Both the position numbers and the translations under genes were made by a program. 64,000 nt of DNA from positions 1 to 64,000 of IMG/VR virus record IMGVR_UViG_3300031760_000029; one strand, 5' to 3'. Source of the stretch: a virus (taxonomy: Duplodnaviria > Caudoviricetes). The notes below the pieces were generated by a model. That model saw only the letters and a list, made by a program, of their open reading frames with translations, did not search any database and was not told the origin of the DNA. Shown here one piece after another: positions 1-64,000 of this stretch (position 1 is its first letter; every line of letters starts with the position of its first letter).

Positions 1-483
1 GCGTGACACATAAGCAGTGTCAACTACATTTTCAATATCAGAAACTATTTGAATACGATCTCCAAAAGCAAGAGATAAGTTGAATTCGTCATTTATAAGT
101 GCAGCAAGTAAATCATGACGAGCAAGATATGTCTCCTTGTCTATTAATTGACCTTGATGCACGAGTATGACAAATGTGATTTGAAGAAATTTAATAGTAT
201 TTCGATTCCACTGCGGAGAATCCTTCCAACCGACAGTGTAACAAATATAACTCTTTGTATCAGTCTGAGTTTCTGGAATAATATAAGCAGGACGAATATT
301 TACACCGAAATAATCATCTGCTTCCGCCTCAGCATCTTCAAGCTCTTTATTGTTTAATACATGAATAATATATGGATTATTGATAAGTTTTTGTTTAATA
401 ATTTCCTTACAACGAATATTATCGTTGTCTATTCTTTTTCTGAATTCTCGTAGATGCTTCAGATTACTTTCTGTCCATTCCAT
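1..483 (-). CDS. Virion structural protein, neck/tail-completion region (truncated at window start)
   Basis: Not in ORF track. AGGAGG RBS, ATG at 483, open frame MEWTESNLKHLREF... to position 1; lies downstream of head genes. Confidence 0.7.
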   Translation of the reverse strand, partial: MEWTESNLKHLREFRKRIDNDNIRCKEIIKQKLINNPYIIHVLNNKELEDAEAEADDYFGVNIRPAYIIPETQTDTKSYICYTVGWKDSPQWNRNTIKFLQITFVILVHQGQLIDKETYLARHDLLAALINDEFNLSLAFGDRIQIVSDIENVVDTAYVSR

Positions 484-495
484 CTGAGCACCTCC

Positions 496-2905
496 TTATA
501 AGCCCTGAATATTCATCTTAATAGATGATTCGACACCAACATCACTGCGATATGCAACCACAAGATCTTTGCCAATATAATCATCTGGACCGATGAATTT
601 TATTCTTATTTGATTTTCATTGAGATTAGATTCGTCAGTTTTTATAAAACGACCAACCTCTTCTCCTTCAACATAGTACTTCCATATACCATGTTTAAAA
701 GGTATAGGACCAATGTCATCAAAGAATTGTACTTCAAACTTTTTGAAACTACCGTTAATCTTGATAACTTGTTCCTTACCTGTATATGTGATTTTTGAGT
801 ATACGCCCATAGGCTCATCATCTGGCTTATCTTCTGGTTCTACACCAGAAGCCCTATAATCAGCCCACATACCAACAACATTGCCTTCTTCATCAGTTTC
901 TATTAAATCCGTATCTGAATTGAATTGATCTTGAGCCATTGTAATCATAGCTAATCCGCGATTCTGAATACGATTCACCTTAGAAACCTTCCATGTACGT
1001 GGTTCAGTCAAGACAGGAGCATCTACAATAATTCTCAGATTGTAATATATTTTTTCGGTATCTCGATTAAGTGGAACCACAAACTTCTGTTGATCTTGTA
1101 CGGTAGTAAGCTTGTACAATTGTGTTACTTTAACAGTTCGTTAATCTGCTAAAGAATTATGCAGAACAATAAACATCTTTATATATTTGATATTTTCTAT
1201 TCAAAAACACATCCGAACTAGAATATAGCCAATCAAGAAACTTTTTTACCTGATTTCTACCAGCAATTTGTAAATCACGAGTAGTTACTTCTTTGTTATT
1301 ATGGCATAAGCTTATTGAACAATGTATTCCTAATACTTTCTTCACGATTTCGGCAATGCTATTACAAAATGATTCCGTGCCAATTAGTTTTACTCTGTTT
1401 TCTGTTTTGCATATACTTCCATCTCCGTCTAAATATCCAAGTATAAAAGAAGGATAATATTCCTCTTTTAAGTTATTTGGAAATGTTAGAGATAGACTTT
1501 TATTTGGTATCATTCCATGCTTTATCAAAGAATCGTGAATATTCTTGTTTGTTATTGATAAACAATATTGATTTTGCCAATTAGAATTCTTTTCATGATA
1601 TGGGATAAAAACTAATTTGTGATTACTATTTAAATCTTTTTGAAACTGTTCTAATAAGTGTTTGTCTCGCTCTTGAAGTGATATTTGAAAACTATTTCCG
1701 TTTGAAGATACTGTTCCATCAGCATATAATAATCCTAGATAATACGCTTTTCTTGCAGAATCTATGTTTTCAAAATATGTATTATCAATTGTTCTTGTCT
1801 GTTTAACTTCACTCAAACTTAAAATATGTATGTTATTCTTAACTAGTATATCACGTAAAGTTTTTTCTCCCATATGTATTTCTTTTGCTGTTTTTGCCAT
1901 ATTCTTTAATTCTCTGTATTTTTGTATTGCCAACATTTCTCTATCAATTGATATATTCGGATGTTTATTTATTTGTTTATTCATATTAATTCTCCTAAAA
2001 TTAATATTATAAAAGACCATAATCGCCAATATTAGGAGTATTGACGAAACGGTTTGCAACCCGCTGTCTGGTCTTTTTAATCTACATAATTTTTCTTATG
2101 CTTTCACATAAGTTCTGACTATATCATCATCCGTTCTGGATGCTTCCCATTTCGGTCACTTGACCTACATAATAGTCGATGAACCTTCTCCTATTCGGAG
2201 CTTGGCTGCTGATCATCCAATTCAATTACTTTTTAATCCATCACGCTTAGATGTATTTCATTCTTACGTTGTGGAGAATTGACTATAAGGAATTTCCAGC
2301 AATTAAAGAAGTTTTCTTATGTCATTCCTGACATAAGGGACTACTAATTAATCCGTCCAGATTCCGCTATTGTACGAATTCTGACTTTGTAATACACATG
2401 CAACCTCTTGTCGTTTGCCATCCATTATATACTGCACACAATGATCACATCTTAATATTTCCCATGTTGGGAATTGAATGTCATTGATATCAGCTTCTGC
2501 AACAACAAGCCAACGATTATATTTTCCATTAGTATCCTTTATAAGAATATATTCTCCTAAAGGCCATGCACTGCCATACATGTCTTCATATTTATAATAA
2601 TAGTCAACGTTGCATTTTTGACTTGGTTTAAGTTGTAAATGAAAACTTACCTGATCTTTCGCAAGAGTTTGACTTTGATGGCGAATGAATTTTATATCTA
2701 ACGGAACCATATTTTTAGTTGGTTTTACGTCATCAAGAGCATAAGGATCTGGATCATGATACATATCAAATTGATAAGCAATTTGTTGAGACGGATCTCC
2801 ATCCCACGTCCACTCCAGAATATCTTTCCCTTGATCCTTTCGCACCTCACCTAAAGTGCGTCCATTCATACCAAGATACTTTCCATAATTACTAAAAGAA
2901 GGCAT
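496..2905 (-). CDS. Intron-split virion neck/head-tail protein (exon 1 2905-2351, exon 2 1116-496; spliced 391 aa)
   Basis: Joining ...TGG ACG GAT|TAC AAG CTT... gives in-frame NSGIWTD-YKLTTVQDQQKF; function from position in the head-tail module only. Confidence 0.8.
1117..2350 (-). mobile_element. Group I intron (1234 nt) carrying a LAGLIDADG homing endonuclease
   Basis: 5' exon ends in U; P1 GGAU/GUCC with U.G pair; core elements P AAUUGCUGGAAA (2304-2293), Q GAUCAGCAG (2214-2206), R UCAUCGACUA (2182-2173), S GAUAUAGUC (2125-2117); ends in G at 1117. Confidence 0.92.
1157..1984 (-). CDS. Two-motif LAGLIDADG homing endonuclease (275 aa), intron-encoded
   Basis: Motifs KAYYLGLLYADGTV and SFILGYLDGDGSI; start reassigned to ATG 1984 behind AGGAG. 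Confidence 0.9.
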   Translation of the reverse strand: MNKQINKHPNISIDREMLAIQKYRELKNMAKTAKEIHMGEKTLRDILVKNNIHILSLSEVKQTRTIDNTYFENIDSARKAYYLGLLYADGTVSSNGNSFQISLQERDKHLLEQFQKDLNSNHKLVFIPYHEKNSNWQNQYCLSITNKNIHDSLIKHGMIPNKSLSLTFPNNLKEEYYPSFILGYLDGDGSICKTENRVKLIGTESFCNSIAEIVKKVLGIHCSISLCHNNKEVTTRDLQIAGRNQVKKFLDWLYSSSDVFLNRKYQIYKDVYCSA

Positions 2906-2906
2906 A

Positions 2907-3236
2907 TTACACCTCCTTTATCTTACGAACAGAATTACCAGCATCTAATATCAATTTGCGATAATGACTCCAACTAAATGTTGGACTTTTCCATTCTAAG
3001 TAAGCAGCATTCAACAATGCCATTACCTCACAAAATTCATCTGGATAATTCAATAATTCATTAAGACTCCCCCATGTCGTAAGAACATTAATGAAAGCCT
3101 CATTTATATCAATGTCGTAATCTGCCGCTGTTGCTGGATCAACTACCAATAACAGAAAAAATATTTGATTACGCATTCGCTTTTTTGTTTGAACAATTTG
3201 ATTGGCGGCAAAATCACCATAAGCATATTCGATCAT
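2907..3236 (-). CDS. Hypothetical virion-module protein (109 aa)
   Basis: ATGA-coupled to the upstream gene; co-oriented in the structural operon. Confidence 0.7.
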   Translation of the reverse strand: MIEYAYGDFAANQIVQTKKRMRNQIFFLLLVVDPATAADYDIDINEAFINVLTTWGSLNELLNYPDEFCEVMALLNAAYLEWKSPTFSWSHYRKLILDAGNSVRKIKEV

Positions 3237-3697
3237 GACGCACCTCCAAGATAGGAATTGCGTACATATCCAGCATTCTGAATATAGAATCTCGCAGCTT
3301 TCATTGCATCATCTCGTAAACCACGAAGTTCAGTAATGTGCTGCGCCTGTGAATAGTATTTCTGCTCTTTGTTTGAAAACATTTGAGAAATATTCACAAC
3401 TGATTGAACCTGCTTGTTTAACCATTCATAAACCATCCATTTCGCTAATGCATTAATTACAAATTCTTTATCCGTCTCATTATTGACTGAATTAGAAAGA
3501 GTATAAGAAAGAACCTGTCCTTCGTCATCTAAACTATATTCAGAAAATAATCTATATACATATGGATCAGCAATAGACTTATGAAGATATTCAGACATTA
3601 TTTCAAAAGCGTCAGTAGGACTCAGGGAGGCAAGATTGTAGTCCGTTACATTCCCCAAGAAGCTACTGAAGATTTCCTCGTAGCTAAGTGAGGTCAT
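3233..3697 (-). CDS. Putative head-tail adaptor (154 aa)
   Basis: GGAGG RBS; size and position two genes after the major capsid gene. Confidence 0.55.
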   Translation of the reverse strand: MTSLSYEEIFSSFLGNVTDYNLASLSPTDAFEIMSEYLHKSIADPYVYRLFSEYSLDDEGQVLSYTLSNSVNNETDKEFVINALAKWMVYEWLNKQVQSVVNISQMFSNKEQKYYSQAQHITELRGLRDDAMKAARFYIQNAGYVRNSYLGGAS

Positions 3698-3714
3698 GGT
3701 TATACCTCCTTATA

Positions 3715-4317
3715 TTAATCCGACATTAATTCGCCAACGAGATCAAGATCAATACCAAGAGTTTCATTCAAAGTCTTAATTTTCTTGCGACTATCCAGAT
3801 AACCATTAGCAACCTGGAATGCAGCAATAGACTTCAAATTTTCGACAGCGCCTTTAGGAAGACGATTAATAGCGTCAACCATTTCATCATTTGGCATCTC
3901 AAGGATTGCCTTGATGTCACGCGTCTTAAATTTTTCAGAATAAAACTTGTCAATATCAGAATGCTCTTCTAAGAAATTTTTATCCTCAATCATAATGCGA
4001 GGCTCGAAAATGTTCTTGTCTTTGGAACGAACCATAGCAACAAGGTCTCTATATTCAATTTCTGTCTCATCATCATAGTCAGTAAAAGAATACATAATAC
4101 CAGTTTTAGGCCCTTCAATAAACAAAATTCCAGAACAAACAGAACGGCAGAGTACGCCATCACTTTGTTCAAAAGATTTCTTGTCACGAGGTTTTTCGAT
4201 AACAGGAGTTTCATCTTCGACAACAACCTCTTCCTGTACAGGTTCGAAGACTGCTTCTTCTTTGACTTTAGGTTCCTTAGTCTTTTTCTCGTCTTTAATA
4301 AAGCTTGTTCTAGGCAT
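3715..4317 (-). CDS. Hypothetical protein following major capsid (200 aa)
   Basis: AAGGAG RBS; charged low-complexity N-terminus. Confidence 0.75.
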   Translation of the reverse strand: MPRTSFIKDEKKTKEPKVKEEAVFEPVQEEVVVEDETPVIEKPRDKKSFEQSDGVLCRSVCSGILFIEGPKTGIMYSFTDYDDETEIEYRDLVAMVRSKDKNIFEPRIMIEDKNFLEEHSDIDKFYSEKFKTRDIKAILEMPNDEMVDAINRLPKGAVENLKSIAAFQVANGYLDSRKKIKTLNETLGIDLDLVGELMSD

Positions 4318-4381
4318 TTCTATTTCTCCTTTTATTCATAACGGGAGAGTCATACGACCCTCCCGCATATTAATAGTTTGA

Positions 4382-5482
4382 TTAAGCAGTCCAAACGCCA
4401 AAATAGCGTCCAAGGACAGAGCCAACACCCATGCGTCTCTGAACCTCATAGGTCTGCAGATCAGAAGTATACTTAGAATCTCTATCCATAATCTCAGAGA
4501 TCTGCGTATCTCCTTCATCAACAAACTTGATGAACTTACCCGCATCGCCAACGATAGGCATAATATACAGATCATCAGCAAACAGCAGCTGAGAAAGTGC
4601 AGCATCCTTAAAGCGGTTGGGCAGCGTGATAAGCCTCGTACCTTCGTACAGGCCAATAACGCCAGTGTTCATCACGTTGTTCTTCTGAGCATCAGCAATG
4701 TAGTTAACCTGCTGTGCGGAAGCAACCTTACCAAGAGCAGCCTTCGTACCCATGATAACGACCTCTGCACCATTGTTAGCGGCAGAAACCTTCTCAATGA
4801 TCAGATCGAAGTTTGCCTTATTCATGACACCATTGCCCTTGAACTGAGCGGGCAGAGAGTTAACCATCTTCTTAAGCTCGGCATAAACCTGCTCACGAAT
4901 CTGATTTTCATAAGCCACAGCAATGGCATTCACGAACTTATCCCACTGTACATCACCAAGGATGTAGCGGTTGATATCAGCACCAACCTTCACCACGTAA
5001 AGCTCCGTGGGAATCGTGATGGTCTGATAAGCCTGCAATCTCTGCAGAATGTGATCGTGATGGCTCGTTCCAGCCTTGGCAACAGACAAAATAGCATCAT
5101 CGGTCTCGATCACAAAATCCTGACGATCGCCATAAGCAATGGTCTTTCTGTCGACAAGCTCATTGAACCAATCACTATCCTGAAGACCAACCTCAATTCT
5201 CTTATCAATGGTATCTTCAATAATGTCGAACCAGTCACGACCATTGTCGCGCAAAGCACGGCGAACAGCCTTATAATCCTTAATATCACTAATGCCAAGA
5301 ATCTGACGGGAGAAGTCAAGAATCTTTGCATTTGCCTCAGTCTTCGTGATCACACGATCAGACTCGGCATCGTAAATCTCGCGGCCAAGAGCCACATCCT
5401 GCATAAGATTATTCATTGCGTCATAATCGGTGTTATTTGCAGCAAAAACACTCATGACACGCGTATTAAAATTCTTACTCAT
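4382..5482 (-). CDS. Major capsid protein (366 aa)
   Basis: Start reassigned to ATG 5482 (GAAAGGAGG RBS); strongly biased codon usage; size and position after scaffold and decoration genes. Confidence 0.85.
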   Translation of the reverse strand: MSKNFNTRVMSVFAANNTDYDAMNNLMQDVALGREIYDAESDRVITKTEANAKILDFSRQILGISDIKDYKAVRRALRDNGRDWFDIIEDTIDKRIEVGLQDSDWFNELVDRKTIAYGDRQDFVIETDDAILSVAKAGTSHHDHILQRLQAYQTITIPTELYVVKVGADINRYILGDVQWDKFVNAIAVAYENQIREQVYAELKKMVNSLPAQFKGNGVMNKANFDLIIEKVSAANNGAEVVIMGTKAALGKVASAQQVNYIADAQKNNVMNTGVIGLYEGTRLITLPNRFKDAALSQLLFADDLYIMPIVGDAGKFIKFVDEGDTQISEIMDRDSKYTSDLQTYEVQRRMGVGSVLGRYFGVWTA

Positions 5483-5508
5483 GATATCTATTCCTCCTTT
5501 CCTCAAAA

Positions 5509-5994
5509 TTAAGCCTGGACAACCCATTTGCCAGCCGTATACTTAACGGCCTTACCAGCCTCGGGCGTGCCAGTGAAAGCAGCTACGGAATAACTAGCAA
5601 TGTCGCCAACATGCAGTTCTGCACCCTGGGTGGTATCACCAGCAGCGTTAAAGAAGAGACCTTCCTCACGAAGCTCCTGCTCAGGATACGGACTAACGGG
5701 AGTATTATAGGAATAGAAGATCTGGTCGGTGCCAAGCTTCGTAAACTCGACATACCAACTGTTCGGCGTGTCGGTAGCGGCCTGACGAATCACACCCTCT
5801 ACAGTATTTGCAGCAACATCATCAGCCTCATAACGATCAAAATCCTTCCAATCGCCCTTCTTATAAAGAACGCCATTGTCGCTATCAGCCTGCATCTCAA
5901 GATTGATCACATGACCATACTGTCCCATCATACTAGCAATCTTGCTAGGGAATGTGACCACATGGGTATTATTTCTGGTAAAATCAATAGCCAT
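5509..5994 (-). CDS. Capsid decoration/cement-like protein (161 aa)
   Basis: Between scaffold and capsid genes; same high-expression codon bias as the capsid gene. Confidence 0.6.
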   Translation of the reverse strand: MAIDFTRNNTHVVTFPSKIASMMGQYGHVINLEMQADSDNGVLYKKGDWKDFDRYEADDVAANTVEGVIRQAATDTPNSWYVEFTKLGTDQIFYSYNTPVSPYPEQELREEGLFFNAAGDTTQGAELHVGDIASYSVAAFTGTPEAGKAVKYTAGKWVVQA

Positions 5995-6024
5995 GATATT
6001 ATTTCTCCTTTCAAGTATTTAAAT

Positions 6025-6051
6025 AAAAAAAATAGACCGCATATTGCGGTC
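6025..6051 (-). terminator. Intrinsic terminator after protease/scaffold gene
   Basis: GACCGCA-ata-TGCGGTC stem followed by a T-run on the minus strand. Confidence 0.6.
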
Positions 6052-6064
6052 ATTTGTTTCTTCG

Positions 6065-7681
6065 TTAGTTTTTAGTAAAAATTCCGCCGTAGCGTCCTTG
6101 CTTTTTCTGTCTGTTGATAGGCAGCTTCTTCATTCCAACTTCTTTCTTTTCGTCAGCCTGAGCAGCAAAGTCAACTTTGCCAGCTTTCGCCGCGTTTAAA
6201 AGCATCTCATCTGCCTTTGCACGGACATCTTCGACACTCATATCAAAATGGGCATCTTGAGCCTTAAAAGCAACAAACTCTTCGGAGTCAGAAATAGAAG
6301 AGTAGTCTGCAGAATTCAAAATCTCGAGTTTCTCGGGTTCTGCTTCATACTTAGCAAGCTTTTCAGAAATCTCTGCGTAATTTGCTTTCATCTGATCAAG
6401 CTGATTAATCTCATCTTGAGTAAGATATTTAGCAAATACATCCACACGATCTCCCTGGAGAGCATACACGTCTTTCTTTACAGAATACTTCTGCTTAAAA
6501 TGCTTTCCACTCCACCAACCGTGAGCGTAGACTTCCTTACGTTCCTCATCCGCGTCACAGTCGAAGTAATCATTATCGGACTCTCCATACGTCTGATTAA
6601 TAAGAGTAGTAAGAGCATTGAGCTTTTCCACAAGAGAAGAACTAAATGTCTTTGTTTCTCCATTAACAGTTATAGAAAGAGTAGCAAAATTATCTGTTAA
6701 CTCCGCTTCGGAATCCTCTTCAGGAGTAACGTCTGTAGTTTCCTCAGACTCTGCTTCGGTAACAGTTACCTCTTCGGTGGATTCTTCTGTCTCAGCTTCT
6801 GTTTCCACCTGTTCGGTTTCCGCCATCTCTTCGACAACGGTTTCCTCTTCGGAGGCTTCTGTTGCTTCAACATTTTCCTCGAAAATTTCCATTGTTTCTT
6901 TTCCTCCTTTCGTAGATTCCGCAAAAGCGGTTATATAATTATCAAGGGATTGTTTTAACCCTTGCATAATTTCAATAGCTTTATCAAAACACACTGAATT
7001 CTTTTCAACGCTAAAATCTGCAATATCAAGACGAGCGCCTTCCATACCTTCTTTTACCTCTTCACCAGTTTCTGGATTTGTACCGAGGCAAGTAAGACCA
7101 GACACCTCAACATCAGTTAAAAGCAACTCTTTCTTCTTTGTATCAAATGCCATCTCATTAACAATGAGCTCAACACTAACTTTAGTGCCATTCTTTCTTT
7201 CAATGATATCTGCTGCAGCAGTATACTCACGAGGAATGGCGCAAGTAGCATATACATATTGACGATCTTCATTATCTGGATCTTGCTCCATATAAGGGTC
7301 ATCAGCAGTAAAGCATCCTATTTGTCTTTCTTGATATTCAATTTCACCATCATCATTGACAGTAAAATCATGGGATGTGAAATCTAAATCTCCAGATTCA
7401 GTCATTGCGAAATTGGCAAGAATTGGTTTATATGCCATTGTCTTCATTGCCTTCTTTGCCGCATCAACAGTAACATTCGAATGATTGCGATTCAAACCTG
7501 TATGAAACGCTGTCACTGTTGCATATAGCAAAGAAGATTGCTCATCCTGTTCTTCATTTTGTTTAAATGTTGCAGGAGCAAGAACACATAATGGCTTACC
7601 AGTTTCTTTTGCGTTGAATGAATACAGCTTTTGATCTTGGCAGAATTGTACTAAATCATCTAATGTCAAAAGCTTCTTCAT
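6065..7681 (-). CDS. Prohead protease/scaffold (538 aa)
   Basis: N-terminal protease-like region (HTGLNRNHSN, KVSVEL, LTCLG), long acidic linker, helical C-terminus; follows portal. Confidence 0.8.
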   Translation of the reverse strand: MKKLLTLDDLVQFCQDQKLYSFNAKETGKPLCVLAPATFKQNEEQDEQSSLLYATVTAFHTGLNRNHSNVTVDAAKKAMKTMAYKPILANFAMTESGDLDFTSHDFTVNDDGEIEYQERQIGCFTADDPYMEQDPDNEDRQYVYATCAIPREYTAAADIIERKNGTKVSVELIVNEMAFDTKKKELLLTDVEVSGLTCLGTNPETGEEVKEGMEGARLDIADFSVEKNSVCFDKAIEIMQGLKQSLDNYITAFAESTKGGKETMEIFEENVEATEASEEETVVEEMAETEQVETEAETEESTEEVTVTEAESEETTDVTPEEDSEAELTDNFATLSITVNGETKTFSSSLVEKLNALTTLINQTYGESDNDYFDCDADEERKEVYAHGWWSGKHFKQKYSVKKDVYALQGDRVDVFAKYLTQDEINQLDQMKANYAEISEKLAKYEAEPEKLEILNSADYSSISDSEEFVAFKAQDAHFDMSVEDVRAKADEMLLNAAKAGKVDFAAQADEKKEVGMKKLPINRQKKQGRYGGIFTKN

Positions 7682-7696
7682 AATCTACTCCTTGTT

Positions 7697-7873
7697 TTAA
7701 CAGAACATTTTGTCTGTATATACAAACTTTTTTCGGGATTCTTCCGAAAACTTCATATTACCATTATTGAGAAATACAAAGTATTTCCCCTCTTTATTCA
7801 GTTCTTGATAGCCGTTACCTCGTAACTCTGCGGCTACACCAGCATCTGCTGTCTTAATGAATTGTTGTTTCAT
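7697..7873 (-). CDS. Small conserved phage protein (58 aa, MKQQFIKTADAG...)
   Basis: Below ORF-track cutoff; fills the portal-protease gap exactly. Confidence 0.65.
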   Translation of the reverse strand: MKQQFIKTADAGVAAELRGNGYQELNKEGKYFVFLNNGNMKFSEESRKKFVYTDKMFC

Positions 7874-7888
7874 CCTTTTATTCCTCTG

Positions 7889-9493
7889 TTATGAATTACG
7901 ACTACGATCACCGCTAGGACTCAAATCTCCAGCATCTTTCTCTGGAGCACCTTGACCAACCTCACCTTTTTCAGACTCTGCAGTATTCGTATAACTAGAA
8001 ACAAGAGGATGGATCATAATATCCTGCAATCCAAGTGCTTCAGTCTCAAACTTCAGCGCTGCCATGGTTTGTCGTTCACTAAACCCAAGAAGAGTGCCAT
8101 ATGCCAGCCTGTAAGAGTACCCATACTGATTGGCCTCCAATAACGTTTTACGATAATCCTCTTTCGTGTAAATTGTAATTGGCATTAAAGACAATGTGCA
8201 CGGATTCGAAACATTTAAGAATAACTGCATATTTAACCATGCCTCGCATTGACCAAGAACTCCAGCAAGTGCAAACGCAGATTCTGCTCTAAGTGCATTC
8301 TTAATCAGCTCGGTATTATTAATAGCTTTACTTGAGTTGAGTAATGCACCCATACCAGACATGGCACCAAGAATCTGTTGCTGACTTTTGTCAACTCTGT
8401 TCGTATCCTGTGATACACTATCTGTGAAATCAATAGTCTTTAATTCATCACCAGGAATAACAGCAGTACTAACATCATCTGGAATTGCATCAGACGCAGC
8501 CTTGAAATAATCAATAGCGAGATCTGGCGTAATTTCAAAATCATCAGAAACCTTCGATGAATTTAGTACCTTAAGCGGTAAATAAATCATACGATAGAAG
8601 CTAGTGTTATCAGCCGCACTCTGATTATCATATAGATCATTTAAACCAGCCAACTGATTTAGATAGGGTAATAATGGCGGTATAATCGTATCAATTGAAT
8701 CCACGTGTTTCTTTAATACAAAACTGTATTCCGCAGGCACATGGACATATTTGATGCCACTAGATTGATATTCTTTCCACATTGACGCAAGTGGTTCGCC
8801 AAGCCATTCAATTAAAGCTTGTTTTTGCTGACTTCTCCATTTTGACATATCTATGGCGAATCCCAGACAAGTACCACCTTTGGCCTCATAAATAGAATCT
8901 ATTACGGCTTCCGCTGGATCAATTGGATAGAAGAATGCTCCGTTTTCATCATGAAAGAAAAGATTGAAACTTACATCACAAAGCCACATATTTACCAGTG
9001 GTCCAAATGTATTATTCTGAAAACTTACAACATCCAAAAAATCTAATGTCGCATCGAACTGCTTCAATGCTTTCGTTACATCGAAATCCTTACTAAATGT
9101 ATACGAAGGTTCTATCTTACGACAATCGAAACAGTACATTGAAGCGTACTTCTCAATCATCTGTGCAAATATAGGGGAACGATAATAAAGATATCTTGAT
9201 GCTTCTATTAATCTTGTAGCATTAGCATATATATTTCCAGTAAGATATCCTTTGATTGTTTCCCTGTCTGTTGCTTGTAAGCTAGGAGTTGTTGCATTCC
9301 TAGATAGATCACGAATAGTTTTCTTTATCTTGTCTTCAGAAGCACTAGCATAATTTAATTTACGCTTTTCTTCTTCAAGCTTATATTGTTCGCGAATTGC
9401 AGCAACGCTCTGATTAGGCTTCCCTACTTCACTTGAAATTTTAGCCACCTTTGGCTTTGAGGCACTATTCGTACCAGCTTTAGTTCTAGGCAT
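7889..9493 (-). CDS. Portal protein (534 aa)
   Basis: GAAAGGAGG RBS; size; position between terminase and protease; C-terminal GxP-type tail (GQGAPEKD). Confidence 0.85.
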   Translation of the reverse strand: MPRTKAGTNSASKPKVAKISSEVGKPNQSVAAIREQYKLEEEKRKLNYASASEDKIKKTIRDLSRNATTPSLQATDRETIKGYLTGNIYANATRLIEASRYLYYRSPIFAQMIEKYASMYCFDCRKIEPSYTFSKDFDVTKALKQFDATLDFLDVVSFQNNTFGPLVNMWLCDVSFNLFFHDENGAFFYPIDPAEAVIDSIYEAKGGTCLGFAIDMSKWRSQQKQALIEWLGEPLASMWKEYQSSGIKYVHVPAEYSFVLKKHVDSIDTIIPPLLPYLNQLAGLNDLYDNQSAADNTSFYRMIYLPLKVLNSSKVSDDFEITPDLAIDYFKAASDAIPDDVSTAVIPGDELKTIDFTDSVSQDTNRVDKSQQQILGAMSGMGALLNSSKAINNTELIKNALRAESAFALAGVLGQCEAWLNMQLFLNVSNPCTLSLMPITIYTKEDYRKTLLEANQYGYSYRLAYGTLLGFSERQTMAALKFETEALGLQDIMIHPLVSSYTNTAESEKGEVGQGAPEKDAGDLSPSGDRSRNS

Positions 9494-9530
9494 ATGGTGC
9501 CTCCTTTCCTAATTATTTGACATATAAAAC

Positions 9531-9632
9531 GCCTGCATTTTAGGTCGGCAGGCTCGACCTCTTATATGGGTTTATTGACTCCATACCGTCATAATGTCCG
9601 CCCTGGTACACATTGTTGAGAGGTGCGGGCGG
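9531..9632 (-). ncRNA. Candidate structured RNA between terL and portal
   Basis: Six 4-6 bp complementary pairs in ~100 nt, several interleaved (CCGCCC/GGGCGG, ACCUCU/AGAGGU, UGAC/GUCA, UAUGG/CCAUA, GGUCG/CGACC, GCCUGC/GCAGGC). Confidence 0.45.
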
Positions 9633-11397
9633 TTCTGTTATTTTTTTTAAACATTTTGCTGGGGCGGATTTGAGATCTTAGTTTATCAAGAAGGTCATTA
9701 GTTGATTCCTGTGGTTTTAACTTAAGCTCTAATTGATTAGCGCACCAGAATGAATATGCTATACTGGAATAACGGTCCTTACGCATACCACTAATCTCTT
9801 TTACTTTTATTTTTCCGTCCTTAACATCACTGTCTAGTTTGATTAATTCATACTCTGCCATAGTTGTTTGTACATATGGCATCTTAAGTAAAGTCTGATC
9901 TGTTAGTGACATTTTATTGTATGTCTTAATGCTTGATTTCAAAATGTCTTCTGCTTCTTGATCTAATACTAAGAAGCTTACCTTTCCATTTTGTATACCA
10001 TTACGTAAAGAAACGCAGATATTGCTGTTAAATGTAGCATCTGCTTTTACGCACCATACAACTTTTTCTGCATCCTTAACTTTACAGCGTTCGGCCATTT
10101 CATCACTATTACATGCACATAATGCTTTATAGGTTTCGCCTGTCTCTGGATCATATTGATCTTTGCATATAAAATCATATACACCCAACCCAACACCCTG
10201 ACAGTCAAGTACCAACTGTGTGCATTTATAGTTATAAAAATATCTCATCACAATCAGCCCAAGCGCATCAGTAGTAAGACCTTCAAATGTTTCCATATAT
10301 GGAAAATTCGAATGATATGATATAGCATCTGTTTGCACACAATCATTTAAAGATAATGCCGCAGCATCGTTTCGTTTCTTCTTTGTCGATGCCATAAGAG
10401 CGACGTCAACAGAAAGAATACGTTCTGCTGCACCAGTTACCTTCGGAACTGGATTCTTATCCGTATAAAACTTAAGTGGCATATATGCAGTTTTTAATCT
10501 TCTGCGCTTTTGTATTTCATCAAACTTGAATAAGTTATCTCCTTCATCGCCAAACCACAAACATTCCATTTCCATTGCTTGGATTAATTCGTTGTAATCT
10601 GGCTCGCTCATTTCGTCTTGCAATTGTTCGCGAGAGAGTAATCCTTCATAGACCGATACTTGATAAGGCAATCCACAGATGAAGTACTTCTTTGTATCGT
10701 CGAAGAAATTCATTGTGTATCCTTGTGCTTTCTTGTATGCCCACGAAGACTTGAAATACGCCGAACTCATGTAAATCTCTTTGTTGCGTTCCTGTAAATG
10801 AGCATATTCTGGCTTATTTAAATACTTTGGTTGACGAGGACTTGTGAGGAATTTTCTTAGAACAGTATTAAGAATAGTTTCATCAATCATTCTAAATTCG
10901 TCTGCGACTAAGCAATTTGCACGCGCAGACCTTGAATTCTCTGTGCTCGTCCTTGTTTTAATCCAAGAAGTATTCCAAAATGATATAGTTGCATCATTCT
11001 GGCCTATATTACATTTCTCAATCTCTGATCGTAGTATTGGAGATTGTTTCATGAAATCATCTTGTATTTTAAGTAATACTTCGTTGGCCTGTTTCAATGT
11101 ACCAGAACTTACTATGATTTTTGTACCAGGCCATAAAATACATCTGACGCAGCAGAAGAGAGCGGTTAGATAGGTTTTTCCTTGCCCGCGTGCCGCGAGA
11201 TACATGATAAAATAATAATGCACCATTACCCATAAAAGAATTTTTTGAAAAAGTTTTAGATGAATTCCTAATACTTCTTCTACGAATCTATGCGGGTTTT
11301 CACGATAATATCCTGCTCTCCACGCCACTGTTTCCATTATTTTCTGTTCTTTATCCTGAGCAATTTCTTGAACAGATTTCTTTGTTTCTTTTATCAT
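9589..11397 (-). CDS. terL: Terminase large subunit
   Basis: Walker A ARGQGKT, Walker B LVADEF, RNase H-like LSVDVAL and KDRYSS; true C-terminus uncertain because of an A8 run at 9641-9648. Confidence 0.93.
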   Translation of the reverse strand: MIKETKKSVQEIAQDKEQKIMETVAWRAGYYRENPHRFVEEVLGIHLKLFQKILLWVMVHYYFIMYLAARGQGKTYLTALFCCVRCILWPGTKIIVSSGTLKQANEVLLKIQDDFMKQSPILRSEIEKCNIGQNDATISFWNTSWIKTRTSTENSRSARANCLVADEFRMIDETILNTVLRKFLTSPRQPKYLNKPEYAHLQERNKEIYMSSAYFKSSWAYKKAQGYTMNFFDDTKKYFICGLPYQVSVYEGLLSREQLQDEMSEPDYNELIQAMEMECLWFGDEGDNLFKFDEIQKRRRLKTAYMPLKFYTDKNPVPKVTGAAERILSVDVALMASTKKKRNDAAALSLNDCVQTDAISYHSNFPYMETFEGLTTDALGLIVMRYFYNYKCTQLVLDCQGVGLGVYDFICKDQYDPETGETYKALCACNSDEMAERCKVKDAEKVVWCVKADATFNSNICVSLRNGIQNGKVSFLVLDQEAEDILKSSIKTYNKMSLTDQTLLKMPYVQTTMAEYELIKLDSDVKDGKIKVKEISGMRKDRYSSIAYSFWCANQLELKLKPQESTNDLLDKLRSQIRPSKMFKKNNRTARTSQQCVPGRTL

Positions 11398-12452
11398 TCT
11401 TCTATCTTAGATCCGAAGATCTGATCAAACAGTTCTTCTGAATCTGCGTCTTCACTATATTGTGGTTTGTTTACTGTATACTTAGACATAAACCGATCAT
11501 ATAAAGATGAAAACGCATTCTTCAGACCCATCATCTTAGATAAATGTCCCTTAAAAAATACATCTATGTAGAGCCCAATTTTATCTGGATCTTTGAATTC
11601 ATCTTCTGGCTCAGGAATCGGTTTGCTATCTTCCCATTTTTGAATTAACTGACCAAATGTCTTTGCTTCAGTAAGAGCATTGGCATTGACAGATGAAGGC
11701 TTAATTGAGTTACTCGACATGAGATCTTGCAATGTTTTATCTAACTTCTCAGTGTCACGACCAGCCTTCTGTGCTTTCTCAATTGCAAGCTGTGTAAATG
11801 CAATTCTCTGAAATAGAATTTCTTGTGCTTTTGTTTCACAGGCGTATCTTGATACCCAATCTTCATACTGAGACTCAAGGAAATATAAATCCTGAGTGGT
11901 ATAATCCTTACCAAATCGTTTACGTGCAGCCTTAACTATACGAGAATTTTCATTAACTTCTTCTTCTGATTGTCCAGGTAATGAATCTCCAAAATTTGAA
12001 TCTTTCCAAGTTAATCCGCGCCATTGAGGCAATGATTGTATAGATGTAATATATGTCTGAAATGGCGACGATCTATATCTTTCATTTACGTCATCTTTAC
12101 ATCCTTTAATACATTCTTCATAGAACGCATCGTCATATACGCGGTTCATCATCTGTAATACATGCTGTACAGATTCCTTTGTTTCGTTAGGCTCATCGCG
12201 ATCATTTTCGCGCTGCTCAATAAGTCTCAAAATGCAACGTTTGCATATAGGGTATCTACCAGTTGCATAATTCTTATCTGCATAATACGACACATCAGCT
12301 TTTTGCCAACTATTACACATAGGGCATAGTAATACATCATTTGTAATCATACGATTATAATCTTCTGCAAGTTTAAGATATGCTTCGCGAACTTTACCAA
12401 CTGTAAGTTTACGAATCTCGCTTTCCTTTTTTGGTTGTATTAATGTTGCCAT
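11394..12452 (-). CDS. Putative terminase small subunit / Zn-finger protein (352 aa)
   Basis: Start reassigned to ATG 12452 (AAAGGAG RBS); CPMC...CKRC motif; stop overlaps terL start. Confidence 0.6.
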   Translation of the reverse strand: MATLIQPKKESEIRKLTVGKVREAYLKLAEDYNRMITNDVLLCPMCNSWQKADVSYYADKNYATGRYPICKRCILRLIEQRENDRDEPNETKESVQHVLQMMNRVYDDAFYEECIKGCKDDVNERYRSSPFQTYITSIQSLPQWRGLTWKDSNFGDSLPGQSEEEVNENSRIVKAARKRFGKDYTTQDLYFLESQYEDWVSRYACETKAQEILFQRIAFTQLAIEKAQKAGRDTEKLDKTLQDLMSSNSIKPSSVNANALTEAKTFGQLIQKWEDSKPIPEPEDEFKDPDKIGLYIDVFFKGHLSKMMGLKNAFSSLYDRFMSKYTVNKPQYSEDADSEELFDQIFGSKIEE

Positions 12453-12478
12453 ATTGTATCTCCTTTGAATCATAAATA

Positions 12479-12550
12479 CGGAAAGAGTAGGGCTCGAACC
12501 TACAACCCCTCGGTTAACAGCCGAATGCTCTACCATTGAGCTATCGATCC
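12479..12550 (-). tRNA. tRNA-Asn (GTT), two acceptor-stem mismatches, no encoded CCA
   Basis: D arm GCTC/GAGC, anticodon loop CTGTTAA, T arm GTAGG-TTCGAGC-CCTAC, G73. Confidence 0.8.
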
Positions 12551-12556
12551 AATTAG

Positions 12557-12629
12557 TGGAACTGGAGGGATCCGAACCCTCGACCTCCTGCGTGCAAGGC
12601 AGGCACTCTCCCAACTGAGCTACAGCCCC
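12557..12629 (-). tRNA. tRNA-Ala (TGC), no encoded CCA
   Basis: Full cloverleaf GGGGCTG...CAGTTCC-A with G3:U70 Ala identity pair and TTGCA anticodon loop. Confidence 0.92.
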
Positions 12630-12756
12630 ATATGGGCCGCTATTAAATAAATAAAATGATATACAATCGGCCCATCCCGTGGTTCCTATGTCTAACACGG
12701 CTCAAACACCTGCCATAGCTCTGACACCATGACAAGCAAAATGCGATAGTATCGCA

Positions 12757-13977
12757 TTATAACAAAATCTTGTAACTCTCAGTATGTCCATACACATCAT
12801 CGAATCCGTATATCTTAACCGCTGGTTTACAGCCTTTCATTAATCTGTCAGAATATGGATCACTGCCTATGAAACTTGGCGAAACCAATACTTCTGCGTC
12901 ATATGTTGCGGATTCATAACTTGGAATTTCTCGCCCGTTATGATAATGTCCAAGAAGTAGATATGGAATATGTTCTCCTACCAGCATAGACAAATCACGA
13001 ATCGAATTTTCAATATTCTTAATCTGATGTCCGTGCATTGCATATATGTTTCCAAATGGTATATCAACCGTGATATACTCCTTACCTTCTTCCGCCAAAT
13101 GCACGTTAATGCGAGAATTATTACTACATAAATCCTTAATATAATTCCCAATAATATACTCAACATCCTCTGCAGCCAGCTCAGATGCTTTTGCATTTAA
13201 TACGCGCAACTGAGTATGGTTCGCTGTGGGAGCATGATAGTATTCTATATTTACAAATGCTGAAAGTTGATTTAGAAATTGAGCAAGTAACCTACTGATT
13301 TCGACTACAGCTTTGACAACTGATGTATCATTTAGATTCAAGTCTGATAATCTTAGTAAACCTTGAATACTGTCACCCAACTCCAAAATATATAAAGTAT
13401 TGACTTCATGTTTCTCGACAAAATCATAAAGTAGACTGCATAGTAGCTCTAATCTTTCTCTTGCGATCTCTCTATTATATTCATTATTCTGGCTCTTAAA
13501 CGAGGCACCATAATGAATGTCAGAAAGAGTACAAATATATGATATTGGATTATTTGGGCTCTGAATAAATAATGGTTGAAAATCTGGTAATTCTAATTGC
13601 TCACAAACAGAACCAATGTATTCGAAATATAATTGTTGTTTTGCATCTCTTCGATCAAGTCTGTTTCGCTCAACATTCAAAGTCTGTAGTTTAATCTTTT
13701 CCCTCTTGATCTCGTCAAGCTTATTATCTATATCACTGGAATGATCTTTAAGAGTTTTATTTTTAACAAAATACTCATATACAAAGGCACCGCCAAATGG
13801 ACGTCTTGATGCAGCCTGACGAAAAAAATCTGTTGATCCTCTTAAATTATATTTGTCATGTATCTCCGACCAATCAATATCTTTTTCGCCATTTATTTTA
13901 TCAATAATGTCAGACATAGCATTTTCATATTGTTTACGTGTTAGTCCGACCTTACTAAGCTCTTCGTCTATATTCAT
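12757..13977 (-). CDS. Calcineurin-like metallophosphoesterase (SPbeta YonJ-like)
   Basis: Motifs SDIHYG, GDSIQG, ANH, HGH, GHYH. Confidence 0.85.
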   Translation of the reverse strand: MNIDEELSKVGLTRKQYENAMSDIIDKINGEKDIDWSEIHDKYNLRGSTDFFRQAASRRPFGGAFVYEYFVKNKTLKDHSSDIDNKLDEIKREKIKLQTLNVERNRLDRRDAKQQLYFEYIGSVCEQLELPDFQPLFIQSPNNPISYICTLSDIHYGASFKSQNNEYNREIARERLELLCSLLYDFVEKHEVNTLYILELGDSIQGLLRLSDLNLNDTSVVKAVVEISRLLAQFLNQLSAFVNIEYYHAPTANHTQLRVLNAKASELAAEDVEYIIGNYIKDLCSNNSRINVHLAEEGKEYITVDIPFGNIYAMHGHQIKNIENSIRDLSMLVGEHIPYLLLGHYHNGREIPSYESATYDAEVLVSPSFIGSDPYSDRLMKGCKPAVKIYGFDDVYGHTESYKILL

Positions 13978-14051
13978 TTTGCCTCCAGATATGACTGCCC
14001 TACCTTCGCCATATAGGACAAAAATAGGGCAGTAAGATCAAAAGATTTGAT

Positions 14052-14243
14052 TCAGACATCTAGATCCTCATCAATCTTAAGAGTTGTTGTTATATCAAAT
14101 GGTGTATCTTCACCATATGCACGAGCAAGGATCTGGGCAACTTCAACGAGTTCGCCAGTCTCTTCGCTCATAAACATTCCCTCGTGGATTACAATTCCTT
14201 TAAATACGCCCTTAATAGAGCTTGACTTTTTAAAACTAGCCAT
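14052..14243 (-). CDS. YonK-like small protein (63 aa)
   Basis: Size, acidic C-terminus, and position upstream of the YonJ-like gene as in SPbeta. Confidence 0.6.
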   Translation of the reverse strand: MASFKKSSSIKGVFKGIVIHEGMFMSEETGELVEVAQILARAYGEDTPFDITTTLKIDEDLDV

Positions 14244-14259
14244 AATATTTTCCTTTCAA

Positions 14260-14877
14260 TCAAAGAATCTCATCAAGTGTACAATCAATGCCAATTATCT
14301 TGTCGACAATACCTCGCTCCTTTGCTTCTTTGCCAAACATATAATATTCACGATCCGTAATTTCTTCTAAAAAATCCTCATCCATATTAGTGTTATCAAT
14401 CCAGAACTGCCGAGTATTCGCATCTAGCTCGTCATAGAAACTCTGAGTGTCACGCGCTTTATTACTGCTGGTAGATATTTCAACGCAACCATCGTGAAGA
14501 AGTACTACGGTATTCGGGAAACATATACGTTCATCACCACACGCAAGAATATAACTTGCCATGGATGCGCAATATGAAAAGCCAACAGTAACAACTGGCG
14601 TAATAGATGTTTGAATAGATGATACGACCTGGAGCCCCATAATCATGTCTCCGCCACAACTATTAACATACACATAAATCTTCTTACGCTTTTCAATCGG
14701 AAGATCCTTATCTTCTTGATTCCACTTTAAAATAGAGCAGCAGACAAGCTCCATCAAATTATCATCAATCTCTTGATTAAGAATGATACGTCTATCATTT
14801 AAATTACTTTTTTGTATTACATCCCAAACGGTATCTCCACCATCTTCTTGGTTTGTAGCAAAGAACAGTGTATCCAT
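14260..14877 (-). CDS. clpP: ClpP-family serine protease
   Basis: YVNSCGG, CASMAS (Ser), LLHDG (His), DREYYM...EA...GIVDKI. Confidence 0.88.
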   Translation of the reverse strand: MDTLFFATNQEDGGDTVWDVIQKSNLNDRRIILNQEIDDNLMELVCCSILKWNQEDKDLPIEKRKKIYVYVNSCGGDMIMGLQVVSSIQTSITPVVTVGFSYCASMASYILACGDERICFPNTVVLLHDGCVEISTSSNKARDTQSFYDELDANTRQFWIDNTNMDEDFLEEITDREYYMFGKEAKERGIVDKIIGIDCTLDEIL

Positions 14878-14907
14878 ATCAGCACCTCGTAAATAAATGA
14901 AGCTGCC

Positions 14908-15099
14908 TTACGTGGCAGCTTCGTTTTTGTGTTTCGTGGCAATTTTCATATTTTCGTCAAAAGTAGGACTTAATTCAAATACATATACAGTGAATCCTGC
15001 CTTCTTTAAATTCGGCTTAATATCAACAACGCGTTCACCTAGTTTAATAAGTTTCCTGGCTACACGGATGGAAAAAATGTTCTTGTACTTTTCTTGCAT
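14908..15099 (-). CDS. Small phage protein, DUF5659-like (63 aa)
   Basis: IFS..VA..L...G..VVDIKPN...G.TVYVF pattern; AAAGGAG RBS. Confidence 0.6.
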   Translation of the reverse strand: MQEKYKNIFSIRVARKLIKLGERVVDIKPNLKKAGFTVYVFELSPTFDENMKIATKHKNEAAT

Positions 15100-15114
15100 G
15101 ATGTTGTTTCTCCT

Positions 15115-15390
15115 TTAAATCAATAATAGTTTTTTCAGATCAATACCAGGTATAAATTTATATGTCGTATATTCTCGGCCTGGATAATAATCTCCTGTTT
15201 GAATATTAAAATGTTTTTTACTTTTTCTTTGTACCGTCGTCAATTTACCTAACCCAAAAATCTTCACAGCTTTTTTTGTATATAATGTTTTCGTAATTGT
15301 TTCGAGTAAATACTCTAACACGTCTGATACTTGTTTTTGAGAGAGGTTTGTTGCGGCAGCACACTGCTTTACAAACTCTCTTTTTATCAT
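15115..15390 (-). CDS. HU/IHF-family DNA-binding protein (91 aa)
   Basis: Start reassigned to ATG 15390; MIKREFV...V.I.GLGK...VQRKSK..FNIQTG...YKFIPG..LK. Confidence 0.88.
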   Translation of the reverse strand: MIKREFVKQCAAATNLSQKQVSDVLEYLLETITKTLYTKKAVKIFGLGKLTTVQRKSKKHFNIQTGDYYPGREYTTYKFIPGIDLKKLLLI

Positions 15391-15473
15391 CTTTTTGCCT
15401 TTCTTCATAACATCACTTAAGTAATTCGTATTTTTCTTCCTTTGGAAAGGATAATAAATTTTTTCATTATTTG

Positions 15474-18400
15474 TTAACTCGCCGCTTTTTTCTTGAAGCA
15501 TTTTAAGAAAATCTGGGGATTCACATTATATAAAACTTTTAATAGCAAAGCTCTGTTTGTATAAAGAGTAGAACTACTATTTTCTTTATTCCGTTTTGCT
15601 CCAGCTCCTATACAAAAAGCCCTATTGATTAACCATGACATCAAACCAAGATAATTGTTTGAAATATAAGTAGATCTGATGTCTTGAATTAGATTTTCAA
15701 AATCATTACGAAGCAGAAGATAGTCTTCGCTTTCATTATCATCATTTGTATTATATTTATATAATTCTAACGAATATTTCTGAATTAACTTTTCCACTTT
15801 CTCAGAATGTCTATGATGAACATCTAATTCATGTTTGATCCAAAATTCCTCCATATCCAATGAAGAAGCCGTATCTCTCTGAGAATCTAAACGTAGCTTA
15901 AATAAATAATTCATAGGACACTTCAAATTCTCATTGATGGCATTTTTAATTTTCTGCTTATTCATCTTATCTCTATTTCTACGAGCCTCATCCGATCGCA
16001 TCTTTCGTTTATCTTTTTTTGTTATCATCCAGAAATACGGATATTGATTTTTCTTGATATCCATATCTTCTTTTATTCGTTTAATCTCTTCATTTAGATC
16101 GATATTGAATGTGCGTTTTGCATTATCAATTGCAATCTGTGCCAACACACTTAATATGCATACATAATCTTGATATTTCTGATCATCATAATTATATGTA
16201 TATGATAAACATAACTGAGCTAAGTTACTTGATTCTCCAATTGCTAATTGGGCCGCTGCTAAATTATTATCTATTTTTGCAAAATCCTGCATGTCATAAT
16301 TGTACACATTAGGATTTTTTGGAATCATATTTACAATAGTCGGATATTCTTTATAGCAATACTTTGCATGTGCCACAATATCCTGCTGATTAGTAATATA
16401 TATTGAATCTGAGTCCTGGTCTGCTTATTGTTTTGTCCTTGGCTCTTTATCCAAGGCTGCTCCAGATTTCTCTGGAGTATCGGATCATCTCATCAGCTTC
16501 AGCTTTACCTGTTCAGCTGTTCGGCGCTCGTGGGAGAAATTATTCTTGGCGTAGTCATTCTCCTGATCTCTAAACCTTACTATTGCTTTTGCTCGCCACA
16601 ATAGTCTTGGTAATTGATTAACATATGCACGCTAGTTACTTTTTTTAAATATGAGTCCACGTTATCCTGTGACATATATTGGCATAAGATGAATATAAAC
16701 TATGATATTGCTTTTGGGTTTGTAATTCTGGGTGGTCGATTTTAAGAATACTTGCAATACTCATTCCATTGTCATATAATTTTCGTATTCTTAATACATC
16801 CGATTCTGTGAAATTTGAACGTCCGTTGTTTTCACCCTGTTTACCCTTTTTCCAATTATCATAATTTTCGTTTAATGAATACTGAATATTTTCAAGATGA
16901 GTAACCCATTCAAGATTATCAGCATTATAATTCATTCTGTTAAAATCTTTATGATTAACTTCAGCTCCATCAAAATATCCATCAACCCATCCATAAGCAA
17001 CATATAAATGTACTGGTATACTTCCACCAAAACATGGATATCCATCTGCATTAATATGAATTGTTGCCTTTTGCTTTCTTCTATATGGATTGATTGCACG
17101 TCCATCTCTTGCTATAAGTTTAGTTCTATTTCTTAAAGTAACCTCTCTATACTCTGTTCCATTAATAATTTCGCTCTTCAAATACTTTTCCTTTCCAAAA
17201 GTATTCTAGCGTGCACTTAGTTTTCCAATTTTCACCGAATGTTTTTTACGCACATTTCTGTGCGCTGGGCCAGTATGTTAACCCATTATTTCTATCCTGA
17301 AAATCAGTTCCAATTAAATTAACGGCAACAATTAATTTGCCAAAGTTGAAATATTTACCAAAGTATTCATGGTATACATTATGCATATATCCAAGATTAT
17401 TTCTTGAATTAAAAGGATTTCTAAACTCTGCTAAGTATTCACCGTTTTCAAATCGTTCTGTCCAGCATTGTATACAATCTTTTTCAACAGTAAACGTAGG
17501 ATCGTCAAATGGATCAAGACCAACAGAACGTAATAGCATTGCGTATGGTGACCCAACAATAGTAAGATTATCAGCGTTCTGAATTCCATGACCGCTTTTA
17601 AAATTTAGTACGTAAGAACGTATGATAGCTTTTTTACGTTCTCTAAAATATGTACTCCTTATAAAATCTGGATTATGATTGACTAATGCAATAAGAACCT
17701 CATAATCATTCGCAAAATTTTTATTTTTATCCAAATAATCAAGAAATGCATTATTGTCAGATTTAAGCTTATTAATATATTCAACTGTCTTTGTGCATAC
17801 AGATGGCATAGAGTCAATATCCAAAGCATTCATCATCTGATAACTCATGCGCTGCACGTCTCCGAGTTTTGACTCGTGAACAGTTTTAACTATACCGAAC
17901 TGACAATCATTCTTTCTTACCCAATTTGACCAACATTCAAACGATACATCAAACTTTATCCATTTTATTGCATTCTCTGTTGTAATTAATCTGATATCCT
18001 TTACGCGAACACTGCGACCAAACATATCCTTTACTGTCGCATTCTCATAGCTATCGCCAAAATGATCACGCATAAACAACTGTATATTTGTATTAAATGC
18101 TGCCATTTTAGTTAGATGATGACGTAATAATATGTATCCCTCGGCATATGAAGGAAATATACTGGAATCAATTAATGCCTGTCCGTCAAACAATGTATTA
18201 ACAACTTGATAGTCATCCTGTCTCTCAATTGTACAATGCCTATTTTTATCAATCCCAACACGCAAAATTGAGGTATTAAAAAATGAATCAACATCTTTTA
18301 CGACCAATATCTGTTCTGGAAGTATCTTTACTCTATCAATAATAGAACTGGTAATAAGAGAAGAGTAGGCGCCCATTTCAACAATAGGAGAATTATTCTG

Positions 18401-18937
18401 TGGCAACTTTATGCCCATATATAAAAATTCGTGAGCCTGTTCGTAAGCATTCTCATTAATGAACATACAAGTTCCTTTTTTTGCCTTGCCAGGAGTTCGA
18501 TACAGCATTTTATATCTAATAGTCTCACGTTTACTCAGTATTTCCTCTCCCTGTTTATTGTACGTCCTATATGTTATCTCTACCCCTTCTGTATAATATT
18601 TGATTCTTAAACGTTGCTTTGATAACTTAACACATTTATCTTTATTTTTCTCAACATTATCTTTAATCTTATCTAAATATTCATTGGCATTAAATGACTT
18701 CAATTTTCTCAGAGTTGTTTTATAATCTTTTGTTCCATAATCAAAAAGTAAGCAGATTACATCCCGCGTACTTTCTTCATTCCAGATCCTTATTAAATTA
18801 TTTTCTAATAAATAATCTAGGAACAAACTATTGACAAGCATTGCATCAGTCATGTCAAGTTTGTTCCTAAATCCGTAAGTGTATTCGTATATAGAGGCTG
18901 CCTCTATATTCTTAATCTTTATGCCATATTTAGACAT
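15474..18937 (-). CDS. yonO: YonO-like single-subunit RNA polymerase, intron-split (exon 1 18937-17281, exon 2 16423-15474; spliced 868 aa)
   Basis: RNP motif (FRNPFNS); splicing AAT GGG T|CA GAC CAG GAC TCA GAT rebuilds the catalytic GSDQDSD; adjacent to HU as in SPbeta. Confidence 0.85.
16424..17280 (-). mobile_element. Group I intron (857 nt) carrying an HNH endonuclease
   Basis: P1 UGGGU/GCCCA with U.G; P2 GCACA-GAAA-UGUGC; GCACGCUAG (17214-17206)/CUAGCGUGC (16635-16627) brackets the ORF; P7 GAUCA/UGAUC; P9 CUCCAG/CUGGAG; terminal G at 16424. Confidence 0.9.
16645..17181 (-). CDS. HNH homing endonuclease (I-HmuI-like), intron-encoded
   Basis: VHLYVA...VNHKDFNRMNYNADNLEWVTHLEN; TTG start behind GGAAAGG. 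Confidence 0.88.
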   Translation of the reverse strand: MKSEIINGTEYREVTLRNRTKLIARDGRAINPYRRKQKATIHINADGYPCFGGSIPVHLYVAYGWVDGYFDGAEVNHKDFNRMNYNADNLEWVTHLENIQYSLNENYDNWKKGKQGENNGRSNFTESDVLRIRKLYDNGMSIASILKIDHPELQTQKQYHSLYSSYANICHRITWTHI

Positions 18938-18952
18938 TCATTAATCACCTCC

Positions 18953-19936
18953 TCACGCCACCTGCACGTCATCCAGCATACTCCACAGAATACGCTCCAT
19001 GGTTCCATTCAAACTTGTCTCACGCTTTATCTCCATCCAGCAAATAGTATCAAACATACTTGGTACTCGCGGCGTCTTAATTGTCGCGTGGTATTCACGC
19101 TGGTATAGATTGATGTCAATGCCATATAATGACTTCATCATCTTATAAGCGTCGCTCAGCACCATATTCTTTTCACGCCCAGTCTCGTCGCAGACAACCT
19201 TAAGTAGTTCATTGATATTTTGCTTCCAACTTACGCCATCAAGATTCTTTTCGGATGGGGTAGTAGTTGCATACTCGTGCAGCAACTCCTTCTGTTCTTT
19301 AGTGAGCTCTGTCTTTAGCACTGGCTGCGCGGACTTCTCAACTAGGTCAACAATTAGCTTGTGCTGCTTATTCATAATATCTGAGAAAACTGCTCGGTCT
19401 TCACTAATGACTTTAATAGAGTCCGCCAGCAGAGACTTTAATTCATTTACAGTATCTACTAACATTTGAACATCTGTGCTTACTGTCTCTATGGAATTAT
19501 CTTCTGTTTTATCAAGAAGAGTAGTGCGAACAGCTTTTGCAATTTCAGACTGCTGTAATAACATACCAATTCTCAATACGGCGCGTTTAGGATAAATACG
19601 CATTCCGAGATTAGGAATTGTAATTGAAGATCCATCATTGAAATCAAACGTCACAGCGCCTCTTTTTTTAGAAATGTTTTGAACCAACTTTTGTTGGGTC
19701 AAGAAATCGGAAGGATGAATCTTGCGCATCCCGTCGCTCAGAAACTCGTCCATGTTTGCCTTTGTGATTTTACGAATAGCTTCGTCCGTTACCTCGTAAT
19801 AATTCGCTACCATCTGAGTGGTCACAAAGTCAGTGCTGGAAATAGTCATAAGTTTTTTAACCTTCTCAAGTACATATACCTTGTCCATATTAGCATCACG
19901 CAGTTCACGATTTGTTAATAATACTTCGTTTTCCAT
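18953..19936 (-). CDS. Putative antirepressor-like DNA-binding protein (327 aa)
   Basis: Start reassigned to ATG 19936; N-terminal TTQMVANYYEV...AIRK HTH-like segment, central coiled coil, ORF6C-like C-terminus. Confidence 0.5.
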   Translation of the reverse strand: MENEVLLTNRELRDANMDKVYVLEKVKKLMTISSTDFVTTQMVANYYEVTDEAIRKITKANMDEFLSDGMRKIHPSDFLTQQKLVQNISKKRGAVTFDFNDGSSITIPNLGMRIYPKRAVLRIGMLLQQSEIAKAVRTTLLDKTEDNSIETVSTDVQMLVDTVNELKSLLADSIKVISEDRAVFSDIMNKQHKLIVDLVEKSAQPVLKTELTKEQKELLHEYATTTPSEKNLDGVSWKQNINELLKVVCDETGREKNMVLSDAYKMMKSLYGIDINLYQREYHATIKTPRVPSMFDTICWMEIKRETSLNGTMERILWSMLDDVQVA

Positions 19937-19967
19937 ATTTGCATCTCCTTTTTGCATAAATGAACAG

Positions 19968-20351
19968 TTACTCTTGTACCATCCAATGACCAGGTTCTAC
20001 CTCAATTAGAAGTGCGTAACAACACAATCTAAGATCTCCATCTAAATCAGCAAACATATGCATGTCGTTACTGTGTGTAATCTGAACTACCTCCTCGTCC
20101 GCTTCCTCGTCATACATTTTTACAGCCGCATAGAATTCATTGTTTAATCCAACAGCGAAGATGGCTGACTCGTGGCATTCGTGTTGATATAGAAGATATG
20201 CCATACTATGAAATAGATCAGTATCTTCTTCGAATACAAATGGTACCTTTTCGCCGCAGTCATCAATGGGACACTTTAGAAAGTTACGCTTGCGATTTAG
20301 ACCGTACAATATAAAGTTGTTAATGTAAATTTCATTCTTTGGTTTTGTCAT
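19968..20351 (-). CDS. Hypothetical protein (127 aa)
   Basis: GGAGGGG RBS; co-oriented. Confidence 0.65.
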   Translation of the reverse strand: MTKPKNEIYINNFILYGLNRKRNFLKCPIDDCGEKVPFVFEEDTDLFHSMAYLLYQHECHESAIFAVGLNNEFYAAVKMYDEEADEEVVQITHSNDMHMFADLDGDLRLCCYALLIEVEPGHWMVQE

Positions 20352-20359
20352 AGCCCCTC

Positions 20360-20986
20360 CTAATTTAATACAGCGCTTTCTGCCTTGTACTTTTCAATAA
20401 GATCCTCAACATCATCAATTATTCCATCTGAGCAACTGCACGAACAATTGCGCAAGCATTGTATCTCAGCTATTAGCTTATCAAGAATCTCCGCCATATC
20501 AGCCTTTAATCGGACTTCGTAGTCGGTTTTAGAAATTGCAGTACCGTTAGATACACAACTTTCTGATTTGCAAATAGAACATAAACTATCAAGTGTTTCT
20601 CTTTTACCCGTTATAATCCCAAGAATAATATTTCTCTCGTTAAGGCAAGAACCCATGTAAGCCATCTTATCAGCAACATCTTCTGCTATCTTTTTACGTT
20701 CAGCCTTTAATCTTGCTTCGTATGTTGGTTGCACTACATAATTTCCGCAGTTATCAGGCTCTATGTGCGGTGGCATATAAAAAGCACATTTCGTCCTAAC
20801 AATGCCTGATTGAAATTCACATCCGTGATTTGAACAGGAATCGCATAAATTATCCGATGTATTATCCTGCTCTATACCATATTCTTTTGCTATATCTTCT
20901 GGTATTTTTAAGTCCTTATTACCTGTAATGCCTTTCGTAAATTCCGTGAATCCTATTATGGCTTGCTTTGTATCGTCTTTATTCAT
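20360..20986 (-). CDS. Mosaic Cys-rich accessory protein (208 aa)
   Basis: Internal repeat YEARLKAE/YEVRLKAD, LDKLIAEI module, KAES end. Confidence 0.7.
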   Translation of the reverse strand: MNKDDTKQAIIGFTEFTKGITGNKDLKIPEDIAKEYGIEQDNTSDNLCDSCSNHGCEFQSGIVRTKCAFYMPPHIEPDNCGNYVVQPTYEARLKAERKKIAEDVADKMAYMGSCLNERNIILGIITGKRETLDSLCSICKSESCVSNGTAISKTDYEVRLKADMAEILDKLIAEIQCLRNCSCSCSDGIIDDVEDLIEKYKAESAVLN

Positions 20987-20989
20987 TTT

Positions 20990-21244
20990 TTATCCTTTCA
21001 TGTTTGCCTTACTTCTCAAATATTCAATAGCCTTTTCATAAGCATTTACACATTCATTTAATGGGCATCCTAAAATACTGTGCAATAAATACGGTATTAT
21101 GGAATCTATACAATATTCTGATAATAGCGTACCTTTTCTAATAACAGTTTCTATTGCTTTTCGATCCTGTTCATCTATCTCCGATCCATTATCAAATAGC
21201 CGTGTATAAAGATTCTTGTCTATATCAATCAATATCTTCATCAT
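20990..21244 (-). CDS. Hypothetical protein (84 aa)
   Basis: AAGGAG RBS; co-oriented. Confidence 0.65.
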   Translation of the reverse strand: MMKILIDIDKNLYTRLFDNGSEIDEQDRKAIETVIRKGTLLSEYCIDSIIPYLLHSILGCPLNECVNAYEKAIEYLRSKANMKG

Positions 21245-21296
21245 TATTCTCCTTGCCTTCTGCCTTGTATGACATTATAGGATTGATACTTACATC

Positions 21297-21605
21297 TTAT
21301 TCCTCGCTTTCTTTAATATACGGCTCTGGTTCATTAGTGTAATAATACATATATGCAACAGCGTTTTTTGCTACAGCATTATTACTCCATTCCGTCATGT
21401 CGTAATAAATATCATCAACCAAAAATATGTTGTCCACATATTTATATGTCACCCATATTCTTCTGTCTTTCGGAAATTCCTTTAATGGATCAGAAACAGG
21501 AATCCACTTCTGTTCCAACGCCTCCCGTATCTGCTTGCAAGTCTTTTCATTCCACGTTTCCTCACAAGCCCGCATTGCAAGTCTATATGCTTCTTCTCTT
21601 GTCAT
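21297..21605 (-). CDS. Mosaic accessory protein (MTREEA...KWIPVS...KESEE)
   Basis: GGAGG RBS; shares its first 18 nt with the ORF at 57394. Confidence 0.7.
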   Translation of the reverse strand: MTREEAYRLAMRACEETWNEKTCKQIREALEQKWIPVSDPLKEFPKDRRIWVTYKYVDNIFLVDDIYYDMTEWSNNAVAKNAVAYMYYYTNEPEPYIKESEE

Positions 21606-21829
21606 GCTCCACCTCCATAGGAATCAAGATAATACATCACAGCGTCTTTATACTCATTGTTTCCCGTGAGATATCTAAGCATATTAACAAATGCATCCGC
21701 ATCCTCATCTGATCGCAGCTGGCCAATTACATAGTCGCAATTGTTGTGCTGGATCATGATCACTGGTTTCTTGCGCTCTGGTATGTGGCCAACTATGAGA
21801 CCGAGATTATTTCTTTTGTAGCCAGTCAT
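21602..21829 (-). CDS. Hypothetical protein (75 aa)
   Basis: AAGGAGG RBS directly behind the promoter at 21853-21898. Confidence 0.7.
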   Translation of the reverse strand: MTGYKRNNLGLIVGHIPERKKPVIMIQHNNCDYVIGQLRSDEDADAFVNMLRYLTGNNEYKDAVMYYLDSYGGGA

Positions 21830-21852
21830 ATTGCCTCCTTAAAAATCATACA

Positions 21853-21898
21853 CTCGCGTTACACGATTAATTTTAGGACGCGTCACGCGCAAAGTCAA
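21853..21898 (-). promoter_or_regulatory. Sigma70-type promoter with ACGCG repeats
   Basis: TTGACT-17 nt-TAAAAT(TAA); spacer TTGCGCGTGACGCGTCC. Confidence 0.75.
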
Positions 21899-22679
21899 CC
21901 GAAAAAATGGACAAATCATAAAAATTCTCCCCAGTCTCATCATTTTTGCGCTGACAGTAGTCGCGGATCTCTTCCATAATAACAGGATCGTATGTATGGC
22001 CTGCCTTCACACGGTTATACATCTGGGTCATGCGACGCTTGATATTGGAAGCTTTGGTTACGCGGCCATCATTTCCACGGGCTTGTCCCTGCATGATAAT
22101 AGCCTCTTTATCTTCAAAGCGCCCGTATGTGTTTGTCGCGCCAACCCCCCTATATACATATATCAATGACATTTTCTCCAGGATAGAAAGGTAGCGCGTA
22201 ATAATTGTTGCGTCATTGTCGAGAATACCAGCCAGTGATTCGATACTCCAGTATGCGCACTTCTTCTCAATATTTATTGTACTCAAAAAAATGAGATAGT
22301 AGCGTATTACTGCGTTTGGACAACTGGTTTCACGCATTATGCGACGAATATCATCAGCACCAACTTGAACAAAGTATTGATAATTTGAAGAATTAAACGA
22401 ATCGCGCAAGATTATATAATGCTTACGATCGACTCGTTCACCCTTTAAATATCCAGCTTCTAATAGGTTGCGTATAGAATCCGCAATATTTGCCACCATA
22501 TTTTGAGTATAAACATAATCCTCTTTCATCTGATATGCAATCTGAGACGCATCTATCATAGATTTGGATTTATATACACTATACGTTTCCATAAGAATAT
22601 AACACCAGACCGTAACATCCATATGTGTACACCCCTGATCTCTTATTAATTCCTGTGGAACAAAAATGGGATTGCGCAT
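21873..22679 (-). CDS. Winged-HTH protein, possibly replication initiator or regulator (268 aa)
   Basis: Start at ATG 22679 behind GGAGG; WSIESLAGIL...TIITRYLSILEKMSLIYV wHTH-like segment; palindrome and direct repeats upstream. Confidence 0.5.
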   Translation of the reverse strand: MRNPIFVPQELIRDQGCTHMDVTVWCYILMETYSVYKSKSMIDASQIAYQMKEDYVYTQNMVANIADSIRNLLEAGYLKGERVDRKHYIILRDSFNSSNYQYFVQVGADDIRRIMRETSCPNAVIRYYLIFLSTINIEKKCAYWSIESLAGILDNDATIITRYLSILEKMSLIYVYRGVGATNTYGRFEDKEAIIMQGQARGNDGRVTKASNIKRRMTQMYNRVKAGHTYDPVIMEEIRDYCQRKNDETGENFYDLSIFSVDFARDAS

Positions 22680-22687
22680 TATACCTC

Positions 22688-22746
22688 CTGACCTATTGGT
22701 CACCAATAGGTCAGACTGGGGAGTGTGTCCTATTGGTAACCAATCG
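22688..22746. promoter_or_regulatory. 27-bp perfect palindrome plus partial second copy (operator-like)
   Basis: CTGACCTATTGGT-C-ACCAATAGGTCAG (22688-22714); CCTATTGGT-A-ACCAAT from 22729. Confidence 0.7.
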
Positions 22747-22760
22747 AAAAATACATTTCA

Positions 22761-22796
22761 AACTAAATAACATACATATAACTAAATAACATACAT
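22761..22796. repeat. 17-bp direct repeat x2, 19-bp period
   Basis: AACTAAATAACATACAT at 22761 and 22780. Confidence 0.85.
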
Positions 22797-23109
22797 TTGA
22801 GTAATTTACTTCGTAAATTACTCTCGTGGAGTTGGGTTCGGTGAAATTATATCCCCCGTGAAATCGAAAGTCAACCATTTAAATTTGGAATTTGTTGGTG
22901 AGTGGAATATGTGAATGGGTGTCTGAGACATCTCAGAATCTCTTGTACGGGGTTTTAGATTATCGGGTGGGAAAATATTAATTATGGATGCGGAATTGAA
23001 TGTGGGGCATTCTGAGAGGAAATAAATATATATATTATTTAATTATAATGTGAAAAATGTGGATAAGTATGTGGATAAGTTATTAATTTTGGTGCGGATT
23101 GCGCGATGT

Positions 23110-23191
23110 GGGTGTCGATGGGGATCTGGGAATGCGATTGGCTGGAGAGCGCGGTGGGAGTGGGGATGGGGGAGGAGGAGATGTGGGAGGG
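23110..23191 (+). other. G-rich tract with G-quadruplex potential
   Basis: G runs at 23156-58, 23162-65, 23168-72, 23185-87, 23189-91, plus three more from 23110. Confidence 0.5.
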
Positions 23192-23470
23192 AGAGTGTAC
23201 TGGATTACGTATATTGGTGTATGAAAAAGCGATCTTGATATACGATATGCCGTAATATAAATGTGCGGTATGCCGAATATAATTCGTGGTGTGTGAATGA
23301 AACAGCTAGCTGCAGAACGCGCGGTTTGGCGGGTTTTTTCGCTATAAATACCCCCGCAACATTAAATAGTTATTTATTCACATAATAGATTTTACGATAC
23401 AATGTCACCAGTAGCACATAACACCACTTGCGGCGCGACCGACCCCCGTATCGGCGAGGAAGGATACAAC

Positions 23471-24619
23471 ATGAATGCAACCATCACATCTTACGGAATG
23501 AAAAAAGTCCATGGCGAGTACACGCCCGCCAACTACAACCATGACACAAACGCCACGATAGGCGTCCACATGGAAACATCTATACTTATGATGGATGGTG
23601 AAACTGTACTGGAATGGGTCGCGCGGGCGTCCATCCACCATGCAATCGCGACATCTATCATCCGCACCATGGCGCGCGGGCGCGACCGTAACGCCGCAAC
23701 CTGTCAAAATATTATCAATCATGGCGGGCGGTACGATGCTATTCGCGGGCGGTTTACATGGAATGATGCGATTTACGAAGATGTCGCGACATCCGTATTC
23801 ATGGCAATCATGGACTTATACGGGCGCGGACTGGTATCCTACAATGACGGTCGCTTGGAATTCGGTACATATGAGAATAGCAAGGGCGAGACAAAACCTG
23901 CCTACAATCTAATCTATAAAGCGGTGCGGGATTGCTTTTCAGAATTCGCTACCGATTATGATACAAGCGGGAAACTGGTTGCCTATGATGCTATGGTCAT
24001 GGATGAAGACCACACCGACCACACCGAAACACGCGCGGCGAATTCATACATGACCGATGTTGCGCGGGCGTATGATGGCAATATGGACAATGTATTAAAC
24101 CGCCAGGACGTTTCCGAATTCCTGGAGTATATGCGCGCCAACATGGAACACGCCACATTCGATGCTTGTTACACCGTATTTTGTGGATTGATATGTGGTG
24201 ATAAACAATCTGAAATAGCGCTTGCAATGGGAGTCTCACAACCTATGGTTGCAAAACGTATTCACAAAATCCGCACCATGTACGCAGAATGGACGGGCGC
24301 GGTCACCATTTTGCGCCATGCGAATAGTTTTGAGAGGGGGCGCGCTAATGGTGCCAATTATAGCGACCGCGTGCGCGGCTCTCACATGGTACCGACCGCC
24401 CGCAATGACGCGCCGCACGGAGACATGACAACATCATTCTACAACTTCAGAACGCTATTCCAAAACCGCATGGTCAGAATGGACGGGCAGGACGTGCCGC
24501 ACATCACGCCGCATCATAGCACACTTGCAAGCGCGCCCGAATTGACAACCTACGAAAAAGCACTGAAAAGCGGTTTTGACCAGTACAAGCGCACTGGAAA
24601 GTGCGAATATATCGGATAA
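23471..24619 (+). CDS. Sigma70/ECF-like transcription factor (382 aa)
   Basis: Start at ATG 23471 (GAGGAAGG RBS); region-4 HTH KQSEIALAMGVSQPMVAKRIHKIR; region-2-like YEDVATSVFMAIMDL. Confidence 0.6.
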   Translation: MNATITSYGMKKVHGEYTPANYNHDTNATIGVHMETSILMMDGETVLEWVARASIHHAIATSIIRTMARGRDRNAATCQNIINHGGRYDAIRGRFTWNDAIYEDVATSVFMAIMDLYGRGLVSYNDGRLEFGTYENSKGETKPAYNLIYKAVRDCFSEFATDYDTSGKLVAYDAMVMDEDHTDHTETRAANSYMTDVARAYDGNMDNVLNRQDVSEFLEYMRANMEHATFDACYTVFCGLICGDKQSEIALAMGVSQPMVAKRIHKIRTMYAEWTGAVTILRHANSFERGRANGANYSDRVRGSHMVPTARNDAPHGDMTTSFYNFRTLFQNRMVRMDGQDVPHITPHHSTLASAPELTTYEKALKSGFDQYKRTGKCEYIG

Positions 24620-24636
24620 AAATCAATTAAACGCAT

Positions 24637-24672
24637 GGCGGGCGCGGTTTTCGCGCCCGTCTATTTTTTTTT
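24637..24672 (+). terminator. Intrinsic terminator
   Basis: GGCGGGCGCG-gttt/t-CGCGCCCGTC followed by a T-run. Confidence 0.85.
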
Positions 24673-24803
24673 CATTTTTTGGTTATAAAATCGGCCGGTC
24701 GGCGCGTTTATGTATGTAAGATGGTTTTCATGGTCGATTTTGAAAAATGTTTCATTTTTCGGTTATAAAATCGATTCTGAAAAGCGTTTATACATGAGAG
24801 ATG
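24671..24803 (+). repeat. 53-bp element duplicated with 80-bp period (promoter-like)
   Basis: TTCATTTTTYGGTTATAAAATCG-N10-GCGTTTATRYATGWRAGATG at 24671 and 24751. Confidence 0.8.
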
Positions 24804-24840
24804 AAAAATCATTTTTCATCATTCAATACAGGGTCAAAAC

Positions 24841-25260
24841 ACGTAAGCACTGTGCAGGCTCTAGGTAGATATCCTAGTAAGCATTGGTTCTGTGAGTGAT
24901 TGAAAGATGGTCTATCGTCTTTCACGCGTGGCATACAGGACGCGGGAAGAGTTCCTGATGCAGAGGTCTACGCCATACTAAGTGCGCGCACGCGCATGCT
25001 ACGACGTGGACGCGAGATTGGAGCGTTATCCAGTTACGATACGTCAATTAGCGCCCACCCTGGGGCTTCCTGGGGTGGGCTTTTCATTACCAGACCCATT
25101 GCGGGCCGATTTGGGGGTGATGACGGGTGAGGCTGATATTCTACTGGGCGAAGAGCAGGTGGGGTAGCAACCACCGACACGTGCCGCGTACCCGTGGTTA
25201 CCCTGAAATCGGCTCACAATGGTGTGAGCCACGATTCAGCGCGACATGGCGCAGGAAGGA
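24841..25260 (+). ncRNA. Candidate large structured RNA / regulatory leader
   Basis: GC-rich, no credible ORF, at least 8 stems, including a terminator-like GCCCACCC/GGGTGGGC+TTTT at 25053-25084. Confidence 0.5.
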
Positions 25261-25267
25261 CAAAATC

Positions 25268-26074
25268 ATGGCTAACAGTAATCTGGCAACTATCAAATCT
25301 GCAATCGTCAAGGCTCGCGAGGAGCACAACAGGCACGCCCTGAACAAGAAGGACTTCGAGGATCAGGGGCTGACAGAGCAGGCTTTCGAGCAGTGGTGCG
25401 AGTACATCAAGGAGCTTCGCATTGTGGCGGTTGAGTATGTCAATCTCACCGAGCAGATTGACGCTACCGACCGTCAGATCGAGACTGCACGGCGTAAGGT
25501 CTGGGCTGCGTGGCAGGACGTACTCAAGCATGGCACTGACAAGGATTTCGACCCGCACTTCTTCATCCGCAAAGAGGACGCGACCAAGATTGGTCACTGG
25601 GCTTCTTTCACGACGATCGATACTGCGGTGGGTCGGATGGCGACGAATAATTCGCTGACCGAGTTCCGCAAGAGGGTTGAGATTCTGATTGGCATCCGCA
25701 TGGCTGGTAATGAAATGCTCGACGACGACAAGCGCGACCTGATCGCTGCTTACGAGGGTGCGGTACGGAGTATCACGAACTGCAACAATCTGCTCGACGG
25801 TTACAAGCGCGGCGATCAGCAGGTGGTCGGACTCCGGAAGCGGCTGGATGGCGCTAAGGCAGTCGAGCGCAAGCGGCTGGAGCAGGTAAAGAAGTACGGG
25901 ATGACCGAGGAAGAGGCTGAGGATTTCCTCGCGGATGTAAGGGAAACCATCAAGGACCTCGACAAGCAGGTCAAGGATACTGAGAAGACCCTCAAGGAAG
26001 CAATCAAGACCCGCGACGAGAAGCAGAACGACTACAACAACGTCAAGGCAAAGCTCAGGGTCATCGGTATGTAA
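25268..26074 (+). CDS. Hypothetical early protein with C-terminal coiled coil (268 aa)
   Basis: Start at ATG 25268 (AGGAAGGA RBS); very strong optimal-codon bias. Confidence 0.75.
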   Translation: MANSNLATIKSAIVKAREEHNRHALNKKDFEDQGLTEQAFEQWCEYIKELRIVAVEYVNLTEQIDATDRQIETARRKVWAAWQDVLKHGTDKDFDPHFFIRKEDATKIGHWASFTTIDTAVGRMATNNSLTEFRKRVEILIGIRMAGNEMLDDDKRDLIAAYEGAVRSITNCNNLLDGYKRGDQQVVGLRKRLDGAKAVERKRLEQVKKYGMTEEEAEDFLADVRETIKDLDKQVKDTEKTLKEAIKTRDEKQNDYNNVKAKLRVIGM

Positions 26075-26388
26075 GGCAAAGCGCCAAGCGGGGCGCTATA
26101 TAAGTGCCTACGGTGTCAAAACTGTAGGCACTATTCGCCGCACAACTACGACGCAAGGCATACGGGGTGGTTCCCGCTTCGCGTTGGATAGCGGTATGTA
26201 ATGTATATACACAAGGGAAACAGAAACGAGGTGATGACGTGGTAGTAATACGAATGTTAACGCCTTGGCGATATAACGTGTACAAGGCAAACAAACTCAT
26301 CAACGCGTTCACTACGCTTACACAAGCGAGACAGTGGACGTCACAAAACCACTACGACTACATCGTGAAGTGGTAGAAAGGAAGAGAA

Positions 26389-26565
26389 ATGGCACTGATC
26401 GACCGCAAGCGCAACGGAAACGGAGACGAGGTTTCACTCTACGGAGACGCAGACGGAAACTACCTCGTAACCAGTAAAGGCAAAGGGGATCCTTATGCGT
26501 TCCCGCTTTGCGAAGCAAACTGCTACAATGACGCAAGGGATTTCTTCAAGCTCCTGCTCGCTTAA
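26389..26565 (+). CDS. Hypothetical protein (58 aa)
   Basis: GAAAGGAAG RBS; MALIDRKRNG... Confidence 0.55.
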   Translation: MALIDRKRNGNGDEVSLYGDADGNYLVTSKGKGDPYAFPLCEANCYNDARDFFKLLLA

Positions 26566-26679
26566 GACAGGGAAACGCCGTTGGCTGTCAAAGGCAAACG
26601 GCGTACTCGGACGCAAGTCCAAATTGACACTATTAACCCAACCTGCTACAATTCCGTAAGGGAAAGGAGGCGCTACGGA

Positions 26680-27027
26680 ATGAACGACCGACCATTAGGT
26701 GACATCATTTACGATCCAACTCCAACGCTGCTCGATCCGCCTTACCGCAAGAGTGACATTGCGGCAAACGAATGGAAAGAGGTGCGTGGTCTGTTGGAAA
26801 AGCTCAGAGACGAAGGCAAATTGACCTTCACGGCTGACGATGAGGAAACGCCGTATGAGCTACACACATTTCAGGTGCATTGGATATTCAACGACACTGG
26901 TGATTGCGAGTTAGAAGCGAAACGAGTAGCGGAAATATTATCTCGAGTCACCACTCTAATCACGGACGAAAAGGATTCATCTTGGTGGCAACTATCACGC
27001 AAGATATATATACCGTCTGATGATTGA
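26680..27027 (+). CDS. Hypothetical protein (115 aa)
   Basis: Start at ATG 26680 behind GAAAGGAGG. Confidence 0.7.
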   Translation: MNDRPLGDIIYDPTPTLLDPPYRKSDIAANEWKEVRGLLEKLRDEGKLTFTADDEETPYELHTFQVHWIFNDTGDCELEAKRVAEILSRVTTLITDEKDSSWWQLSRKIYIPSDD

Positions 27028-27075
27028 CATTATAGCGCCAAAGGGAAACCTGAGGCGCTATCTTTATGCCTACAC

Positions 27076-27123
27076 GCACTAAAATTAGTGCTTGACAAAT
27101 AGATAATTGCAAACTAAAATTAA
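27076..27123 (+). promoter_or_regulatory. Strong sigma70 promoter with upstream palindrome
   Basis: GCACTAA-aa-TTAGTGC abutting TTGACA (27092-97), 17 nt, TAAAAT (27115-20). Confidence 0.8.
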
Positions 27124-27146
27124 AATCCCAACGGAAAGGAGTACAA

Positions 27147-27302
27147 ATGTTCGATATCATTTTCGCCGTAGCCTACGGCCTGTTAATGTTCTACCTGGCG
27201 TTCTTTATGACGCCAGACCTGGCACTCATAACGATCATCATTGTTGGCGGCATTGTCCTTGTGACGTCCGTCAAGGCAATTCGCCGCTTGGTGAAAGGAT
27301 GA
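27147..27302 (+). CDS. Small two-TM membrane protein (51 aa)
   Basis: GAAAGGAG RBS; MFDIIFAVAYGLLMFYLAFF...KAIRRLVKG. Confidence 0.7.
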   Translation: MFDIIFAVAYGLLMFYLAFFMTPDLALITIIIVGGIVLVTSVKAIRRLVKG

Positions 27303-27306
27303 CGCA

Positions 27307-27585
27307 ATGAAAGACGTAATCATCACAATCGCGATCTGCATCACTCTGCTTGCAATCACTATGCAGATCACCAAGGCAGACGAATATCCCGCTACGATGC
27401 TGGTGACGGAACTCGAATATGCAACCGACACGGTTGTATGCGAGGACGGCAACGGAAACCTGTGGGAGTTCAAGGGAATCGAGGACTGGATGGTAGGCGA
27501 TAGAGTCGCCGCAATCATGTCCACCAAGGGAACTAAGTCGATCTATGACGACGAATTCGTCATGGTGAGATATAACGCAAACTAA
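27307..27585 (+). CDS. Secreted or membrane-anchored hypothetical protein (92 aa)
   Basis: Hydrophobic N-terminal signal-like segment. Confidence 0.7.
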   Translation: MKDVIITIAICITLLAITMQITKADEYPATMLVTELEYATDTVVCEDGNGNLWEFKGIEDWMVGDRVAAIMSTKGTKSIYDDEFVMVRYNAN

Positions 27586-27607
27586 CACTAATAAGGAGGG
27601 AAAAGAA

Positions 27608-27931
27608 ATGGCAAATTGGTATTCAAACAAGAAATCAGCACAGAAGAAGGATGACGATTTCAAGTACGAGATACTGGAGGAGTGCGGCACAATCAGCGAA
27701 CGAAACAACGGATACGAGCTGAAGTTACGGTTGATCAAGTGGGGAGACAATGACCCTAAGTACGACATCCGTCTGTGGAAAACAACAGAAGAGGGCGGAG
27801 AGAAACAGTTCAAGGTAAATACGTTCACTGGAGATGAAATGCAGAATCTGCTTAAGATCCTCAAGAAAATAGACGAGCAGCCCGCAAATAAGCAGCCGCG
27901 TGTGGCAGGAGCAAAGCGCTCCAGAAAGTGA
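27608..27931 (+). CDS. PC4/YdbC-family ssDNA-binding protein
   Basis: YELKLRLIKWGDNDPKYDIRLW...KVNTFT.DE. Confidence 0.8.
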   Translation: MANWYSNKKSAQKKDDDFKYEILEECGTISERNNGYELKLRLIKWGDNDPKYDIRLWKTTEEGGEKQFKVNTFTGDEMQNLLKILKKIDEQPANKQPRVAGAKRSRK

Positions 27932-27939
27932 GGGAAACA

Positions 27940-28128
27940 ATGAGTCGATACACTTGTCTTGAGTTAGAACCAAATAGCAATACTGTAACTGGTGTCGTAA
28001 CAGAGTTGGAAATCAATCGAGAATACAAGGTAGGCGACTACATCTGGGTAAAAAGGATCAATACTGTTGAGCATCTGAAGGTTATCCGTGTAGATGGGAG
28101 ATATTACAACGGAAAGGTTGTAGCCTAA
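27940..28128 (+). CDS. Hypothetical protein (62 aa)
   Basis: GAGGG RBS. Confidence 0.55.
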   Translation: MSRYTCLELEPNSNTVTGVVTELEINREYKVGDYIWVKRINTVEHLKVIRVDGRYYNGKVVA

Positions 28129-28231
28129 TTTTAATCCGCCCTAGTGTCAGAGCCAGGGCGGGTAATCGCTCCAATAGTGGAGTACGGTAGGGAAAATTAA
28201 ATCCATGTTTTATGGGGAAAGGAGAGCGAAG

Positions 28232-28438
28232 ATGATCACAAAGGCACAGGCAAAGGAATTCTACCGCGACCTCTGCGGCACCGTGTATGGAAACGCAGAC
28301 ACCAATAGTCAGGGGATCATGTCTGCGGCTCTGATTGCAGACCACATGAAAATGCCCATCGAAAAGGCAAACGACTTCCTGTGGGCGTGCGCAAAGTACG
28401 GTATCACCGAGAGACAGGGAGGAGCGTGGGTAGTATGA
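28232..28438 (+). CDS. Hypothetical protein (68 aa)
   Basis: GAAAGGAGAGCGAA start-associated sequence. Confidence 0.7.
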   Translation: MITKAQAKEFYRDLCGTVYGNADTNSQGIMSAALIADHMKMPIEKANDFLWACAKYGITERQGGAWVV

Positions 28439-28620
28439 CACTTGAGGAGTTGCTGTACACCGTAAATGATTCCACTTTCGTTAAGATCTTTTCTGCCGAA
28501 AATGGAAACGAAATCGCCGCGTATGACGGCAAGGATAGCATACCCGAATCGCTTGACCCGCTTGAGGTCACTGACATTTTCGTCGACGGAAATGCACTTT
28601 GCATCGAGGTGAACATATGA
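28435..28620 (+). CDS. Hypothetical protein (61 aa)
   Basis: ATGA coupling at both ends. Confidence 0.65.
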   Translation: MTLEELLYTVNDSTFVKIFSAENGNEIAAYDGKDSIPESLDPLEVTDIFVDGNALCIEVNI

Positions 28621-28727
28621 AGGGATATTACAACTCGTATTCCTATATGGGATACATAGACGGAGAGTACATGGAGTTCGCAACGGATTCTGAGTATGAA
28701 GAGTATGTTGAGGTAATCGCAATATGA
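28617..28727 (+). CDS. Small conserved phage protein (36 aa, MKGYYNSYSYMGYIDGEYMEFATDSEY)
   Basis: GAGG RBS and ATGA coupling; pattern recalled from gut/rumen phages, not searched. Confidence 0.6.
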   Translation: MKGYYNSYSYMGYIDGEYMEFATDSEYEEYVEVIAI

Positions 28728-28867
28728 ATAAGTATTATCTATCAAAGCGAAAACTGGATGCTGACTGGGATGCATGGATTGAGAATAATCCGCATAAACA
28801 CGGATGGTTTTTAAAGGTAGAACGGTTCCTGTTTGTGTACAAGGTACTCGAATACGGTTGCAATTAA
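28724..28867 (+). CDS. Hypothetical protein (47 aa)
   Basis: ATGA coupling; GAGG RBS. Confidence 0.5.
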   Translation: MNKYYLSKRKLDADWDAWIENNPHKHGWFLKVERFLFVYKVLEYGCN

Positions 28868-28894
28868 ATCACACTTTTATGGGAGGGAAATGCC

Positions 28895-29338
28895 ATGGTA
28901 ACACTGTTAATCGGATTACCCGCTTCGGGCAAGTCAACCTATGCGGCAGAAGAGGGATCCTTGGTTCTGTCTTCCGACAAGATTCGTGAGGAATTGTACG
29001 GAGACGAATCAGTTCAGGGAAATCCCGCGAAAGTATTTTCCATCCTGTATGGGAAGATGGAAGAGGCAATCAATGATGGAGCGGAACATATCATAATCGA
29101 TGCCACCAACATCAATAAGAAAGACCGTGCAAAGGCAATTGAGATTGCCAAGAGTGGCAATCATATTGTTCGTGCGGTCGTGATGGATACGCCGATTGCG
29201 GTTTGTATTCGCCGCAACGACGCAAGGAAACGCAAGGTTCCTGACTTTGTGTTCGACAGAATGCTTAAGAAATATGAGGAACCTACGCTGAGCGAGGGTT
29301 TCGACATCATTGAGAGAAAGGAGTGGTCAGCGAAATGA
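28895..29338 (+). CDS. Polynucleotide kinase-like P-loop kinase (AAA_33)
   Basis: LIGLPASGKST, LSSDKIR, IIDATN...R, RN.AR.R.VP. Confidence 0.88.
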   Translation: MVTLLIGLPASGKSTYAAEEGSLVLSSDKIREELYGDESVQGNPAKVFSILYGKMEEAINDGAEHIIIDATNINKKDRAKAIEIAKSGNHIVRAVVMDTPIAVCIRRNDARKRKVPDFVFDRMLKKYEEPTLSEGFDIIERKEWSAK

Positions 29339-29442
29339 CAGATGTAATTATAGCCTTTTTGACAATAAGTATAAGCGAAATGGTAATATGTTTGGGAATT
29401 GCAACGTATTACCGATGCAAGCGTGGAGAAAGTGAGAAGTAA
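29335..29442 (+). CDS. Small single-TM peptide (35 aa)
   Basis: MTDVIIAFLTISISEMVICLGIATYYRCKRGESEK; ATGA-coupled. Confidence 0.5.
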   Translation: MTDVIIAFLTISISEMVICLGIATYYRCKRGESEK

Positions 29443-29447
29443 GCGAA

Positions 29448-29651
29448 ATGAATACAAATAAAATTTTACTTGATAACACAAAAACGACCGAAGAAAAAGT
29501 ATATCTTATAGCGAAATCCATAAAGGATTCTGGTCGATCAATAGATAATGATTTATGGTACGCAATACTTGACCTCAAAGATAAAAATTTTCCGACAATG
29601 GGAAATGATATTGATTATTTTGCAAAGGCAGAAAGCGAGGTTAAGAAATGA
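29448..29651 (+). CDS. Hypothetical protein ending KAESE (67 aa)
   Basis: Ends in the AAGGCAGAAAGCGAGG junction motif. Confidence 0.65.
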   Translation: MNTNKILLDNTKTTEEKVYLIAKSIKDSGRSIDNDLWYAILDLKDKNFPTMGNDIDYFAKAESEVKK

Positions 29652-29821
29652 AATGTCCGTATCAGACTAAAGTAATTCACAAACCCGAATACACAGATGA
29701 ATATGTAAAAAGGTTTGCCGAAGATGTAACAGAATTTTGTGAATGTGTAAAAAGCGAATGTCCATTTTATTACACATCATTAGCACGTGAACATTGTCGT
29801 AAGGCAGAAAGTGAGGGGTGA
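29648..29821 (+). CDS. Cys-rich small protein ending KAESEG (57 aa)
   Basis: MKCPY...CECVKSECPF; ATGA-coupled; junction motif at both ends. Confidence 0.65.
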   Translation: MKCPYQTKVIHKPEYTDEYVKRFAEDVTEFCECVKSECPFYYTSLAREHCRKAESEG

Positions 29822-29826
29822 GCGAA

Positions 29827-30099
29827 ATGAATATCTATCAGGTGTTTCACAAGTACGATGTTGATGGCGGCTTTGGTGATGCGGTCAAAACGGAATCGTT
29901 AGAGGCAACGTTCTCGACAAAGGAAATGGCAGAGAAATTCAAGGCAGAGTATGAAAATCCTCACGTTTATGATCGACCGTATCAGCCACTATTTTGTGGC
30001 ACTCTTGAGATTCGTCAGATCGAACTGGACGATGAAGAAGAATTCAATAAAGAGGACATGTGGTGGTGGGATGATGAGGAGGGCGAGCAAAATGAGTAA
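29827..30099 (+). CDS. Acidic hypothetical protein (90 aa)
   Basis: FSTKEMAEK motif resembles the next ORF. Confidence 0.7.
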   Translation: MNIYQVFHKYDVDGGFGDAVKTESLEATFSTKEMAEKFKAEYENPHVYDRPYQPLFCGTLEIRQIELDDEEEFNKEDMWWWDDEEGEQNE

Positions 30100-30385
30100 G
30101 GCATATCTGCTTATGAGTGATATCGATAATGGTGCCAGTGGTTATGAAAAAATTTGTGGTTTGTACACCACAAAAGAAAAGGCAGAAGAGGCGGCTAAAA
30201 CATGGATTCCTGAACGTAAAGGAAAGCAAGTAGTAATAACAGAGATGGATGTTGATCCAGATGACGTGCCTTACCATCTGGAAGGTAAGGTGCTTCGTAC
30301 ATTTGAAGAGTGCATACAGTATTCGGATATGCGTCCTGATTATTTATTTCATTATCTTTACGTAAAAGAAATGGAATTACAGTAA
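30092..30385 (+). CDS. Hypothetical protein (97 aa), probable paralog of the previous ORF
   Basis: GLYTTKEKAEE motif; GAGGAGGG RBS. Confidence 0.7.
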   Translation: MSKAYLLMSDIDNGASGYEKICGLYTTKEKAEEAAKTWIPERKGKQVVITEMDVDPDDVPYHLEGKVLRTFEECIQYSDMRPDYLFHYLYVKEMELQ

Positions 30386-30401
30386 AAGAAAGGAGATCAG
30401 C

Positions 30402-30542
30402 ATGAGAAAGACAAGAAGTTGGAAGCACACAACGAAGAACCGTAAGCAGTACGGAAATCGCGACGGAGAGCGGGCAGTATGGAAGGAGATTATGCTTAAC
30501 AACGAAATGTATCTGGTGGAACTCGACGATGAGGAGGAGTAA
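30402..30542 (+). CDS. Small protein (46 aa)
   Basis: GAAAGGAG RBS. Confidence 0.55.
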   Translation: MRKTRSWKHTTKNRKQYGNRDGERAVWKEIMLNNEMYLVELDDEEE

Positions 30543-30544
30543 GC

Positions 30545-31282
30545 ATGGACTACACATACTTCATAGATTCCGATGGAAAGCTAATCCGAACACGGATAGA
30601 GCAGGATGATGAGCCTTGGGATCCTCGGTATGACTGCGATGGAAACATCGGTCACATGATGTGTTGGTATTCGAACTATAACCTGGGCGACTACAAAGAT
30701 AACCACTACGATAACCCACATGACTTCCTGTTTTGGCAGTTGGGTGAGGAAAAGTATGAGGACGCAACCATTCCGCAGATGCTTAAAGCACTGGAGCGCA
30801 AGGGATATTACTTCATCCCGCTTGCGGTTTACGAACACAGCGGAATCACAATGTGGTGCGGCTCTCGATGGAGTCACTTCGATGCACAGTGGGATTGCTC
30901 GGATATCGGGTGGATCTACACCACAAAGGAAGAGGTCTTAAAGAGTGGTTACCGTATCAAAGGTAAGCGCGGATATCTTAAGACCACCGAAAAGAACTGG
31001 CGCAAGGTAGCGCAGGAGACGTTGGAAGCGGAAGTGAAAACGTATGACCAGTATCTGACTGGTGAAGTGTACGGATTCATGAGCGAAGTGTGGGATGGAG
31101 AAGATTGGATCGATGAGGAGTCTTGCTGGGGTTTCTATTCCGACAAGTGGGGAGATGAACTGGCAGAAGAAATCATAAGGGATTTCTATGCAAGCCCCAA
31201 ATTCATAAACGAAGAGGAAGCGGAAGAGAAACAGCGGGAAGATGCGATAATGAAACAAATCGAAACTATAGTTTGCATTTGA
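30545..31282 (+). CDS. Acidic phage protein, possibly antirestriction-type (245 aa)
   Basis: PLAVYEHSGITM, WDCSDIGWIY, YDQYLTGEVYGF, SCWGFY motifs. Confidence 0.55.
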   Translation: MDYTYFIDSDGKLIRTRIEQDDEPWDPRYDCDGNIGHMMCWYSNYNLGDYKDNHYDNPHDFLFWQLGEEKYEDATIPQMLKALERKGYYFIPLAVYEHSGITMWCGSRWSHFDAQWDCSDIGWIYTTKEEVLKSGYRIKGKRGYLKTTEKNWRKVAQETLEAEVKTYDQYLTGEVYGFMSEVWDGEDWIDEESCWGFYSDKWGDELAEEIIRDFYASPKFINEEEAEEKQREDAIMKQIETIVCI

Positions 31283-31297
31283 TAAGGAGGAATCGAA

Positions 31298-31837
31298 ATG
31301 AATGACGTAATCAACATCCCGAGCACAAGGCAGACCAAGGGCGAGTTCGCAATCTCTTATCAGCAGGCAGGACGCGGCGGTTGTATTCCGATTGTCAACG
31401 GAAAAGAAGAGCGCAGTCTGATGTTCGGTTATGCAAGCGAGACTGATAAGGCAGCCTGCATAAAACTGCTCGAGGAGGCACTGATTGCAACAAACGGAGA
31501 CATCTACGAGACACGCAGATATCTCATGAATGCGGTTGAGGTAGCCGCAAATCACATTCGTCCGAATGAGGCGCTGACTGTTGATGGAACAGAAATCCTC
31601 ATTGACTACGGCAACCGTTCCGCTTATGAGGGAGCGAGGGAACTTGCTAACCTTGACGATATTGATTGCGAACTGCCGAACGAAGCAATCAAGGCACTCC
31701 TTATCAACCGCGTCCAGCTTGTGCTCGCTGATAGGGAAGTGATTGAGTACTACGACGAGGATGAGGAAGATGACTACGACGAGGACGATGACGAGTACTA
31801 TGACGATGATGATGAAGATCTTGAGTTCATCCAGTAA
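31298..31837 (+). CDS. Protein with poly-acidic C-terminal tail (179 aa)
   Basis: EYYDEDEEDDYDEDDDEYYDDDDEDLEF. Confidence 0.75.
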   Translation: MNDVINIPSTRQTKGEFAISYQQAGRGGCIPIVNGKEERSLMFGYASETDKAACIKLLEEALIATNGDIYETRRYLMNAVEVAANHIRPNEALTVDGTEILIDYGNRSAYEGARELANLDDIDCELPNEAIKALLINRVQLVLADREVIEYYDEDEEDDYDEDDDEYYDDDDEDLEFIQ

Positions 31838-31945
31838 GCACTAAAATTAAAGCCCCACGCTACCACAGGTGGGGCATGAAAAAGAAAATAATCCCACATT
31901 TTGTGGGTGTAAATAAAACAACTGTTTGATTGAAAGGAGATCCAA

Positions 31946-34018
31946 ATGAACAAAGAAGAGAAGGCGGCACTTGTTAAGAAGTATTGCAACGAGAATACTA
32001 AGCCCAAGCAAGATTTATGCCCTGAGGTAAATCAGTACATCCGCACGTCAAAGGGATACGAGATTTGGAACTCCAAAGATTTAAGCAGGGAGCCGATTAA
32101 CTTTGACCCTACAAGATGGAGCGACGTAAGAGAATGCGGTCTCAACAATGTGGTTTGCGTTCGCAATGAATACGAAGGTCTTTACATCGAATACCACGAG
32201 GATATGGATACTCTTGAATTCGCCCACATCTTCATGGATGGCGGCAGAGGTAAGGCAGGCGAAGCGAAAGAATGGTACTACGGAAATGGCTGGAATTATT
32301 CCCGCTACTTCATCTTCCGCAATGATCCGAATGCATACAGCAATACTGGTATTCTTACTGGCAATACCCACTACTCAAAGGATTTACTGAAGGAAATGAA
32401 GACATGGTCACGTCGTAGTTTGGTAGGAGAAGAGAACTACGCAGAGTTTAAGAAGTTTGCTCCAGATTCAAGCGAACTCCGTGAGTACAATCACTGGTAC
32501 AGCACACCACTCGCTCAAATATGGCAGTATGCACGGTGGTATCAAATGGAGTTCATAAAGCGAACTTCGAGTAAGACATTTAATGATCTTTCTGCTTACG
32601 AATTAGATGATATCACGCCGCTTCCGTCGAAATCTGTGGTGGATGATAAGAAAATGATTTACTTCCAAAAACTTGACGACAAATATGCGGTTCTTCGTGT
32701 ATTCAGATATGGATACAGATATGAGATTAATTCAGACAAAATAATAGAAGAAATGCGTCTGTTTGTGTCTGACAAAGGTAAACCTACCGTCATGGTGAAT
32801 GATGGATACTGGAAAATAAAGGCGAGTACACCTTGGGCGGCGCAAGGAGCAGCGGTGATTATCAATGCAAGTGATATTCAGGAATGGAAGCCATTAAAAT
32901 ATATCATGCCTTGTATTGAGGATGATATAAATATTCAGAATTTTATCAATTATCTGCGGCATCCGATTGTTGAACAGTTGTCAAAGGCTGGTTATGTGAA
33001 TGTTGCAAAAAAATTGATGTATTGTGATGAGATTGCGTCAAATATGAAAACCTTCTTCCTTGTCGAAAAGGAAACAAAGCAGCCGATGTTTAAGTTGCTT
33101 GGTGTTAACAAGTTCGTACTTAACGCAATGGAGTGTCATGACGGGAACCTCAAGATTGCAAGAGAGATTAAATATTTTGTGGGTGGTTTCGATGCGACAG
33201 AATTGTCACAGGATGTTTGTGATTACATCGCGAACTATGTTGACAGTGGCAGATACGGCAGTAACAGCATTACAACCTTAGTTCCTGGACATAGATATGA
33301 GTACTGGCGCAGAGATAGTCGGTATAGTACGCCACTTACAGATGACGAAAAGAAATGGATTCTTAAGTTGTTCAAGATGGAATCCAAACAGACTGGTTGT
33401 ATTAGTTTGTTTGATGATGTTATCTCGACATACAACAGAATCAATAACAAGCCAGACATCGATCTCTACAACGTAAAGAACTATGACGACATAAACAGAT
33501 TACATGATGCTCTTGTTGCTCTTAAGGTACAGGAAGATAGAGAACGGCAGGCATTAAGAGATGCGTCAGAAAGAGAACGGCAGGAACTGCTTAAGAAGAA
33601 GTTTGAGAAACTTCAGGACGAACGTATCAAGAAATACGAGTATGAGGACGGAGACTTCTGCATCAGAGTCCCCCACCAGTTAGATGAAATCACAAAGGAA
33701 GGTATTGTGCTGAATCACTGTGTTGGCGGATATCTTGATAAGCACGCTCAGGGAATCACGAATATCCTTTTCCTGAGACGTAAGGCAGATGAGAATATTC
33801 CGTTCTATACCATCGAGATTTGTGATGACCATGTGATTCAGATTCACGGTAATCACAATCGTTGGCTCGGGAATAATCCTGAAGCGGTACCGTTCGTATA
33901 CAAGTATCTTGAGCAGTTAGGAGTTAGGTACGATAAGAAACTTCTGCTGAACAAGGGAGCTGGCTATAGTGCGGGAGACGAGGAGTTGCCCGAGAGTTAC
34001 TTACAGGAGGCTGCGTAA
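31946..34018 (+). CDS. PcfJ-domain protein (690 aa)
   Basis: C-terminal LHD, EG.VLNHCVGGY, FLRR, PFYTIEI, QIHG. Confidence 0.85.
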   Translation: MNKEEKAALVKKYCNENTKPKQDLCPEVNQYIRTSKGYEIWNSKDLSREPINFDPTRWSDVRECGLNNVVCVRNEYEGLYIEYHEDMDTLEFAHIFMDGGRGKAGEAKEWYYGNGWNYSRYFIFRNDPNAYSNTGILTGNTHYSKDLLKEMKTWSRRSLVGEENYAEFKKFAPDSSELREYNHWYSTPLAQIWQYARWYQMEFIKRTSSKTFNDLSAYELDDITPLPSKSVVDDKKMIYFQKLDDKYAVLRVFRYGYRYEINSDKIIEEMRLFVSDKGKPTVMVNDGYWKIKASTPWAAQGAAVIINASDIQEWKPLKYIMPCIEDDINIQNFINYLRHPIVEQLSKAGYVNVAKKLMYCDEIASNMKTFFLVEKETKQPMFKLLGVNKFVLNAMECHDGNLKIAREIKYFVGGFDATELSQDVCDYIANYVDSGRYGSNSITTLVPGHRYEYWRRDSRYSTPLTDDEKKWILKLFKMESKQTGCISLFDDVISTYNRINNKPDIDLYNVKNYDDINRLHDALVALKVQEDRERQALRDASERERQELLKKKFEKLQDERIKKYEYEDGDFCIRVPHQLDEITKEGIVLNHCVGGYLDKHAQGITNILFLRRKADENIPFYTIEICDDHVIQIHGNHNRWLGNNPEAVPFVYKYLEQLGVRYDKKLLLNKGAGYSAGDEELPESYLQEAA

Positions 34019-34215
34019 TGGAATTTGCATACGATGGAGTTCAGTTTCATCTGAACTCCAATCCTTGGAAAAACGAGTACGAAGGGAAGTACGTGCTGAC
34101 TTATTACAACGATGCACGAGGATGGAACATGGCACTTGCTACGGTGGATAGCAAGAAAGAAGCAATGGAAAAAGTGAAGCAAATGAAGAAAGATCATGTT
34201 GGGCCTTGGTTATAA
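34018..34215 (+). CDS. Hypothetical protein (65 aa)
   Basis: TAATG coupling; AGGAGG RBS. Confidence 0.65.
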   Translation: MEFAYDGVQFHLNSNPWKNEYEGKYVLTYYNDARGWNMALATVDSKKEAMEKVKQMKKDHVGPWL

Positions 34216-34226
34216 GGAGGTAAAAG

Positions 34227-34394
34227 ATGTACGAAGCAAGCAGTGATAGCCAGGAAAACTGGAACACAATGGAAGAGATCATTCGGGATTATGGATGGGA
34301 TGGGATGGACGTCCTTAAGTACCTGACAGACTGGCACGGAATGCAGTTGCTGGATAAAGCATTCATGGAAAACTTAATTGACTGCGAACTGTGA
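34227..34394 (+). CDS. Hypothetical protein (55 aa)
   Basis: AAGGAGG RBS. Confidence 0.6.
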   Translation: MYEASSDSQENWNTMEEIIRDYGWDGMDVLKYLTDWHGMQLLDKAFMENLIDCEL

Positions 34395-34410
34395 TTGAAA
34401 GGAGAGCGAA

Positions 34411-35202
34411 ATGTCTAAGAGAATGTCTATTGAGGAATACGCACGGAAGGCAGCTGAGAAACTTGGTGGTGAGTATAAAGAAGTTGAAAAGGCAAATGGA
34501 ATTATCAAACACGGTATTGTACTTCCCTCTGACAGTGAAATGCATCCGACTGTTTATGTGGACGATGATTATAAGAACAGGGTACGGTATCCAAGTTTCG
34601 TTAAAAAAGTACAGGAGGGATTAAGAAACTTTGTTCCAACGAAGAATCCAATCAATGACATTGCTGATTACGATGGCTTTGTCAAGGCAAGACTGAGGGC
34701 ACGGTTATACAATTGCAAGACAAATGCTGATGTATATATCAGTGCTGCTCCATATGGATTCGATGATTTGATTATCATTCCGTATGTTCAACTTGACGAT
34801 AATGCATCAGTTAAGGTAACCAACGAACTGGTGCAGATGTGGGGCAAGGAATACGACGAGATTATTAGTACCGCATTGGAAAATTCAAAGGATTTTGAAT
34901 TAACACCTATGTATGAAGTACTTGTATCACTTGGCTTCCCGCTTCCTGAAGATGATATCCCTTTGTATGTTCTATCTAATAAAACAAGGATATGCGGAGC
35001 AATTACCGCAGTAACACAGCGGGATATGCTGAAAGAAAGATTTGGCGAATACAAGGTAATTCCGTCCAGTATTCACGAGGTGCTTATTTTACCTGGCGAT
35101 GAAGATACAGAAATGGATGAATTAACAAGTATGATTACCCATATCAATGAGAAAGAAGTGAGTCCCGAAGAGAGACTGGGTAACCACGCATACCAGTTTT
35201 AA
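34411..35202 (+). CDS. DUF5688-family protein
   Basis: LYVLSN....GA, YKVIPSSIHEVLILP, INEKEVSPEERLGNHAY. Confidence 0.8.
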   Translation: MSKRMSIEEYARKAAEKLGGEYKEVEKANGIIKHGIVLPSDSEMHPTVYVDDDYKNRVRYPSFVKKVQEGLRNFVPTKNPINDIADYDGFVKARLRARLYNCKTNADVYISAAPYGFDDLIIIPYVQLDDNASVKVTNELVQMWGKEYDEIISTALENSKDFELTPMYEVLVSLGFPLPEDDIPLYVLSNKTRICGAITAVTQRDMLKERFGEYKVIPSSIHEVLILPGDEDTEMDELTSMITHINEKEVSPEERLGNHAYQF

Positions 35203-35218
35203 TCGAAAGGAGAGCGAA

Positions 35219-35464
35219 ATGGCAGTATTTGATACGCTGGAGCACATGGAAACGGTCGAGAATGACGACCATTACACAATCATCGAGGAGTTTCCCGAGA
35301 TTGATTACACGCTCATCTACCGCCACACATCTTTCCAGCCTTTTGTTGCGGCGTGGAGACTTAACAAAGAGAAAAGTTACTGGGCGCAAGGTCATTACTT
35401 CCAGTCTTCCATTGAAGCAATCAAATGGATATGCGGGAAGTACAGAGATGAGGGGGCGGCATGA
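35219..35464 (+). CDS. Hypothetical protein (81 aa)
   Basis: GAAAGGAGAGCGAA start sequence. Confidence 0.7.
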   Translation: MAVFDTLEHMETVENDDHYTIIEEFPEIDYTLIYRHTSFQPFVAAWRLNKEKSYWAQGHYFQSSIEAIKWICGKYRDEGAA

Positions 35465-35640
35465 CAGAGTTAGATTACTGGAGAGCAGAGCATGACACAT
35501 CAAGCTCCTATGAGGAGATTCCAATAGAAATTCCTTGCGATGTAGTGGATTTCGATGGTCAGCACCACTGTCCATTTATAGGACAGACAAACGAAAGCGA
35601 ATTATGCAGAGTGATGTGTGGTCTTGGTGTTGATGAATAG
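35461..35640 (+). CDS. Hypothetical protein (59 aa)
   Basis: ATGA-coupled. Confidence 0.55.
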   Translation: MTELDYWRAEHDTSSSYEEIPIEIPCDVVDFDGQHHCPFIGQTNESELCRVMCGLGVDE

Positions 35641-35649
35641 GAGGTAATT

Positions 35650-36021
35650 ATGTACAAGGAAAAACTCGAACCTCAGTATGACAGACGGAAATCTTTTTAC
35701 GGTAAGGCACACGTTATCCATTACGATGACGGCAGTATTGCACTGCAGTCTTACAGCACAATCGTTGCAGTTATTGTGAACGGAAATGTGATCCGCACAT
35801 GGGGCGGATATTCGGACACTACACAGAGACACGTAAATGACTTCTTGTATCAGAACAGACACAGAGATCTGATAGGGAAAAAGAACTGGGAGAGAATGCC
35901 CAGTTACTACGAAAAAGATTGGGATTACATGACAGACGAAGAGAGAGCAGACGCGGCGGTACAGGCAATGAACGAAGCAATGAGTAACGAAGAGATGGAT
36001 TTCTGGGAGAAGGTAGCATGA
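35650..36021 (+). CDS. Conserved phage protein (SYSTIV...YSDTTQRH)
   Basis: AGGAGG RBS. Confidence 0.7.
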   Translation: MYKEKLEPQYDRRKSFYGKAHVIHYDDGSIALQSYSTIVAVIVNGNVIRTWGGYSDTTQRHVNDFLYQNRHRDLIGKKNWERMPSYYEKDWDYMTDEERADAAVQAMNEAMSNEEMDFWEKVA

Positions 36022-36566
36022 AACTCGAAACCATATTAAAGCAAAATCAAGGGAGAGTCGCAAAGATAGGGGCTGGCACTTGCTTCCTGTATTGCGACAC
36101 TATCACCGAGGATACAAAGGATATTCTCAATCAGATGGCCGCAAATAGAAGGAGTATACGGTCGTCCGAACTAAATTGGAAAACGGAACGTCTGCGGAAC
36201 TTTGAGAAGTGGTGGAAGAACGAGAGAGAAAGGAAGATGGATGCATTCCGCAAAGCGAAGGAACAGGATCAGGAATATGCCAAGCGGTATAAGGTAAAGC
36301 CGCAGATAACAAAGACGGTTAAGGCATACAGCAAAGAGCTGACCCAGCAGAAGTTGGCCATCAAGGAAGCACTGCAAAAATATGTTAAGTACGAAACAAA
36401 GTACTTAGCGAACTGGACGAGATACTCGTTCAGAGAGGTAAAAGAAATCTATGAGAGCGCTGATGAGGACGCAATCATCATCATCTTCGAGGGAGATGAA
36501 ACTGGGCAGTATTGGACAAGTAAAGAATATAGGAGAGCACACAAAAAGGAGGAACTTGCAGCATGA
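36018..36566 (+). CDS. Basic helical hypothetical protein (182 aa)
   Basis: ATGA coupling at both ends. Confidence 0.7.
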   Translation: MKLETILKQNQGRVAKIGAGTCFLYCDTITEDTKDILNQMAANRRSIRSSELNWKTERLRNFEKWWKNERERKMDAFRKAKEQDQEYAKRYKVKPQITKTVKAYSKELTQQKLAIKEALQKYVKYETKYLANWTRYSFREVKEIYESADEDAIIIIFEGDETGQYWTSKEYRRAHKKEELAA

Positions 36567-37603
36567 ATGAGATGACTATCAGCAACTATGGCGCACCGAG
36601 TGTCAACAGAACCTATTCCCGCAAGACGTTGTTCGAAGGGAACGGCAAGAAGTTACTGTGGGATGGACTGGGAACGGATGTTACTCAGGCACATAGCGCA
36701 AAAGCAGTGTGTCAGTTGGCTGGTTTGGATTACTCGGTGTATACGGAGCCGATTTACACGGCAGACGGTATGAAGATCCCTAACATGGTAGCCACTCGGC
36801 GCTATGACAGAGTTGGCGAAACGGAAGTGCCGTCAACAGTCTACGGTGCGGTGACTAACCGCTACCATCCCGTACAGAACACGGCAGGTTTTGAGTTCAT
36901 TGACGCACTGTTTGGTCACAATGGATTCCAGGTCGAAACTGCTGGACAGTTTGACGACGGAAAGATTGTGTGGATTGAGGCAAAGCTGCCTCAGCGAAAC
37001 ATGGTTGGTGAGAAGGTTGATCCCTATCTGGTATTTACCAATCGCCACGATGGTAAAGGGAGCGTGAGAATCTTCCTCACTCCTGTTCGAGTCATCTGCA
37101 AGAATACTCTGAACTATGCAATCAAGGGAGCGCAGAACAGATCCTTCAGCGTCAAACACACCAGTTCGGCACAGGCAAGACTGGCTGCCGCAATTGAAAC
37201 CATCGAGAATTACAATCACTATCTCGGTGCAATGGAACAGACAATCGAAAAGCAGAAGAGAATTCTTCTGCAGGACAAGCACGTTGATACATTCCTTGAG
37301 AGAATGTTCCCCGTCAATGACGAGATGTCTCCGAGGGAGTACGACAGAGTGCTGGCGAGCAGGCAGGAAGTCAGGGATATCTACAAGACAACGGAAGATC
37401 TTGATGGATATGAGAACAGCGGATTCAAGTTTGTGAACGCAGTCTCTGACTGGGCGACACACCACACACCTTCAAGGCAGACGAGAAACTACCGAAGCAA
37501 CCTGTTCCAGAAGACACTGGCAGGCAACAATTACATTGATGTGGCATACACAATGGTTGATGAGTTCAGTGAAGCAAACAAGATGATCACCGTGGCAGCC
37601 TAA
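36563..37603 (+). CDS. DUF932/DUF945-family phage/plasmid protein
   Basis: YHPVQN, ETAGQFDDGKIVW, HDGKGS, TPVRVICKNTL, KHT. Confidence 0.85.
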   Translation: MNEMTISNYGAPSVNRTYSRKTLFEGNGKKLLWDGLGTDVTQAHSAKAVCQLAGLDYSVYTEPIYTADGMKIPNMVATRRYDRVGETEVPSTVYGAVTNRYHPVQNTAGFEFIDALFGHNGFQVETAGQFDDGKIVWIEAKLPQRNMVGEKVDPYLVFTNRHDGKGSVRIFLTPVRVICKNTLNYAIKGAQNRSFSVKHTSSAQARLAAAIETIENYNHYLGAMEQTIEKQKRILLQDKHVDTFLERMFPVNDEMSPREYDRVLASRQEVRDIYKTTEDLDGYENSGFKFVNAVSDWATHHTPSRQTRNYRSNLFQKTLAGNNYIDVAYTMVDEFSEANKMITVAA

Positions 37604-37619
37604 CACAAAGGAGGGAATC

Positions 37620-38066
37620 ATGTCATACAGTGAGCTTAAGAAGTTTTATGACAAGACGAGATTAGATTACTTCATGATGGCAATCACCCATCTGATGGAT
37701 ATTGGATGGAGAAACGCAAAGAAGATTACGGACGAAGAAATTGAGAAGTGTGAAGGAAACGGACTGATGACAAAGGGCTTCGTTCAGTGGGTTCAACGGA
37801 CGGCAAGAGATATTACACAGATAGCAGATGGGCCAGCCGAATTGATCCAGTTCTGTGAAGCACAGGATGTGTTTGATATACAGAATTATGCTGAGACTGT
37901 CAACCGAAGTACACTGGAACAGGTGGTGCAGAACACACAGGAATATCTGTTCAATAAAGGATATAACTACGATGACATGAGATACATTTGGGATCTTGAT
38001 GATTACGAAATGGAATTGCTTGGATTTGTAAACGAGGACGATGAAGATGAACTCGAGACAAGCTAA
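37620..38066 (+). CDS. Hypothetical protein (148 aa)
   Basis: AAAGGAGGG RBS. Confidence 0.7.
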   Translation: MSYSELKKFYDKTRLDYFMMAITHLMDIGWRNAKKITDEEIEKCEGNGLMTKGFVQWVQRTARDITQIADGPAELIQFCEAQDVFDIQNYAETVNRSTLEQVVQNTQEYLFNKGYNYDDMRYIWDLDDYEMELLGFVNEDDEDELETS

Positions 38067-38182
38067 GAAGAAACGAAAGAAAGATGAATGGTTCATTGTA
38101 TCATTCGTAAATAATTACAATGCGTTGAGAAAGGAACGCAGATACGAACACGAATACTTCCACAAAATGAGGAGGAAAGGAA

Positions 38183-39169
38183 ATGGCGAAACAGATTGTT
38201 GGATTTGACCGTAAGACAATTTCATGGAACTGCAATCAGATAGTGAAGATGATGGAGAATGCTTCGATTCGCTTTGATTCAGCGGTTCAGAGGACGCTGG
38301 TCTGGGATCAGTCACGGAAGTCGCTTCTAATTCATTCGCTTATCACTGGAATGCCAGTTCCTGCATTCTATGCGGTTCGTGGTGCTGACAAGGTATACGA
38401 CTTCCTTGACGGAAAGCAGAGATGCAATGCAATCCGTGAGTATGTCAAGGGAATGTATTCACTAAAAGATGTACCGCCAGTTCTGTATGACGACGGAAGC
38501 GAAGAGGATATCAACGGAATGTTCTTCAGTGGTCTGTCTGAAGAGATGCAGGACAATATCAAGTCGTATTCATTGAATATCAACTACTTCGATGAACTCG
38601 AAGAGGAACAGCAGGAAGAGTTGTTTTACAGGATCAACAACGGGAAACCTCTTACACAGATTGAACAGTCCAGGGTTCGCTGCAATGCACTTCCGCAGAT
38701 TAAGGTTCTCGGACACCATCCTGTATATGACTTCTTGACTGACAAAGCGAGAGCGAGATACACGGACGAGGATTTGGTTACGAAGTCATTTGCAATCCTC
38801 AATATGGAGACACCGTGTTTGGACACTAAGGAAATCCGTCCATTCATGGAGAAGCTGGTGATTAACAAGGCAGACCACGACAAGATGTGGAAGATTTACG
38901 ACAACATTAAGAAGATGCACGACGAGATGATTGAGAACGAGGCGGGCACGCCAGCCAAGAGATTGTACGTCAAAACACATTTTCTCTCTATTATTCCGTT
39001 TGTTGCGGAACACGGGAAGCAGACAGAATTTCTCCAGCACTTCTTCAGTGGTGAGAGGATGACGATTTCGAAGAAATACAATGATAATGCAACTGCTGGT
39101 GTTGGCCATGTTCCAGCGGTAAAGGCAAGGCTCGATGCAATCGAGGCCGAGTGGAAGAAATTCCACTAA
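38183..39169 (+). CDS. DUF262 (GmrS/ParB-like) domain protein
   Basis: QRTLVW, LIHSL..G.PVP.FY, LDGKQR, LFYRINNGKPL. Confidence 0.85.
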   Translation: MAKQIVGFDRKTISWNCNQIVKMMENASIRFDSAVQRTLVWDQSRKSLLIHSLITGMPVPAFYAVRGADKVYDFLDGKQRCNAIREYVKGMYSLKDVPPVLYDDGSEEDINGMFFSGLSEEMQDNIKSYSLNINYFDELEEEQQEELFYRINNGKPLTQIEQSRVRCNALPQIKVLGHHPVYDFLTDKARARYTDEDLVTKSFAILNMETPCLDTKEIRPFMEKLVINKADHDKMWKIYDNIKKMHDEMIENEAGTPAKRLYVKTHFLSIIPFVAEHGKQTEFLQHFFSGERMTISKKYNDNATAGVGHVPAVKARLDAIEAEWKKFH

Positions 39170-39215
39170 ACAAGAGAAGCGGGGCAGTCAATCGGCTGCC
39201 CCAGGAGGGAGAGAT

Positions 39216-39365
39216 ATGGGCTTTTATTATGTTTATGCAGAAGATGATCGTTTGGTTGGAAGGTATGAAGATTTAGATGATGCAATTAAGATTGCTGAAT
39301 CTAAGCCGTATGCATGTTGGATTTGGAACAGCTACGAAGATAAAATAGTGTGGAGCAATCTGTAG
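39216..39365 (+). CDS. Hypothetical protein (49 aa)
   Basis: AGGAGGG RBS after a GGGGCAG/CTGCCCC hairpin. Confidence 0.6.
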   Translation: MGFYYVYAEDDRLVGRYEDLDDAIKIAESKPYACWIWNSYEDKIVWSNL

Positions 39366-39378
39366 GAAGGAGAGAAAT

Positions 39379-39615
39379 ATGGATACCATTACATTTGATG
39401 GAGTCAAGTATCCAGTACGGCTTATGGATTCCGATGAGTTTGGAATAGTGTATGTTGGTATTGAATCAATGGAGGATGCGATGCTTGATGATGAGTGTGA
39501 CTTAATAAATGAAGAGGCAGAGGCAATTGATTCGCAGATAATGTTCTATGTCCCTGATGAGATCATTGATGATGAAGGGAAGGTAATGTCGTATCTGAAT
39601 AGACACTTAGGATGA
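39379..39615 (+). CDS. Acidic hypothetical protein (78 aa)
   Basis: GAAGGAG RBS; stop is the start of the junction palindrome. Confidence 0.7.
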   Translation: MDTITFDGVKYPVRLMDSDEFGIVYVGIESMEDAMLDDECDLINEEAEAIDSQIMFYVPDEIIDDEGKVMSYLNRHLG

Positions 39616-39629
39616 AAGGAAAGTTTTAA

Positions 39630-40022
39630 ATGAATATGAATCTCAATATGAAATGGAATGATTATCCGTCAGCATCATTATACTTATGGAACGGATATAC
39701 AATCTTTCGGATTGCTGAGGGAACTGGAGATAATCTGACAAAAGAAGATGAAGAGGCTGGATATAAAGACTACTGGATGACCGAGTATGCCTCAGAAGGA
39801 GATTCTAACGGCGGCATGTGGCTGGAAACGGAATATATCAGCGATATTGATTACACTATTCAGGGAGTCCTCGATAGACTTATGGAATGTGATTTATGGG
39901 AAGACAACTGGGAAATCATTGACGAAGATCTTGGCATTGATTTGATGAATGCTATGGATAAGTATTGGTTTGCAAAGGGAGAAATGAAGAGATTGGTGGA
40001 GAAAGCAAATGGACGGGGATGA
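39630..40022 (+). CDS. Acidic hypothetical protein (130 aa)
   Basis: Cassette-array gene. Confidence 0.7.
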   Translation: MNMNLNMKWNDYPSASLYLWNGYTIFRIAEGTGDNLTKEDEEAGYKDYWMTEYASEGDSNGGMWLETEYISDIDYTIQGVLDRLMECDLWEDNWEIIDEDLGIDLMNAMDKYWFAKGEMKRLVEKANGRG

Positions 40023-40233
40023 TACATTAAAATTTCTCGAGGATTTGGAAAAGGAAACAACAAACAAGAAGCTACGGAATCTGCTGCACTGTCTTATCTC
40101 TTCCAGTCCAAGTCTCGACTTGGCATGTGGAGATTGGAACGACAGGGAGTATTTCTATGCAGAAGAATATGGTGAACTGGTTGAAGATACGGCAAGAGAA
40201 CTGGAAAACATTATGGGAGTTCGAAGGAAATAA
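40009..40233 (+). CDS. Hypothetical protein (74 aa)
   Basis: Cassette-array gene. Confidence 0.65.
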   Translation: MDGDDTLKFLEDLEKETTNKKLRNLLHCLISSSPSLDLACGDWNDREYFYAEEYGELVEDTARELENIMGVRRK

Positions 40234-40259
40234 AAGAAAGGTTTTGTGAGGTAAAAATC

Positions 40260-40460
40260 ATGAAAGAATATAGATTTCGTGTTGATTTGTGTGGCGGTTA
40301 TACTGATGGTTTTATTACGGTAAAGGCAGATGATGAAGGTAATGCATACGACAAGGCAACAGAATATGTTGGCAAGAAATTATATGAAGCATTTCCTGAA
40401 TTAGACATAGAATATAACGTTGAAGTATATGAAGAGTATGATACGGAAGAAGATGAATAA
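40260..40460 (+). CDS. Acidic hypothetical protein (66 aa)
   Basis: Cassette-array gene. Confidence 0.7.
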   Translation: MKEYRFRVDLCGGYTDGFITVKADDEGNAYDKATEYVGKKLYEAFPELDIEYNVEVYEEYDTEEDE

Positions 40461-40485
40461 AAACAACATTTCAAGGGAGGAAGCA

Positions 40486-40731
40486 ATGCAGAGACATTTA
40501 TACTTCGTTAAAATCCAGGGTCGGAAAGCAGTATACGATATCATCATAGCTGCTTTTAGTGAAGCAAATGCACGAGCAGTTGCAGAAGAATATTTTGAAA
40601 ATATAGCAATGGAAGTGAGGCCATGTACTTTAGAAGATATAGATAACGCAAAAGATAAAAGGATTATGCATATGAGTCACATAATGACTCCGTTAGATAG
40701 AGAAGTGGCTGAAAGATATGGTATTAAATAA
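40486..40731 (+). CDS. Hypothetical protein (81 aa)
   Basis: Start at ATG 40486 behind GGGAGG. Confidence 0.65.
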   Translation: MQRHLYFVKIQGRKAVYDIIIAAFSEANARAVAEEYFENIAMEVRPCTLEDIDNAKDKRIMHMSHIMTPLDREVAERYGIK

Positions 40732-40760
40732 AACCAAGATATTTCAAGAGAGGTAAATAT

Positions 40761-40931
40761 ATGGACGAGAAGTCACGGCTTTATGATGAAATAAGCAGAG
40801 TGCTGACGAATTACGAAGAGTATGTAAATGGAACTGGAGATGACAGTGAGATCTACGAGAGAGCTGCAGATATGTATTCTGTTTTGGTGGATATTCAGAA
40901 CCAGTGGGAGACGGTAATTACGGCACAATAA
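40761..40931 (+). CDS. Hypothetical protein (56 aa)
   Basis: Below cutoff; GAGG RBS, palindrome at both ends. Confidence 0.7.
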   Translation: MDEKSRLYDEISRVLTNYEEYVNGTGDDSEIYERAADMYSVLVDIQNQWETVITAQ

Positions 40932-40960
40932 ACCGAACATTTCAAGGAAGGTAAAAGAGA

Positions 40961-41122
40961 ATGACCAAAGCAGAAATCATTAAAGAACTTCATAGTTGTG
41001 GTGAGATGTGGGCAAATAATTCGTACTCAAAAGAATATCTGGAAAAGTATCTTGAAAAATACAAAGAAGCTACAAAAATGACGATTGAAGAATTATATGC
41101 AGCGATTAAGGCAAAGAAATAA
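40961..41122 (+). CDS. Hypothetical protein (53 aa)
   Basis: Below cutoff; palindrome at both ends. Confidence 0.65.
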   Translation: MTKAEIIKELHSCGEMWANNSYSKEYLEKYLEKYKEATKMTIEELYAAIKAKK

Positions 41123-41148
41123 AACCAAGATTTTATAAGGAGTGGATT

Positions 41149-41475
41149 ATGGTAGCTACAAAAACAGATGGATTACTTACATATACTGGTTTCAATCCAG
41201 TAGACAATGGAAAGATATGGATCACAGAAAAAGGGAATTATACATATGTACATAAACAAAATAATGAATGGTCTGTATCGTATGTTCCTATTGCAACGTA
41301 TGATTTAGCATATTTACAAGAAGCAAAACGATGTAGATATGTAGTGCCATCATACTCAATAGAAAAACGAATTATAGATGGTGAGACAGCATATCATTTT
41401 TGGAAAGGAAAGGACTATTGGTTCTTTGACAAAGATGAAGCGATAAAATTTATTCTCGACAATTGGAGCGAATGA
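41149..41475 (+). CDS. Hypothetical protein (108 aa)
   Basis: Cassette-array gene. Confidence 0.7.
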   Translation: MVATKTDGLLTYTGFNPVDNGKIWITEKGNYTYVHKQNNEWSVSYVPIATYDLAYLQEAKRCRYVVPSYSIEKRIIDGETAYHFWKGKDYWFFDKDEAIKFILDNWSE

Positions 41476-41499
41476 AACAAGGTTTTTAAGGGGTGCAAT

Positions 41500-41709
41500 A
41501 TGACAACAATAGAGATACTTACAGCTCTAATTAAAGAACTTGCAGCAAAGAATGGTTTCCCAGAGGATAGAATCCAAGTGTTCTGTGATGATGATGGCAA
41601 AATAGGAATCGATATAGATAACGGAGATTGGAGTAATTGTTTATCATACGATGAAGCCGAAGATCAGATATACAACCTGTTTAAGGGAATTGAATTGTGT
41701 AGTAAATGA
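41500..41709 (+). CDS. Acidic hypothetical protein (69 aa)
   Basis: Cassette-array gene. Confidence 0.7.
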   Translation: MTTIEILTALIKELAAKNGFPEDRIQVFCDDDGKIGIDIDNGDWSNCLSYDEAEDQIYNLFKGIELCSK

Positions 41710-41734
41710 AATAAGATTTTGATAGGAGATATTT

Positions 41735-41920
41735 ATGAGAATATATGATATCAAGTGGGATGTAGCAGATAGTGACCACAAGATTACTCTACCTAAAGAA
41801 GTAATTATCTCAGATCCTGATGAGGCAAAGATAATTGAAAATATGTATGATGGCGATATGGCTTATTATCTTTTTGATGAATACGGATACGATGTTAGAT
41901 CGTTTAGAGTAGATCAGTAA
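41735..41920 (+). CDS. Acidic hypothetical protein (61 aa)
   Basis: Cassette-array gene. Confidence 0.7.
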   Translation: MRIYDIKWDVADSDHKITLPKEVIISDPDEAKIIENMYDGDMAYYLFDEYGYDVRSFRVDQ

Positions 41921-41946
41921 AATAATGTTTTTAAGAGAGGTAAATT

Positions 41947-42144
41947 ATGGTAGCAGTATGTAGACCGCTTGAGGGAATTACGATTAATACAGAAGTTGAA
42001 TATGTATTAGATGATGATGGCGAAATTAAAGAGTTTGAAGATGTAGAAACAGCGGAGGAATGGTTAAAGGAACACGGAGTTACAGAAGAGATCATGGAGT
42101 ATCTGATGTTTGTTAACGCAGAAAACGGAGAGTTAATAAAATAA
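41947..42144 (+). CDS. Acidic hypothetical protein (65 aa)
   Basis: Cassette-array gene. Confidence 0.7.
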   Translation: MVAVCRPLEGITINTEVEYVLDDDGEIKEFEDVETAEEWLKEHGVTEEIMEYLMFVNAENGELIK

Positions 42145-42167
42145 CTTTTTGATAAGGAGGGACGGAT

Positions 42168-42335
42168 ATGAAGGGTAGACGAATCAGACAAATCAATAAT
42201 TTAACTATTCGCTACACTGATTTTTATCAGTATTCTGTATGGACTCCAGATGGACGATGCTGGGAAGACAGGATGACTTATAGCGAAGCTGTTGAGTTTT
42301 GTAAAAATACAAAGGATTTTGTAAATGAAAGCTGA
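42168..42335 (+). CDS. Hypothetical protein (55 aa)
   Basis: Below cutoff; AAGGAGG RBS. Confidence 0.65.
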   Translation: MKGRRIRQINNLTIRYTDFYQYSVWTPDGRCWEDRMTYSEAVEFCKNTKDFVNES

Positions 42336-42353
42336 ATTTAAAGGAAGCTGACT

Positions 42354-42530
42354 ATGGCATATATCTTAAAAGAATCGTGTGGAACGTGCAGACAAGATCC
42401 TATGGAACTAAAAGAGAGACAGGATTGTTTGGTGTATGACGAAATGGAATGTGAAGCAAAGGATTGTAATGAATGTTTCATGGTTGAAGAGGAAGACAAA
42501 AATGCATACATTGATCAAAGAATTGTGTGA
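42354..42530 (+). CDS. Cys-rich hypothetical protein (58 aa)
   Basis: Follows palindrome and AAGGAAG. Confidence 0.5.
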   Translation: MAYILKESCGTCRQDPMELKERQDCLVYDEMECEAKDCNECFMVEEEDKNAYIDQRIV

Positions 42531-42711
42531 GGAAAATGGGGTTGAATATAGCGAAAAGCTGTTTCGGGAAATACATTTTAGATGCTCTGATCTTGAAAAG
42601 GATGATGTAACCGAAAATATCCTGGCCTGCCTTGATTACATTAAAGACAACGGATTGGACGCGCTGATAAACGAGATGGATGACTGTAATATCTGGTCAT
42701 ACATTTGTTGA
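42502..42711 (+). CDS. Hypothetical protein (69 aa)
   Basis: GAGG RBS; ends next to a palindrome. Confidence 0.6.
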   Translation: MHTLIKELCEENGVEYSEKLFREIHFRCSDLEKDDVTENILACLDYIKDNGLDALINEMDDCNIWSYIC

Positions 42712-42744
42712 TAAAACGGTTATTCCAAAGGGAGGGCGAAAGCA

Positions 42745-43035
42745 ATGAAACATGAAGTAACTCTGTCGATTGAAAGTGTGCGGGCTGTTGCAAATGGAGA
42801 AGAATATGACAGTTGGGGAGAGGTCCAGGTATGGAATGGAAAGATAGGTGCCGAGTATAATCTGTGTTTTAATGGGGAAAATTGCAGCGCAATATATTTA
42901 ATGGGAGAAGATGATGATGGTTATTGGGACACTGATACTAGTACATTTGAACACTATGAGATAGATCCTGACGATCCTAAATGGAAAGAGAATTTAATCG
43001 AAGCGATGGAAAAATTTGTAAAAAATAATAGCTGA
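42745..43035 (+). CDS. Acidic hypothetical protein (96 aa)
   Basis: GGGAGGG RBS. Confidence 0.7.
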   Translation: MKHEVTLSIESVRAVANGEEYDSWGEVQVWNGKIGAEYNLCFNGENCSAIYLMGEDDDGYWDTDTSTFEHYEIDPDDPKWKENLIEAMEKFVKNNS

Positions 43036-43127
43036 ATACATACAATATATTGCACAAAGACAAATCATAGAATCAATATACTGTATACAAAATGCCAATA
43101 AAAGTAACGTTTAATTGGAGATGAAAC

Positions 43128-43340
43128 ATGTTGAAGAAGAAGACGGATAATGGCACGATCTCGGCAACGTCATTTGAAACAATGAATGAGAAGGGAATTG
43201 CAGTTGGTTTGTATGGAGAGATGAGTGTAGTGAGCTTTGAGAGCAATGGAAAAGGATTGATTCTTCTGATTAACGACGACATGATCGAGCAGTTTAGAGT
43301 GAATGTGTTACATACAGATGCAAATTGGAACGCGAAGTAA
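43128..43340 (+). CDS. Hypothetical protein (70 aa)
   Basis: Palindrome plus GGAG RBS. Confidence 0.65.
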   Translation: MLKKKTDNGTISATSFETMNEKGIAVGLYGEMSVVSFESNGKGLILLINDDMIEQFRVNVLHTDANWNAK

Positions 43341-43725
43341 GGGAGGAGAATAAAATAGCATGGATAATGCAATTGTAAAGGAAACACGAGATATATGGTG
43401 GAATGAAATTACAAACATCATTTATTGCTCCGAATCGTGTGAAAATGCAGCAGAAGAAATCCTTGAATATCTGGAGGAAGAGGGAGCATTTACGGTAGTG
43501 GATGATTAAGGGAGGACAAATTATGAGTAAGAGATATAAGGTGCGAATCGTTAGCAAGCGTAGCTCTATTGACCATGACTACTACACTGGAAACAAGGAG
43601 GTACGGTCTTACGTCTGGGACGAACCAGACAAAAAAGAGGAGCTGTTTCTATAGAAACCCAACACTTTTTTGAGATACGTAAGGTAATAATAGATATGAT
43701 ACAAAGTGATTCATAGGAGGGAAAT

Positions 43726-44019
43726 ATGACAGAAATGATTGGGGTAAATACAAGTGCTGGTGTGCTAAGAGCTTATAAGAGTGCAGATCCTGGTCAACCA
43801 GGTATTTGTGTAGTATTACAACCCAAAGGATATGATTGTGAAATAGATATGTCTTATGTATCTGTATATGAAGATCCAGAATATAAGACATATATGAATG
43901 AAGAACCTGAGGATGTATCGATTATGACATATGGAAATCCGTATAATGAAGACTACACAGATAAGGTAATGATTAGAAGAAATGATGTTGTGAATGCGTT
44001 AAATTATGAGGGAGAATAA
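43726..44019 (+). CDS. Acidic hypothetical protein (97 aa)
   Basis: AGGAGGG RBS. Confidence 0.7.
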   Translation: MTEMIGVNTSAGVLRAYKSADPGQPGICVVLQPKGYDCEIDMSYVSVYEDPEYKTYMNEEPEDVSIMTYGNPYNEDYTDKVMIRRNDVVNALNYEGE

Positions 44020-44020
44020 G

Positions 44021-44410
44021 ATGAAGGATGATATTTACAAGGGATGTATGTTGATCGGACACAGATTCAATCAAAAATATAGTACAGAAGAAACAGATGA
44101 TTGGAGTGGATCGGAAGAGTGTTCTACCGTAGCGAGATTAACATATACCCTGATGGATACATTGAACGTCAGCATGGAGAAAGCACTAGATATTGTAATG
44201 GAAATCGCTATGAATCAAGGCTTCCGAAAGGTTGAAGAACATATGTGGGATGACTACTGCAGAGGTTTTCTTGCTGGTCAGATCATCGGAATGCCAACCA
44301 AAGAGAATCTAAAGAAGGTAAATGAGGCAGAAGAACTTTGGTTGGATGATAGATATGGAAAATATGGATACTATCAGGAGGTCTTAGAAGAAGTTAGTAA
44401 TAAAATGTGA
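44021..44410 (+). CDS. Hypothetical protein (129 aa)
   Basis: GAGGGAG RBS. Confidence 0.7.
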   Translation: MKDDIYKGCMLIGHRFNQKYSTEETDDWSGSEECSTVARLTYTLMDTLNVSMEKALDIVMEIAMNQGFRKVEEHMWDDYCRGFLAGQIIGMPTKENLKKVNEAEELWLDDRYGKYGYYQEVLEEVSNKM

Positions 44411-44428
44411 TTTTGATGGAGGATAAAA

Positions 44429-44632
44429 ATGGATAACTTAAAGGAAACATTCTTACGGCGTTATATAGATACGATTGATGCATATTTGAATTATAAGGGA
44501 AGCGGCGAAGGTCACAGAGCCATCATGTATGTAATGGAAGAATATAAAAAGATAATGGTTGAAACGTTCGGAATGGAAGAAGATGCGGTAGAAAATATAT
44601 ATATGGATAAATATAAGGAGAAATACAGATGA
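44429..44632 (+). CDS. Hypothetical protein (67 aa)
   Basis: Palindrome plus GGAGG. Confidence 0.7.
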   Translation: MDNLKETFLRRYIDTIDAYLNYKGSGEGHRAIMYVMEEYKKIMVETFGMEEDAVENIYMDKYKEKYR

Positions 44633-44817
44633 ATGAGGAAAAAATAATAGCTAAACATTATGGTTTAAGACTTTATGATCTCAGCGAAGATCATGGACGC
44701 ACATGGATGGATAGATGGTTATATGATTATGAGGCAAATCAGTATGCTGCCGAATGTTTTGTAGTACGGGATCACGAAAGAATGTACATCATTGGTTCTA
44801 ATATGTATGGAGGCTAA
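44629..44817 (+). CDS. Hypothetical protein (62 aa)
   Basis: ATGA-coupled. Confidence 0.6.
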   Translation: MNEEKIIAKHYGLRLYDLSEDHGRTWMDRWLYDYEANQYAAECFVVRDHERMYIIGSNMYGG

Positions 44818-44819
44818 AT

Positions 44820-44909
44820 ATGAATAACAAGGGAATGGGAGTGTTAGAGATTTTGGTGGCTATAGCAATAACAATTGCACTTGCAGCATTTGTAGTATAC
44901 GTATTGTAA
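44820..44909 (+). CDS. 29-aa Flp/type IV prepilin-like peptide
   Basis: GGAGG RBS; MNNKG|MGVLEILVAIAITIALAAFVVYVL with Glu at +5. Confidence 0.6.
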   Translation: MNNKGMGVLEILVAIAITIALAAFVVYVL

Positions 44910-44930
44910 TAAATCGAGCGTTTGGACGAA

Positions 44931-44961
44931 AGAGAGTCGAGCGTTCGGCTCTCTTTTTTTT
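44931..44961 (+). terminator. Intrinsic terminator
   Basis: AGAGAGTCGA-gcgt-TCGGCTCTCT plus T-run. Confidence 0.85.
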
Positions 44962-44984
44962 GTACTCAAAAATAAGGAGGCCAT

Positions 44985-45461
44985 ATGAAAACATACAAAC
45001 TGTTCAGAGTTCGCAATGGAAAGCTGTTCCCGCTTTATGTTGAAGCAAACAGGGAGATGGAAGTTGGTAAGTGGTTACGGTCTGGATGTGGGGCGAAGGT
45101 AGATGACACACATGTAAAGGCAAGTGGATGTGGAGGGAAGTTAAGTCTTAGGAGTGGTTTTCATAGCACGAAGATCCCGTTCACAGATTGGATTGGCAAG
45201 AAGTCGGAAGATGGAACGCTGCTGCAGAGGGAAGATACAGTTTGGTGTGAGTGTGAAGTAAAAGGGAATGAGGTTGAAAGCCCTGGGAGATATGGATATA
45301 GAGAGATTCCTAAGAATAAGTGGTATTACTTTCGCACAAACTCAAAGCAAAAGGATCCTTGGATTATTAGCGACTGGCTGAAAATTAATCGGATTTTAAA
45401 TCACGATGAAGTGAAGAATATTTGTGCTGCAAATGGAATTGTTGCTCAGGCAATGGCTTAA
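44985..45461 (+). CDS. Conserved phage protein (158 aa)
   Basis: KTYKLFR...GKLFPLYV, R.GFH, VWCECEV. Confidence 0.7.
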   Translation: MKTYKLFRVRNGKLFPLYVEANREMEVGKWLRSGCGAKVDDTHVKASGCGGKLSLRSGFHSTKIPFTDWIGKKSEDGTLLQREDTVWCECEVKGNEVESPGRYGYREIPKNKWYYFRTNSKQKDPWIISDWLKINRILNHDEVKNICAANGIVAQAMA

Positions 45462-45473
45462 GGAGGAAAAGAG

Positions 45474-46172
45474 ATGGCAAAGGAACTTAGTTTGGCGGCA
45501 GAGCAGAACAGAGTTAAGAAGCTTTTGGATGCAAGAAATGCTAATTTGGCATGGGTGGAAGAGTTGCATGTTAAGCTGCAGCGTGGAAATAAGAAGACTG
45601 GAACGAATTGTTGGACGGTATCTCTTATGCCAGTGATTGATTGCGGAAACTGTAGTCAGTGCTCGCATGGTTGCTATGATCTTCGAAATGATATGATTTA
45701 TCCTGCAGTGATCGAGGATCGAGCAAGGAATTCTGCGATCCATAAGGTAAATCCTGAGAGATATTGGAGAGAGATTGATCAGCAGATTAAGTTGAACTAT
45801 GTACAGGAACTAAGATTAAATGTAGGAGGTGACTTGACGGACGATGATTTCTATTATGTGAAAGCTCTTGGTGAAGCGAACCCGAAGACACAGATCCTGT
45901 TCTTTACGAAGAACTACAAGGGAATCAACAAGTTTCTGTATGATAATAAGTTTCCTGAGAATGTACATGCAATCATGAGCGCTTGGCAGAACATGGAAAT
46001 GGAAAATCCGCATAATCTCCCCTGCAGCCACGTGCTGTATGAAGACGGCAGAACGACTGCTCCTGAGTATGGTGCTTACTATTGCAGCGGGAATTGCAGT
46101 GAATGTGCATTCGAAGGTAAAGGATGTTGGACGTTGAAGAATGGAGAGCATGTAATTTTCAGAGTACACTAA
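45474..46172 (+). CDS. Gp88-like Cys-cluster protein (possible Fe-S/radical-SAM-related)
   Basis: GNKKTG, CGNCSQCSHGCY, RLNVGGD, FFTK, CSGNCSEC...GCW. Confidence 0.65.
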   Translation: MAKELSLAAEQNRVKKLLDARNANLAWVEELHVKLQRGNKKTGTNCWTVSLMPVIDCGNCSQCSHGCYDLRNDMIYPAVIEDRARNSAIHKVNPERYWREIDQQIKLNYVQELRLNVGGDLTDDDFYYVKALGEANPKTQILFFTKNYKGINKFLYDNKFPENVHAIMSAWQNMEMENPHNLPCSHVLYEDGRTTAPEYGAYYCSGNCSECAFEGKGCWTLKNGEHVIFRVH

Positions 46173-46237
46173 TCACCCAGGAAGGGAGTTGTAGTCATAT
46201 ATTGCAGCTCCCTTTCCAAACCAAGAAAGGAGAAAAG

Positions 46238-46561
46238 ATGACACTTAGGGAAACGATGGCACTGTTAATTTCTGAAGGAGTAGAGCTTAAGAGCAATGAT
46301 GGAAATGTAGGATTCAAGATTAAGAATGCTGATACATCGATTGTAGATGTTGATATGCCTAATCGTGGTAGAAATGCATTGTTTAGAAATGGAGCGAGAA
46401 CTGTAGGAGATGTGGTGGATTTATTCAACAGAGGCAGCGGCAAAATGAAAGGAGTGGGAGAGAAGACGCTGCGAGAGACGAAGCAGGCATTGATCGAATG
46501 GAATTGGAGTATGATGACGCAAATGGAACAGAGAGAGTATCTGAAGACATTGTTTGTATAG
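46238..46561 (+). CDS. RNA polymerase alpha-CTD-like protein (107 aa)
   Basis: DMPNRGRNALFRNGARTVGDV...KMKGVGEKTLRETKQAL matches the alpha-CTD HhH pattern. Confidence 0.7.
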   Translation: MTLRETMALLISEGVELKSNDGNVGFKIKNADTSIVDVDMPNRGRNALFRNGARTVGDVVDLFNRGSGKMKGVGEKTLRETKQALIEWNWSMMTQMEQREYLKTLFV

Positions 46562-46578
46562 AAACGGAGATATATATT

Positions 46579-46788
46579 GTGAATGGAATAGTAGATATGA
46601 TGGCACATGGAAAATACTTTTTTATTACAGCAGAAGATGGATCTAGATATTTCTCTCCATTTTCTGAACTTGAAAGAAAAGTAAAAAAGATGATACACAG
46701 ACATTCGAATGTGGTTTTTGACATTAGTAATGATCTTGTGCCAAATGGAAAGCTTCCCAAAGCTATTAATGTTAGTGTTGTAATTTAA
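46579..46788 (+). CDS. Cold-shock-domain (OB-fold)-like protein (69 aa)
   Basis: GTG start; MNGIV...GKYFFITAEDG..YF.PFSEL...VVFDI....KAINV aligns by eye to CspA; RNP1 and RNP2 divergent. Confidence 0.55.
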   Translation: MNGIVDMMAHGKYFFITAEDGSRYFSPFSELERKVKKMIHRHSNVVFDISNDLVPNGKLPKAINVSVVI

Positions 46789-46804
46789 GGAGGTGTATAC
46801 TACA

Positions 46805-46999
46805 ATGAAGAAGACATGGACACCAAGGGAATTTGCGAAGATGCTTAAGAAGAATGGATATGAATATGATAGAAGCAATGGAGATCATATGACTTATAAG
46901 AATGAAAATGGACGGCCAATCACTTTTAATGTGCGGGGTGGATTGAATCGGATGGTCGCACTACGGTTGATTAAGGAGTATGGATTGATTGTGGCATAG
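46805..46999 (+). CDS. hicA: HicA-family mRNA interferase
   Basis: PREFAKMLKKNGY...RSNGDHMTYKN...ITF...ALRLIKEYGL. Confidence 0.8.
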   Translation: MKKTWTPREFAKMLKKNGYEYDRSNGDHMTYKNENGRPITFNVRGGLNRMVALRLIKEYGLIVA

Positions 47000-47010
47000 G
47001 GAGGTGCGAT

Positions 47011-47766
47011 ATGTTTGGATTTGTTTATTTATTTGGTCATTTAATTGGAGGTACTGTAAGTAGTTTAAAAGGTATATCTCAAAATGCAGAATTAAGAGAT
47101 CACGGAAAGAGATTATATGAACAAGGTAAAAATCCGTTTGCATTTTATGTTGATAGAAAAGGTGTCACACGGTTAATAGAAAATGATGAACCAGCAAGCA
47201 TTGAACACGATTATTTAACTGGTGATGTTTGGTTATGTTATGGGACGCCACAAAGAAGACAAAGAAATCTATCGGAAGAATGGAGATGGAAATATTACAA
47301 AGCAATTAAGCAGAATCCAATTGGTCATAAGACAGTAATAAATGACATTATGATCAGATATCAGCCAGACGAAAATTCAGTTAAATCGGATGAGAGTAAT
47401 ATGTGGAACGAATTATGTTACGCTTATGGTCAATGGTATAAAGATATCAGAACTGCTGATCTATATATTAAAAGATCTGTAACATGTAAAGATGGTAGAA
47501 GAAGACAGTTCTATATGATGATTACAAATGGTAATCTGGTCCGTATAACAGAAGATGCATATGATCAGGATATTACGAATAATACTTTTGATGAAGATAT
47601 GTTAAAGGAAACAATTAAAGAGTTTAATTCTAACAGAGTTATACCCAAGAAAACAGATCTTTGGTATGAATGGGAAAATTTCTATCTTGATTCTGCGCAT
47701 GATTATGCTTTGCCTTGTAATCAAGACGAAAGAGAGATGATGGGTGAATTAGCACCAAGATTTTAA
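47011..47766 (+). CDS. Hypothetical protein (251 aa)
   Basis: GGAGG RBS; hydrophobic N-terminus. Confidence 0.7.
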   Translation: MFGFVYLFGHLIGGTVSSLKGISQNAELRDHGKRLYEQGKNPFAFYVDRKGVTRLIENDEPASIEHDYLTGDVWLCYGTPQRRQRNLSEEWRWKYYKAIKQNPIGHKTVINDIMIRYQPDENSVKSDESNMWNELCYAYGQWYKDIRTADLYIKRSVTCKDGRRRQFYMMITNGNLVRITEDAYDQDITNNTFDEDMLKETIKEFNSNRVIPKKTDLWYEWENFYLDSAHDYALPCNQDEREMMGELAPRF

Positions 47767-47776
47767 AGGAGGCAAC

Positions 47777-48718
47777 ATGAGTGGGCGAGCTGAAATGGAT
47801 AAGAAAAATGATAAATGGATAAATGAGAGAAAAGGTAAATGCTCTCAATTCGTCTCCGATTATATTGATAGTATCGATGGTGTAAAAACATCTGCCACCA
47901 GAAAGCAATATTTGTATTATCTGATGGATTTTGAGAAATATATTAAGAAATTAAATGTTGATATATGTAAAGTAAAACCATTTCATGTTGAAAAGTATCG
48001 AAATTGTCTAACTAAAAATGGAAATAAGGCAAGTATCGTTAATGGAAAACTGTCTGCGATTATTTCTTTTTACAATTTTCTAATCAAAAATGGATTTGTA
48101 GACAAGAATCCATGTGATAATGACATGAAATTAAAAATTGCAGAAAAAGAATCTGTTGTATATATGACAGATGAAGAGATTCATAAGTTAAAGGAAAATA
48201 TCGTTTCATGTAAAAATAGGCATAGTGATAGATTTGTATTAAGAGATTTATGTATAGTTCAACTTGGATGTGCTACTGGTTTGCGTGTTTCTGCTATTGT
48301 TAATATAGATATTGATGATATTGATTTTGAGCAAATGACAATTAAAGTTGTTGAAAAGGGAAATAAAGTAAGGACGATATATATTGGCGAAAACACAGTG
48401 AATAGTATTAAGAACTGGCTAAAAGAAAGAGTTATAACCGTTCGAAACAAGGAAGAGAGAGCTTTATTCATTGGTAATCATGGTGGTCGTATGTCTGCTT
48501 CAGCTGTACGAAATCTATTGAAACATGATGCGGGCGAGTTTGGTAAGCATATCACTCCTCATAAAATGCGTTCAACATGTGCCATGAAACTATACGATAA
48601 GACTGGAGATATTTATTTAACAGCACAGCAGCTCGGGCATGCTAATGTGAAAAACACCATGATATACGCAAAAGCAACAGAAGAGAAACGACGTATGGCC
48701 GCAGATTTGTTAGATTGA
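47777..48718 (+). CDS. Tyrosine recombinase (XerC/D-like; SPbeta YopP/SroD position)
   Basis: SAM-like N-terminal domain; catalytic R (GLRVS), K (EKGNK), HxxR (HKMR), H (LGH), Y (TMIY) all present. Confidence 0.92.
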   Translation: MSGRAEMDKKNDKWINERKGKCSQFVSDYIDSIDGVKTSATRKQYLYYLMDFEKYIKKLNVDICKVKPFHVEKYRNCLTKNGNKASIVNGKLSAIISFYNFLIKNGFVDKNPCDNDMKLKIAEKESVVYMTDEEIHKLKENIVSCKNRHSDRFVLRDLCIVQLGCATGLRVSAIVNIDIDDIDFEQMTIKVVEKGNKVRTIYIGENTVNSIKNWLKERVITVRNKEERALFIGNHGGRMSASAVRNLLKHDAGEFGKHITPHKMRSTCAMKLYDKTGDIYLTAQQLGHANVKNTMIYAKATEEKRRMAADLLD

Positions 48719-48731
48719 ATGGAGGGGCGCA

Positions 48732-48902
48732 ATGGAACTGAAAACAATGTGGTCTGAATTTTATGGAGGAACTATCACAGTGAAAATATGCAAAACCCTG
48801 GATGAGATTCCAAGCTCTGCGCGTTATAAATACGATGATGACGAAACAGAGTTGTCAATTTACTGTGATGATGACGATCAGTTTTATGGAGTTAAACTGT
48901 AA
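48732..48902 (+). CDS. Small acidic protein (56 aa)
   Basis: GGAGGGG RBS. Confidence 0.6.
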   Translation: MELKTMWSEFYGGTITVKICKTLDEIPSSARYKYDDDETELSIYCDDDDQFYGVKL

Positions 48903-48964
48903 TGTATTACAATTATCATGCCAATTATAATTTAATATGTAGCGATGTTAAAAGAAGGTTTTTA

Positions 48965-49037
48965 TTGACAAAGGCAAAGACTGGCGTAACAAAATTAACG
49001 TCAAAGCATTGACAAACGATTTGAAATATCGTAAATT
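48965..49037 (+). promoter_or_regulatory. Promoter with spacer palindrome for the repressor operon
   Basis: TTGACA (49009-14), 17 nt, TAAATT; ACGAT-N7-ATCGT in spacer; CAAAATTAA and a second TTGACA upstream. Confidence 0.6.
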
Positions 49038-49058
49038 TAAGGAAAGGAGGACAGAACG

Positions 49059-50249
49059 ATGACTAACAGAGACGAGTTATGCGCAGATCTTCAGAAGATT
49101 CTTGAACGAAATAGCAGTAATGATACAAAAGTAAAAGAGTATATTAAAACGATCGGAGATAATCATGCACTTCCAGTATCTAAGATCTTTGACTATGTAA
49201 CGGTAAGGGAAGTCATTTCTGTCCTCGATGACACGATGTTGTTTTGTATATGTGAGGCGGTCGCCAATGATAAACTTCCTCAGTTTTTTAATAAGGAAGA
49301 GATTGCTTCGTATTCGAAATGGAAATATGTAGATACAGATAAATTTACTATTCCACATACATTTCAGAATGTGCTTGCGGTTGGAGACGATCAGTGGATT
49401 ACTATAACGAGTGCAAAGGAATTGATTCGTATGGGCAATTCCCAAGTGCTTCGCTATAACGCAACCACCCAGCGCCCGCTGCAGATCGTTCGTCACGGAA
49501 CAATCGAAACGTATATCCCTTACTATAATAAAAGTGCTGGCGACGCCATAAGGGAGTCGTATACCTCTGGTAAGTACATTCCTAACTTCATTACAATCAA
49601 TGTCCCAGATACACATATATGCGAATACAATGCAGAGGAAATGAGTCTGCGTGTTGATGCACCATATTTTGATCTGATTGATGGATATCATAGATATCGT
49701 TCTCTACTTTCAATATGTAGTAGTGACAAAACATTTGATTATCCTATGGGCCTGCAAATCATGAATTTTTCTGAGGGTAAGGCAAAATATTTCATCTATC
49801 AAGAAGATCAAAAGACAAAGATGGCGAGGTCATCTTCAAAAGCAATGGACGTATATGCAACGCAAAATAGGATTGTATCCAGGTTGAATGCAGATCCTTC
49901 GTTTATTCTTTGTGATAACATTAATCAGAACACAGGAGTTGTAAATTCTGCTGATCTTGGAGTTGCGATTGCTAGATTGTATGCAAATGGAGATATTATA
50001 GAGATCACAAATGAGATCAAGGCTGGTATAGAAACGTTAGTCCAAAAGAAACCAGGACTGCTCGATAAGAAATGGGATAAGAAATATACATATACCATAG
50101 TATTTATGATCAAGTACCACATCCCTATGACCAAAGTAGATGGTGTCTATAAGAAAGTTCTGTCTAACAATATGTTTAACGGTGATACAATTACCAGGGC
50201 AGATACAAGAAAAATGAATGACATCTTAGGTAAGAAAGGGGGTGTATGA
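49059..50249 (+). CDS. DGQHR/DndB-like (ParB-fold) protein, SPbeta YopQ/SroE-like
   Basis: YNATTQR, NFITIN, LIDGYHRYRSL, FIYQED. Confidence 0.75.
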   Translation: MTNRDELCADLQKILERNSSNDTKVKEYIKTIGDNHALPVSKIFDYVTVREVISVLDDTMLFCICEAVANDKLPQFFNKEEIASYSKWKYVDTDKFTIPHTFQNVLAVGDDQWITITSAKELIRMGNSQVLRYNATTQRPLQIVRHGTIETYIPYYNKSAGDAIRESYTSGKYIPNFITINVPDTHICEYNAEEMSLRVDAPYFDLIDGYHRYRSLLSICSSDKTFDYPMGLQIMNFSEGKAKYFIYQEDQKTKMARSSSKAMDVYATQNRIVSRLNADPSFILCDNINQNTGVVNSADLGVAIARLYANGDIIEITNEIKAGIETLVQKKPGLLDKKWDKKYTYTIVFMIKYHIPMTKVDGVYKKVLSNNMFNGDTITRADTRKMNDILGKKGGV

Positions 50250-50250
50250 T

Positions 50251-51168
50251 ATGTTTAACACAGAGAGAAAAGAAAAATTTATAGCAGAGAATAATAATTT
50301 TGCAGAAAAGGAACTATACGAAAAGAGAATTCGTTTTCTTTTTTCTCAAACTGCTGGGCTAGAAGAAGAATATGGAAAAGATCTGTGTGATTTCTCGTAC
50401 AATGAAATTATCGACTATTACAAGGCGTTGACTACTGCATCATTGGATCGACTAATTGTTACAAATAATATATTTACTACATACGGAGCTTGGTGTCTAA
50501 AGAATGGTTATGTTCAAGATGGACTTAATCACTATGCAGAAATTACATCGGATGTGTTGAATACATGTATAAATCTTGGGCATCAAAGAGATTTATTCAT
50601 ACCTAGATCGGAGTTACTTAACGCGATCAGGGGATTTGGCAACAAATATGAAGAGGTAATTGTTCTTGGATTGTATGAAGGATTAGATTTAATTGATTTG
50701 CAGAATCTGACTATTAATGATATCAATAGTCATAAATATGAAGTAAGATTACAAAAAGAAAGAACGTTGACTGTATCAAAAGAACTTATCTCTACTATGA
50801 TTGAATCTGCAGATACGTATGAAGTTGTACAAATGGATGATAGAAAGAGAAAATTGTATGATGATTACAAAAAGGATTCTCCGTTAATAATCAAATTGTT
50901 TAAAGAAAGATCTATGGATGATCGTACATCACAATTATTTAATATTATGAAGAGAATCAAGGCAAATTACGGATACTCCTGGTTGAGTGCGGCAAACCTT
51001 CCAATGATTGGTTCAGCCAATATGTTATTGGAGCTTTTGCAAAAAGAAAAGGGAAAGACAGCTGAGGAGGTGGCAAACGAACACATTGCTGAATTTAAGT
51101 TGAGATATGGACCATATTGGAGATACGGAAAGAGGATGAAATTGAAGTTTGGATATCTTTATGAGTAG
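50251..51168 (+). CDS. Catalytically dead tyrosine-recombinase-fold protein, MrpR/YopR/SroF-like repressor
   Basis: MFNTERKEKFI...EEEYGKDLCDFS.NEI N-terminus; LYEGLDLIDL lacks the catalytic Arg; follows the DGQHR gene. Confidence 0.7.
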   Translation: MFNTERKEKFIAENNNFAEKELYEKRIRFLFSQTAGLEEEYGKDLCDFSYNEIIDYYKALTTASLDRLIVTNNIFTTYGAWCLKNGYVQDGLNHYAEITSDVLNTCINLGHQRDLFIPRSELLNAIRGFGNKYEEVIVLGLYEGLDLIDLQNLTINDINSHKYEVRLQKERTLTVSKELISTMIESADTYEVVQMDDRKRKLYDDYKKDSPLIIKLFKERSMDDRTSQLFNIMKRIKANYGYSWLSAANLPMIGSANMLLELLQKEKGKTAEEVANEHIAEFKLRYGPYWRYGKRMKLKFGYLYE

Positions 51169-51240
51169 GCTTGGTGCCTACTTTGCAATATGCCGACTAA
51201 ATTTAAACGTAAATTTGTATTTAAAACCACATGATATGCC

Positions 51241-51269
51241 TTGACATAATCGAACATGCGTTCTATTAT
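51241..51269 (+). promoter_or_regulatory. Promoter with LexA (Cheo-type) SOS box
   Basis: TTGACA-17-TATTAT; CGAACATGCGTTCT (51251-64) in the spacer. Confidence 0.8.
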
Positions 51270-51322
51270 TGTGGTGTAAGAACTTTTGAGTAATTCATCT
51301 TGTATATAGGAGGAAATGCGAC

Positions 51323-51601
51323 ATGGGTAATGAAGCGATGGTTACAAAGGTAAATGAAATTCTGGCTAATCTGATTGACAGAGATGTCGCGACAATCTTG
51401 CGGGCGGAATCTTGCAAACAGATCATACAGGGTGGATATGTAACCATAAGAGAACATGAAAATAAAGTAGACATTATATATGAAGATACTGATACTTTTC
51501 TTGAGTTTTCTAAGGCCGATGTAAAAGAGGTAGAGATCGACGACGAGACCTATACTCTTATATTCGACGGCATTGTCATCACATTCTCGTGTGATGACTA
51601 A
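51323..51601 (+). CDS. Small acidic protein under a LexA box (92 aa)
   Basis: AGGAGG RBS; first ORF after the SOS promoter. Confidence 0.75.
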   Translation: MGNEAMVTKVNEILANLIDRDVATILRAESCKQIIQGGYVTIREHENKVDIIYEDTDTFLEFSKADVKEVEIDDETYTLIFDGIVITFSCDD

Positions 51602-51618
51602 AAAATCTCATTAAAACC

Positions 51619-51694
51619 CAAAATTAAACATTGACACGCGTCGCGTACGCGTGTTATTATATTAGCATACGAACTAAAATTAACGCGCAACGCG
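51619..51694 (+). promoter_or_regulatory. Promoter of the replication operon, ACGCG-rich
   Basis: TTGACA (51631), CGCGTCGCGTACGCG spacer, TGnTATTAT; CTAAAATTAACGCGCAACGCGT downstream. Confidence 0.75.
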
Positions 51695-51718
51695 TAAATG
51701 AATGAAAGGAGTAGTAAC

Positions 51719-52831
51719 ATGAGGTACAATTTTGTAGGTAAAGTTGAGGCAAAGGAAGACAAGTACTTGCGGGAGAATAAGGGTGGCTCCGTGACTCTTA
51801 ATCTGCAGTGCGTAGCCGCGCAAAACAATCGCGCATTCCTTGAGATGTTCGGGATGAAGCGCGACACGATCCAGACTTTTAATACGGAAAACGAGAAGAT
51901 CGAGATTGATTGGAAGGATCGCGAGGATGAGGATGTCGTTAAGCAGGTGGCTAACTTCCGCAAGTACATCATCACGCTGAACGGAAAACGTCACGAGTAT
52001 ATCTCTGAGTGGGATTTCATCCAGTTTGTTGTCGAGAATATCGATGAGATTCGCGGTAAGGAATTCACAATCACTGGCCAGGTACAGAAGAATGATTATG
52101 ATGGCAAGATTACAGACCGCTTCAAGATTCAGAATATGTATGAGGTAACTGAGGAAAAGAAACATCAGCTGCGCGTCAGTGGAGAATTCTTCTTCTCTGC
52201 AGATGGTGTTGACACTGCTGATTGGAAGAAAGAGCGAAAGGTAATTTTCAACGGTTATACAAGGGAATACATGGATAAGGATCATCCGAATTGCTACGTT
52301 CCTAAGACGATTATCTTTGACTGCTCGAAGCTTGATTTTGATAATGAGAGCCACATCGAAATTCTTAAGCTGCGTCTTGAATTGATGGGCCTGGAGTACG
52401 ATGAGGATGAAGATAAGATCAAGGTAGCTCTGAAGAAGAATACTTATTATGCCCAGAACGTAATTCTGAATTATGTGAATGGTGCGGAAACTGTCGAATT
52501 CGACGAGAGTCAGCTCACTCCTACGCAGCTCAAGATGGTGAAGCTCGGGGTAAAGAAGGCAGAAGACTTCCGCCCTGCAGGACAGATCTTTGGTGAGCGT
52601 GTGCAATTGTATAAGCTCGTCGATTATGATCTTCGCGGAACATATCAGGATGGTCTGGTCAAGCTGAATGAAAAAGCAAAGGAATTTGAGGAGAATATTT
52701 ATTCTCAGATTGCAGATGAGAGCGAGGATGATCTGGATGAGCTGCCTTTCAGTAAGAAAATGAATCCTCCTGAGGAGAAGAAGGTAAAGAAGCAGGAAGA
52801 TGACATTGACGAGAGCAATTTGTTTGATTGA
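51719..52831 (+). CDS. Putative ssDNA-binding/replication protein (SPbeta YorF position)
   Basis: Start at ATG 51719; OB-like N-terminus; acidic tail ending DDIDESNLFD; high-expression codons. Confidence 0.6.
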   Translation: MRYNFVGKVEAKEDKYLRENKGGSVTLNLQCVAAQNNRAFLEMFGMKRDTIQTFNTENEKIEIDWKDREDEDVVKQVANFRKYIITLNGKRHEYISEWDFIQFVVENIDEIRGKEFTITGQVQKNDYDGKITDRFKIQNMYEVTEEKKHQLRVSGEFFFSADGVDTADWKKERKVIFNGYTREYMDKDHPNCYVPKTIIFDCSKLDFDNESHIEILKLRLELMGLEYDEDEDKIKVALKKNTYYAQNVILNYVNGAETVEFDESQLTPTQLKMVKLGVKKAEDFRPAGQIFGERVQLYKLVDYDLRGTYQDGLVKLNEKAKEFEENIYSQIADESEDDLDELPFSKKMNPPEEKKVKKQEDDIDESNLFD

Positions 52832-52844
52832 GAGGTGACTAAGA

Positions 52845-53993
52845 ATGGGAAAATTTGGTAAAAAACATGTTATTGATCTGAATCCTTTAAGTTTTCAGAT
52901 TTGTCTAAGTGGGCTCGGTGGTATCGGCAAGACCACTCTGGCTAAGGAAGTTTGTGAAAAACTTGTTGGAGAGAATGGATATATACATTTTAATATCGGA
53001 CGTGAAGGTGGTGTGGATGCAATTTCAAACATTGTGTCTGAACCAATTGAAGATTGGGAAAAGTTGGAAGAAGTTGTTGATGACATCGTCGAAAATAAAG
53101 ATAGTGATTATCCAGATTTAAAGGTTGTTGTTTGGGATAGTTTGGATGAATTAATTCGACTCGGAGAAGCGGAAACTATTCGTTTGGAGAATAAAAAGAA
53201 TCCAAGTGAAAAAGTTGACTCGATTTTAAAGTGCAGAGGCGGTTTTGGAAAAGGACAGGATTTCTGTATCAATATGATTCTTGATTGTATGTGGGCATTA
53301 AAAAATGTAGGCGTGAATTCGTTTATCATAGCACACACAAAAAGATCAGATATTATTGATCCTGTTTCTCAGGCCACATATTCCCAGTTGACGGCTGATG
53401 CTCAACAGAGATATTTCAATGCAATTCGAAATAAGATGGATATCATTGCTGTTGGATATATTGATAGGGAAATTGCACAGGAGAACACTGGACGTAAAAA
53501 CATCGTGACTAAAAAGGATATTACGATCAATAAGGTATCTTCTGAAACAAGAGTAATTTCTTTCAGAGACGATAGTTACAGTATAGATAGTAAGTCTAGA
53601 TTCGCTGATATTGCTGACAAAATTCCTTTTGATTCGGACGAATTCATTAAAGCAATTCAGGACGCAATTAAGGCCGAGAATGAAAAAAGTGGATTATCTT
53701 CTGCTGAGATAAAGAAAACTCAGGCAGCTAAAGATAAAAAGATGAAGGAAGATGCGTCTGCATATTCTAAGAAAGCAAAAGAGAATCATGTAGACACCGA
53801 TCGCAACGACGAACTGGTCGCACAGATCAAACCTTTATATAAAGCTGCGGAGCAGGAAACCAAGGATGCAGTAAAAGAAATCATGGCAGAATATGAAATT
53901 AAATCCTTCAAAGATGTCTCCGAGACACCCACAGTAGCACTTGAGAAGATCTTATCGATTCTTTCTGAGAAGATCGTATCGATTCTCTCGTAA
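52845..53993 (+). CDS. AAA_24/Sak4-like P-loop ATPase (YorG-like)
   Basis: GLGGIGKTT, VVWDSLD, IIAH, SKSRF. Confidence 0.85.
   Translation: MGKFGKKHVIDLNPLSFQICLSGLGGIGKTTLAKEVCEKLVGENGYIHFNIGREGGVDAISNIVSEPIEDWEKLEEVVDDIVENKDSDYPDLKVVVWDSLDELIRLGEAETIRLENKKNPSEKVDSILKCRGGFGKGQDFCINMILDCMWALKNVGVNSFIIAHTKRSDIIDPVSQATYSQLTADAQQRYFNAIRNKMDIIAVGYIDREIAQENTGRKNIVTKKDITINKVSSETRVISFRDDSYSIDSKSRFADIADKIPFDSDEFIKAIQDAIKAENEKSGLSSAEIKKTQAAKDKKMKEDASAYSKKAKENHVDTDRNDELVAQIKPLYKAAEQETKDAVKEIMAEYEIKSFKDVSETPTVALEKILSILSEKIVSILS
53942..53989 (+). repeat. 24-bp tandem duplication at the ATPase 3' end
   Basis: TGAGAAGATC(T/G)TATCGATTCT(T/C)TC x2, encoding EKILSILS/EKIVSILS. Confidence 0.9.
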
Positions 53994-54014
53994 ACCTCCT
54001 TTCTATATATATGC

Positions 54015-54049
54015 AGAAGGGAGCGGGGAAACCCGTTCCCTTCTCTTTT
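54015..54049 (+). terminator. Intrinsic terminator
   Basis: AGAAGGGAGCGGG-GAAA-CCCGTTCCCTTCT-CTTTT. Confidence 0.8.
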
Positions 54050-54060
54050 GGGTAAAAAAT

Positions 54061-55785
54061 ATGACAGCAGAACAATTGATTAAGGTAGCCATGGATATGG
54101 GCTACGCAGATGAAAAACAGACACGATATTACATTGATCGCTATCCTAAGGAGGATTATGACGAATGGCAAGATATCCGTGACTTATACAGAATGTGGGA
54201 GCCGCCTTATAGATGTGTGAAACGATCCCAAGCACATAAAAATTTCGTCGAGGTGGGTAAATGAGTGCCGAAGGATTCAACAGACAATTTAGGCCGAGAC
54301 GTATCCGATCAAACGGAGATTTTATCGTGGTACATTATGATAAAAATAAAGTTGAACCACAAGATATTGTGGATTTTTTGGACAGAATTAAGGGTATCCC
54401 AGAACGAAATCGAGGAACAGTTTTTGTAGTGGAGCCAGAGGGGATTTATTTTAAAAGGAGATCATAAAATGTACGTAAATTCAACAGCAAGACGCGATTA
54501 TGATGAGATGATGTCTTTTAGTCGTAGGGTTAAGAAGTTCCGCGAGAGTCTGAAACCAGGGATGACACTTAAGGTTCATCCGTCAACTGATAGCCAGACA
54601 TTCGACAAGAAGACAAAGCTTGCCAAGGTTGTCGAAATATACAAACACTATGTACATTTGCAAGATGATGATGGGTTCAATTACGGACCTACATACCAAA
54701 CTCTTTTAATGTGGGGTAACAATTGATGAAGATTGAAAAGTATATTAGCTCGGATAAAAACAGAAAACACAAGATGTTGTATGCGGTATATACCAATGAC
54801 GAGTCCAAGGCGTTGCGGGCCGTGAAGGATATTCGCAAAATGAAAGAAGAGTATGAAGTACGACCTGGGTATGTATCTGGGAAAGATCTGTGGTGGGATC
54901 CGAAATACGGCAAAAAGAAAGTAATGGTTGTTTCAGTAAAATGATTATTACTGCTGCCGAGTGTCATAGCTTGGTGGCGGATTGGTGCAAAAATTGCACA
55001 TTATAAATTGCAAATGAGGGGATTGTTATGAAGTGTTGTTCAAATTGTAGATTTGGAACATATTATCCAGATGATTACGTGTATTGCGGAAAACTTGAGA
55101 GTCCTAAGTATTCGCTCATTTTAGACCAGGATGATAAATGCAAAGAATGGAAGTCAACTTGTTTGTGCGGATCGTGCAAACAGGTTCGTGTGACTAATGA
55201 AGGTGAGTGGGAAGTATACGCTTGTGATTATATGACGAATGTTGATCCTTCCGATGAAGCGTGTGAACATTTTGAAAGAGGTGATAAAGATGGATTGTTG
55301 TGAGAAATGTAAATATTTCAGAGTATTGAAACACAATTTTGAAATAGGTAAAGGTTTTGAATTGTCACATGCTTGTGTTTTGTATGCAGAAGATTCTGAA
55401 TCATTCATTATAGAAGTCACACCGCAGGATATGTGTGAAATGTTTACGGAGGTTAATAATGGGTAACTGGGATGTCGAGTTAGATCAATATAAAGATATG
55501 AACGATGAAATGTTAATAGAACAAGTAATTAAGTATTTTAAAAGATCGTTAGAAAGCAGTATGCGTGCATACAATAACCCGCATATATATGGCGAAATTA
55601 AGGATTTGTCAGAATTTGATATCAAGAATTTAGCTTTATTTGAAATTTATGCGTATCAGAGGGCTATTGCTGCGATAGAAGCCGTGGAATGCTTGACAGA
55701 GTACCTTAATAATCCGAATAGCGGGGAAAATGGATTAGTACACATTGACGATGTGCGCGGAGTTATGGAGGGATATCAGGCATGA
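54061..55785 (+). other. Run of seven small hypothetical CDSs (54061-54264, 54261-54467, 54469-54726, 54726-54944, 55028-55303, 55290-55466, 55459-55785)
   Basis: Overlapping or coupled starts with GAGG-type RBSs; two are Cys-rich. Confidence 0.65.
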
Positions 55786-56219
55786 GCGATGAAATGACAA
55801 GAGAACAGGCAATCGGAATTATTACATTACACCGCGAGCATTGGCAAAGGCTTATGAAAGGCAACGTATGTTCGAAGCAGGAAGGCGAAGAATCAATAGC
55901 GGCATTTGATGTAGCACTTGCCGCACTATCAGCAGTACTGTGTAAGAATGCTATCAGCAGAGAAAGTGTATTATCCATTATCGAAGAAAACCAAGAAGAT
56001 GATGCGGATGAATGGATGGACTATCCGTGGAAGGTTACACCTAATCTGTTGATGGATGAGATGCGGAAATTGCCGCCCGTCACACCGAGCGTGATTGATG
56101 ATATCAAGGCAGAGATAAAGCAAAAGCGCGAAGAGAATAGAAACGGTGAATATGACAAAATCTTTGAACTGTGCTTACTAATCATTGATAAGCACACAAG
56201 CGGAAAGGAACAAGCATGA
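55782..56219 (+). CDS. Mosaic accessory protein (145 aa)
   Basis: Modules MTREQA / CKNAISRESV / LPPVTP / IDDIKAEI. Confidence 0.75.
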   Translation: MSDEMTREQAIGIITLHREHWQRLMKGNVCSKQEGEESIAAFDVALAALSAVLCKNAISRESVLSIIEENQEDDADEWMDYPWKVTPNLLMDEMRKLPPVTPSVIDDIKAEIKQKREENRNGEYDKIFELCLLIIDKHTSGKEQA

Positions 56220-56605
56220 GCGAGGAAATGACAAGAGAACAGGCTCGTGACACATTACGAAACGCCGCATGGTTGGGCACTGACGAGGACAGAGAACGTA
56301 TTGAGAAAGCGGTCGAATTACTTTGCGGAGAACCGTGCGAAGAAACTATCAGTCGACAGGCGGTTTTGGATTTAGCGGTAAAAATCGAGTTGCCCGACAG
56401 TCAGACGTTTTTCTGCATTAGTCCCGAAGATGTAGAAGCGTTACCACCCGTCACACCACAGCCAAAGACAGGGCATTGGATAGAGTGTGAGGAAGAAGTA
56501 AAGTGCTTTTGTTCTGAATGTAAAGAAATATCAGACTATCCAACACAGTTTTGTCCTAACTGCGGCGCGAAGATGGTTGAGCCACAGGAAAGTGAAGAAG
56601 CGTGA
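56216..56605 (+). CDS. Mosaic accessory protein with Zn ribbon (129 aa)
   Basis: Modules MTREQA / CEETISRQAV / LPPVTP / GHWI...CSEC...CPNCGAKM. Confidence 0.78.
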   Translation: MSEEMTREQARDTLRNAAWLGTDEDRERIEKAVELLCGEPCEETISRQAVLDLAVKIELPDSQTFFCISPEDVEALPPVTPQPKTGHWIECEEEVKCFCSECKEISDYPTQFCPNCGAKMVEPQESEEA

Positions 56606-57027
56606 AAACTAAAACATATTTTCATGGTGATGGACATTCTAAATGGGGCATATGGAATAATATGCGCAAGGAGTTTCAATTTGGAATATGCGAAGATACG
56701 CCGCTACTAGCAGAACGAAAATTGCGTCAAAAGATAGGTAATGACGCAAGAAAATGGCGGTTTGAAGTAAAACAATTACCATGCGCTACAAGGAAGAAAG
56801 CGAGGTATCGGATGGAGATTAAGAAGTTGACGGAATATAAAGGAGCGTCGCGTTTTGGAAATTGCATAGAATGCGGAGAGATGGAATCAGATAAACATAG
56901 ATTATACAGATTGCAGTTTAAGGGCGTTTCCATTTGCTTATGTCCCGATTGCTTTAGAACAGTCAGAGCAAAGATGAATGATGCGATTTTAGATGGATAT
57001 ATAGGCAAGGCAGAAAGCGAGGGATAG
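56602..57027 (+). CDS. Mosaic accessory protein (141 aa)
   Basis: GTGA-coupled; CIEC...CPDC; ends KAESEG. Confidence 0.65.
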   Translation: MKTKTYFHGDGHSKWGIWNNMRKEFQFGICEDTPLLAERKLRQKIGNDARKWRFEVKQLPCATRKKARYRMEIKKLTEYKGASRFGNCIECGEMESDKHRLYRLQFKGVSICLCPDCFRTVRAKMNDAILDGYIGKAESEG

Positions 57028-57029
57028 GC

Positions 57030-57209
57030 ATTGGTAAATGCAGATATGATCTGTCGGAAGATTGTCACAATAGAGATTGCCTTGATTGTGTGCTTGGAAA
57101 GATACGGGCGGAGATAAATACACCAAACAGAGGGACTTGTGATTATTTTATCGTGGATAAAATCGAAGAAATCGTTCACAAGTACAAGGAAGAAAGTGGG
57201 GAACACTAA
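57030..57209 (+). pseudogene. Cassette gene with ATT start or lost ATG (59 codons)
   Basis: GAGG RBS, ATT GGT AAA TGC..., LGKIRAEI module, ends YKEESGEH. Confidence 0.45.
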
Positions 57210-58849
57210 TGTCAACCGTATCCAAATATGAATGGAATATGTACCAAAAGCAAAAAGAATACAACGCACAAAAAGATAACAACCATTTTATCAATGAGTT
57301 TCGTAATAAGTCTAACGAAACTTTTGAACTTGCAAACAAAATAATTGAATCATTAGATACTCTTAAAAAAGTAACAAACAGCGAGGAACAGGCATGACAA
57401 GAGAAGAAGCAATATGTATAGCCGAAGAATTTAGTGAATGGCTTGAAGATATAGCTGAAAAGTATGGGTGGGATAAGGATGATGTACAGGTTTTAATAAA
57501 ACAGTTTTTGCTGTGTGAGGTCGAAGGATGACAAGAGATCCAATATAACTCACTATTAAGGAGCTGCATGAAAGCGATGGATGAGGAAAATGTATAAGAA
57601 CTATATAGCGGTGTGGTCAGTAGATGAAGAAATGAAAAGAGGTAATAAAAACTCTATTCATACTTTCATTGATACCGACGGTGATAAACTTCCTGTGTCT
57701 AGTAAACTTCACAGAGTAAGTGACGAGACGGTTAGAAAAATATGGGAATTGATTAAGGCAGAAAGTGAGGTAGAAGAATGATCTTAACACTTATATTTAT
57801 TTTTATGCTACTTTTAGGTCTTGTACTTATTTGGATTGATGATAATACGAATGCAGATACAGATATAAGTGGAGTAGTTCTTACTGCATTTGGTTCTGTT
57901 TTTCTTATTATTGCCATCATAGTAATTATTATAACACATGCATGTGCCGATCATACCATAAAGCAGAATCAAATAAATTATGAAGGATTATGTAAAAGAT
58001 ACGAAATTTCTAAATCTGAATATGAAGACGTATCTAAATCTGATGTAATAGCTGATATAACCTCCTGGAATATGGAGGTTTATAACACAAAATACTGGAC
58101 AGAAAATCCGTGGACGAACTGGTTCAATCCGCGAGAGATCGCTAATAATCTAGAGTATATTCCATTAGATGAAGAAAGCGAGGAATAGAAATATGCCAGA
58201 TGCAGAAATTGTAAAAAACGCCTTGAAGTATTTGGTGAAATTAAGAATTGATAATGGTGAGTATGGATATGCTGGTGATAATCCAGATGATTATGTCTCA
58301 TGGAAATATGTGCTTCAGATACTCGATCTTATGCCATGTGATAAAGTGGCCGACTATGGATTGTGTGGATTATGCGCAGATCAAGGCGGTTGTGGAGCTT
58401 GTGTTGCAGAGACGAGGAAAGAGTTAGAAGAAGAATTTGGTATATTGTTTTCAGATGAAATAAAGAATGATGAGGAAGAGTCCGTCCTTGATAAGATAAG
58501 AGCCGAGATTATTGAAAAAGACAGAAACGTAAAAGCCATAAGAAGTGATTGCTGTTGCTTTTTCACCGCAGATGAAATTTTAAATATTCTTAATAAGTAC
58601 ATGGTAGAAAGTGATGAATAAGCGAGGATAAAAAAGATGAAGCCAGAGGATAATTCTAAGTTTGATGGATATATAGACCGAATAACAGTTAATGGTAAAA
58701 CTTATCGTTTAAAATGTGTTATTACAGAGGTGTATCCGATGTCTTGTCCTAAATGTGGTGGTAGAGTTGAACTAAAATATGGGCATGGTAAATGTGAGTA
58801 TTGTGGAACAAATTATTCAACACAATTTAAATTACAGGAGGATAAATAA
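57209..58849 (+). other. Run of small hypothetical CDSs (57209-57397, 57394-57531, 57581-57781, 57778-58188 membrane protein, 58193-58621, 58637-58849 Zn ribbon)
   Basis: Coupled starts; most end in ...ESE junctions. Confidence 0.65.
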
Positions 58850-59003
58850 TGAGAAATTGCCATAATTGTGGAGCACCAATTGCGAGGCATTGAAATGAAC
58901 TATTATATTACAGTTGACGGCGCAATCGCAGTTATATTCATCTTGTTAGGTACTGCGGCACTTTTTAGTATGTTTGCAGAAAAATTTGCTAAGGATGATG
59001 ATC

Positions 59004-59198
59004 ATGAAAAGTAAATGTTTATTATTTTTGACAATATCGCTTTTTTTGTTGATGTTTATATATCTAATTTTCAACATCGACAAAGATGGAAAGATTGTGT
59101 ACGATGGCGGATTCTTTCGTATTATGCAGCAAGATGAAGATCAGTATATGGAAATATACGATGATGGAGCACCAAAAATTATCGAGGGGGATAACTAA
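59004..59198 (+). CDS. Small membrane-anchored protein (64 aa)
   Basis: N-terminal TM segment; TAATG-coupled to the RNA ligase gene. Confidence 0.55.
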   Translation: MKSKCLLFLTISLFLLMFIYLIFNIDKDGKIVYDGGFFRIMQQDEDQYMEIYDDGAPKIIEGDN

Positions 59199-60355
59199 TG
59201 TTAAACGAAAACAAGGAACGAGAGCTTGCGTATATAGTAGTAGTTGACAATGTCGAACCAATTGATGGTTACGACAAGATTGCTTATGCAACGGTTGGCG
59301 GCTGGCACTGTGTCGTTGGTGCAGATATGAAAGCTGGAGATAAGGCGATTTATTTTGAAATTGATTCTCTGTTGCCGAGCACGGATCAGAGATTTGCATT
59401 CTGCGAAAAATATCATTACAAGGTGAAAACCCAAAAATACTGTAAGGGATCTAGAATCTCACAGGGCTTGTTACTTCCGATTACAGAGTTTCCTGAGTTT
59501 GTAGATGCTGAAGTGGGAACATTTGTTACTAAGCAGCTTGGTGTTACCTATTACGATCCAATGGACCGTGCAAGGAAGAGTAAGGGCGAATCAACTCCTC
59601 AGTATAAGAACTGGTTTAAGAGATGGAGTAAGAGATTTCCATTCAAACAGTTGTTGAGTACAAGGATTGGTAGAAAGGTTTTATTTCCGATCTTTACCGT
59701 TAAAAAGAAAAAGCGCGTTTGGCCAGACTTTATTCCGAAGACGGATGAAGAAAGAATAAATAACTGCTGTTATGTATTAAATGATAAGACACCATACGAG
59801 GTGTCGGAGAAGGTCGACGGTTCAAGTAGCAGTTATGGCATCAGACGTGGTAAGCATGGCAAGTATGAGTACTATGTATGTTCTCGTAACGTAGTATTCC
59901 CCAGCGCCGATCAAACGTCGTATTATGCCAAGAATATTTGGTGGGAGATGTATGAAAAATATAACATCAAGGATTTTTTAACAGATTTCCTTGAGAAGAC
60001 TGGTGCAGAGTGGGTATATCTCCAGGGAGAGACGTTCGGTGATGGAGTACAGAAGCGTGATTACTCTATCAAGTGCAGAGATTTCAGAGCGTTCGTCCTG
60101 TGTACTTCGCAGCGTGTCAGATACTCGTATGCGGAAACCAAGGAGATACTTGATCAATATAATATTCCTACAGTGCCGATTATTGACACGAATTTCATTC
60201 TGCCAGATACCGCTGATGAGTTAATCACATATGCTGCTGGTCCATCTGCTATTGATGGATTGCCGAGAGAGGGTATTGTCTTAAGAAGTGTAAATGATCC
60301 GACAAAGAGCTTTAAAGCCGTAGATCCAGCTTATTTACTGCGTTTCCACGGATGA
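59198..60355 (+). CDS. RNA ligase (Rnl2-like, DRB0094 type)
   Basis: N-terminal OB-like domain (GW.CVV, YFEIDS.LP, ISQGL); motif I EKVDGSS; LQGETFG; REGIV; SFKAV. Confidence 0.88.
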   Translation: MLNENKERELAYIVVVDNVEPIDGYDKIAYATVGGWHCVVGADMKAGDKAIYFEIDSLLPSTDQRFAFCEKYHYKVKTQKYCKGSRISQGLLLPITEFPEFVDAEVGTFVTKQLGVTYYDPMDRARKSKGESTPQYKNWFKRWSKRFPFKQLLSTRIGRKVLFPIFTVKKKKRVWPDFIPKTDEERINNCCYVLNDKTPYEVSEKVDGSSSSYGIRRGKHGKYEYYVCSRNVVFPSADQTSYYAKNIWWEMYEKYNIKDFLTDFLEKTGAEWVYLQGETFGDGVQKRDYSIKCRDFRAFVLCTSQRVRYSYAETKEILDQYNIPTVPIIDTNFILPDTADELITYAAGPSAIDGLPREGIVLRSVNDPTKSFKAVDPAYLLRFHG

Positions 60356-60371
60356 TAAAAGGAGAAGAAGT

Positions 60372-60608
60372 ATGAAAAACGAAGAAGATTATTTATACGA
60401 AATATTTAAACAAGCCGAAGAAGAAAGAAAAAAGAAAAACATAAATGCATTTATGTCTGGTCTCAAAGGTGGATTGGTATGTGATTTAGATGAGGCGTAT
60501 TCATCTGGCGATTCTGTTAAATATAACAGATTGGTAACAAATATAAAGCAGCAGGGTATGCGTATTTATAGGAATTCAGATGGTAAGCATAAAATAAAAA
60601 TAGTGTAA
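60372..60608 (+). CDS. Hypothetical protein (78 aa)
   Basis: AAAGGAG RBS. Confidence 0.65.
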   Translation: MKNEEDYLYEIFKQAEEERKKKNINAFMSGLKGGLVCDLDEAYSSGDSVKYNRLVTNIKQQGMRIYRNSDGKHKIKIV

Positions 60609-60623
60609 CGAAAAGGAGAGTCT

Positions 60624-61118
60624 ATGGCTCGAAAAGTGAAATGTGTTGATACAGGTGAGTATTCCACATCAGATGTCGCATATCGGGCCACGAACGGTAA
60701 ATATTGGTCGTCCGTGGCCGCGTATAACCACCACCAGGATCAGATGGAATGGTTTCATAAGTGTGTCAATCTGATAATGGGTGAGCTTGGGTATGATGAG
60801 AATTTTATACCAACCCTTATTATGAAGAATCTGAAGAGATACGAAAAAGTTGGTTATGATGTCGCATATGACACCATCAACCACGTACACGATTCAATTG
60901 TGTGGGCACTACAAAATAAGACTTTTATTAAAGAGTTTAATAAAATCACATATGTGTTTCGGATTATAGACAATCATGTACTTGATGTATATGAGGAAAG
61001 AAAACGAGATAGGGAACAAAAGCGGATAAATGATGGGATGATTGTTCCCCAAAATGATGAGATAAATAATAGAAAGCAGGAGACGCATGACATTAGCAGG
61101 TTTTTGGCGGAGGATTAG
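60624..61118 (+). CDS. Helicase-associated protein (SPbeta YorH position)
   Basis: MARKVKC...; directly upstream of the helicase. Confidence 0.55.
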   Translation: MARKVKCVDTGEYSTSDVAYRATNGKYWSSVAAYNHHQDQMEWFHKCVNLIMGELGYDENFIPTLIMKNLKRYEKVGYDVAYDTINHVHDSIVWALQNKTFIKEFNKITYVFRIIDNHVLDVYEERKRDREQKRINDGMIVPQNDEINNRKQETHDISRFLAED

Positions 61119-61121
61119 CCT

Positions 61122-62567
61122 ATGGATTATGAGAAGTTACCCAAAGAGTTGACGGAGAAGCGCGAGGTTATTGAATGTAACTTCGTGCTTTCACTTTATA
61201 AGGATGTGACGCTGGTTGACGATTACAAAAATGTGGTCAATGGCGAAGATATTCTTACAGAAGACGGCATGTATTACTATGGATTAATTCAGAATCTTCG
61301 CAGAGCTGGATATTCCGTGGCAGACAATATGAGTATATACGAGTATCTTGAAGATAAGAAAACTCTTAAAAAGGAATTCGAGAAGCGCGGCGGGTTCGGA
61401 TCAATACAGGAAATTACTGGACTACTTACTCTTGAGAATCTTGACGTGTATTATGATGAGTTATGTAAGAGTAACTTACTTATCAGATTGCACGACAAGG
61501 GTTTCAATGTGTTGCAGAACTTAAATATGTTCAAAGAAATGAGCGCCGAAGAAGTATACGACTATATGGAGTTCCAGTTGGCGGATACTTCTGTCGGAAA
61601 AATCGACAAAAGTCAAGTGGTTGATTTGACAAAAGGATACGATGCTTTCATTAAAGAATGGGATGAAGGGAATGACGTTGGTTTTAAGATCGGATTATCT
61701 ATGCTGAATTATCAACTTCTTGGGATTCACAAAAAACATTTAATGTTGCATCTCGCTGGAATAGGACAGGGTAAAACCACAACAGCTATTGCTTGGTATG
61801 TTATTCCAGCAATTAAAAATGGGGATAGTGTAACAATTATTGCAAACGAACAAGGAGAATCAGAGTGGAGACAGATGTTATTGTCCACAATAATTTTCAA
61901 TGAAATAAATAGATATGTTAAAGGTCTTGATCGTCATAAAATGATTATAGGCAATTTCACACAGGAACAAAAGGATATAATGTATGAGGCTGAAAACTGG
62001 TTAAGCCAACAGCCAGGGAAGGTATACTTTATTGATACGCAAGATTATGATGTTAAGAGCATTAAGAAGCATATTGCAAGACAGTCTAAGCTCGGATGTG
62101 GTCTGTTTATTATTGATACAATGAAAATAACAGACGATCTCGAAAAAGCTTGGGCTGTTTTCAGTGAGGCTGCCAAGGGATTGTTCCTTGCAGCAAAAAA
62201 ATATGATGTGGCAATTGTGGCTACTATGCAGTTATCTCCAGAAGCAATGCAACGCAAATATCTGGATTTAACTTGTATCGGAAAATCTAAAGCAACAGCA
62301 GAGACTGCAAGTACTGTAGTTATGTTCCGTTCTCTTGCAAGATCTGAGAAAGAAAAGATTGAGGCTTACGAATATGATAAGGATAATAGAAAGATAAAAA
62401 GGAATATATCACTTGACCCAGATAAGGATTATATTATGATATTCACACCTAAGAATAGATACGGAAATATTTCGCCGCAGATCATTGTGGAGCGTAATAT
62501 GAGTTTCAATTCTTATAAGCAGATTGGATGGTACGAATGTGAATTTGATCAATTCCGAACAAGATGA
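61122..62567 (+). CDS. dnaB: Replicative DnaB-like helicase
   Basis: AGIGQGKTT, IANEQ, FIIDTMK, ATMQL, KNRYG. Confidence 0.88.
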   Translation: MDYEKLPKELTEKREVIECNFVLSLYKDVTLVDDYKNVVNGEDILTEDGMYYYGLIQNLRRAGYSVADNMSIYEYLEDKKTLKKEFEKRGGFGSIQEITGLLTLENLDVYYDELCKSNLLIRLHDKGFNVLQNLNMFKEMSAEEVYDYMEFQLADTSVGKIDKSQVVDLTKGYDAFIKEWDEGNDVGFKIGLSMLNYQLLGIHKKHLMLHLAGIGQGKTTTAIAWYVIPAIKNGDSVTIIANEQGESEWRQMLLSTIIFNEINRYVKGLDRHKMIIGNFTQEQKDIMYEAENWLSQQPGKVYFIDTQDYDVKSIKKHIARQSKLGCGLFIIDTMKITDDLEKAWAVFSEAAKGLFLAAKKYDVAIVATMQLSPEAMQRKYLDLTCIGKSKATAETASTVVMFRSLARSEKEKIEAYEYDKDNRKIKRNISLDPDKDYIMIFTPKNRYGNISPQIIVERNMSFNSYKQIGWYECEFDQFRTR

Positions 62568-62568
62568 C

Positions 62569-62612
62569 TTGACAACGCGACTCACACGCGCTAAAATTAA
62601 CGCGTACACACG
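62569..62612 (+). promoter_or_regulatory. ACGCG-rich sigma70 promoter
   Basis: TTGACA-ACGCGACTCACACGCGC-TAAAATTAACGCGT. Confidence 0.8.
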
Positions 62613-62624
62613 AAAGGAGCAACG

Positions 62625-63752
62625 ATGGTATACTTAGATAATGCAGCAACCACGCGGGTTAGACCAAAAGTCGCGGACGTGATGGACGCGTGGACGCGTA
62701 GTGATTATGGATTCGGAAATCCAAGCAGTCCTTATGAGATTGGACGCGACGCGCATCAAGCAATTTATCGCGCAAGATGTCATGTGGCAAATATGATTAA
62801 TGCAGATCCAGACGATATCTTCTTTACATCTTGTGGATCAGAGGCGAACTCTTGGGCAATCGATGGACTGTATTGTATCGAAAATGGTGGCGCGGTATTG
62901 ATGTCCAACATCGAACATCATTCTATTCTGAATAATAGATGTAAAAAGAAACTGATTGGCGTTGATCACAATGGACGTATTGATCTGCAGGCTCTGGAGG
63001 ACAACATCGAAGCAGACACTCCAATTGTCGCGATTATGATGGTCAATAATGAGATCGGAACTGTTCAGGATATTGCAACTCTGGATGAGATGTGCCTTGA
63101 CCACAACGTATTTCTTCATATGGATGCGGTACAGGCTCTTGGGCACATCCCGATTGATGTGAGTAAATTCAGCGCTATCAGTTCGATTTCAATGAGTGCG
63201 CACAAGATTGGCGGACCCAAGGGTGTTGGCGCATTATGGATACAGAGAGATGTGCAGCAGCTTTATCATTCGCTTATTCACGGAGGCCAGCAGGAACAAG
63301 GAAAGCGCGGCGGAACAGAAAATATTACTGGCATTATCGGGTTTGGTGAAGCATGTCATGAGACATATTTGAATATGCCATACGAACATGCGAAATACAA
63401 TGACTTCAAGAATCTATTCGTTAGTGGATTGAGTAGTAAGATTGATGGTATTGAATTCAATCGCGGTGTTGATGATATGTTTGTTCCCAATATCATTAGC
63501 ACCAAAATTAAAGGGGTAAAAGCGGAAGAACTTATTGAATATCTAAATGTTGAACACGTGTATGTATCCTCTGGATCTGCTTGCAATACAAGTGATAATG
63601 AACCTTCGCATGTACTAAAGTCGATTGGATTATCTGATGAAGATGCTAACAGCACAATTCGCGTGTCGTTTGGATGGGATACAGAAGCAGATGATGTAAA
63701 GAATGGAATTAATGCGATTGTGCGTGGAGTTGAGCTATTAAGGAGCAGATGA
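62625..63752 (+). CDS. iscS: Cysteine desulfurase (group I, IscS/NifS)
   Basis: YLDNAAT, FTSCGSEAN, EHHS, VNNEIG, HMDAVQ, SAHKIGGPKG (PLP Lys), RGGTEN, SSGSAC (catalytic Cys). Confidence 0.93.
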   Translation: MVYLDNAATTRVRPKVADVMDAWTRSDYGFGNPSSPYEIGRDAHQAIYRARCHVANMINADPDDIFFTSCGSEANSWAIDGLYCIENGGAVLMSNIEHHSILNNRCKKKLIGVDHNGRIDLQALEDNIEADTPIVAIMMVNNEIGTVQDIATLDEMCLDHNVFLHMDAVQALGHIPIDVSKFSAISSISMSAHKIGGPKGVGALWIQRDVQQLYHSLIHGGQQEQGKRGGTENITGIIGFGEACHETYLNMPYEHAKYNDFKNLFVSGLSSKIDGIEFNRGVDDMFVPNIISTKIKGVKAEELIEYLNVEHVYVSSGSACNTSDNEPSHVLKSIGLSDEDANSTIRVSFGWDTEADDVKNGINAIVRGVELLRSR

Positions 63753-63852
63753 TGATGTACACGAATACGCAATTGTTGCGAATGATCAATAAGCCGAAGA
63801 AGAAGACTTGGAAAGAACGTATTAACAGATTTCTTAAAGAAAGGGGTTTACG

Positions 63853-64000
63853 ATGAAACAAATTTATGTTGCAGATGACGGCAAACAGTTCGACACGGCA
63901 GAGGCTTGCGAGATGTACGAAGCCAAGAAGAACAGAGTAGAAGAAGAGCGTAAGAAGAAAGATATCGAACGCAAGAGACGTCTGAAGGAAGTCAATGATG
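63853..64000 (+). CDS. Hypothetical protein, truncated at window end
   Basis: AAAGGGG RBS; MKQIYVADDGKQFDT... Confidence 0.55.
   Translation, partial: MKQIYVADDGKQFDTAEACEMYEAKKNRVEEERKKKDIERKRRLKEVND

Follow-up and report, generated by a model that had tools for sequence, protein, structure and literature searches.

The question raised by this locus is why genes that are not paralogues of one another end in the same 16 nucleotides, and what those nucleotides do. Within the window, the 64,000-nt stretch of an 82.6-kb phage genome that was analysed here, the sequence AAGGCAGAAAGYGAGG occurs exactly on the + strand at 29625, 29801, 57007, and 57755 and not once in 100 shuffles, and beyond the 16 nt the four exact copies have no sequence in common. 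With up to three mismatches there are 11 copies in the window, against 0.73 expected. A sequence-only reading had given the four exact positions and a set of degenerate ones; our scan recovered all of them, the degenerate copies with an offset of at most about 4 nt (20371, 21251, and 21301 on the - strand; 27922, 29429, 56585, 57186, 58168, and 58601 on the + strand), and added a one-mismatch copy at 56790 that was absent from the earlier list. A further copy lies past the window, at genome position 73641. A three-mismatch match at 37360 was rejected as a probable chance occurrence in the interior of a 346-aa gene. The copies, and the genes that figure below, are as follows, SD denoting a Shine-Dalgarno sequence.

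20371–20386, - strand: two-mismatch copy, tail KYKAESAVLN-stop of gene 20360–20986; the next gene has its own canonical SD
21251–21266, - strand: two-mismatch copy within a 16-codon vestigial ORF (MSYKAEGKEN...); AAGGAG is the SD of gene 20990–21244
21297–21312, - strand: exact core, tail PYIKESEE-stop of gene 21297–21605
27922–27937, + strand: exact core read as R-K-stop; SD for ATG 27941
29429–29444, + strand: degenerate core GAAAGTGAGA, preceding ATG 29448
29625–29640, + strand: exact 16-mer, tail KAESEVKK-stop of gene 29448–29651; SD for ATG 29648, with ATGA overlap
29648–29821, + strand: 57-aa cassette gene bordered by two exact copies
29801–29816, + strand: exact 16-mer, tail KAESEG-stop of cassette gene 29648–29821; SD region for ATG 29827
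52845–53993, + strand: AAA_24 (Sak4-type) ATPase gene (PF13479, E = 6.5e-20) at the edge of accessory block 3, a candidate recombination protein
56585–56600, + strand: PQ-type variant CCACAGGAAAGTGAAG, tail EPQESEEA-stop of zinc-ribbon gene 56216–56605; GTGA overlap, start 56602
56790–56805, + strand: one-mismatch copy that the upstream gene translates as R-K-K-A-R; provides the SD of gene B (ATG 56812)
57007–57022, + strand: exact 16-mer, tail KAESEG-stop of gene B (56812–57027)
57186–57201, + strand: two-mismatch copy, tail KYKEESGEH-stop, of the LDKIRAEI...KY domain family; TAATG overlap with ATG 57209
57581–58188, + strand: two adjacent cassette genes, 57581–57781 and 57778–58188
57755–57770, + strand: exact 16-mer, tail KAESEVEE-stop of gene 57581–57781; SD for ATG 57778, with ATGA overlap
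58168–58183, + strand: exact-core copy, tail DEESEE-stop of gene 57778–58188; SD for ATG 58193
58601–58627, + strand: degenerate copy with half-motif AAGCGAGGA, tail KYMVESDE-stop; the half-motif serves ATG 58637

The best explanation, which we regard as probable when taken as a whole, is that the 16-mer forms the 5' two-thirds of a standard gene junction of about 27 nt, with the consensus AAGGCA-GAAAGYGAGG-ATAAGGA-ATGA, used between small accessory genes by phages associated with Lachnospiraceae-type hosts. Its core, RGAAAGYGAGG, is confined to the coding strand (610 instances on the gene strand and one on the opposite strand among IMG/VR loci) and lies about 6–7 nt 5' of the next start codon, usually at a stop/start overlap. 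The spacer from GAGG to ATG is 6–7 nt in 87 of about 115 listed IMG/VR copies, and a stop codon follows 5–12 codons past the Lys in 115 of the 125 16-mer copies listed. The core is complementary to the Bacillota-type 16S 3' tail CCUCCUUUCU, with 6 bp, one bulged Y, and a further 4 bp, and one Lachnospiraceae genome has the anti-SD tail sequence at its 16S 3' end. The duplex of AGAAAG, bulge, and GAGG with GAUCACCUCCUUUCUA has a predicted energy of -13 to -14 kcal/mol, compared with -7.3 for GAGG alone, for a tail that may not be that of this phage's host. Upstream of the core the unbiased copies carry little information (0.1–0.4 bit per position), and AAGGCA is therefore a common sub-variant rather than a universal part of the junction. 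That the motif is a ribosome site carrying the downstream SD is well supported by its sequence, and the core would act as a strong SD through which the next gene is translationally coupled. The proposal that the motif supplies the SD of the following gene held for most copies, where the spacing is fixed and the genes mostly overlap by ATGA or TAATG, and failed at three copies: at 20371 and 58601 a distinct SD comes after the motif copy (the canonical TAGGAGGGG and the half-motif, respectively), and at 57007 there is no start codon within 15 nt downstream and a start-less gene remnant follows.

At least 200 further phage contigs from rumen and gut carry the ~27-base junction. In IMG/VR the 16-mer is present in at least 114 contig stretches and the extended 21-mer GAAAGTGAGGATAAGGAATGA in at least 118, compared with about 0.03 expected by our own estimate, and exact 16-, 21-, and 27-mers recur in more than 100 unrelated contigs. 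Upstream genes of more than 30 unrelated protein families end in the motif, EPQESE being the second commonest variant in IMG/VR, and genome matches to the motif are mostly Lachnospiraceae. The 214 loci form 143 groups that share no other nucleotide similarity, and the carriers, which include contigs of 62 kb, 82 kb, and 200 kb, have very different sizes and gene contents. Among 551 junctions we count 432 upstream and 442 downstream flank clusters, with 36 upstream clusters linked to two to six different downstream flanks and 32 showing the reverse, and hundreds of unrelated gene pairs in IMG/VR meet at this one junction. Cassette arrays bounded by the motif have a median spacing of 307 nt. None of the close relatives of this phage that were found carries the accessory blocks, and the motif is absent from them save for one PQ-type core in L250.

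Four cassettes in the window have DNA relatives 71–87% identical to them, with homology that starts or ends at a motif copy and neighbours that are different each time. The cassette gene at 29648 is 83% identical in amino acids and 86% in nucleotides to counterparts in L135 and L215 (a Lachnospiraceae MAG), where the neighbours differ; homology to L135 starts at core base 29631, and homology to both stops exactly at 29816. One homologue of this cassette has a plain GGAGG in place of the motif. The two genes at 57581–58188 have relatives in two different phage contigs, L033 (matching 57580–57781) and L193 (57752–58192), and the two matches overlap in the 57755 junction only, with that to L193 stopping by the 58168 copy. 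Homology to L247 begins at 56795, within the 56790 copy, and the 21251 junction together with the N-terminus is common to L121, L096, and L106.

Breakpoint enrichment at motif junctions appears real but modest. Breakpoints in the IMG/VR loci peak at the edges of the motif, and homology is broken at a fraction of 0.81 of motif junctions, compared with 0.68 of canonical GGAGG junctions (p = 0.03) and about 0.58 of the rest, in statistics that ignore relatedness; when only overlapping junctions are considered the fractions are 0.76 and 0.67. Because the loci were fetched by way of the motif, the apparent mosaicism is possibly inflated, for which a test on secondary motifs controls in part, and non-ascertained motif junctions are broken at 0.83 compared with 0.61 for non-motif junctions (p = 7e-4). 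We note that gene boundaries are breakpoints under any model, since broken genes are lost. The earlier suggestion that the motif is a recombination handle is thus partly borne out, as to position, in that cassette homology starts and stops at the motif both in the window and in IMG/VR, but as to cause the gain over canonical strong-SD junctions is small, and a causal handle is a plausible reading of these sequences.

It is the nucleotides rather than the peptide that matter, as the sequence-only reading had maintained, and both the codon bias and the use of other frames demonstrate this. The codons GAA-AGY-GAG encode 334 of 370 terminal Glu-Ser-Glu sequences (90%) and at least 25 of 173 internal ones (about 15–20%, the count for GAAAGCGAG falling below the 12 codon combinations listed). 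Of the flanking codons, GCA is used in 49 of 51 cases and AAG in 26 of 29, against backgrounds of 42% and 44%, and the ATAAGGA spacer is present in 15 of 17 Asp-Lys-Glu tails. The 27922 copy is indeed read in another frame, as R-K-stop with TGA within the core, and the 56790 copy likewise departs from the usual frame; about 23% of unbiased cores have no open Glu-Ser-Glu frame upstream. The KAESE or ESE tail is a by-product of translating the core bases. It is accordingly highly improbable that KAESE is a functional C-terminal peptide, serving as a docking, sorting, or degradation tail, with the DNA repeat as its codon-level shadow: the remaining 77% of unbiased cores do keep the Glu-Ser-Glu frame, but the codons are near-fixed at the tail and free internally, the tail is found on more than 30 unrelated families, and the residues past ESE vary freely. 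A conserved tail does apply in part, to the copies at 20371, 57186, and 58601, which together with an IDKY-KAESE subset in IMG/VR end one homologous C-terminal domain, LDKIRAEI...IDKY.

The junction could also be a ribosome-binding site and nothing else, a strong bulged SD with a purine-rich spacer selected independently at many coupled junctions, with breakpoints coinciding because genes are the units that survive illegitimate recombination. This accounts for the pairing, spacing, and strand bias, for the low information outside the core, for canonical GGAGG junctions being nearly as mosaic, and for the plain GGAGG in one homologue of the 29648 cassette. We nevertheless think it unlikely, as it does not explain exact 16-, 21-, and 27-mers in so many unrelated contigs, nor synonymous-site bias where rRNA pairing is impossible (AAG over AAA, and the ATAAGGA spacer). 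The core is moreover scarcely used by host genes, its density in two host genomes being 6–7 per Mb, about twice that of a reversed-pattern control (3–4 per Mb), compared with 109 per Mb in this phage. Intragenic patches that are not SDs, DKIRAEI and TGHWI, are likewise frozen at synonymous sites, which makes short patches identical by descent a feature of this gene pool in general. Conservation past the bases able to pair with 16S, and confinement to the coding strand, would also suit an mRNA binding or cleavage site for another factor, such as a repressor of translation, an endoribonuclease that targets SD-like sites, or an element of STAB-SD type at which stalled 30S subunits protect the downstream mRNA, and the same possibility was raised for an analogous element of Cluster K mycobacteriophages (PMC3203893). 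We consider this very unlikely, as initiation requires just such a fixed 6–7-nt distance from the start codon, no candidate factor was found, and a common phage-encoded factor is improbable among carriers so different in size and gene content. Finally, the presence of two tyrosine-recombinase-like genes (47777–48718 and 50251–51168) and of arrays bounded by the motif brings to mind an integron-like cassette system in which one of these enzymes acts on the motif as its target. The motif, however, is an asymmetric purine run lacking the inverted repeat, and hence the paired recombinase binding arms, that such a target should have; it has no dyad symmetry of the kind seen in the imperfect inverted repeats of attC; it is bound to the reading frame and to the start-codon spacing; and no linked integrase lay near it in two carrier loci sampled from other phages. 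We regard such a system as extremely improbable.

The standard junction has points in common with several known arrangements. Translational coupling at overlapping gene pairs of the ATGA or TAATG type places the second gene's SD inside the final codons of the first, which biases the C-terminal residues of the first gene's product. The SD placement and the biased tail have their parallel here, but ordinary coupling does not give identical 16–27-mers in unrelated genes and phages. The Start-Associated Sequences (SAS) of Cluster K mycobacteriophages, an asymmetric 13-bp repeat GGGATAGGAGCCC located 3–7 bp before start codons (PMC3203893), also contain an SD, have a single orientation, are restricted to non-structural genes of varied families, and include conserved bases unable to pair with 16S. 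The positional logic is the same, although the sequence and the host phylum differ, and SAS are mostly in intergenic gaps of more than 50 bp, are restricted to a single cluster, and were described without a link to mosaic breakpoints. The promoter-early stem-loop (PeSL) cassettes in the hyperplastic regions of T4-type phages (PMC2839356, PMC4122927) similarly have a small regulatory motif flanking accessory ORFs in variable blocks among core genes, with indels and replacements ending in the motif. PeSLs, however, are intergenic, pairing an early promoter with a terminator hairpin, and act on transcription, whereas the motif here is coding, has neither promoter nor hairpin (a stem-loop is precluded by purines at 23 of the 27 consensus positions), and any action it has would be on translation. 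In the modular evolution theory of lambdoid phages, as represented by refs 21 and 22 in PMC3029335, short conserved boundary or 'linker' sequences are the sole similarity of unrelated modules and the proposed sites of homologous exchange. As those linkers are described there, they are found within one phage group; the junction here is common to more than 100 contigs without other nucleotide similarity, is contained in the coding sequence of the upstream gene, and also serves as an extended SD.

Overall we favor a dual role for the standard junction, as an SD and as a short-homology crossover point, and hold it to be somewhat probable. Co-resident phages and prophages could cross over at this junction when they exchange genes, because it is the sole sequence common to unrelated cassettes and is conserved even at synonymous sites. 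A gene arriving through the junction would already be in register and would bring a ribosome site for its neighbor. The phage's own AAA_24 protein may catalyse cassette exchange, and we note that 16–27 nt lies at the bottom of the length range that known phage annealing systems use. More tentatively, and with rather less confidence than in the dual role, we propose that Lachnospiraceae phages of rumen and gut share the ~27-nt joint, a bulged extended SD with an in-register stop/start, as a community-wide 'plug-and-play' device; small accessory genes would move through it between unrelated lineages by short-homology recombination without a dedicated site-specific recombinase, and the frozen DKIRAEI and TGHWI patches would be secondary joints for domain shuffling.

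For annotation, the junction motif shows where genes really end and begin within arrays of tiny ORFans, splitting the 141-aa ORF at 56602–57027 into two genes, and it flags accessory, exchangeable genes in Lachnospiraceae phages. It also bears on the origin of phage mosaicism, for which homologous exchange at short linkers and random illegitimate joining followed by selection have both been put forward, with linkers rarely detected at mosaic boundaries (PMC3029335). Because this junction is short and easily scanned, and more than 200 contig stretches carry it between many independent combinations of flanking genes, it makes that question testable.

The gene-junction sequence AAGGCAGAAAGYGAGG occurs exactly at 29625, 29801, 57007 and 57755, as the sequence-only reading had reported, and in none of 100 shuffled sequences. 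Allowing up to three mismatches gives 11 copies where 0.73 are expected; every degenerate copy listed in that reading was located, and a copy at 56790 with a single mismatch had been overlooked. The window makes up the first 64 kb of a single virus record of 82.6 kb (39% GC), and the core of the motif, GAAAGYGAGG, has nine exact copies in the whole record. A match at 37360 was judged to be due to chance. The copies sit at the 3’ ends of small ORFs, with tails such as KAESEVKK, KAESEG, KEESGEH and DEESEE preceding the stop codon, and GAGG lies 6–10 nt from the next start codon, with frequent ATGA or TAATG overlaps. The flanks of the four exact copies have no similarity to each other, the genes they end match no Pfam family above the curated cut-off, and paralogy was rejected as the source of these copies because the genes are not paralogues. 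For the degenerate copies at 20371 (minus strand), 57186 and 58601, which end one homologous C-terminal domain (...LDKIRAEI...KY(K/M)xES), paralogy was accepted.

The motif is not confined to this phage. The exact 16-mer is present in at least 114 IMG/VR contig stretches, and in 115 of 125 IMG/VR copies the K-A-E-S-E frame reaches a stop within 5–12 codons, in nearly all of these closing a long ORF; 87 have 6–7 nt between the motif and ATG. The recurrent full junction is AAGGCAGAAAGTGAGGATAAGGAATGA, and its 21-mer GAAAGTGAGGATAAGGAATGA is found in at least 118 IMG/VR stretches, where about 0.03 would be expected by chance by our own estimate. A degenerate 24-nt version of the junction has 30 matches in species-representative genomes. 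Judged by record title, over half of these are Lachnospiraceae (Butyrivibrio, Enterocloster, Acetatifactor and Eubacterium among them) and the remainder are mostly other Bacillota; most of the records are rumen or gut MAGs. The 214 loci fetched for comparison form 143 groups that are otherwise dissimilar at the nucleotide level, and their cores lie on the gene strand in 610 instances and on the opposite strand in one. Among the carriers are a phage contig of 62 kb that encodes a family-A DNA polymerase and a contig of 200 kb. With the tail removed, BLASTP sorts the upstream proteins into 39 clusters; the LDKIRAEI...IDKY domain is common to seven of them, and the other 32 look unrelated. A full-text literature search for the motif strings returned nothing relevant.

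The sequence-only reading had allowed that the motif could be a codon-level by-product of a conserved peptide tail, and the homologous domain ended by the copies at 20371, 57186 and 58601 is in keeping with this. However, the codons are nearly fixed and other frames are used, and what is conserved is the nucleotides and not the peptide. Of 370 Glu-Ser-Glu occurrences within the last ten residues, 334 are encoded by GAA-AGY-GAG; of 173 internal ones, 25 have GAAAGTGAG, GAAAGCGAG is not among the 12 combinations listed, and the GAA-AGY-GAG share is about 15–20%. In a conservative set restricted to loci new to the 21-mer scan, the Ala codon directly 5’ of the core is GCA in 49 of 51 cases against a 42% background, and the junction Lys codon is AAG in 26 of 29 against 44%; these tests were run within the fetched loci and not by comparing variant counts between IMG/VR scans. 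Where the spacer encodes Asp-Lys-Glu, it is spelled ATAAGGA in 15 of 17 cases. The Glu-Ser-Glu frame is used by 77% of 266 dereplicated, non-ascertained cores and other frames by the remainder. The other-frame reading previously noted at 27922 holds, giving R-K-stop with the stop codon within the core, and 56790 provides a second case (R-K-K-A-R).

Part of this conservation is explained by predicted pairing with the ribosome. AGAAAG-Y-GAGG corresponds to the extended Bacillota Shine-Dalgarno AGAAAGGAGG plus an additional base, and in RNAduplex it forms 6 bp, a bulge and 4 bp with GAUCACCUCCUUUCUA at -13 to -14 kcal/mol, compared with -16.8 kcal/mol for a perfect site and -7.3 kcal/mol for GAGG alone. 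An Enterocloster genome has five exact copies of GGATCACCTCCTTTCT, and the one examined (L248) is at the 3’ end of a 16S gene. Pairing with the 16S 3’ tail accounts for the purine at -1, the core and the free Y, and leaves AAG, GC and the spacer unexplained. The predicted role of the motif as a ribosome site is well supported. An ordinary host ribosome site was rejected, as core density in two Lachnospiraceae genomes is 6–7 per Mb, only about twice the 3–4 of a reversed-pattern control, and is 109 in this phage.

The role of the motif as a cassette border is observed directly. Several small accessory genes have counterparts elsewhere whose homology starts or ends at a motif copy, as follows.

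Window segments matched in other loci
29631-29816: 86% identity to L135; the match begins in one motif copy and stops where the next one ends
29648-29816: 86.5% identity to L215, a Lachnospiraceae MAG; the match ends with the second motif copy
57580-57781: 87% identity to L033
57752-58192: 71% identity to L193
56795-56945: 81% identity to L247

The L033 and L193 matches share only the 30-nt junction at 57755, and the neighbours of the matched cassettes differ in every relative. Across 2 Mb of loci, homology ends accumulate at the motif 5’ edge where the downstream gene is shared, and at the motif 3’ edge or the ATG where the upstream gene is shared. Thirty-six upstream flanks are each paired with 2–6 different downstream flanks, and 32 show this in the reverse direction.

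Broken fraction (share of homologous pairs losing homology at the junction) at dereplicated small-gene junctions; p-values ignore the relatedness of loci
Motif (core) junctions: 0.80, against 0.61 for non-motif junctions, p = 1.5e-4
Motif junctions not used for retrieval: 0.83, against 0.61 for non-motif junctions in the same test, p = 7e-4
Motif junctions (relaxed core, Shine-Dalgarno-class test): 0.81, against 0.68 for canonical GGAGG, p = 0.03
Weak Shine-Dalgarno junctions (same class test): 0.59
Junctions with no Shine-Dalgarno (same class test): 0.56

The breakpoint excess at motif junctions is thus real but modest. The sequence-only reading had proposed a shared recombination handle; a causal role of this kind is plausible, with the chances for and against about evenly balanced. 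The median core-to-core spacing is 307 nt and favours 3n+2, which is expected of ATGA-overlapping gene chains.

The 141-residue ORF at 56602-57027 corresponds to two genes in homologues, the second (gene B, 56812-57027, plus strand) starting at ATG 56812 right after the 56790 copy; here gene A (MKTKTYF...KWRFE) and gene B share a frame with no stop between them, so that an annotator would fuse them wrongly. In P0005, a homologue of gene B, the tail KAKSEPQESEDKE has two junction units in tandem, a KA type followed by a PQ type, which suggests unequal exchange between junction copies. On the 3’ side of the 57007 copy, all that follows is a remnant (57028-57209) of the LDKIRAEI...KY domain family that lacks a start; its frame is open back through the motif with no ATG and only a GTG at 57090, and it looks like a scar left at the junction by an earlier rearrangement. 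At 21267-21300 (minus strand), a PYIKESEE tail and stop are followed by an ATG-TAA start-stop and then a vestigial 16-codon ORF (MSYKAEGKEN...), which MRYKAESE mini-ORFs in three other loci (L021, L032 and L073) resemble.

A megablast search of 50,697 phage records with two segments of the window gave no match, and the best cultured-phage match of its helicase is 42% identical (a Lysinibacillus phage). Metagenomic relatives (L245, reached through the RNA ligase, and nine loci reached through the AAA_24 protein) have proteins only 25–71% identical; they are without the accessory blocks and the 16-mer, and their sole core-like matches are a PQ-type junction in L250 and a copy on the antisense strand in L252/L253. 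The breakpoint statistics rest on the fetched motif loci and not on this phage’s own lineage. Between the AAA_24 (Sak4-type) gene (52845-53993 in this phage) and the gene at 60624, six relatives have no or one small gene; in this phage the slot at 53994-60623 holds accessory block 3, a 6.6-kb block of small genes, plus the RNA ligase. Two tyrosine-integrase-like genes (47777-48718 and 50251-51168) flank a phrog_5732 gene (49059-50249), a trio with the same order in L250 at 27–30% identity. A second array of tiny genes, at 39600-44400, has another junction style, with gaps of about 25 nt and canonical Shine-Dalgarno sequences, and no KAESE motif at its junctions. We also note a GmrSD_N-domain gene at 38183-39169 and, among the replication genes, a class-V aminotransferase (cysteine-desulfurase-like) gene at 62625-63752.

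The closest known kinds of junction are the boundary or linker sequences of lambdoid phages, the PeSL cassettes of T4-type phages and the Start-Associated Sequences of Cluster K mycobacteriophages. Unlike these, the present motif is coding, is a bulged extended Shine-Dalgarno, is without promoter, hairpin or dyad, and is common to many unrelated phages of one host clade.

Similar conservation is seen inside genes. Segments of 38–60 nt at 56436-56484 (...PQPKTGHWIE) and 58453-58531 (...VLDKIRAEI) match, at 80–100% identity, many IMG/VR loci that are otherwise unrelated, each locus having several copies. In the intragenic peptide patches DKIRAEI and TGHWI the synonymous sites are frozen too, rare codons included, with ATA in 24 of 24 cases and GGG in 12 of 16 against a 14% background. 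Short patches of identity by descent are therefore general in this gene pool, which favours descent and recombination over independent convergence as the source of the non-pairing bases of the junction.

Follow-up and report, generated by a model that had tools for sequence, protein, structure and literature searches.

In a group of gut Clostridia phages, a short intergenic element probably marks gene "slots", the contents of which would be exchanged through ordinary short-homology recombination and not by an integron-like enzyme. Related phages retain the elements, frequently without a change of order, but carry other genes in between, and it is this combination that points to slots. The element is lineage-specific to this group. 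Our analysis covered a stretch of 64,000 nucleotides (the window), which is DNA of one such phage, from an 82.6-kb contig with a terminase and a Sak4-like AAA_24 protein.

The small-gene array and its borders

The ORF list places about 24 co-directional ORFs of 29-130 aa, the putative cargo of the slots, on the plus strand at 39216..44909. This array looks like one promoter-poor operon with a terminator at its end: promoter-like sites are not in excess (18 versus 33.8 expected), and a single terminator is present. The first-pass annotation had described the enclosed genes as unrelated and mostly acidic, and this description holds, as BLASTP detected no paralogues among the array ORFs and the pI is below 5.5 in 18 of 24. 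None of the 20 array ORFs scanned matched a Pfam family above threshold. Comparison with related phages revealed a hypervariable array between conserved flanks, with almost no homologues of the array ORFs in the relatives and 60-89% protein identity for the flanking genes. Directly 5' of the first array gene lies a GC-rich hairpin, GGGGCAGTC-AATC-GGCTGCCCC (39181..39202, plus strand), which in relatives marks the array's 5' border, recurs as exact identity islands of 22-26 nt in L008, L010 and L011, and has a 9-bp consensus stem with three compensatory pairs across seven phages; no T-run follows it on the plus strand. The array is closed by an intrinsic terminator (44928..44957, plus strand; 13-bp stem and T-run), kept in relatives as identity islands of 33-37 nt.

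Position, enrichment and architecture of the element

The element had originally been described as a fixed palindrome, T[AG]AAA-N6-TTT[TCG]A. All 14 copies listed for the array and an outlying one are present, each on the plus strand, but the palindrome is only partly fixed: eight array sites and the outlying copy match the consensus exactly, and six array sites deviate in one feature. The exact matches in the array are sites 1 (TGAAA-GGAAAG-TTTTA, 39613..39628), 3 (TAAAA-ACAACA-TTTCA, 40458..40473), 6 (TAAAA-CCAAGA-TTTTA, 41120..41135), 7 (TGAAA-CAAGGT-TTTTA, 41473..41488), 8 (TGAAA-TAAGAT-TTTGA, 41707..41722), 9 (TAAAA-TAATGT-TTTTA, 41918..41933), 10 (TAAAA-TAACTT-TTTGA, 42137..42152) and 14 (TAAAA-TGTGAT-TTTGA, 44401..44416). 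The outlying copy (TAAAA-CAACTG-TTTGA, 31914..31929) precedes a PcfJ-like gene (31946-34018). The right arm deviates at sites 2 (TAAAA-GAAAGG-TTTTG, 40231..40246), 11 (TGAAA-GCTGAA-TTTAA, 42326..42341) and 12 (TAAAA-CGGTTA-TTCCA, 42712..42727), and the left arm at site 5 (TAAAC-CGAACA-TTTCA, 40929..40944); site 13 (TAAAA-GTAACG-TTTAA, 43099..43114) ends in TTTAA and site 4 (TAAAA-CCAAGATA-TTTCA, 40729..40746) has an N8 core. Site 1 is atypical in that the Shine-Dalgarno (SD) site lies within its core and the ATG 1 nt 3' of the element.

The motif clearly exceeds shuffled controls. Within 39379-44817, the strict form occurs 8 times versus 0.21 expected and the relaxed form 13 times versus 1.08 expected (500 dinucleotide shuffles, maxima 3 and 5, respectively); over the whole window there are 13 plus-strand copies versus 1.9 expected. 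Among the 21 array genes, 11 are preceded by a full element at a distance of 45 nt or less. Outside the array this holds for 3 of the 86 remaining plus-strand genes and for none of the 36 on the minus strand, which makes the full element array-specific and not equally common elsewhere. An unbiased repeat finder returned the array junctions as the top direct-repeat families (D1, D2, D3, D5 and D8), with site 2 in D2.

The proposed location at or next to the upstream stop codon was borne out. At nine of the 14 array sites the upstream ORF ends on the stop codon of the left arm itself (for example, ORF 39379-39615 at site 1 and 40009-40233 at site 2), the real stop is 3-7 nt off at four others (42137, where it lies 5 nt inside; 42326 and 44401, at +7 in both; and 42712), and site 13 follows its upstream stop by 64 nt. 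Gap lengths in the window and eight related loci fall into three modes (-4/-1, 9-18 and 23-31 nt), of which the 23-31-nt one is that of the element carriers; related metagenomic phages have the same element in a distinct intergenic gap class. At least two reading frames are closed by 49 of 57 elements and all three by 20 of 57, and the left-arm TAA is kept in 21 of 57 though the upstream ORF does not use it. Most of the right arm is a ribosome-site context that occurs throughout the genome: 17-19% of other genes carry TTYNA immediately before the SD, versus 3% in the background. The inverted arms comprise only 5 bp and are imperfect. The calculated minimum free energy is 0.0 kcal/mol in 13 of 15 elements and at least -0.7 in the other two, left-arm position 2 does not covary with right-arm position 4, and the element matched no Rfam family.

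Recurring cores and exchanged genes

The core had been taken to be six variable nucleotides. The 6-nt spacing is indeed constant, but judging from the comparison between phages the core is not free and is drawn from a restricted number of classes that recur. Among 58 elements, 32 pairs from different phages have identical cores versus 1.3 expected from a column shuffle (maximum 8 in 2000), and in 29 of these 32 pairs the flanks are at background identity, i.e., unrelated. The cores are letter-perfect between phages with backbones about 70% identical, and core classes are almost never repeated inside one phage. Identical-core twins elsewhere exist for five elements of the window, with exact runs of 13-26 nt. 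The core of site 3 is identical in L006, L007 and L008 (exact run up to 19 nt), that of site 6 recurs in L116, and CGGTTA of site 12 is also present in L006, L007 and L010 (TGGTTA in L002), in each case with unrelated flanks; site 8 has an identical counterpart of 26 nt at 7649 in L116, inside a 35-nt BLAST island of 94% identity and likewise between unrelated flanks, and the core of site 10 is identical in L116 at 7854. Isolated exact matches of at least 18 nt between phages numbered 26 versus one in the control; nine are elements, and most of the others fall on SD junctions, on the hairpin at the array start or on the terminator. L006 and L007 have eight core classes in common and L002 and L010 five, all of them collinear (for the former pair, none of 2000 permutations matched this; for the latter, P = 0.007), and the genes between shared elements in these collinear pairs have no protein similarity. 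Between more distant phage pairs no class collinearity was seen; there, the same core classes stand at non-collinear positions, which requires movement or recombination.

Several comparisons bear on the exchange of single genes. A 56-aa cassette (40761..40931, plus strand) is shared with L002 at 96% amino acid and 88% nucleotide identity, versus about 71% nucleotide identity in backbone genes, and elements form its borders. At its upstream border, site 4, homology to L002 begins at the right arm or SD; site 5 travels with the upstream cassette, the alignment being homologous through stop, core and TTT, where it stops. The first 45 nt or so of this cassette also open a different gene in L011, and positions 4675-4903 of L007 match L010 from element to element. 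The 95%-identical relative L115, which provides the only near-identical comparison, retains the elements. Four indels separate it from the window, with breaks at the SD-ATG segment or at gene ends and none inside a core, contrary to the initial expectation of breakpoints within the motif; two of the four are at element-free junctions. Site 13 is kept in L115, where an inserted 68-aa gene comes after the element, and site 14 is conserved there; in another relative two extra genes lie exactly at the site 14 junction, as judged by gene lengths only. Homologous genes are found both with and without the element, and sub-gene mosaics are present, so recombination is not confined to it. The first-pass interpretation is partly supported. 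Of the cassette shuffling suggested there, the view of the junctions as borders of independently exchangeable single-gene cassettes stands, given the hypervariable array, the L002 cassette and the collinear classes, whereas the integron-like tyrosine-recombinase mechanism does not.

Explanations for the persistence of the element

We propose that the element is translational punctuation which doubles as a short-homology slot border, such that no dedicated tyrosine recombinase would be needed, and we rate this explanation slightly above even. The element would consist, in this order, of stop codon(s) by which two or three frames are usually closed, an A-run, the 6-nt core, the T-run TTT(G/T/C)A, the SD site and the start codon. 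On a long polycistronic early or accessory mRNA, it would end any upstream ORF, whatever its frame, and offer an unstructured A/U-rich ribosome-binding region to the next small gene. As the same 13-26-nt sequences recur where related phages correspond in position, they would serve as slot borders. Cassette exchange itself is shown comparatively; for the enzyme, we infer the phage's own relaxed recombination, for example via the Sak4-like AAA_24 protein (52845..53993, plus strand; Pfam PF13479, E 6.5e-20), a candidate single-strand-annealing recombinase. Sak4 acts as a phage recombinase (PMC5499656), and phage recombinases exchange short, diverged homologies (PMC3945230); the exact runs of the elements are at or under the minimal exact pairing of 23-27 bp quoted for Red-beta (PMC3945230).

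Core conservation could alternatively reflect purifying selection for an RNA or protein interaction. The element would then be a functional RNA or DNA site for a factor of the phage or its host, such as one that represses or activates the translation of early genes; selection would hold its sequence, cores included, while the genes around it turn over in whatever way and recombination is incidental. This is possible, if rather unlikely. It would agree with the single orientation of the element, its tie to the SD and its limitation to one accessory operon, with breakpoints beside rather than within the element in the closest relative, with the collinear order in related phages that positional homology predicts, and with the other isolated identity islands (terminator, hairpin), which are clearly functional and at homologous positions. 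However, a reader of 5-bp A/T arms would not keep position-specific cores, the same classes are non-collinear in more distant phages, and neither a candidate factor nor a stable structure or an Rfam family has been identified. A parallel exists in Cluster K mycobacteriophages, where a role in translation is suspected for Start-Associated Sequences (SAS) and extended SAS (ESAS) (PMC3203893). Like SAS, the element is a one-orientation repeat with an SD directly upstream of the starts of non-structural genes from different families, and, like ESAS, it has an inverted repeat with variable spacer just upstream. In contrast, SAS are GC-rich (GGGATAGGAGCCC) and ESAS arms measure 17 bp, whereas the arms here are 5 bp of A/T only; the element here takes in the upstream stop; and ESAS go with a gene family, while here the element persists and genes change.

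It is improbable that a tyrosine recombinase (47777 or 50251) or another enzyme runs a site-specific cassette system, cutting at the arms and exchanging strands across the core, for which identical cores would be needed. The A-N6-T dyad with its constant spacing would suit such a system, core classes common between phages and hardly ever repeated within one fit a spacer-identity requirement, the same order with exchanged cargo resembles heterospecific-site exchange, and most relatives retain both recombinases a few kb further downstream. Yet typical tyrosine-recombinase core sites have arms of 9-13 bp, longer than the imperfect ones here, of which the right one is general ribosome-site context. 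None of the breakpoints is in a core, and some occur at junctions that lack the element. The 47777 protein (47777..48718, plus strand; PHROG integrase) has NCBIfam Xer models as best matches, all below cut-off, and reaches 64 bits on the integron-integrase model (cut-off 265), so that an identity as integron integrase was rejected in favour of Xer-like. Its gene is co-oriented, 3.4 kb downstream of the array and behind a terminator, and no link between it and the element was found; L115 retains the elements although the integrase that it carries at that place is only 28% identical. The recombinases fit ordinary integration or dimer resolution (MrpR-like). With integron cassettes the array has in common that its units are promoterless, co-oriented and single-gene, and with attC that the site is at the ORF 3' end, at or near the stop, travelling with the upstream ORF in one case (40761-40931). 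Unlike in integrons, there is no IntI-type integrase, no attI or Pc adjoining an integrase, and no fixed breakpoint position. Sites of the attC type are folded imperfect palindromes of 57-141 nt with R/L boxes, whereas the element is 16 nt long and non-folding.

That a TAA stop, a minimal AT-rich spacer and U-rich ribosome-site context merely mimic a palindrome is very improbable: the motif is short and AT-rich, its left arm is usually a stop codon, TTYNA is common 5' of SDs genome-wide and site 1 does look coincidental, but the shuffles and the 13-26-nt letter-perfect twins between unrelated flanks in diverged phages already contradict coincidence, as do the separate third mode of gap lengths and the TAA retained where it is not an in-frame stop. 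Translational-coupling or processing hairpins in the mRNA, the former an alternative raised at first, are barely credible and were rejected given the near-zero folding energies and missing covariation, even though A-run and T-run could form 4-5 A-U pairs at some sites.

Conserved boundary or "linker" sequences at lambdoid phage module junctions were reportedly described by Clark et al. in 2001 (J Mol Biol). Like these short gene-border sequences, proposed to target recombination between otherwise unrelated modules, the elements could guide exchange; unlike the linkers, they are much shorter, stereotyped (A-N6-T plus SD), grouped in recurring core classes and present at almost all junctions of a single operon. 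The short, diverged homology used by phage single-strand-annealing recombinases is similar (PMC3945230, PMC5499656). The punctuation-and-border explanation is PeSL-like: promoter-early stem-loops (PeSL) are mobile regulatory cassettes of T4-type phages (PMC2839356, PMC4122927). Both are composite intergenic units leading from the upstream stop over an AT-rich stretch to the SD and next start, both are concentrated in hyperplastic regions rich in small ORFans and bound insertions, deletions and replacements between related phages, and for both the repeats are proposed to act as partners in homologous recombination; the likeness, as far as sequence comparison shows, does not take in mini-circles. 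Unlike PeSL, the element has neither a sigma-70 promoter nor a stem-loop terminator, is a unit of about 25-30 nt with purely translational punctuation within one operon, occurs in phages of a different host phylum (Clostridia) and has cores in discrete classes that hold their order between phages. An anti-defence role of the array ORFs is plausible from their context (PcfJ, DUF5688, DUF932; acidic ORFans). Short-homology exchange would swap, insert and delete single accessory genes of these phages while the elements persist.

The junction element and the array that contains it

In an array of small co-directional genes on the plus strand (39216-44909), the first-pass annotation had recognized 14 copies of a palindromic element, T(A/G)AAA-N6-TTT(T/C/G)A followed by an SD sequence, plus an outlying copy at 31914, and all of them are present as described. 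The consensus is exact at eight array sites; the other six deviate in one feature, and the copy at 39613 is atypical in that the SD sequence lies inside the 'core'. Within 39379-44817, the strict motif occurs eight times versus 0.21 expected (500 dinucleotide shuffles, maximum 3) and a relaxed version 13 times versus 1.08 expected from dinucleotide shuffles. The full element stands before 11 of the 21 array genes, compared with three of 86 other plus-strand genes and none of 36 minus-strand genes. The left arm, reported to sit at the upstream stop codon, is a true stop codon at nine of the 14 array sites and is displaced by no more than 7 nt at four more. The right arm is in part a general feature of ribosome sites: on either strand, 17-19% of the remaining genes have TTYNA immediately 5' of the SD sequence, compared with 3% of random windows. 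The conserved dyad comprises only TAAAA/TTTNA, with a spacing of 6 nt (rarely 7-8) and a freely varying fourth position in the right arm; outside it lie coding sequence on the left and the SD sequence on the right. The elements are 16-18 nt long, 13 of 15 have a minimum free energy of 0 (ViennaRNA), and the arms do not covary. Neither promoters nor terminators of individual junctions were found in the stop-to-start gaps of the array; one predicted promoter-like site overlaps an element, its hexamers (42113-42142, ending in site 10) lying mostly in coding sequence. Rfam yielded only a sub-threshold chance match to a snoRNA, outside the junctions.

The window covers the initial 64 kb of one 82.6-kb contig; samples such as ERZ27256908, SRR9036511 and SRR28623934 contain this phage. 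The large terminase is encoded on the minus strand, and the plus strand carries, in this order, genes for PcfJ-like, DUF5688, DUF932 and DUF262/GmrSD_N proteins (the last at 38183-39169), the small-gene array, a 158-aa protein (44985-45461), a GP88-like protein, Xer-like and MrpR-like tyrosine recombinases (starting at 47777 and 50251) and a Sak4-like AAA_24 protein (52845-53993); because of the terminase and this gene complement, we regard the window as part of a phage or phage-like element. The DUF262 gene has distant homologues in Lachnospiraceae and Oscillospiraceae genomes, which suggests that the hosts are probably found in these families. In the replication-side block (59198-60355, 62625-63752), one gene resembles RNA ligases (PF09414 with an OB fold) and another class-V aminotransferases/cysteine desulfurases. 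As already noted in the first pass, the array genes are unrelated to each other and mostly acidic: BLASTP finds no paralogues among them, which rules out tandem duplication as the origin of the array, and 18 of 24 have a pI below 5.5. No Pfam family scored above threshold for the 20 array ORFs scanned, and blastn of 39000-45000 against public phage records gave no matches. All array ORFs lie on the plus strand, promoter-like sites show no excess (18 versus 33.8 expected) and one strong terminator (44928-44957) closes the array, which therefore reads as a single operon. Directly 5' of this terminator is a 29-aa ORF (44820-44909) whose length and position are kept in the gene tables of all close relatives; these tables also call both members of a pair of ORFs (42354-42530, 58 aa, and 42469-42711, 80-91 aa) that overlap by approximately 60-95 nt in different frames.

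Relatives were retrieved via homologues of the DUF262 protein and the 158-aa flank protein (loci L002, L003, L006, L007, L008, L010, L011/L012, L115 and L116), the useful ones being ENA/Logan contigs reached through protein look-ups; the 158-aa protein has more than 600 relatives in metagenomes. Small-gene arrays are present between conserved flanks in all of these loci, their gene content is very different, and only a handful of the window's array ORFs have any homologue there. A DUF262/ParB-like nuclease gene adjoins the array in the window and most relatives. In IMG/VR, a single-protein search with DUF262 gave no matches, and the only locus reached with GP88 was distant and lacked elements; the 54 matches to the pattern TAAAACGGTTATTTNAT are attributable to chance, as none is followed by a ribosome site, and a stricter pattern for the TCTGAG core had no matches. 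On this basis, IMG/VR contains practically no members of the phage family. The core classes, i.e., sets of elements with one and the same 6-nt core, are lineage-specific as judged from these searches, in which neither the CGGTTA nor the TCTGAG class turned up at a junction.

Across the loci, intergenic gaps are trimodal, with overlaps (-4/-1), gaps of 9-18 nt in which the stop codon stands directly before GGAGGTG, and gaps of 23-31 nt that carry the element with the consensus TAAAA-N6-TTTGAT-GGAGG. At least two reading frames are closed by stop codons in 49 of 57 elements and all three in 20. In 21 of the 57, the upstream ORF stops elsewhere (in the core, at a right-arm TGA or just upstream) and the left-arm TAA is still kept. 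Because of this retained TAA and the multi-frame stops, we consider the element a unit in its own right and more than a stop codon that happens to lie near a ribosome site.

Other junction words were seen as well. GAAAGYGAGG is present in eight copies versus 0.19 expected (21302, 27924, 29631, 29807, 56796, 57013, 57761 and 58174) at gene ends of other accessory blocks and is absent from the 39.4-44.8 kb array, so that the genome has at least two block-specific junction types. A third type in the L006 and L007 arrays (e.g., L006 2969, L007 1311 and L007 727), in which the stop codon abuts GGAGGTGCCT-ATG in a gap of 9-13 nt, recurs nearly letter-perfect between unrelated genes. Junctions of the form stop-AAA-N6-TTTTA-TTGGAGG, with the recurring cores GATTGA, ACTTGA, TTCGAT and TCCGGT, occur in mobile-element regions of Clostridium and Lachnospiraceae genome contigs (L033, L037, L041 and L046), and the element type may thus extend beyond the phage family of the window. 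The array start is marked by a GC-rich hairpin, GGGGCAGTC-AATC-GGCTGCCCC (39181-39202), directly 5' of the first array gene. It precedes the first array gene, after a DUF262 or DUF932 gene, in every relative (L002 ~11005, L003 ~11030, L006 ~10186, L008 7393, L010 11007, L011 12057), is letter-perfect in four phages and shows three compensatory pairs in others. There is no T-run 3' of it on the plus strand, and a terminator-like site is predicted on the minus strand; it may serve in RNA processing, as a stabiliser or as an array-start site.

Recurrence and order of the core classes

The 6-nt cores recur between phages far more often than chance would allow: 58 elements contain 32 identical-core pairs, where shuffling of the core columns predicts 1.3 (at most 8 in 2000 shuffles), and in 29 of the 32 both flanks are at background identity. 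Recurrent classes include TCTGAG, CGGTTA, ACAACA, GAGATG, ATACTC/A, TAACAT, TCACTG, CGAATA, CGACTA and TAGATT. Both members of an identical-core pair come from the same locus in just one case, in which one of the two is not part of an array. When the phages were searched without bias for isolated exact matches of at least 18 nt, 26 were obtained, compared with one in a reversed-sequence control; nine of the 26 are elements, and most others are SD junctions or correspond to the array-start hairpin or the terminator. For five window elements (40458, 41120, 41707, 42137 and 42712), copies with the same core and unrelated flanks exist elsewhere, with exact runs of 13-26 nt, the longest being shared by 41707 and L116 7649 over 26 nt.

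In two phage pairs, the order of the classes is also conserved. L006 and L007 have eight classes in common, all collinear (reached by none of 2000 permutations), and L002 and L010 have five, again all collinear (P = 0.007). In the central part of L006 and L007, five consecutive elements (TGAACG, TAGATT, CGACTA, CGGTTA and ATACTx) are kept; the intervening genes vary in number and length, without DNA or protein similarity. More distant phage pairs have common classes without collinearity. For the window's own classes and L116, three of four are collinear, which is not significant (P = 0.53). Discrete core classes that preserve their order in two related phage pairs are an unexpected and distinctive feature, and they have not been described for PeSLs or SAS, the phage junction elements discussed below.

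Positions of exchange in related arrays

The cassette idea of the first-pass annotation is partly borne out, insofar as L002, L010 and the collinear classes reveal swappable slots bounded by elements; breaks also occur at element-free junctions. A 56-aa cassette gene (40761-40931) recurs in L002 with 88% nucleotide (96% amino acid) identity versus approximately 71% nucleotide identity for backbone genes, and the homology runs from the right arm/SD of the element at 40729 through the stop and core of that at 40929 and ends after TTT. Similarly, L007 4675-4903 matches L010 from element to element. The element accompanies its downstream gene in L006 2684/L007 1493 and in L007 4703/L010 14193; a homologous gene without any element is found at L008 4514.

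L115, 95% identical in the flanks, was compared over window positions 43100-48720. It does not bear out breakpoints inside the motif: all four indels within the array break in the SD-ATG segment or at gene ends, two of them at element-free junctions. The window genes 43726-44019 and 44629-44817 are missing from L115, which carries additional ones at 43128 and 43650; the element at 43099 is kept, there preceding an inserted 68-aa gene. Further downstream, where the window has a 251-aa ORF and the Xer-like recombinase (47013-48718), L115 instead carries genes for RadC, another integrase, an ADP-ribosylglycohydrolase and a CpsB/CapC-like protein. Judged from gene lengths, a contig of sample ERZ27257202 has gained two genes relative to the window at the element at 44401, where they separate the homologues of 44021-44410 and 44429-44632. 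Mosaicism even extends below the gene level, as L011 12119-12165 and window 40749-40805 have in common the ribosome site and the first ~45 nt of the gene (MDEKSRLYDEII-like N-terminus) before diverging completely, the partners being a 100-aa gene in L011 and the 56-aa cassette gene in the window. Overall, breakpoints are located at the left edge of the element, at its right edge or downstream, the elements being too alike for crossovers inside them to be resolved. Given these scattered breakpoints and mosaics, recombination is concentrated at stereotyped junctions without being tied to one position in the A-N6-T core.

Mechanism and comparison with known systems

The observations agree best with two roles for the element. 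It would act as translational punctuation, combining a frame-independent stop with an unstructured ribosome-loading spacer, and as a slot border, where short-homology recombination replaces the cargo at conserved elements; the exchange itself is evident from the comparisons, and the enzyme responsible may be the Sak4-like AAA_24 protein encoded in the window. Sak4 is one of two phage single-strand-annealing recombinase families analysed (PMC5499656). Rad52-like phage recombinases act on short, diverged sequences, and a minimal exact pairing of 23-27 bp is quoted for Red-beta (PMC3945230); the 13-26-nt islands are at the low end of this range.

We place the element with the junction or linker sequences known from hyperplastic regions of phages. 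By analogy, its closest counterpart is the PeSL of T4-type phages, a composite intergenic cassette that extends from stop to start in hyperplastic regions and takes part in modular shuffling by homologous recombination (PMC2839356, PMC4122927). In both cases repeats bound insertions, deletions and replacements between related phages, although the phages studied here also break at element-free junctions. Unlike the PeSL, the window element has no strong sigma-70-type early promoter in the stop-to-start gap and no stable stem-loop, its folding energies being close to zero and the only terminator lying at the array end. The SAS of Cluster K mycobacteriophages is a 13-bp sequence, GGGATAGGAGCCC, 3-7 bp before the start codon, to which the ESAS adds 17-bp inverted repeats upstream (PMC3203893); placement and architecture resemble those of the window element, whereas the sequence is entirely different and arm length differs.

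An alternative to short-homology exchange is that the cores serve as addresses, with a site-specific enzyme swapping cargo only between slots of the same core, as in heterospecific-site cassette exchange. This would explain the letter-perfect cores, the collinearity in two phage pairs and the near-absence of duplication within genomes, and a spacer-identity rule would be expected to yield discrete classes that are rarely duplicated per genome. Either conserved tyrosine recombinase or the DUF262/ParB-like nuclease could supply this activity. In sites of the lox/FRT/dif type, a 6-8-bp overlap separates two inverted recombinase-binding arms of about 9-13 bp each; the spacing of the window element is alike, but its arms are too short. 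L115 keeps the elements yet has, at the position of the Xer-like recombinase, an integrase with only 28% identity to it; since co-occurrence of elements and this recombinase across loci is confounded by the 20-kb windows, only this replacement was counted. We consider the address reading quite improbable.

The integron-like, tyrosine-recombinase-driven mechanism originally proposed fares poorly. Promoterless, co-oriented single-ORF cassettes are indeed an integron-like trait. An attC site, however, is an imperfect inverted repeat of 57-141 nt that folds and contains R''/L'' and L'/R' boxes; the junctions lack GTTRRRY/RYYYAAC boxes, and the 16-18-nt elements have 5-bp arms and mostly an energy of 0. 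The Xer-like recombinase (47777-48718) stays below the cut-offs of TIGR02249 (64 versus 265 bits) and NF011946 (35.9 versus 435); it matches Xer models best and is encoded, co-oriented, 3.4 kb downstream of the array, with both recombinases behind the terminator. With IntI and a folded attC-like site both missing, the array is not an integron. Translational-coupling hairpins, also offered in the first pass, are ruled out by folding energies of ~0 kcal/mol and the absence of covariation between the arms.

If short-homology exchange at these borders is correct, a widespread family of gut Clostridia phages would keep accessory genes, probably for host takeover or anti-defence, in a row of slots bordered by ~25-nt elements that provide frame-independent stop and restart and, at the same time, common handles for gene swapping. 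The elements would then be a practical signature for harvesting many orphan accessory genes located between them in metagenomes, and a compact natural insulator or linker part with which phages of Lachnospiraceae and Oscillospiraceae could be engineered. They would also provide a concrete mechanism for single-gene mosaicism in non-model phages.
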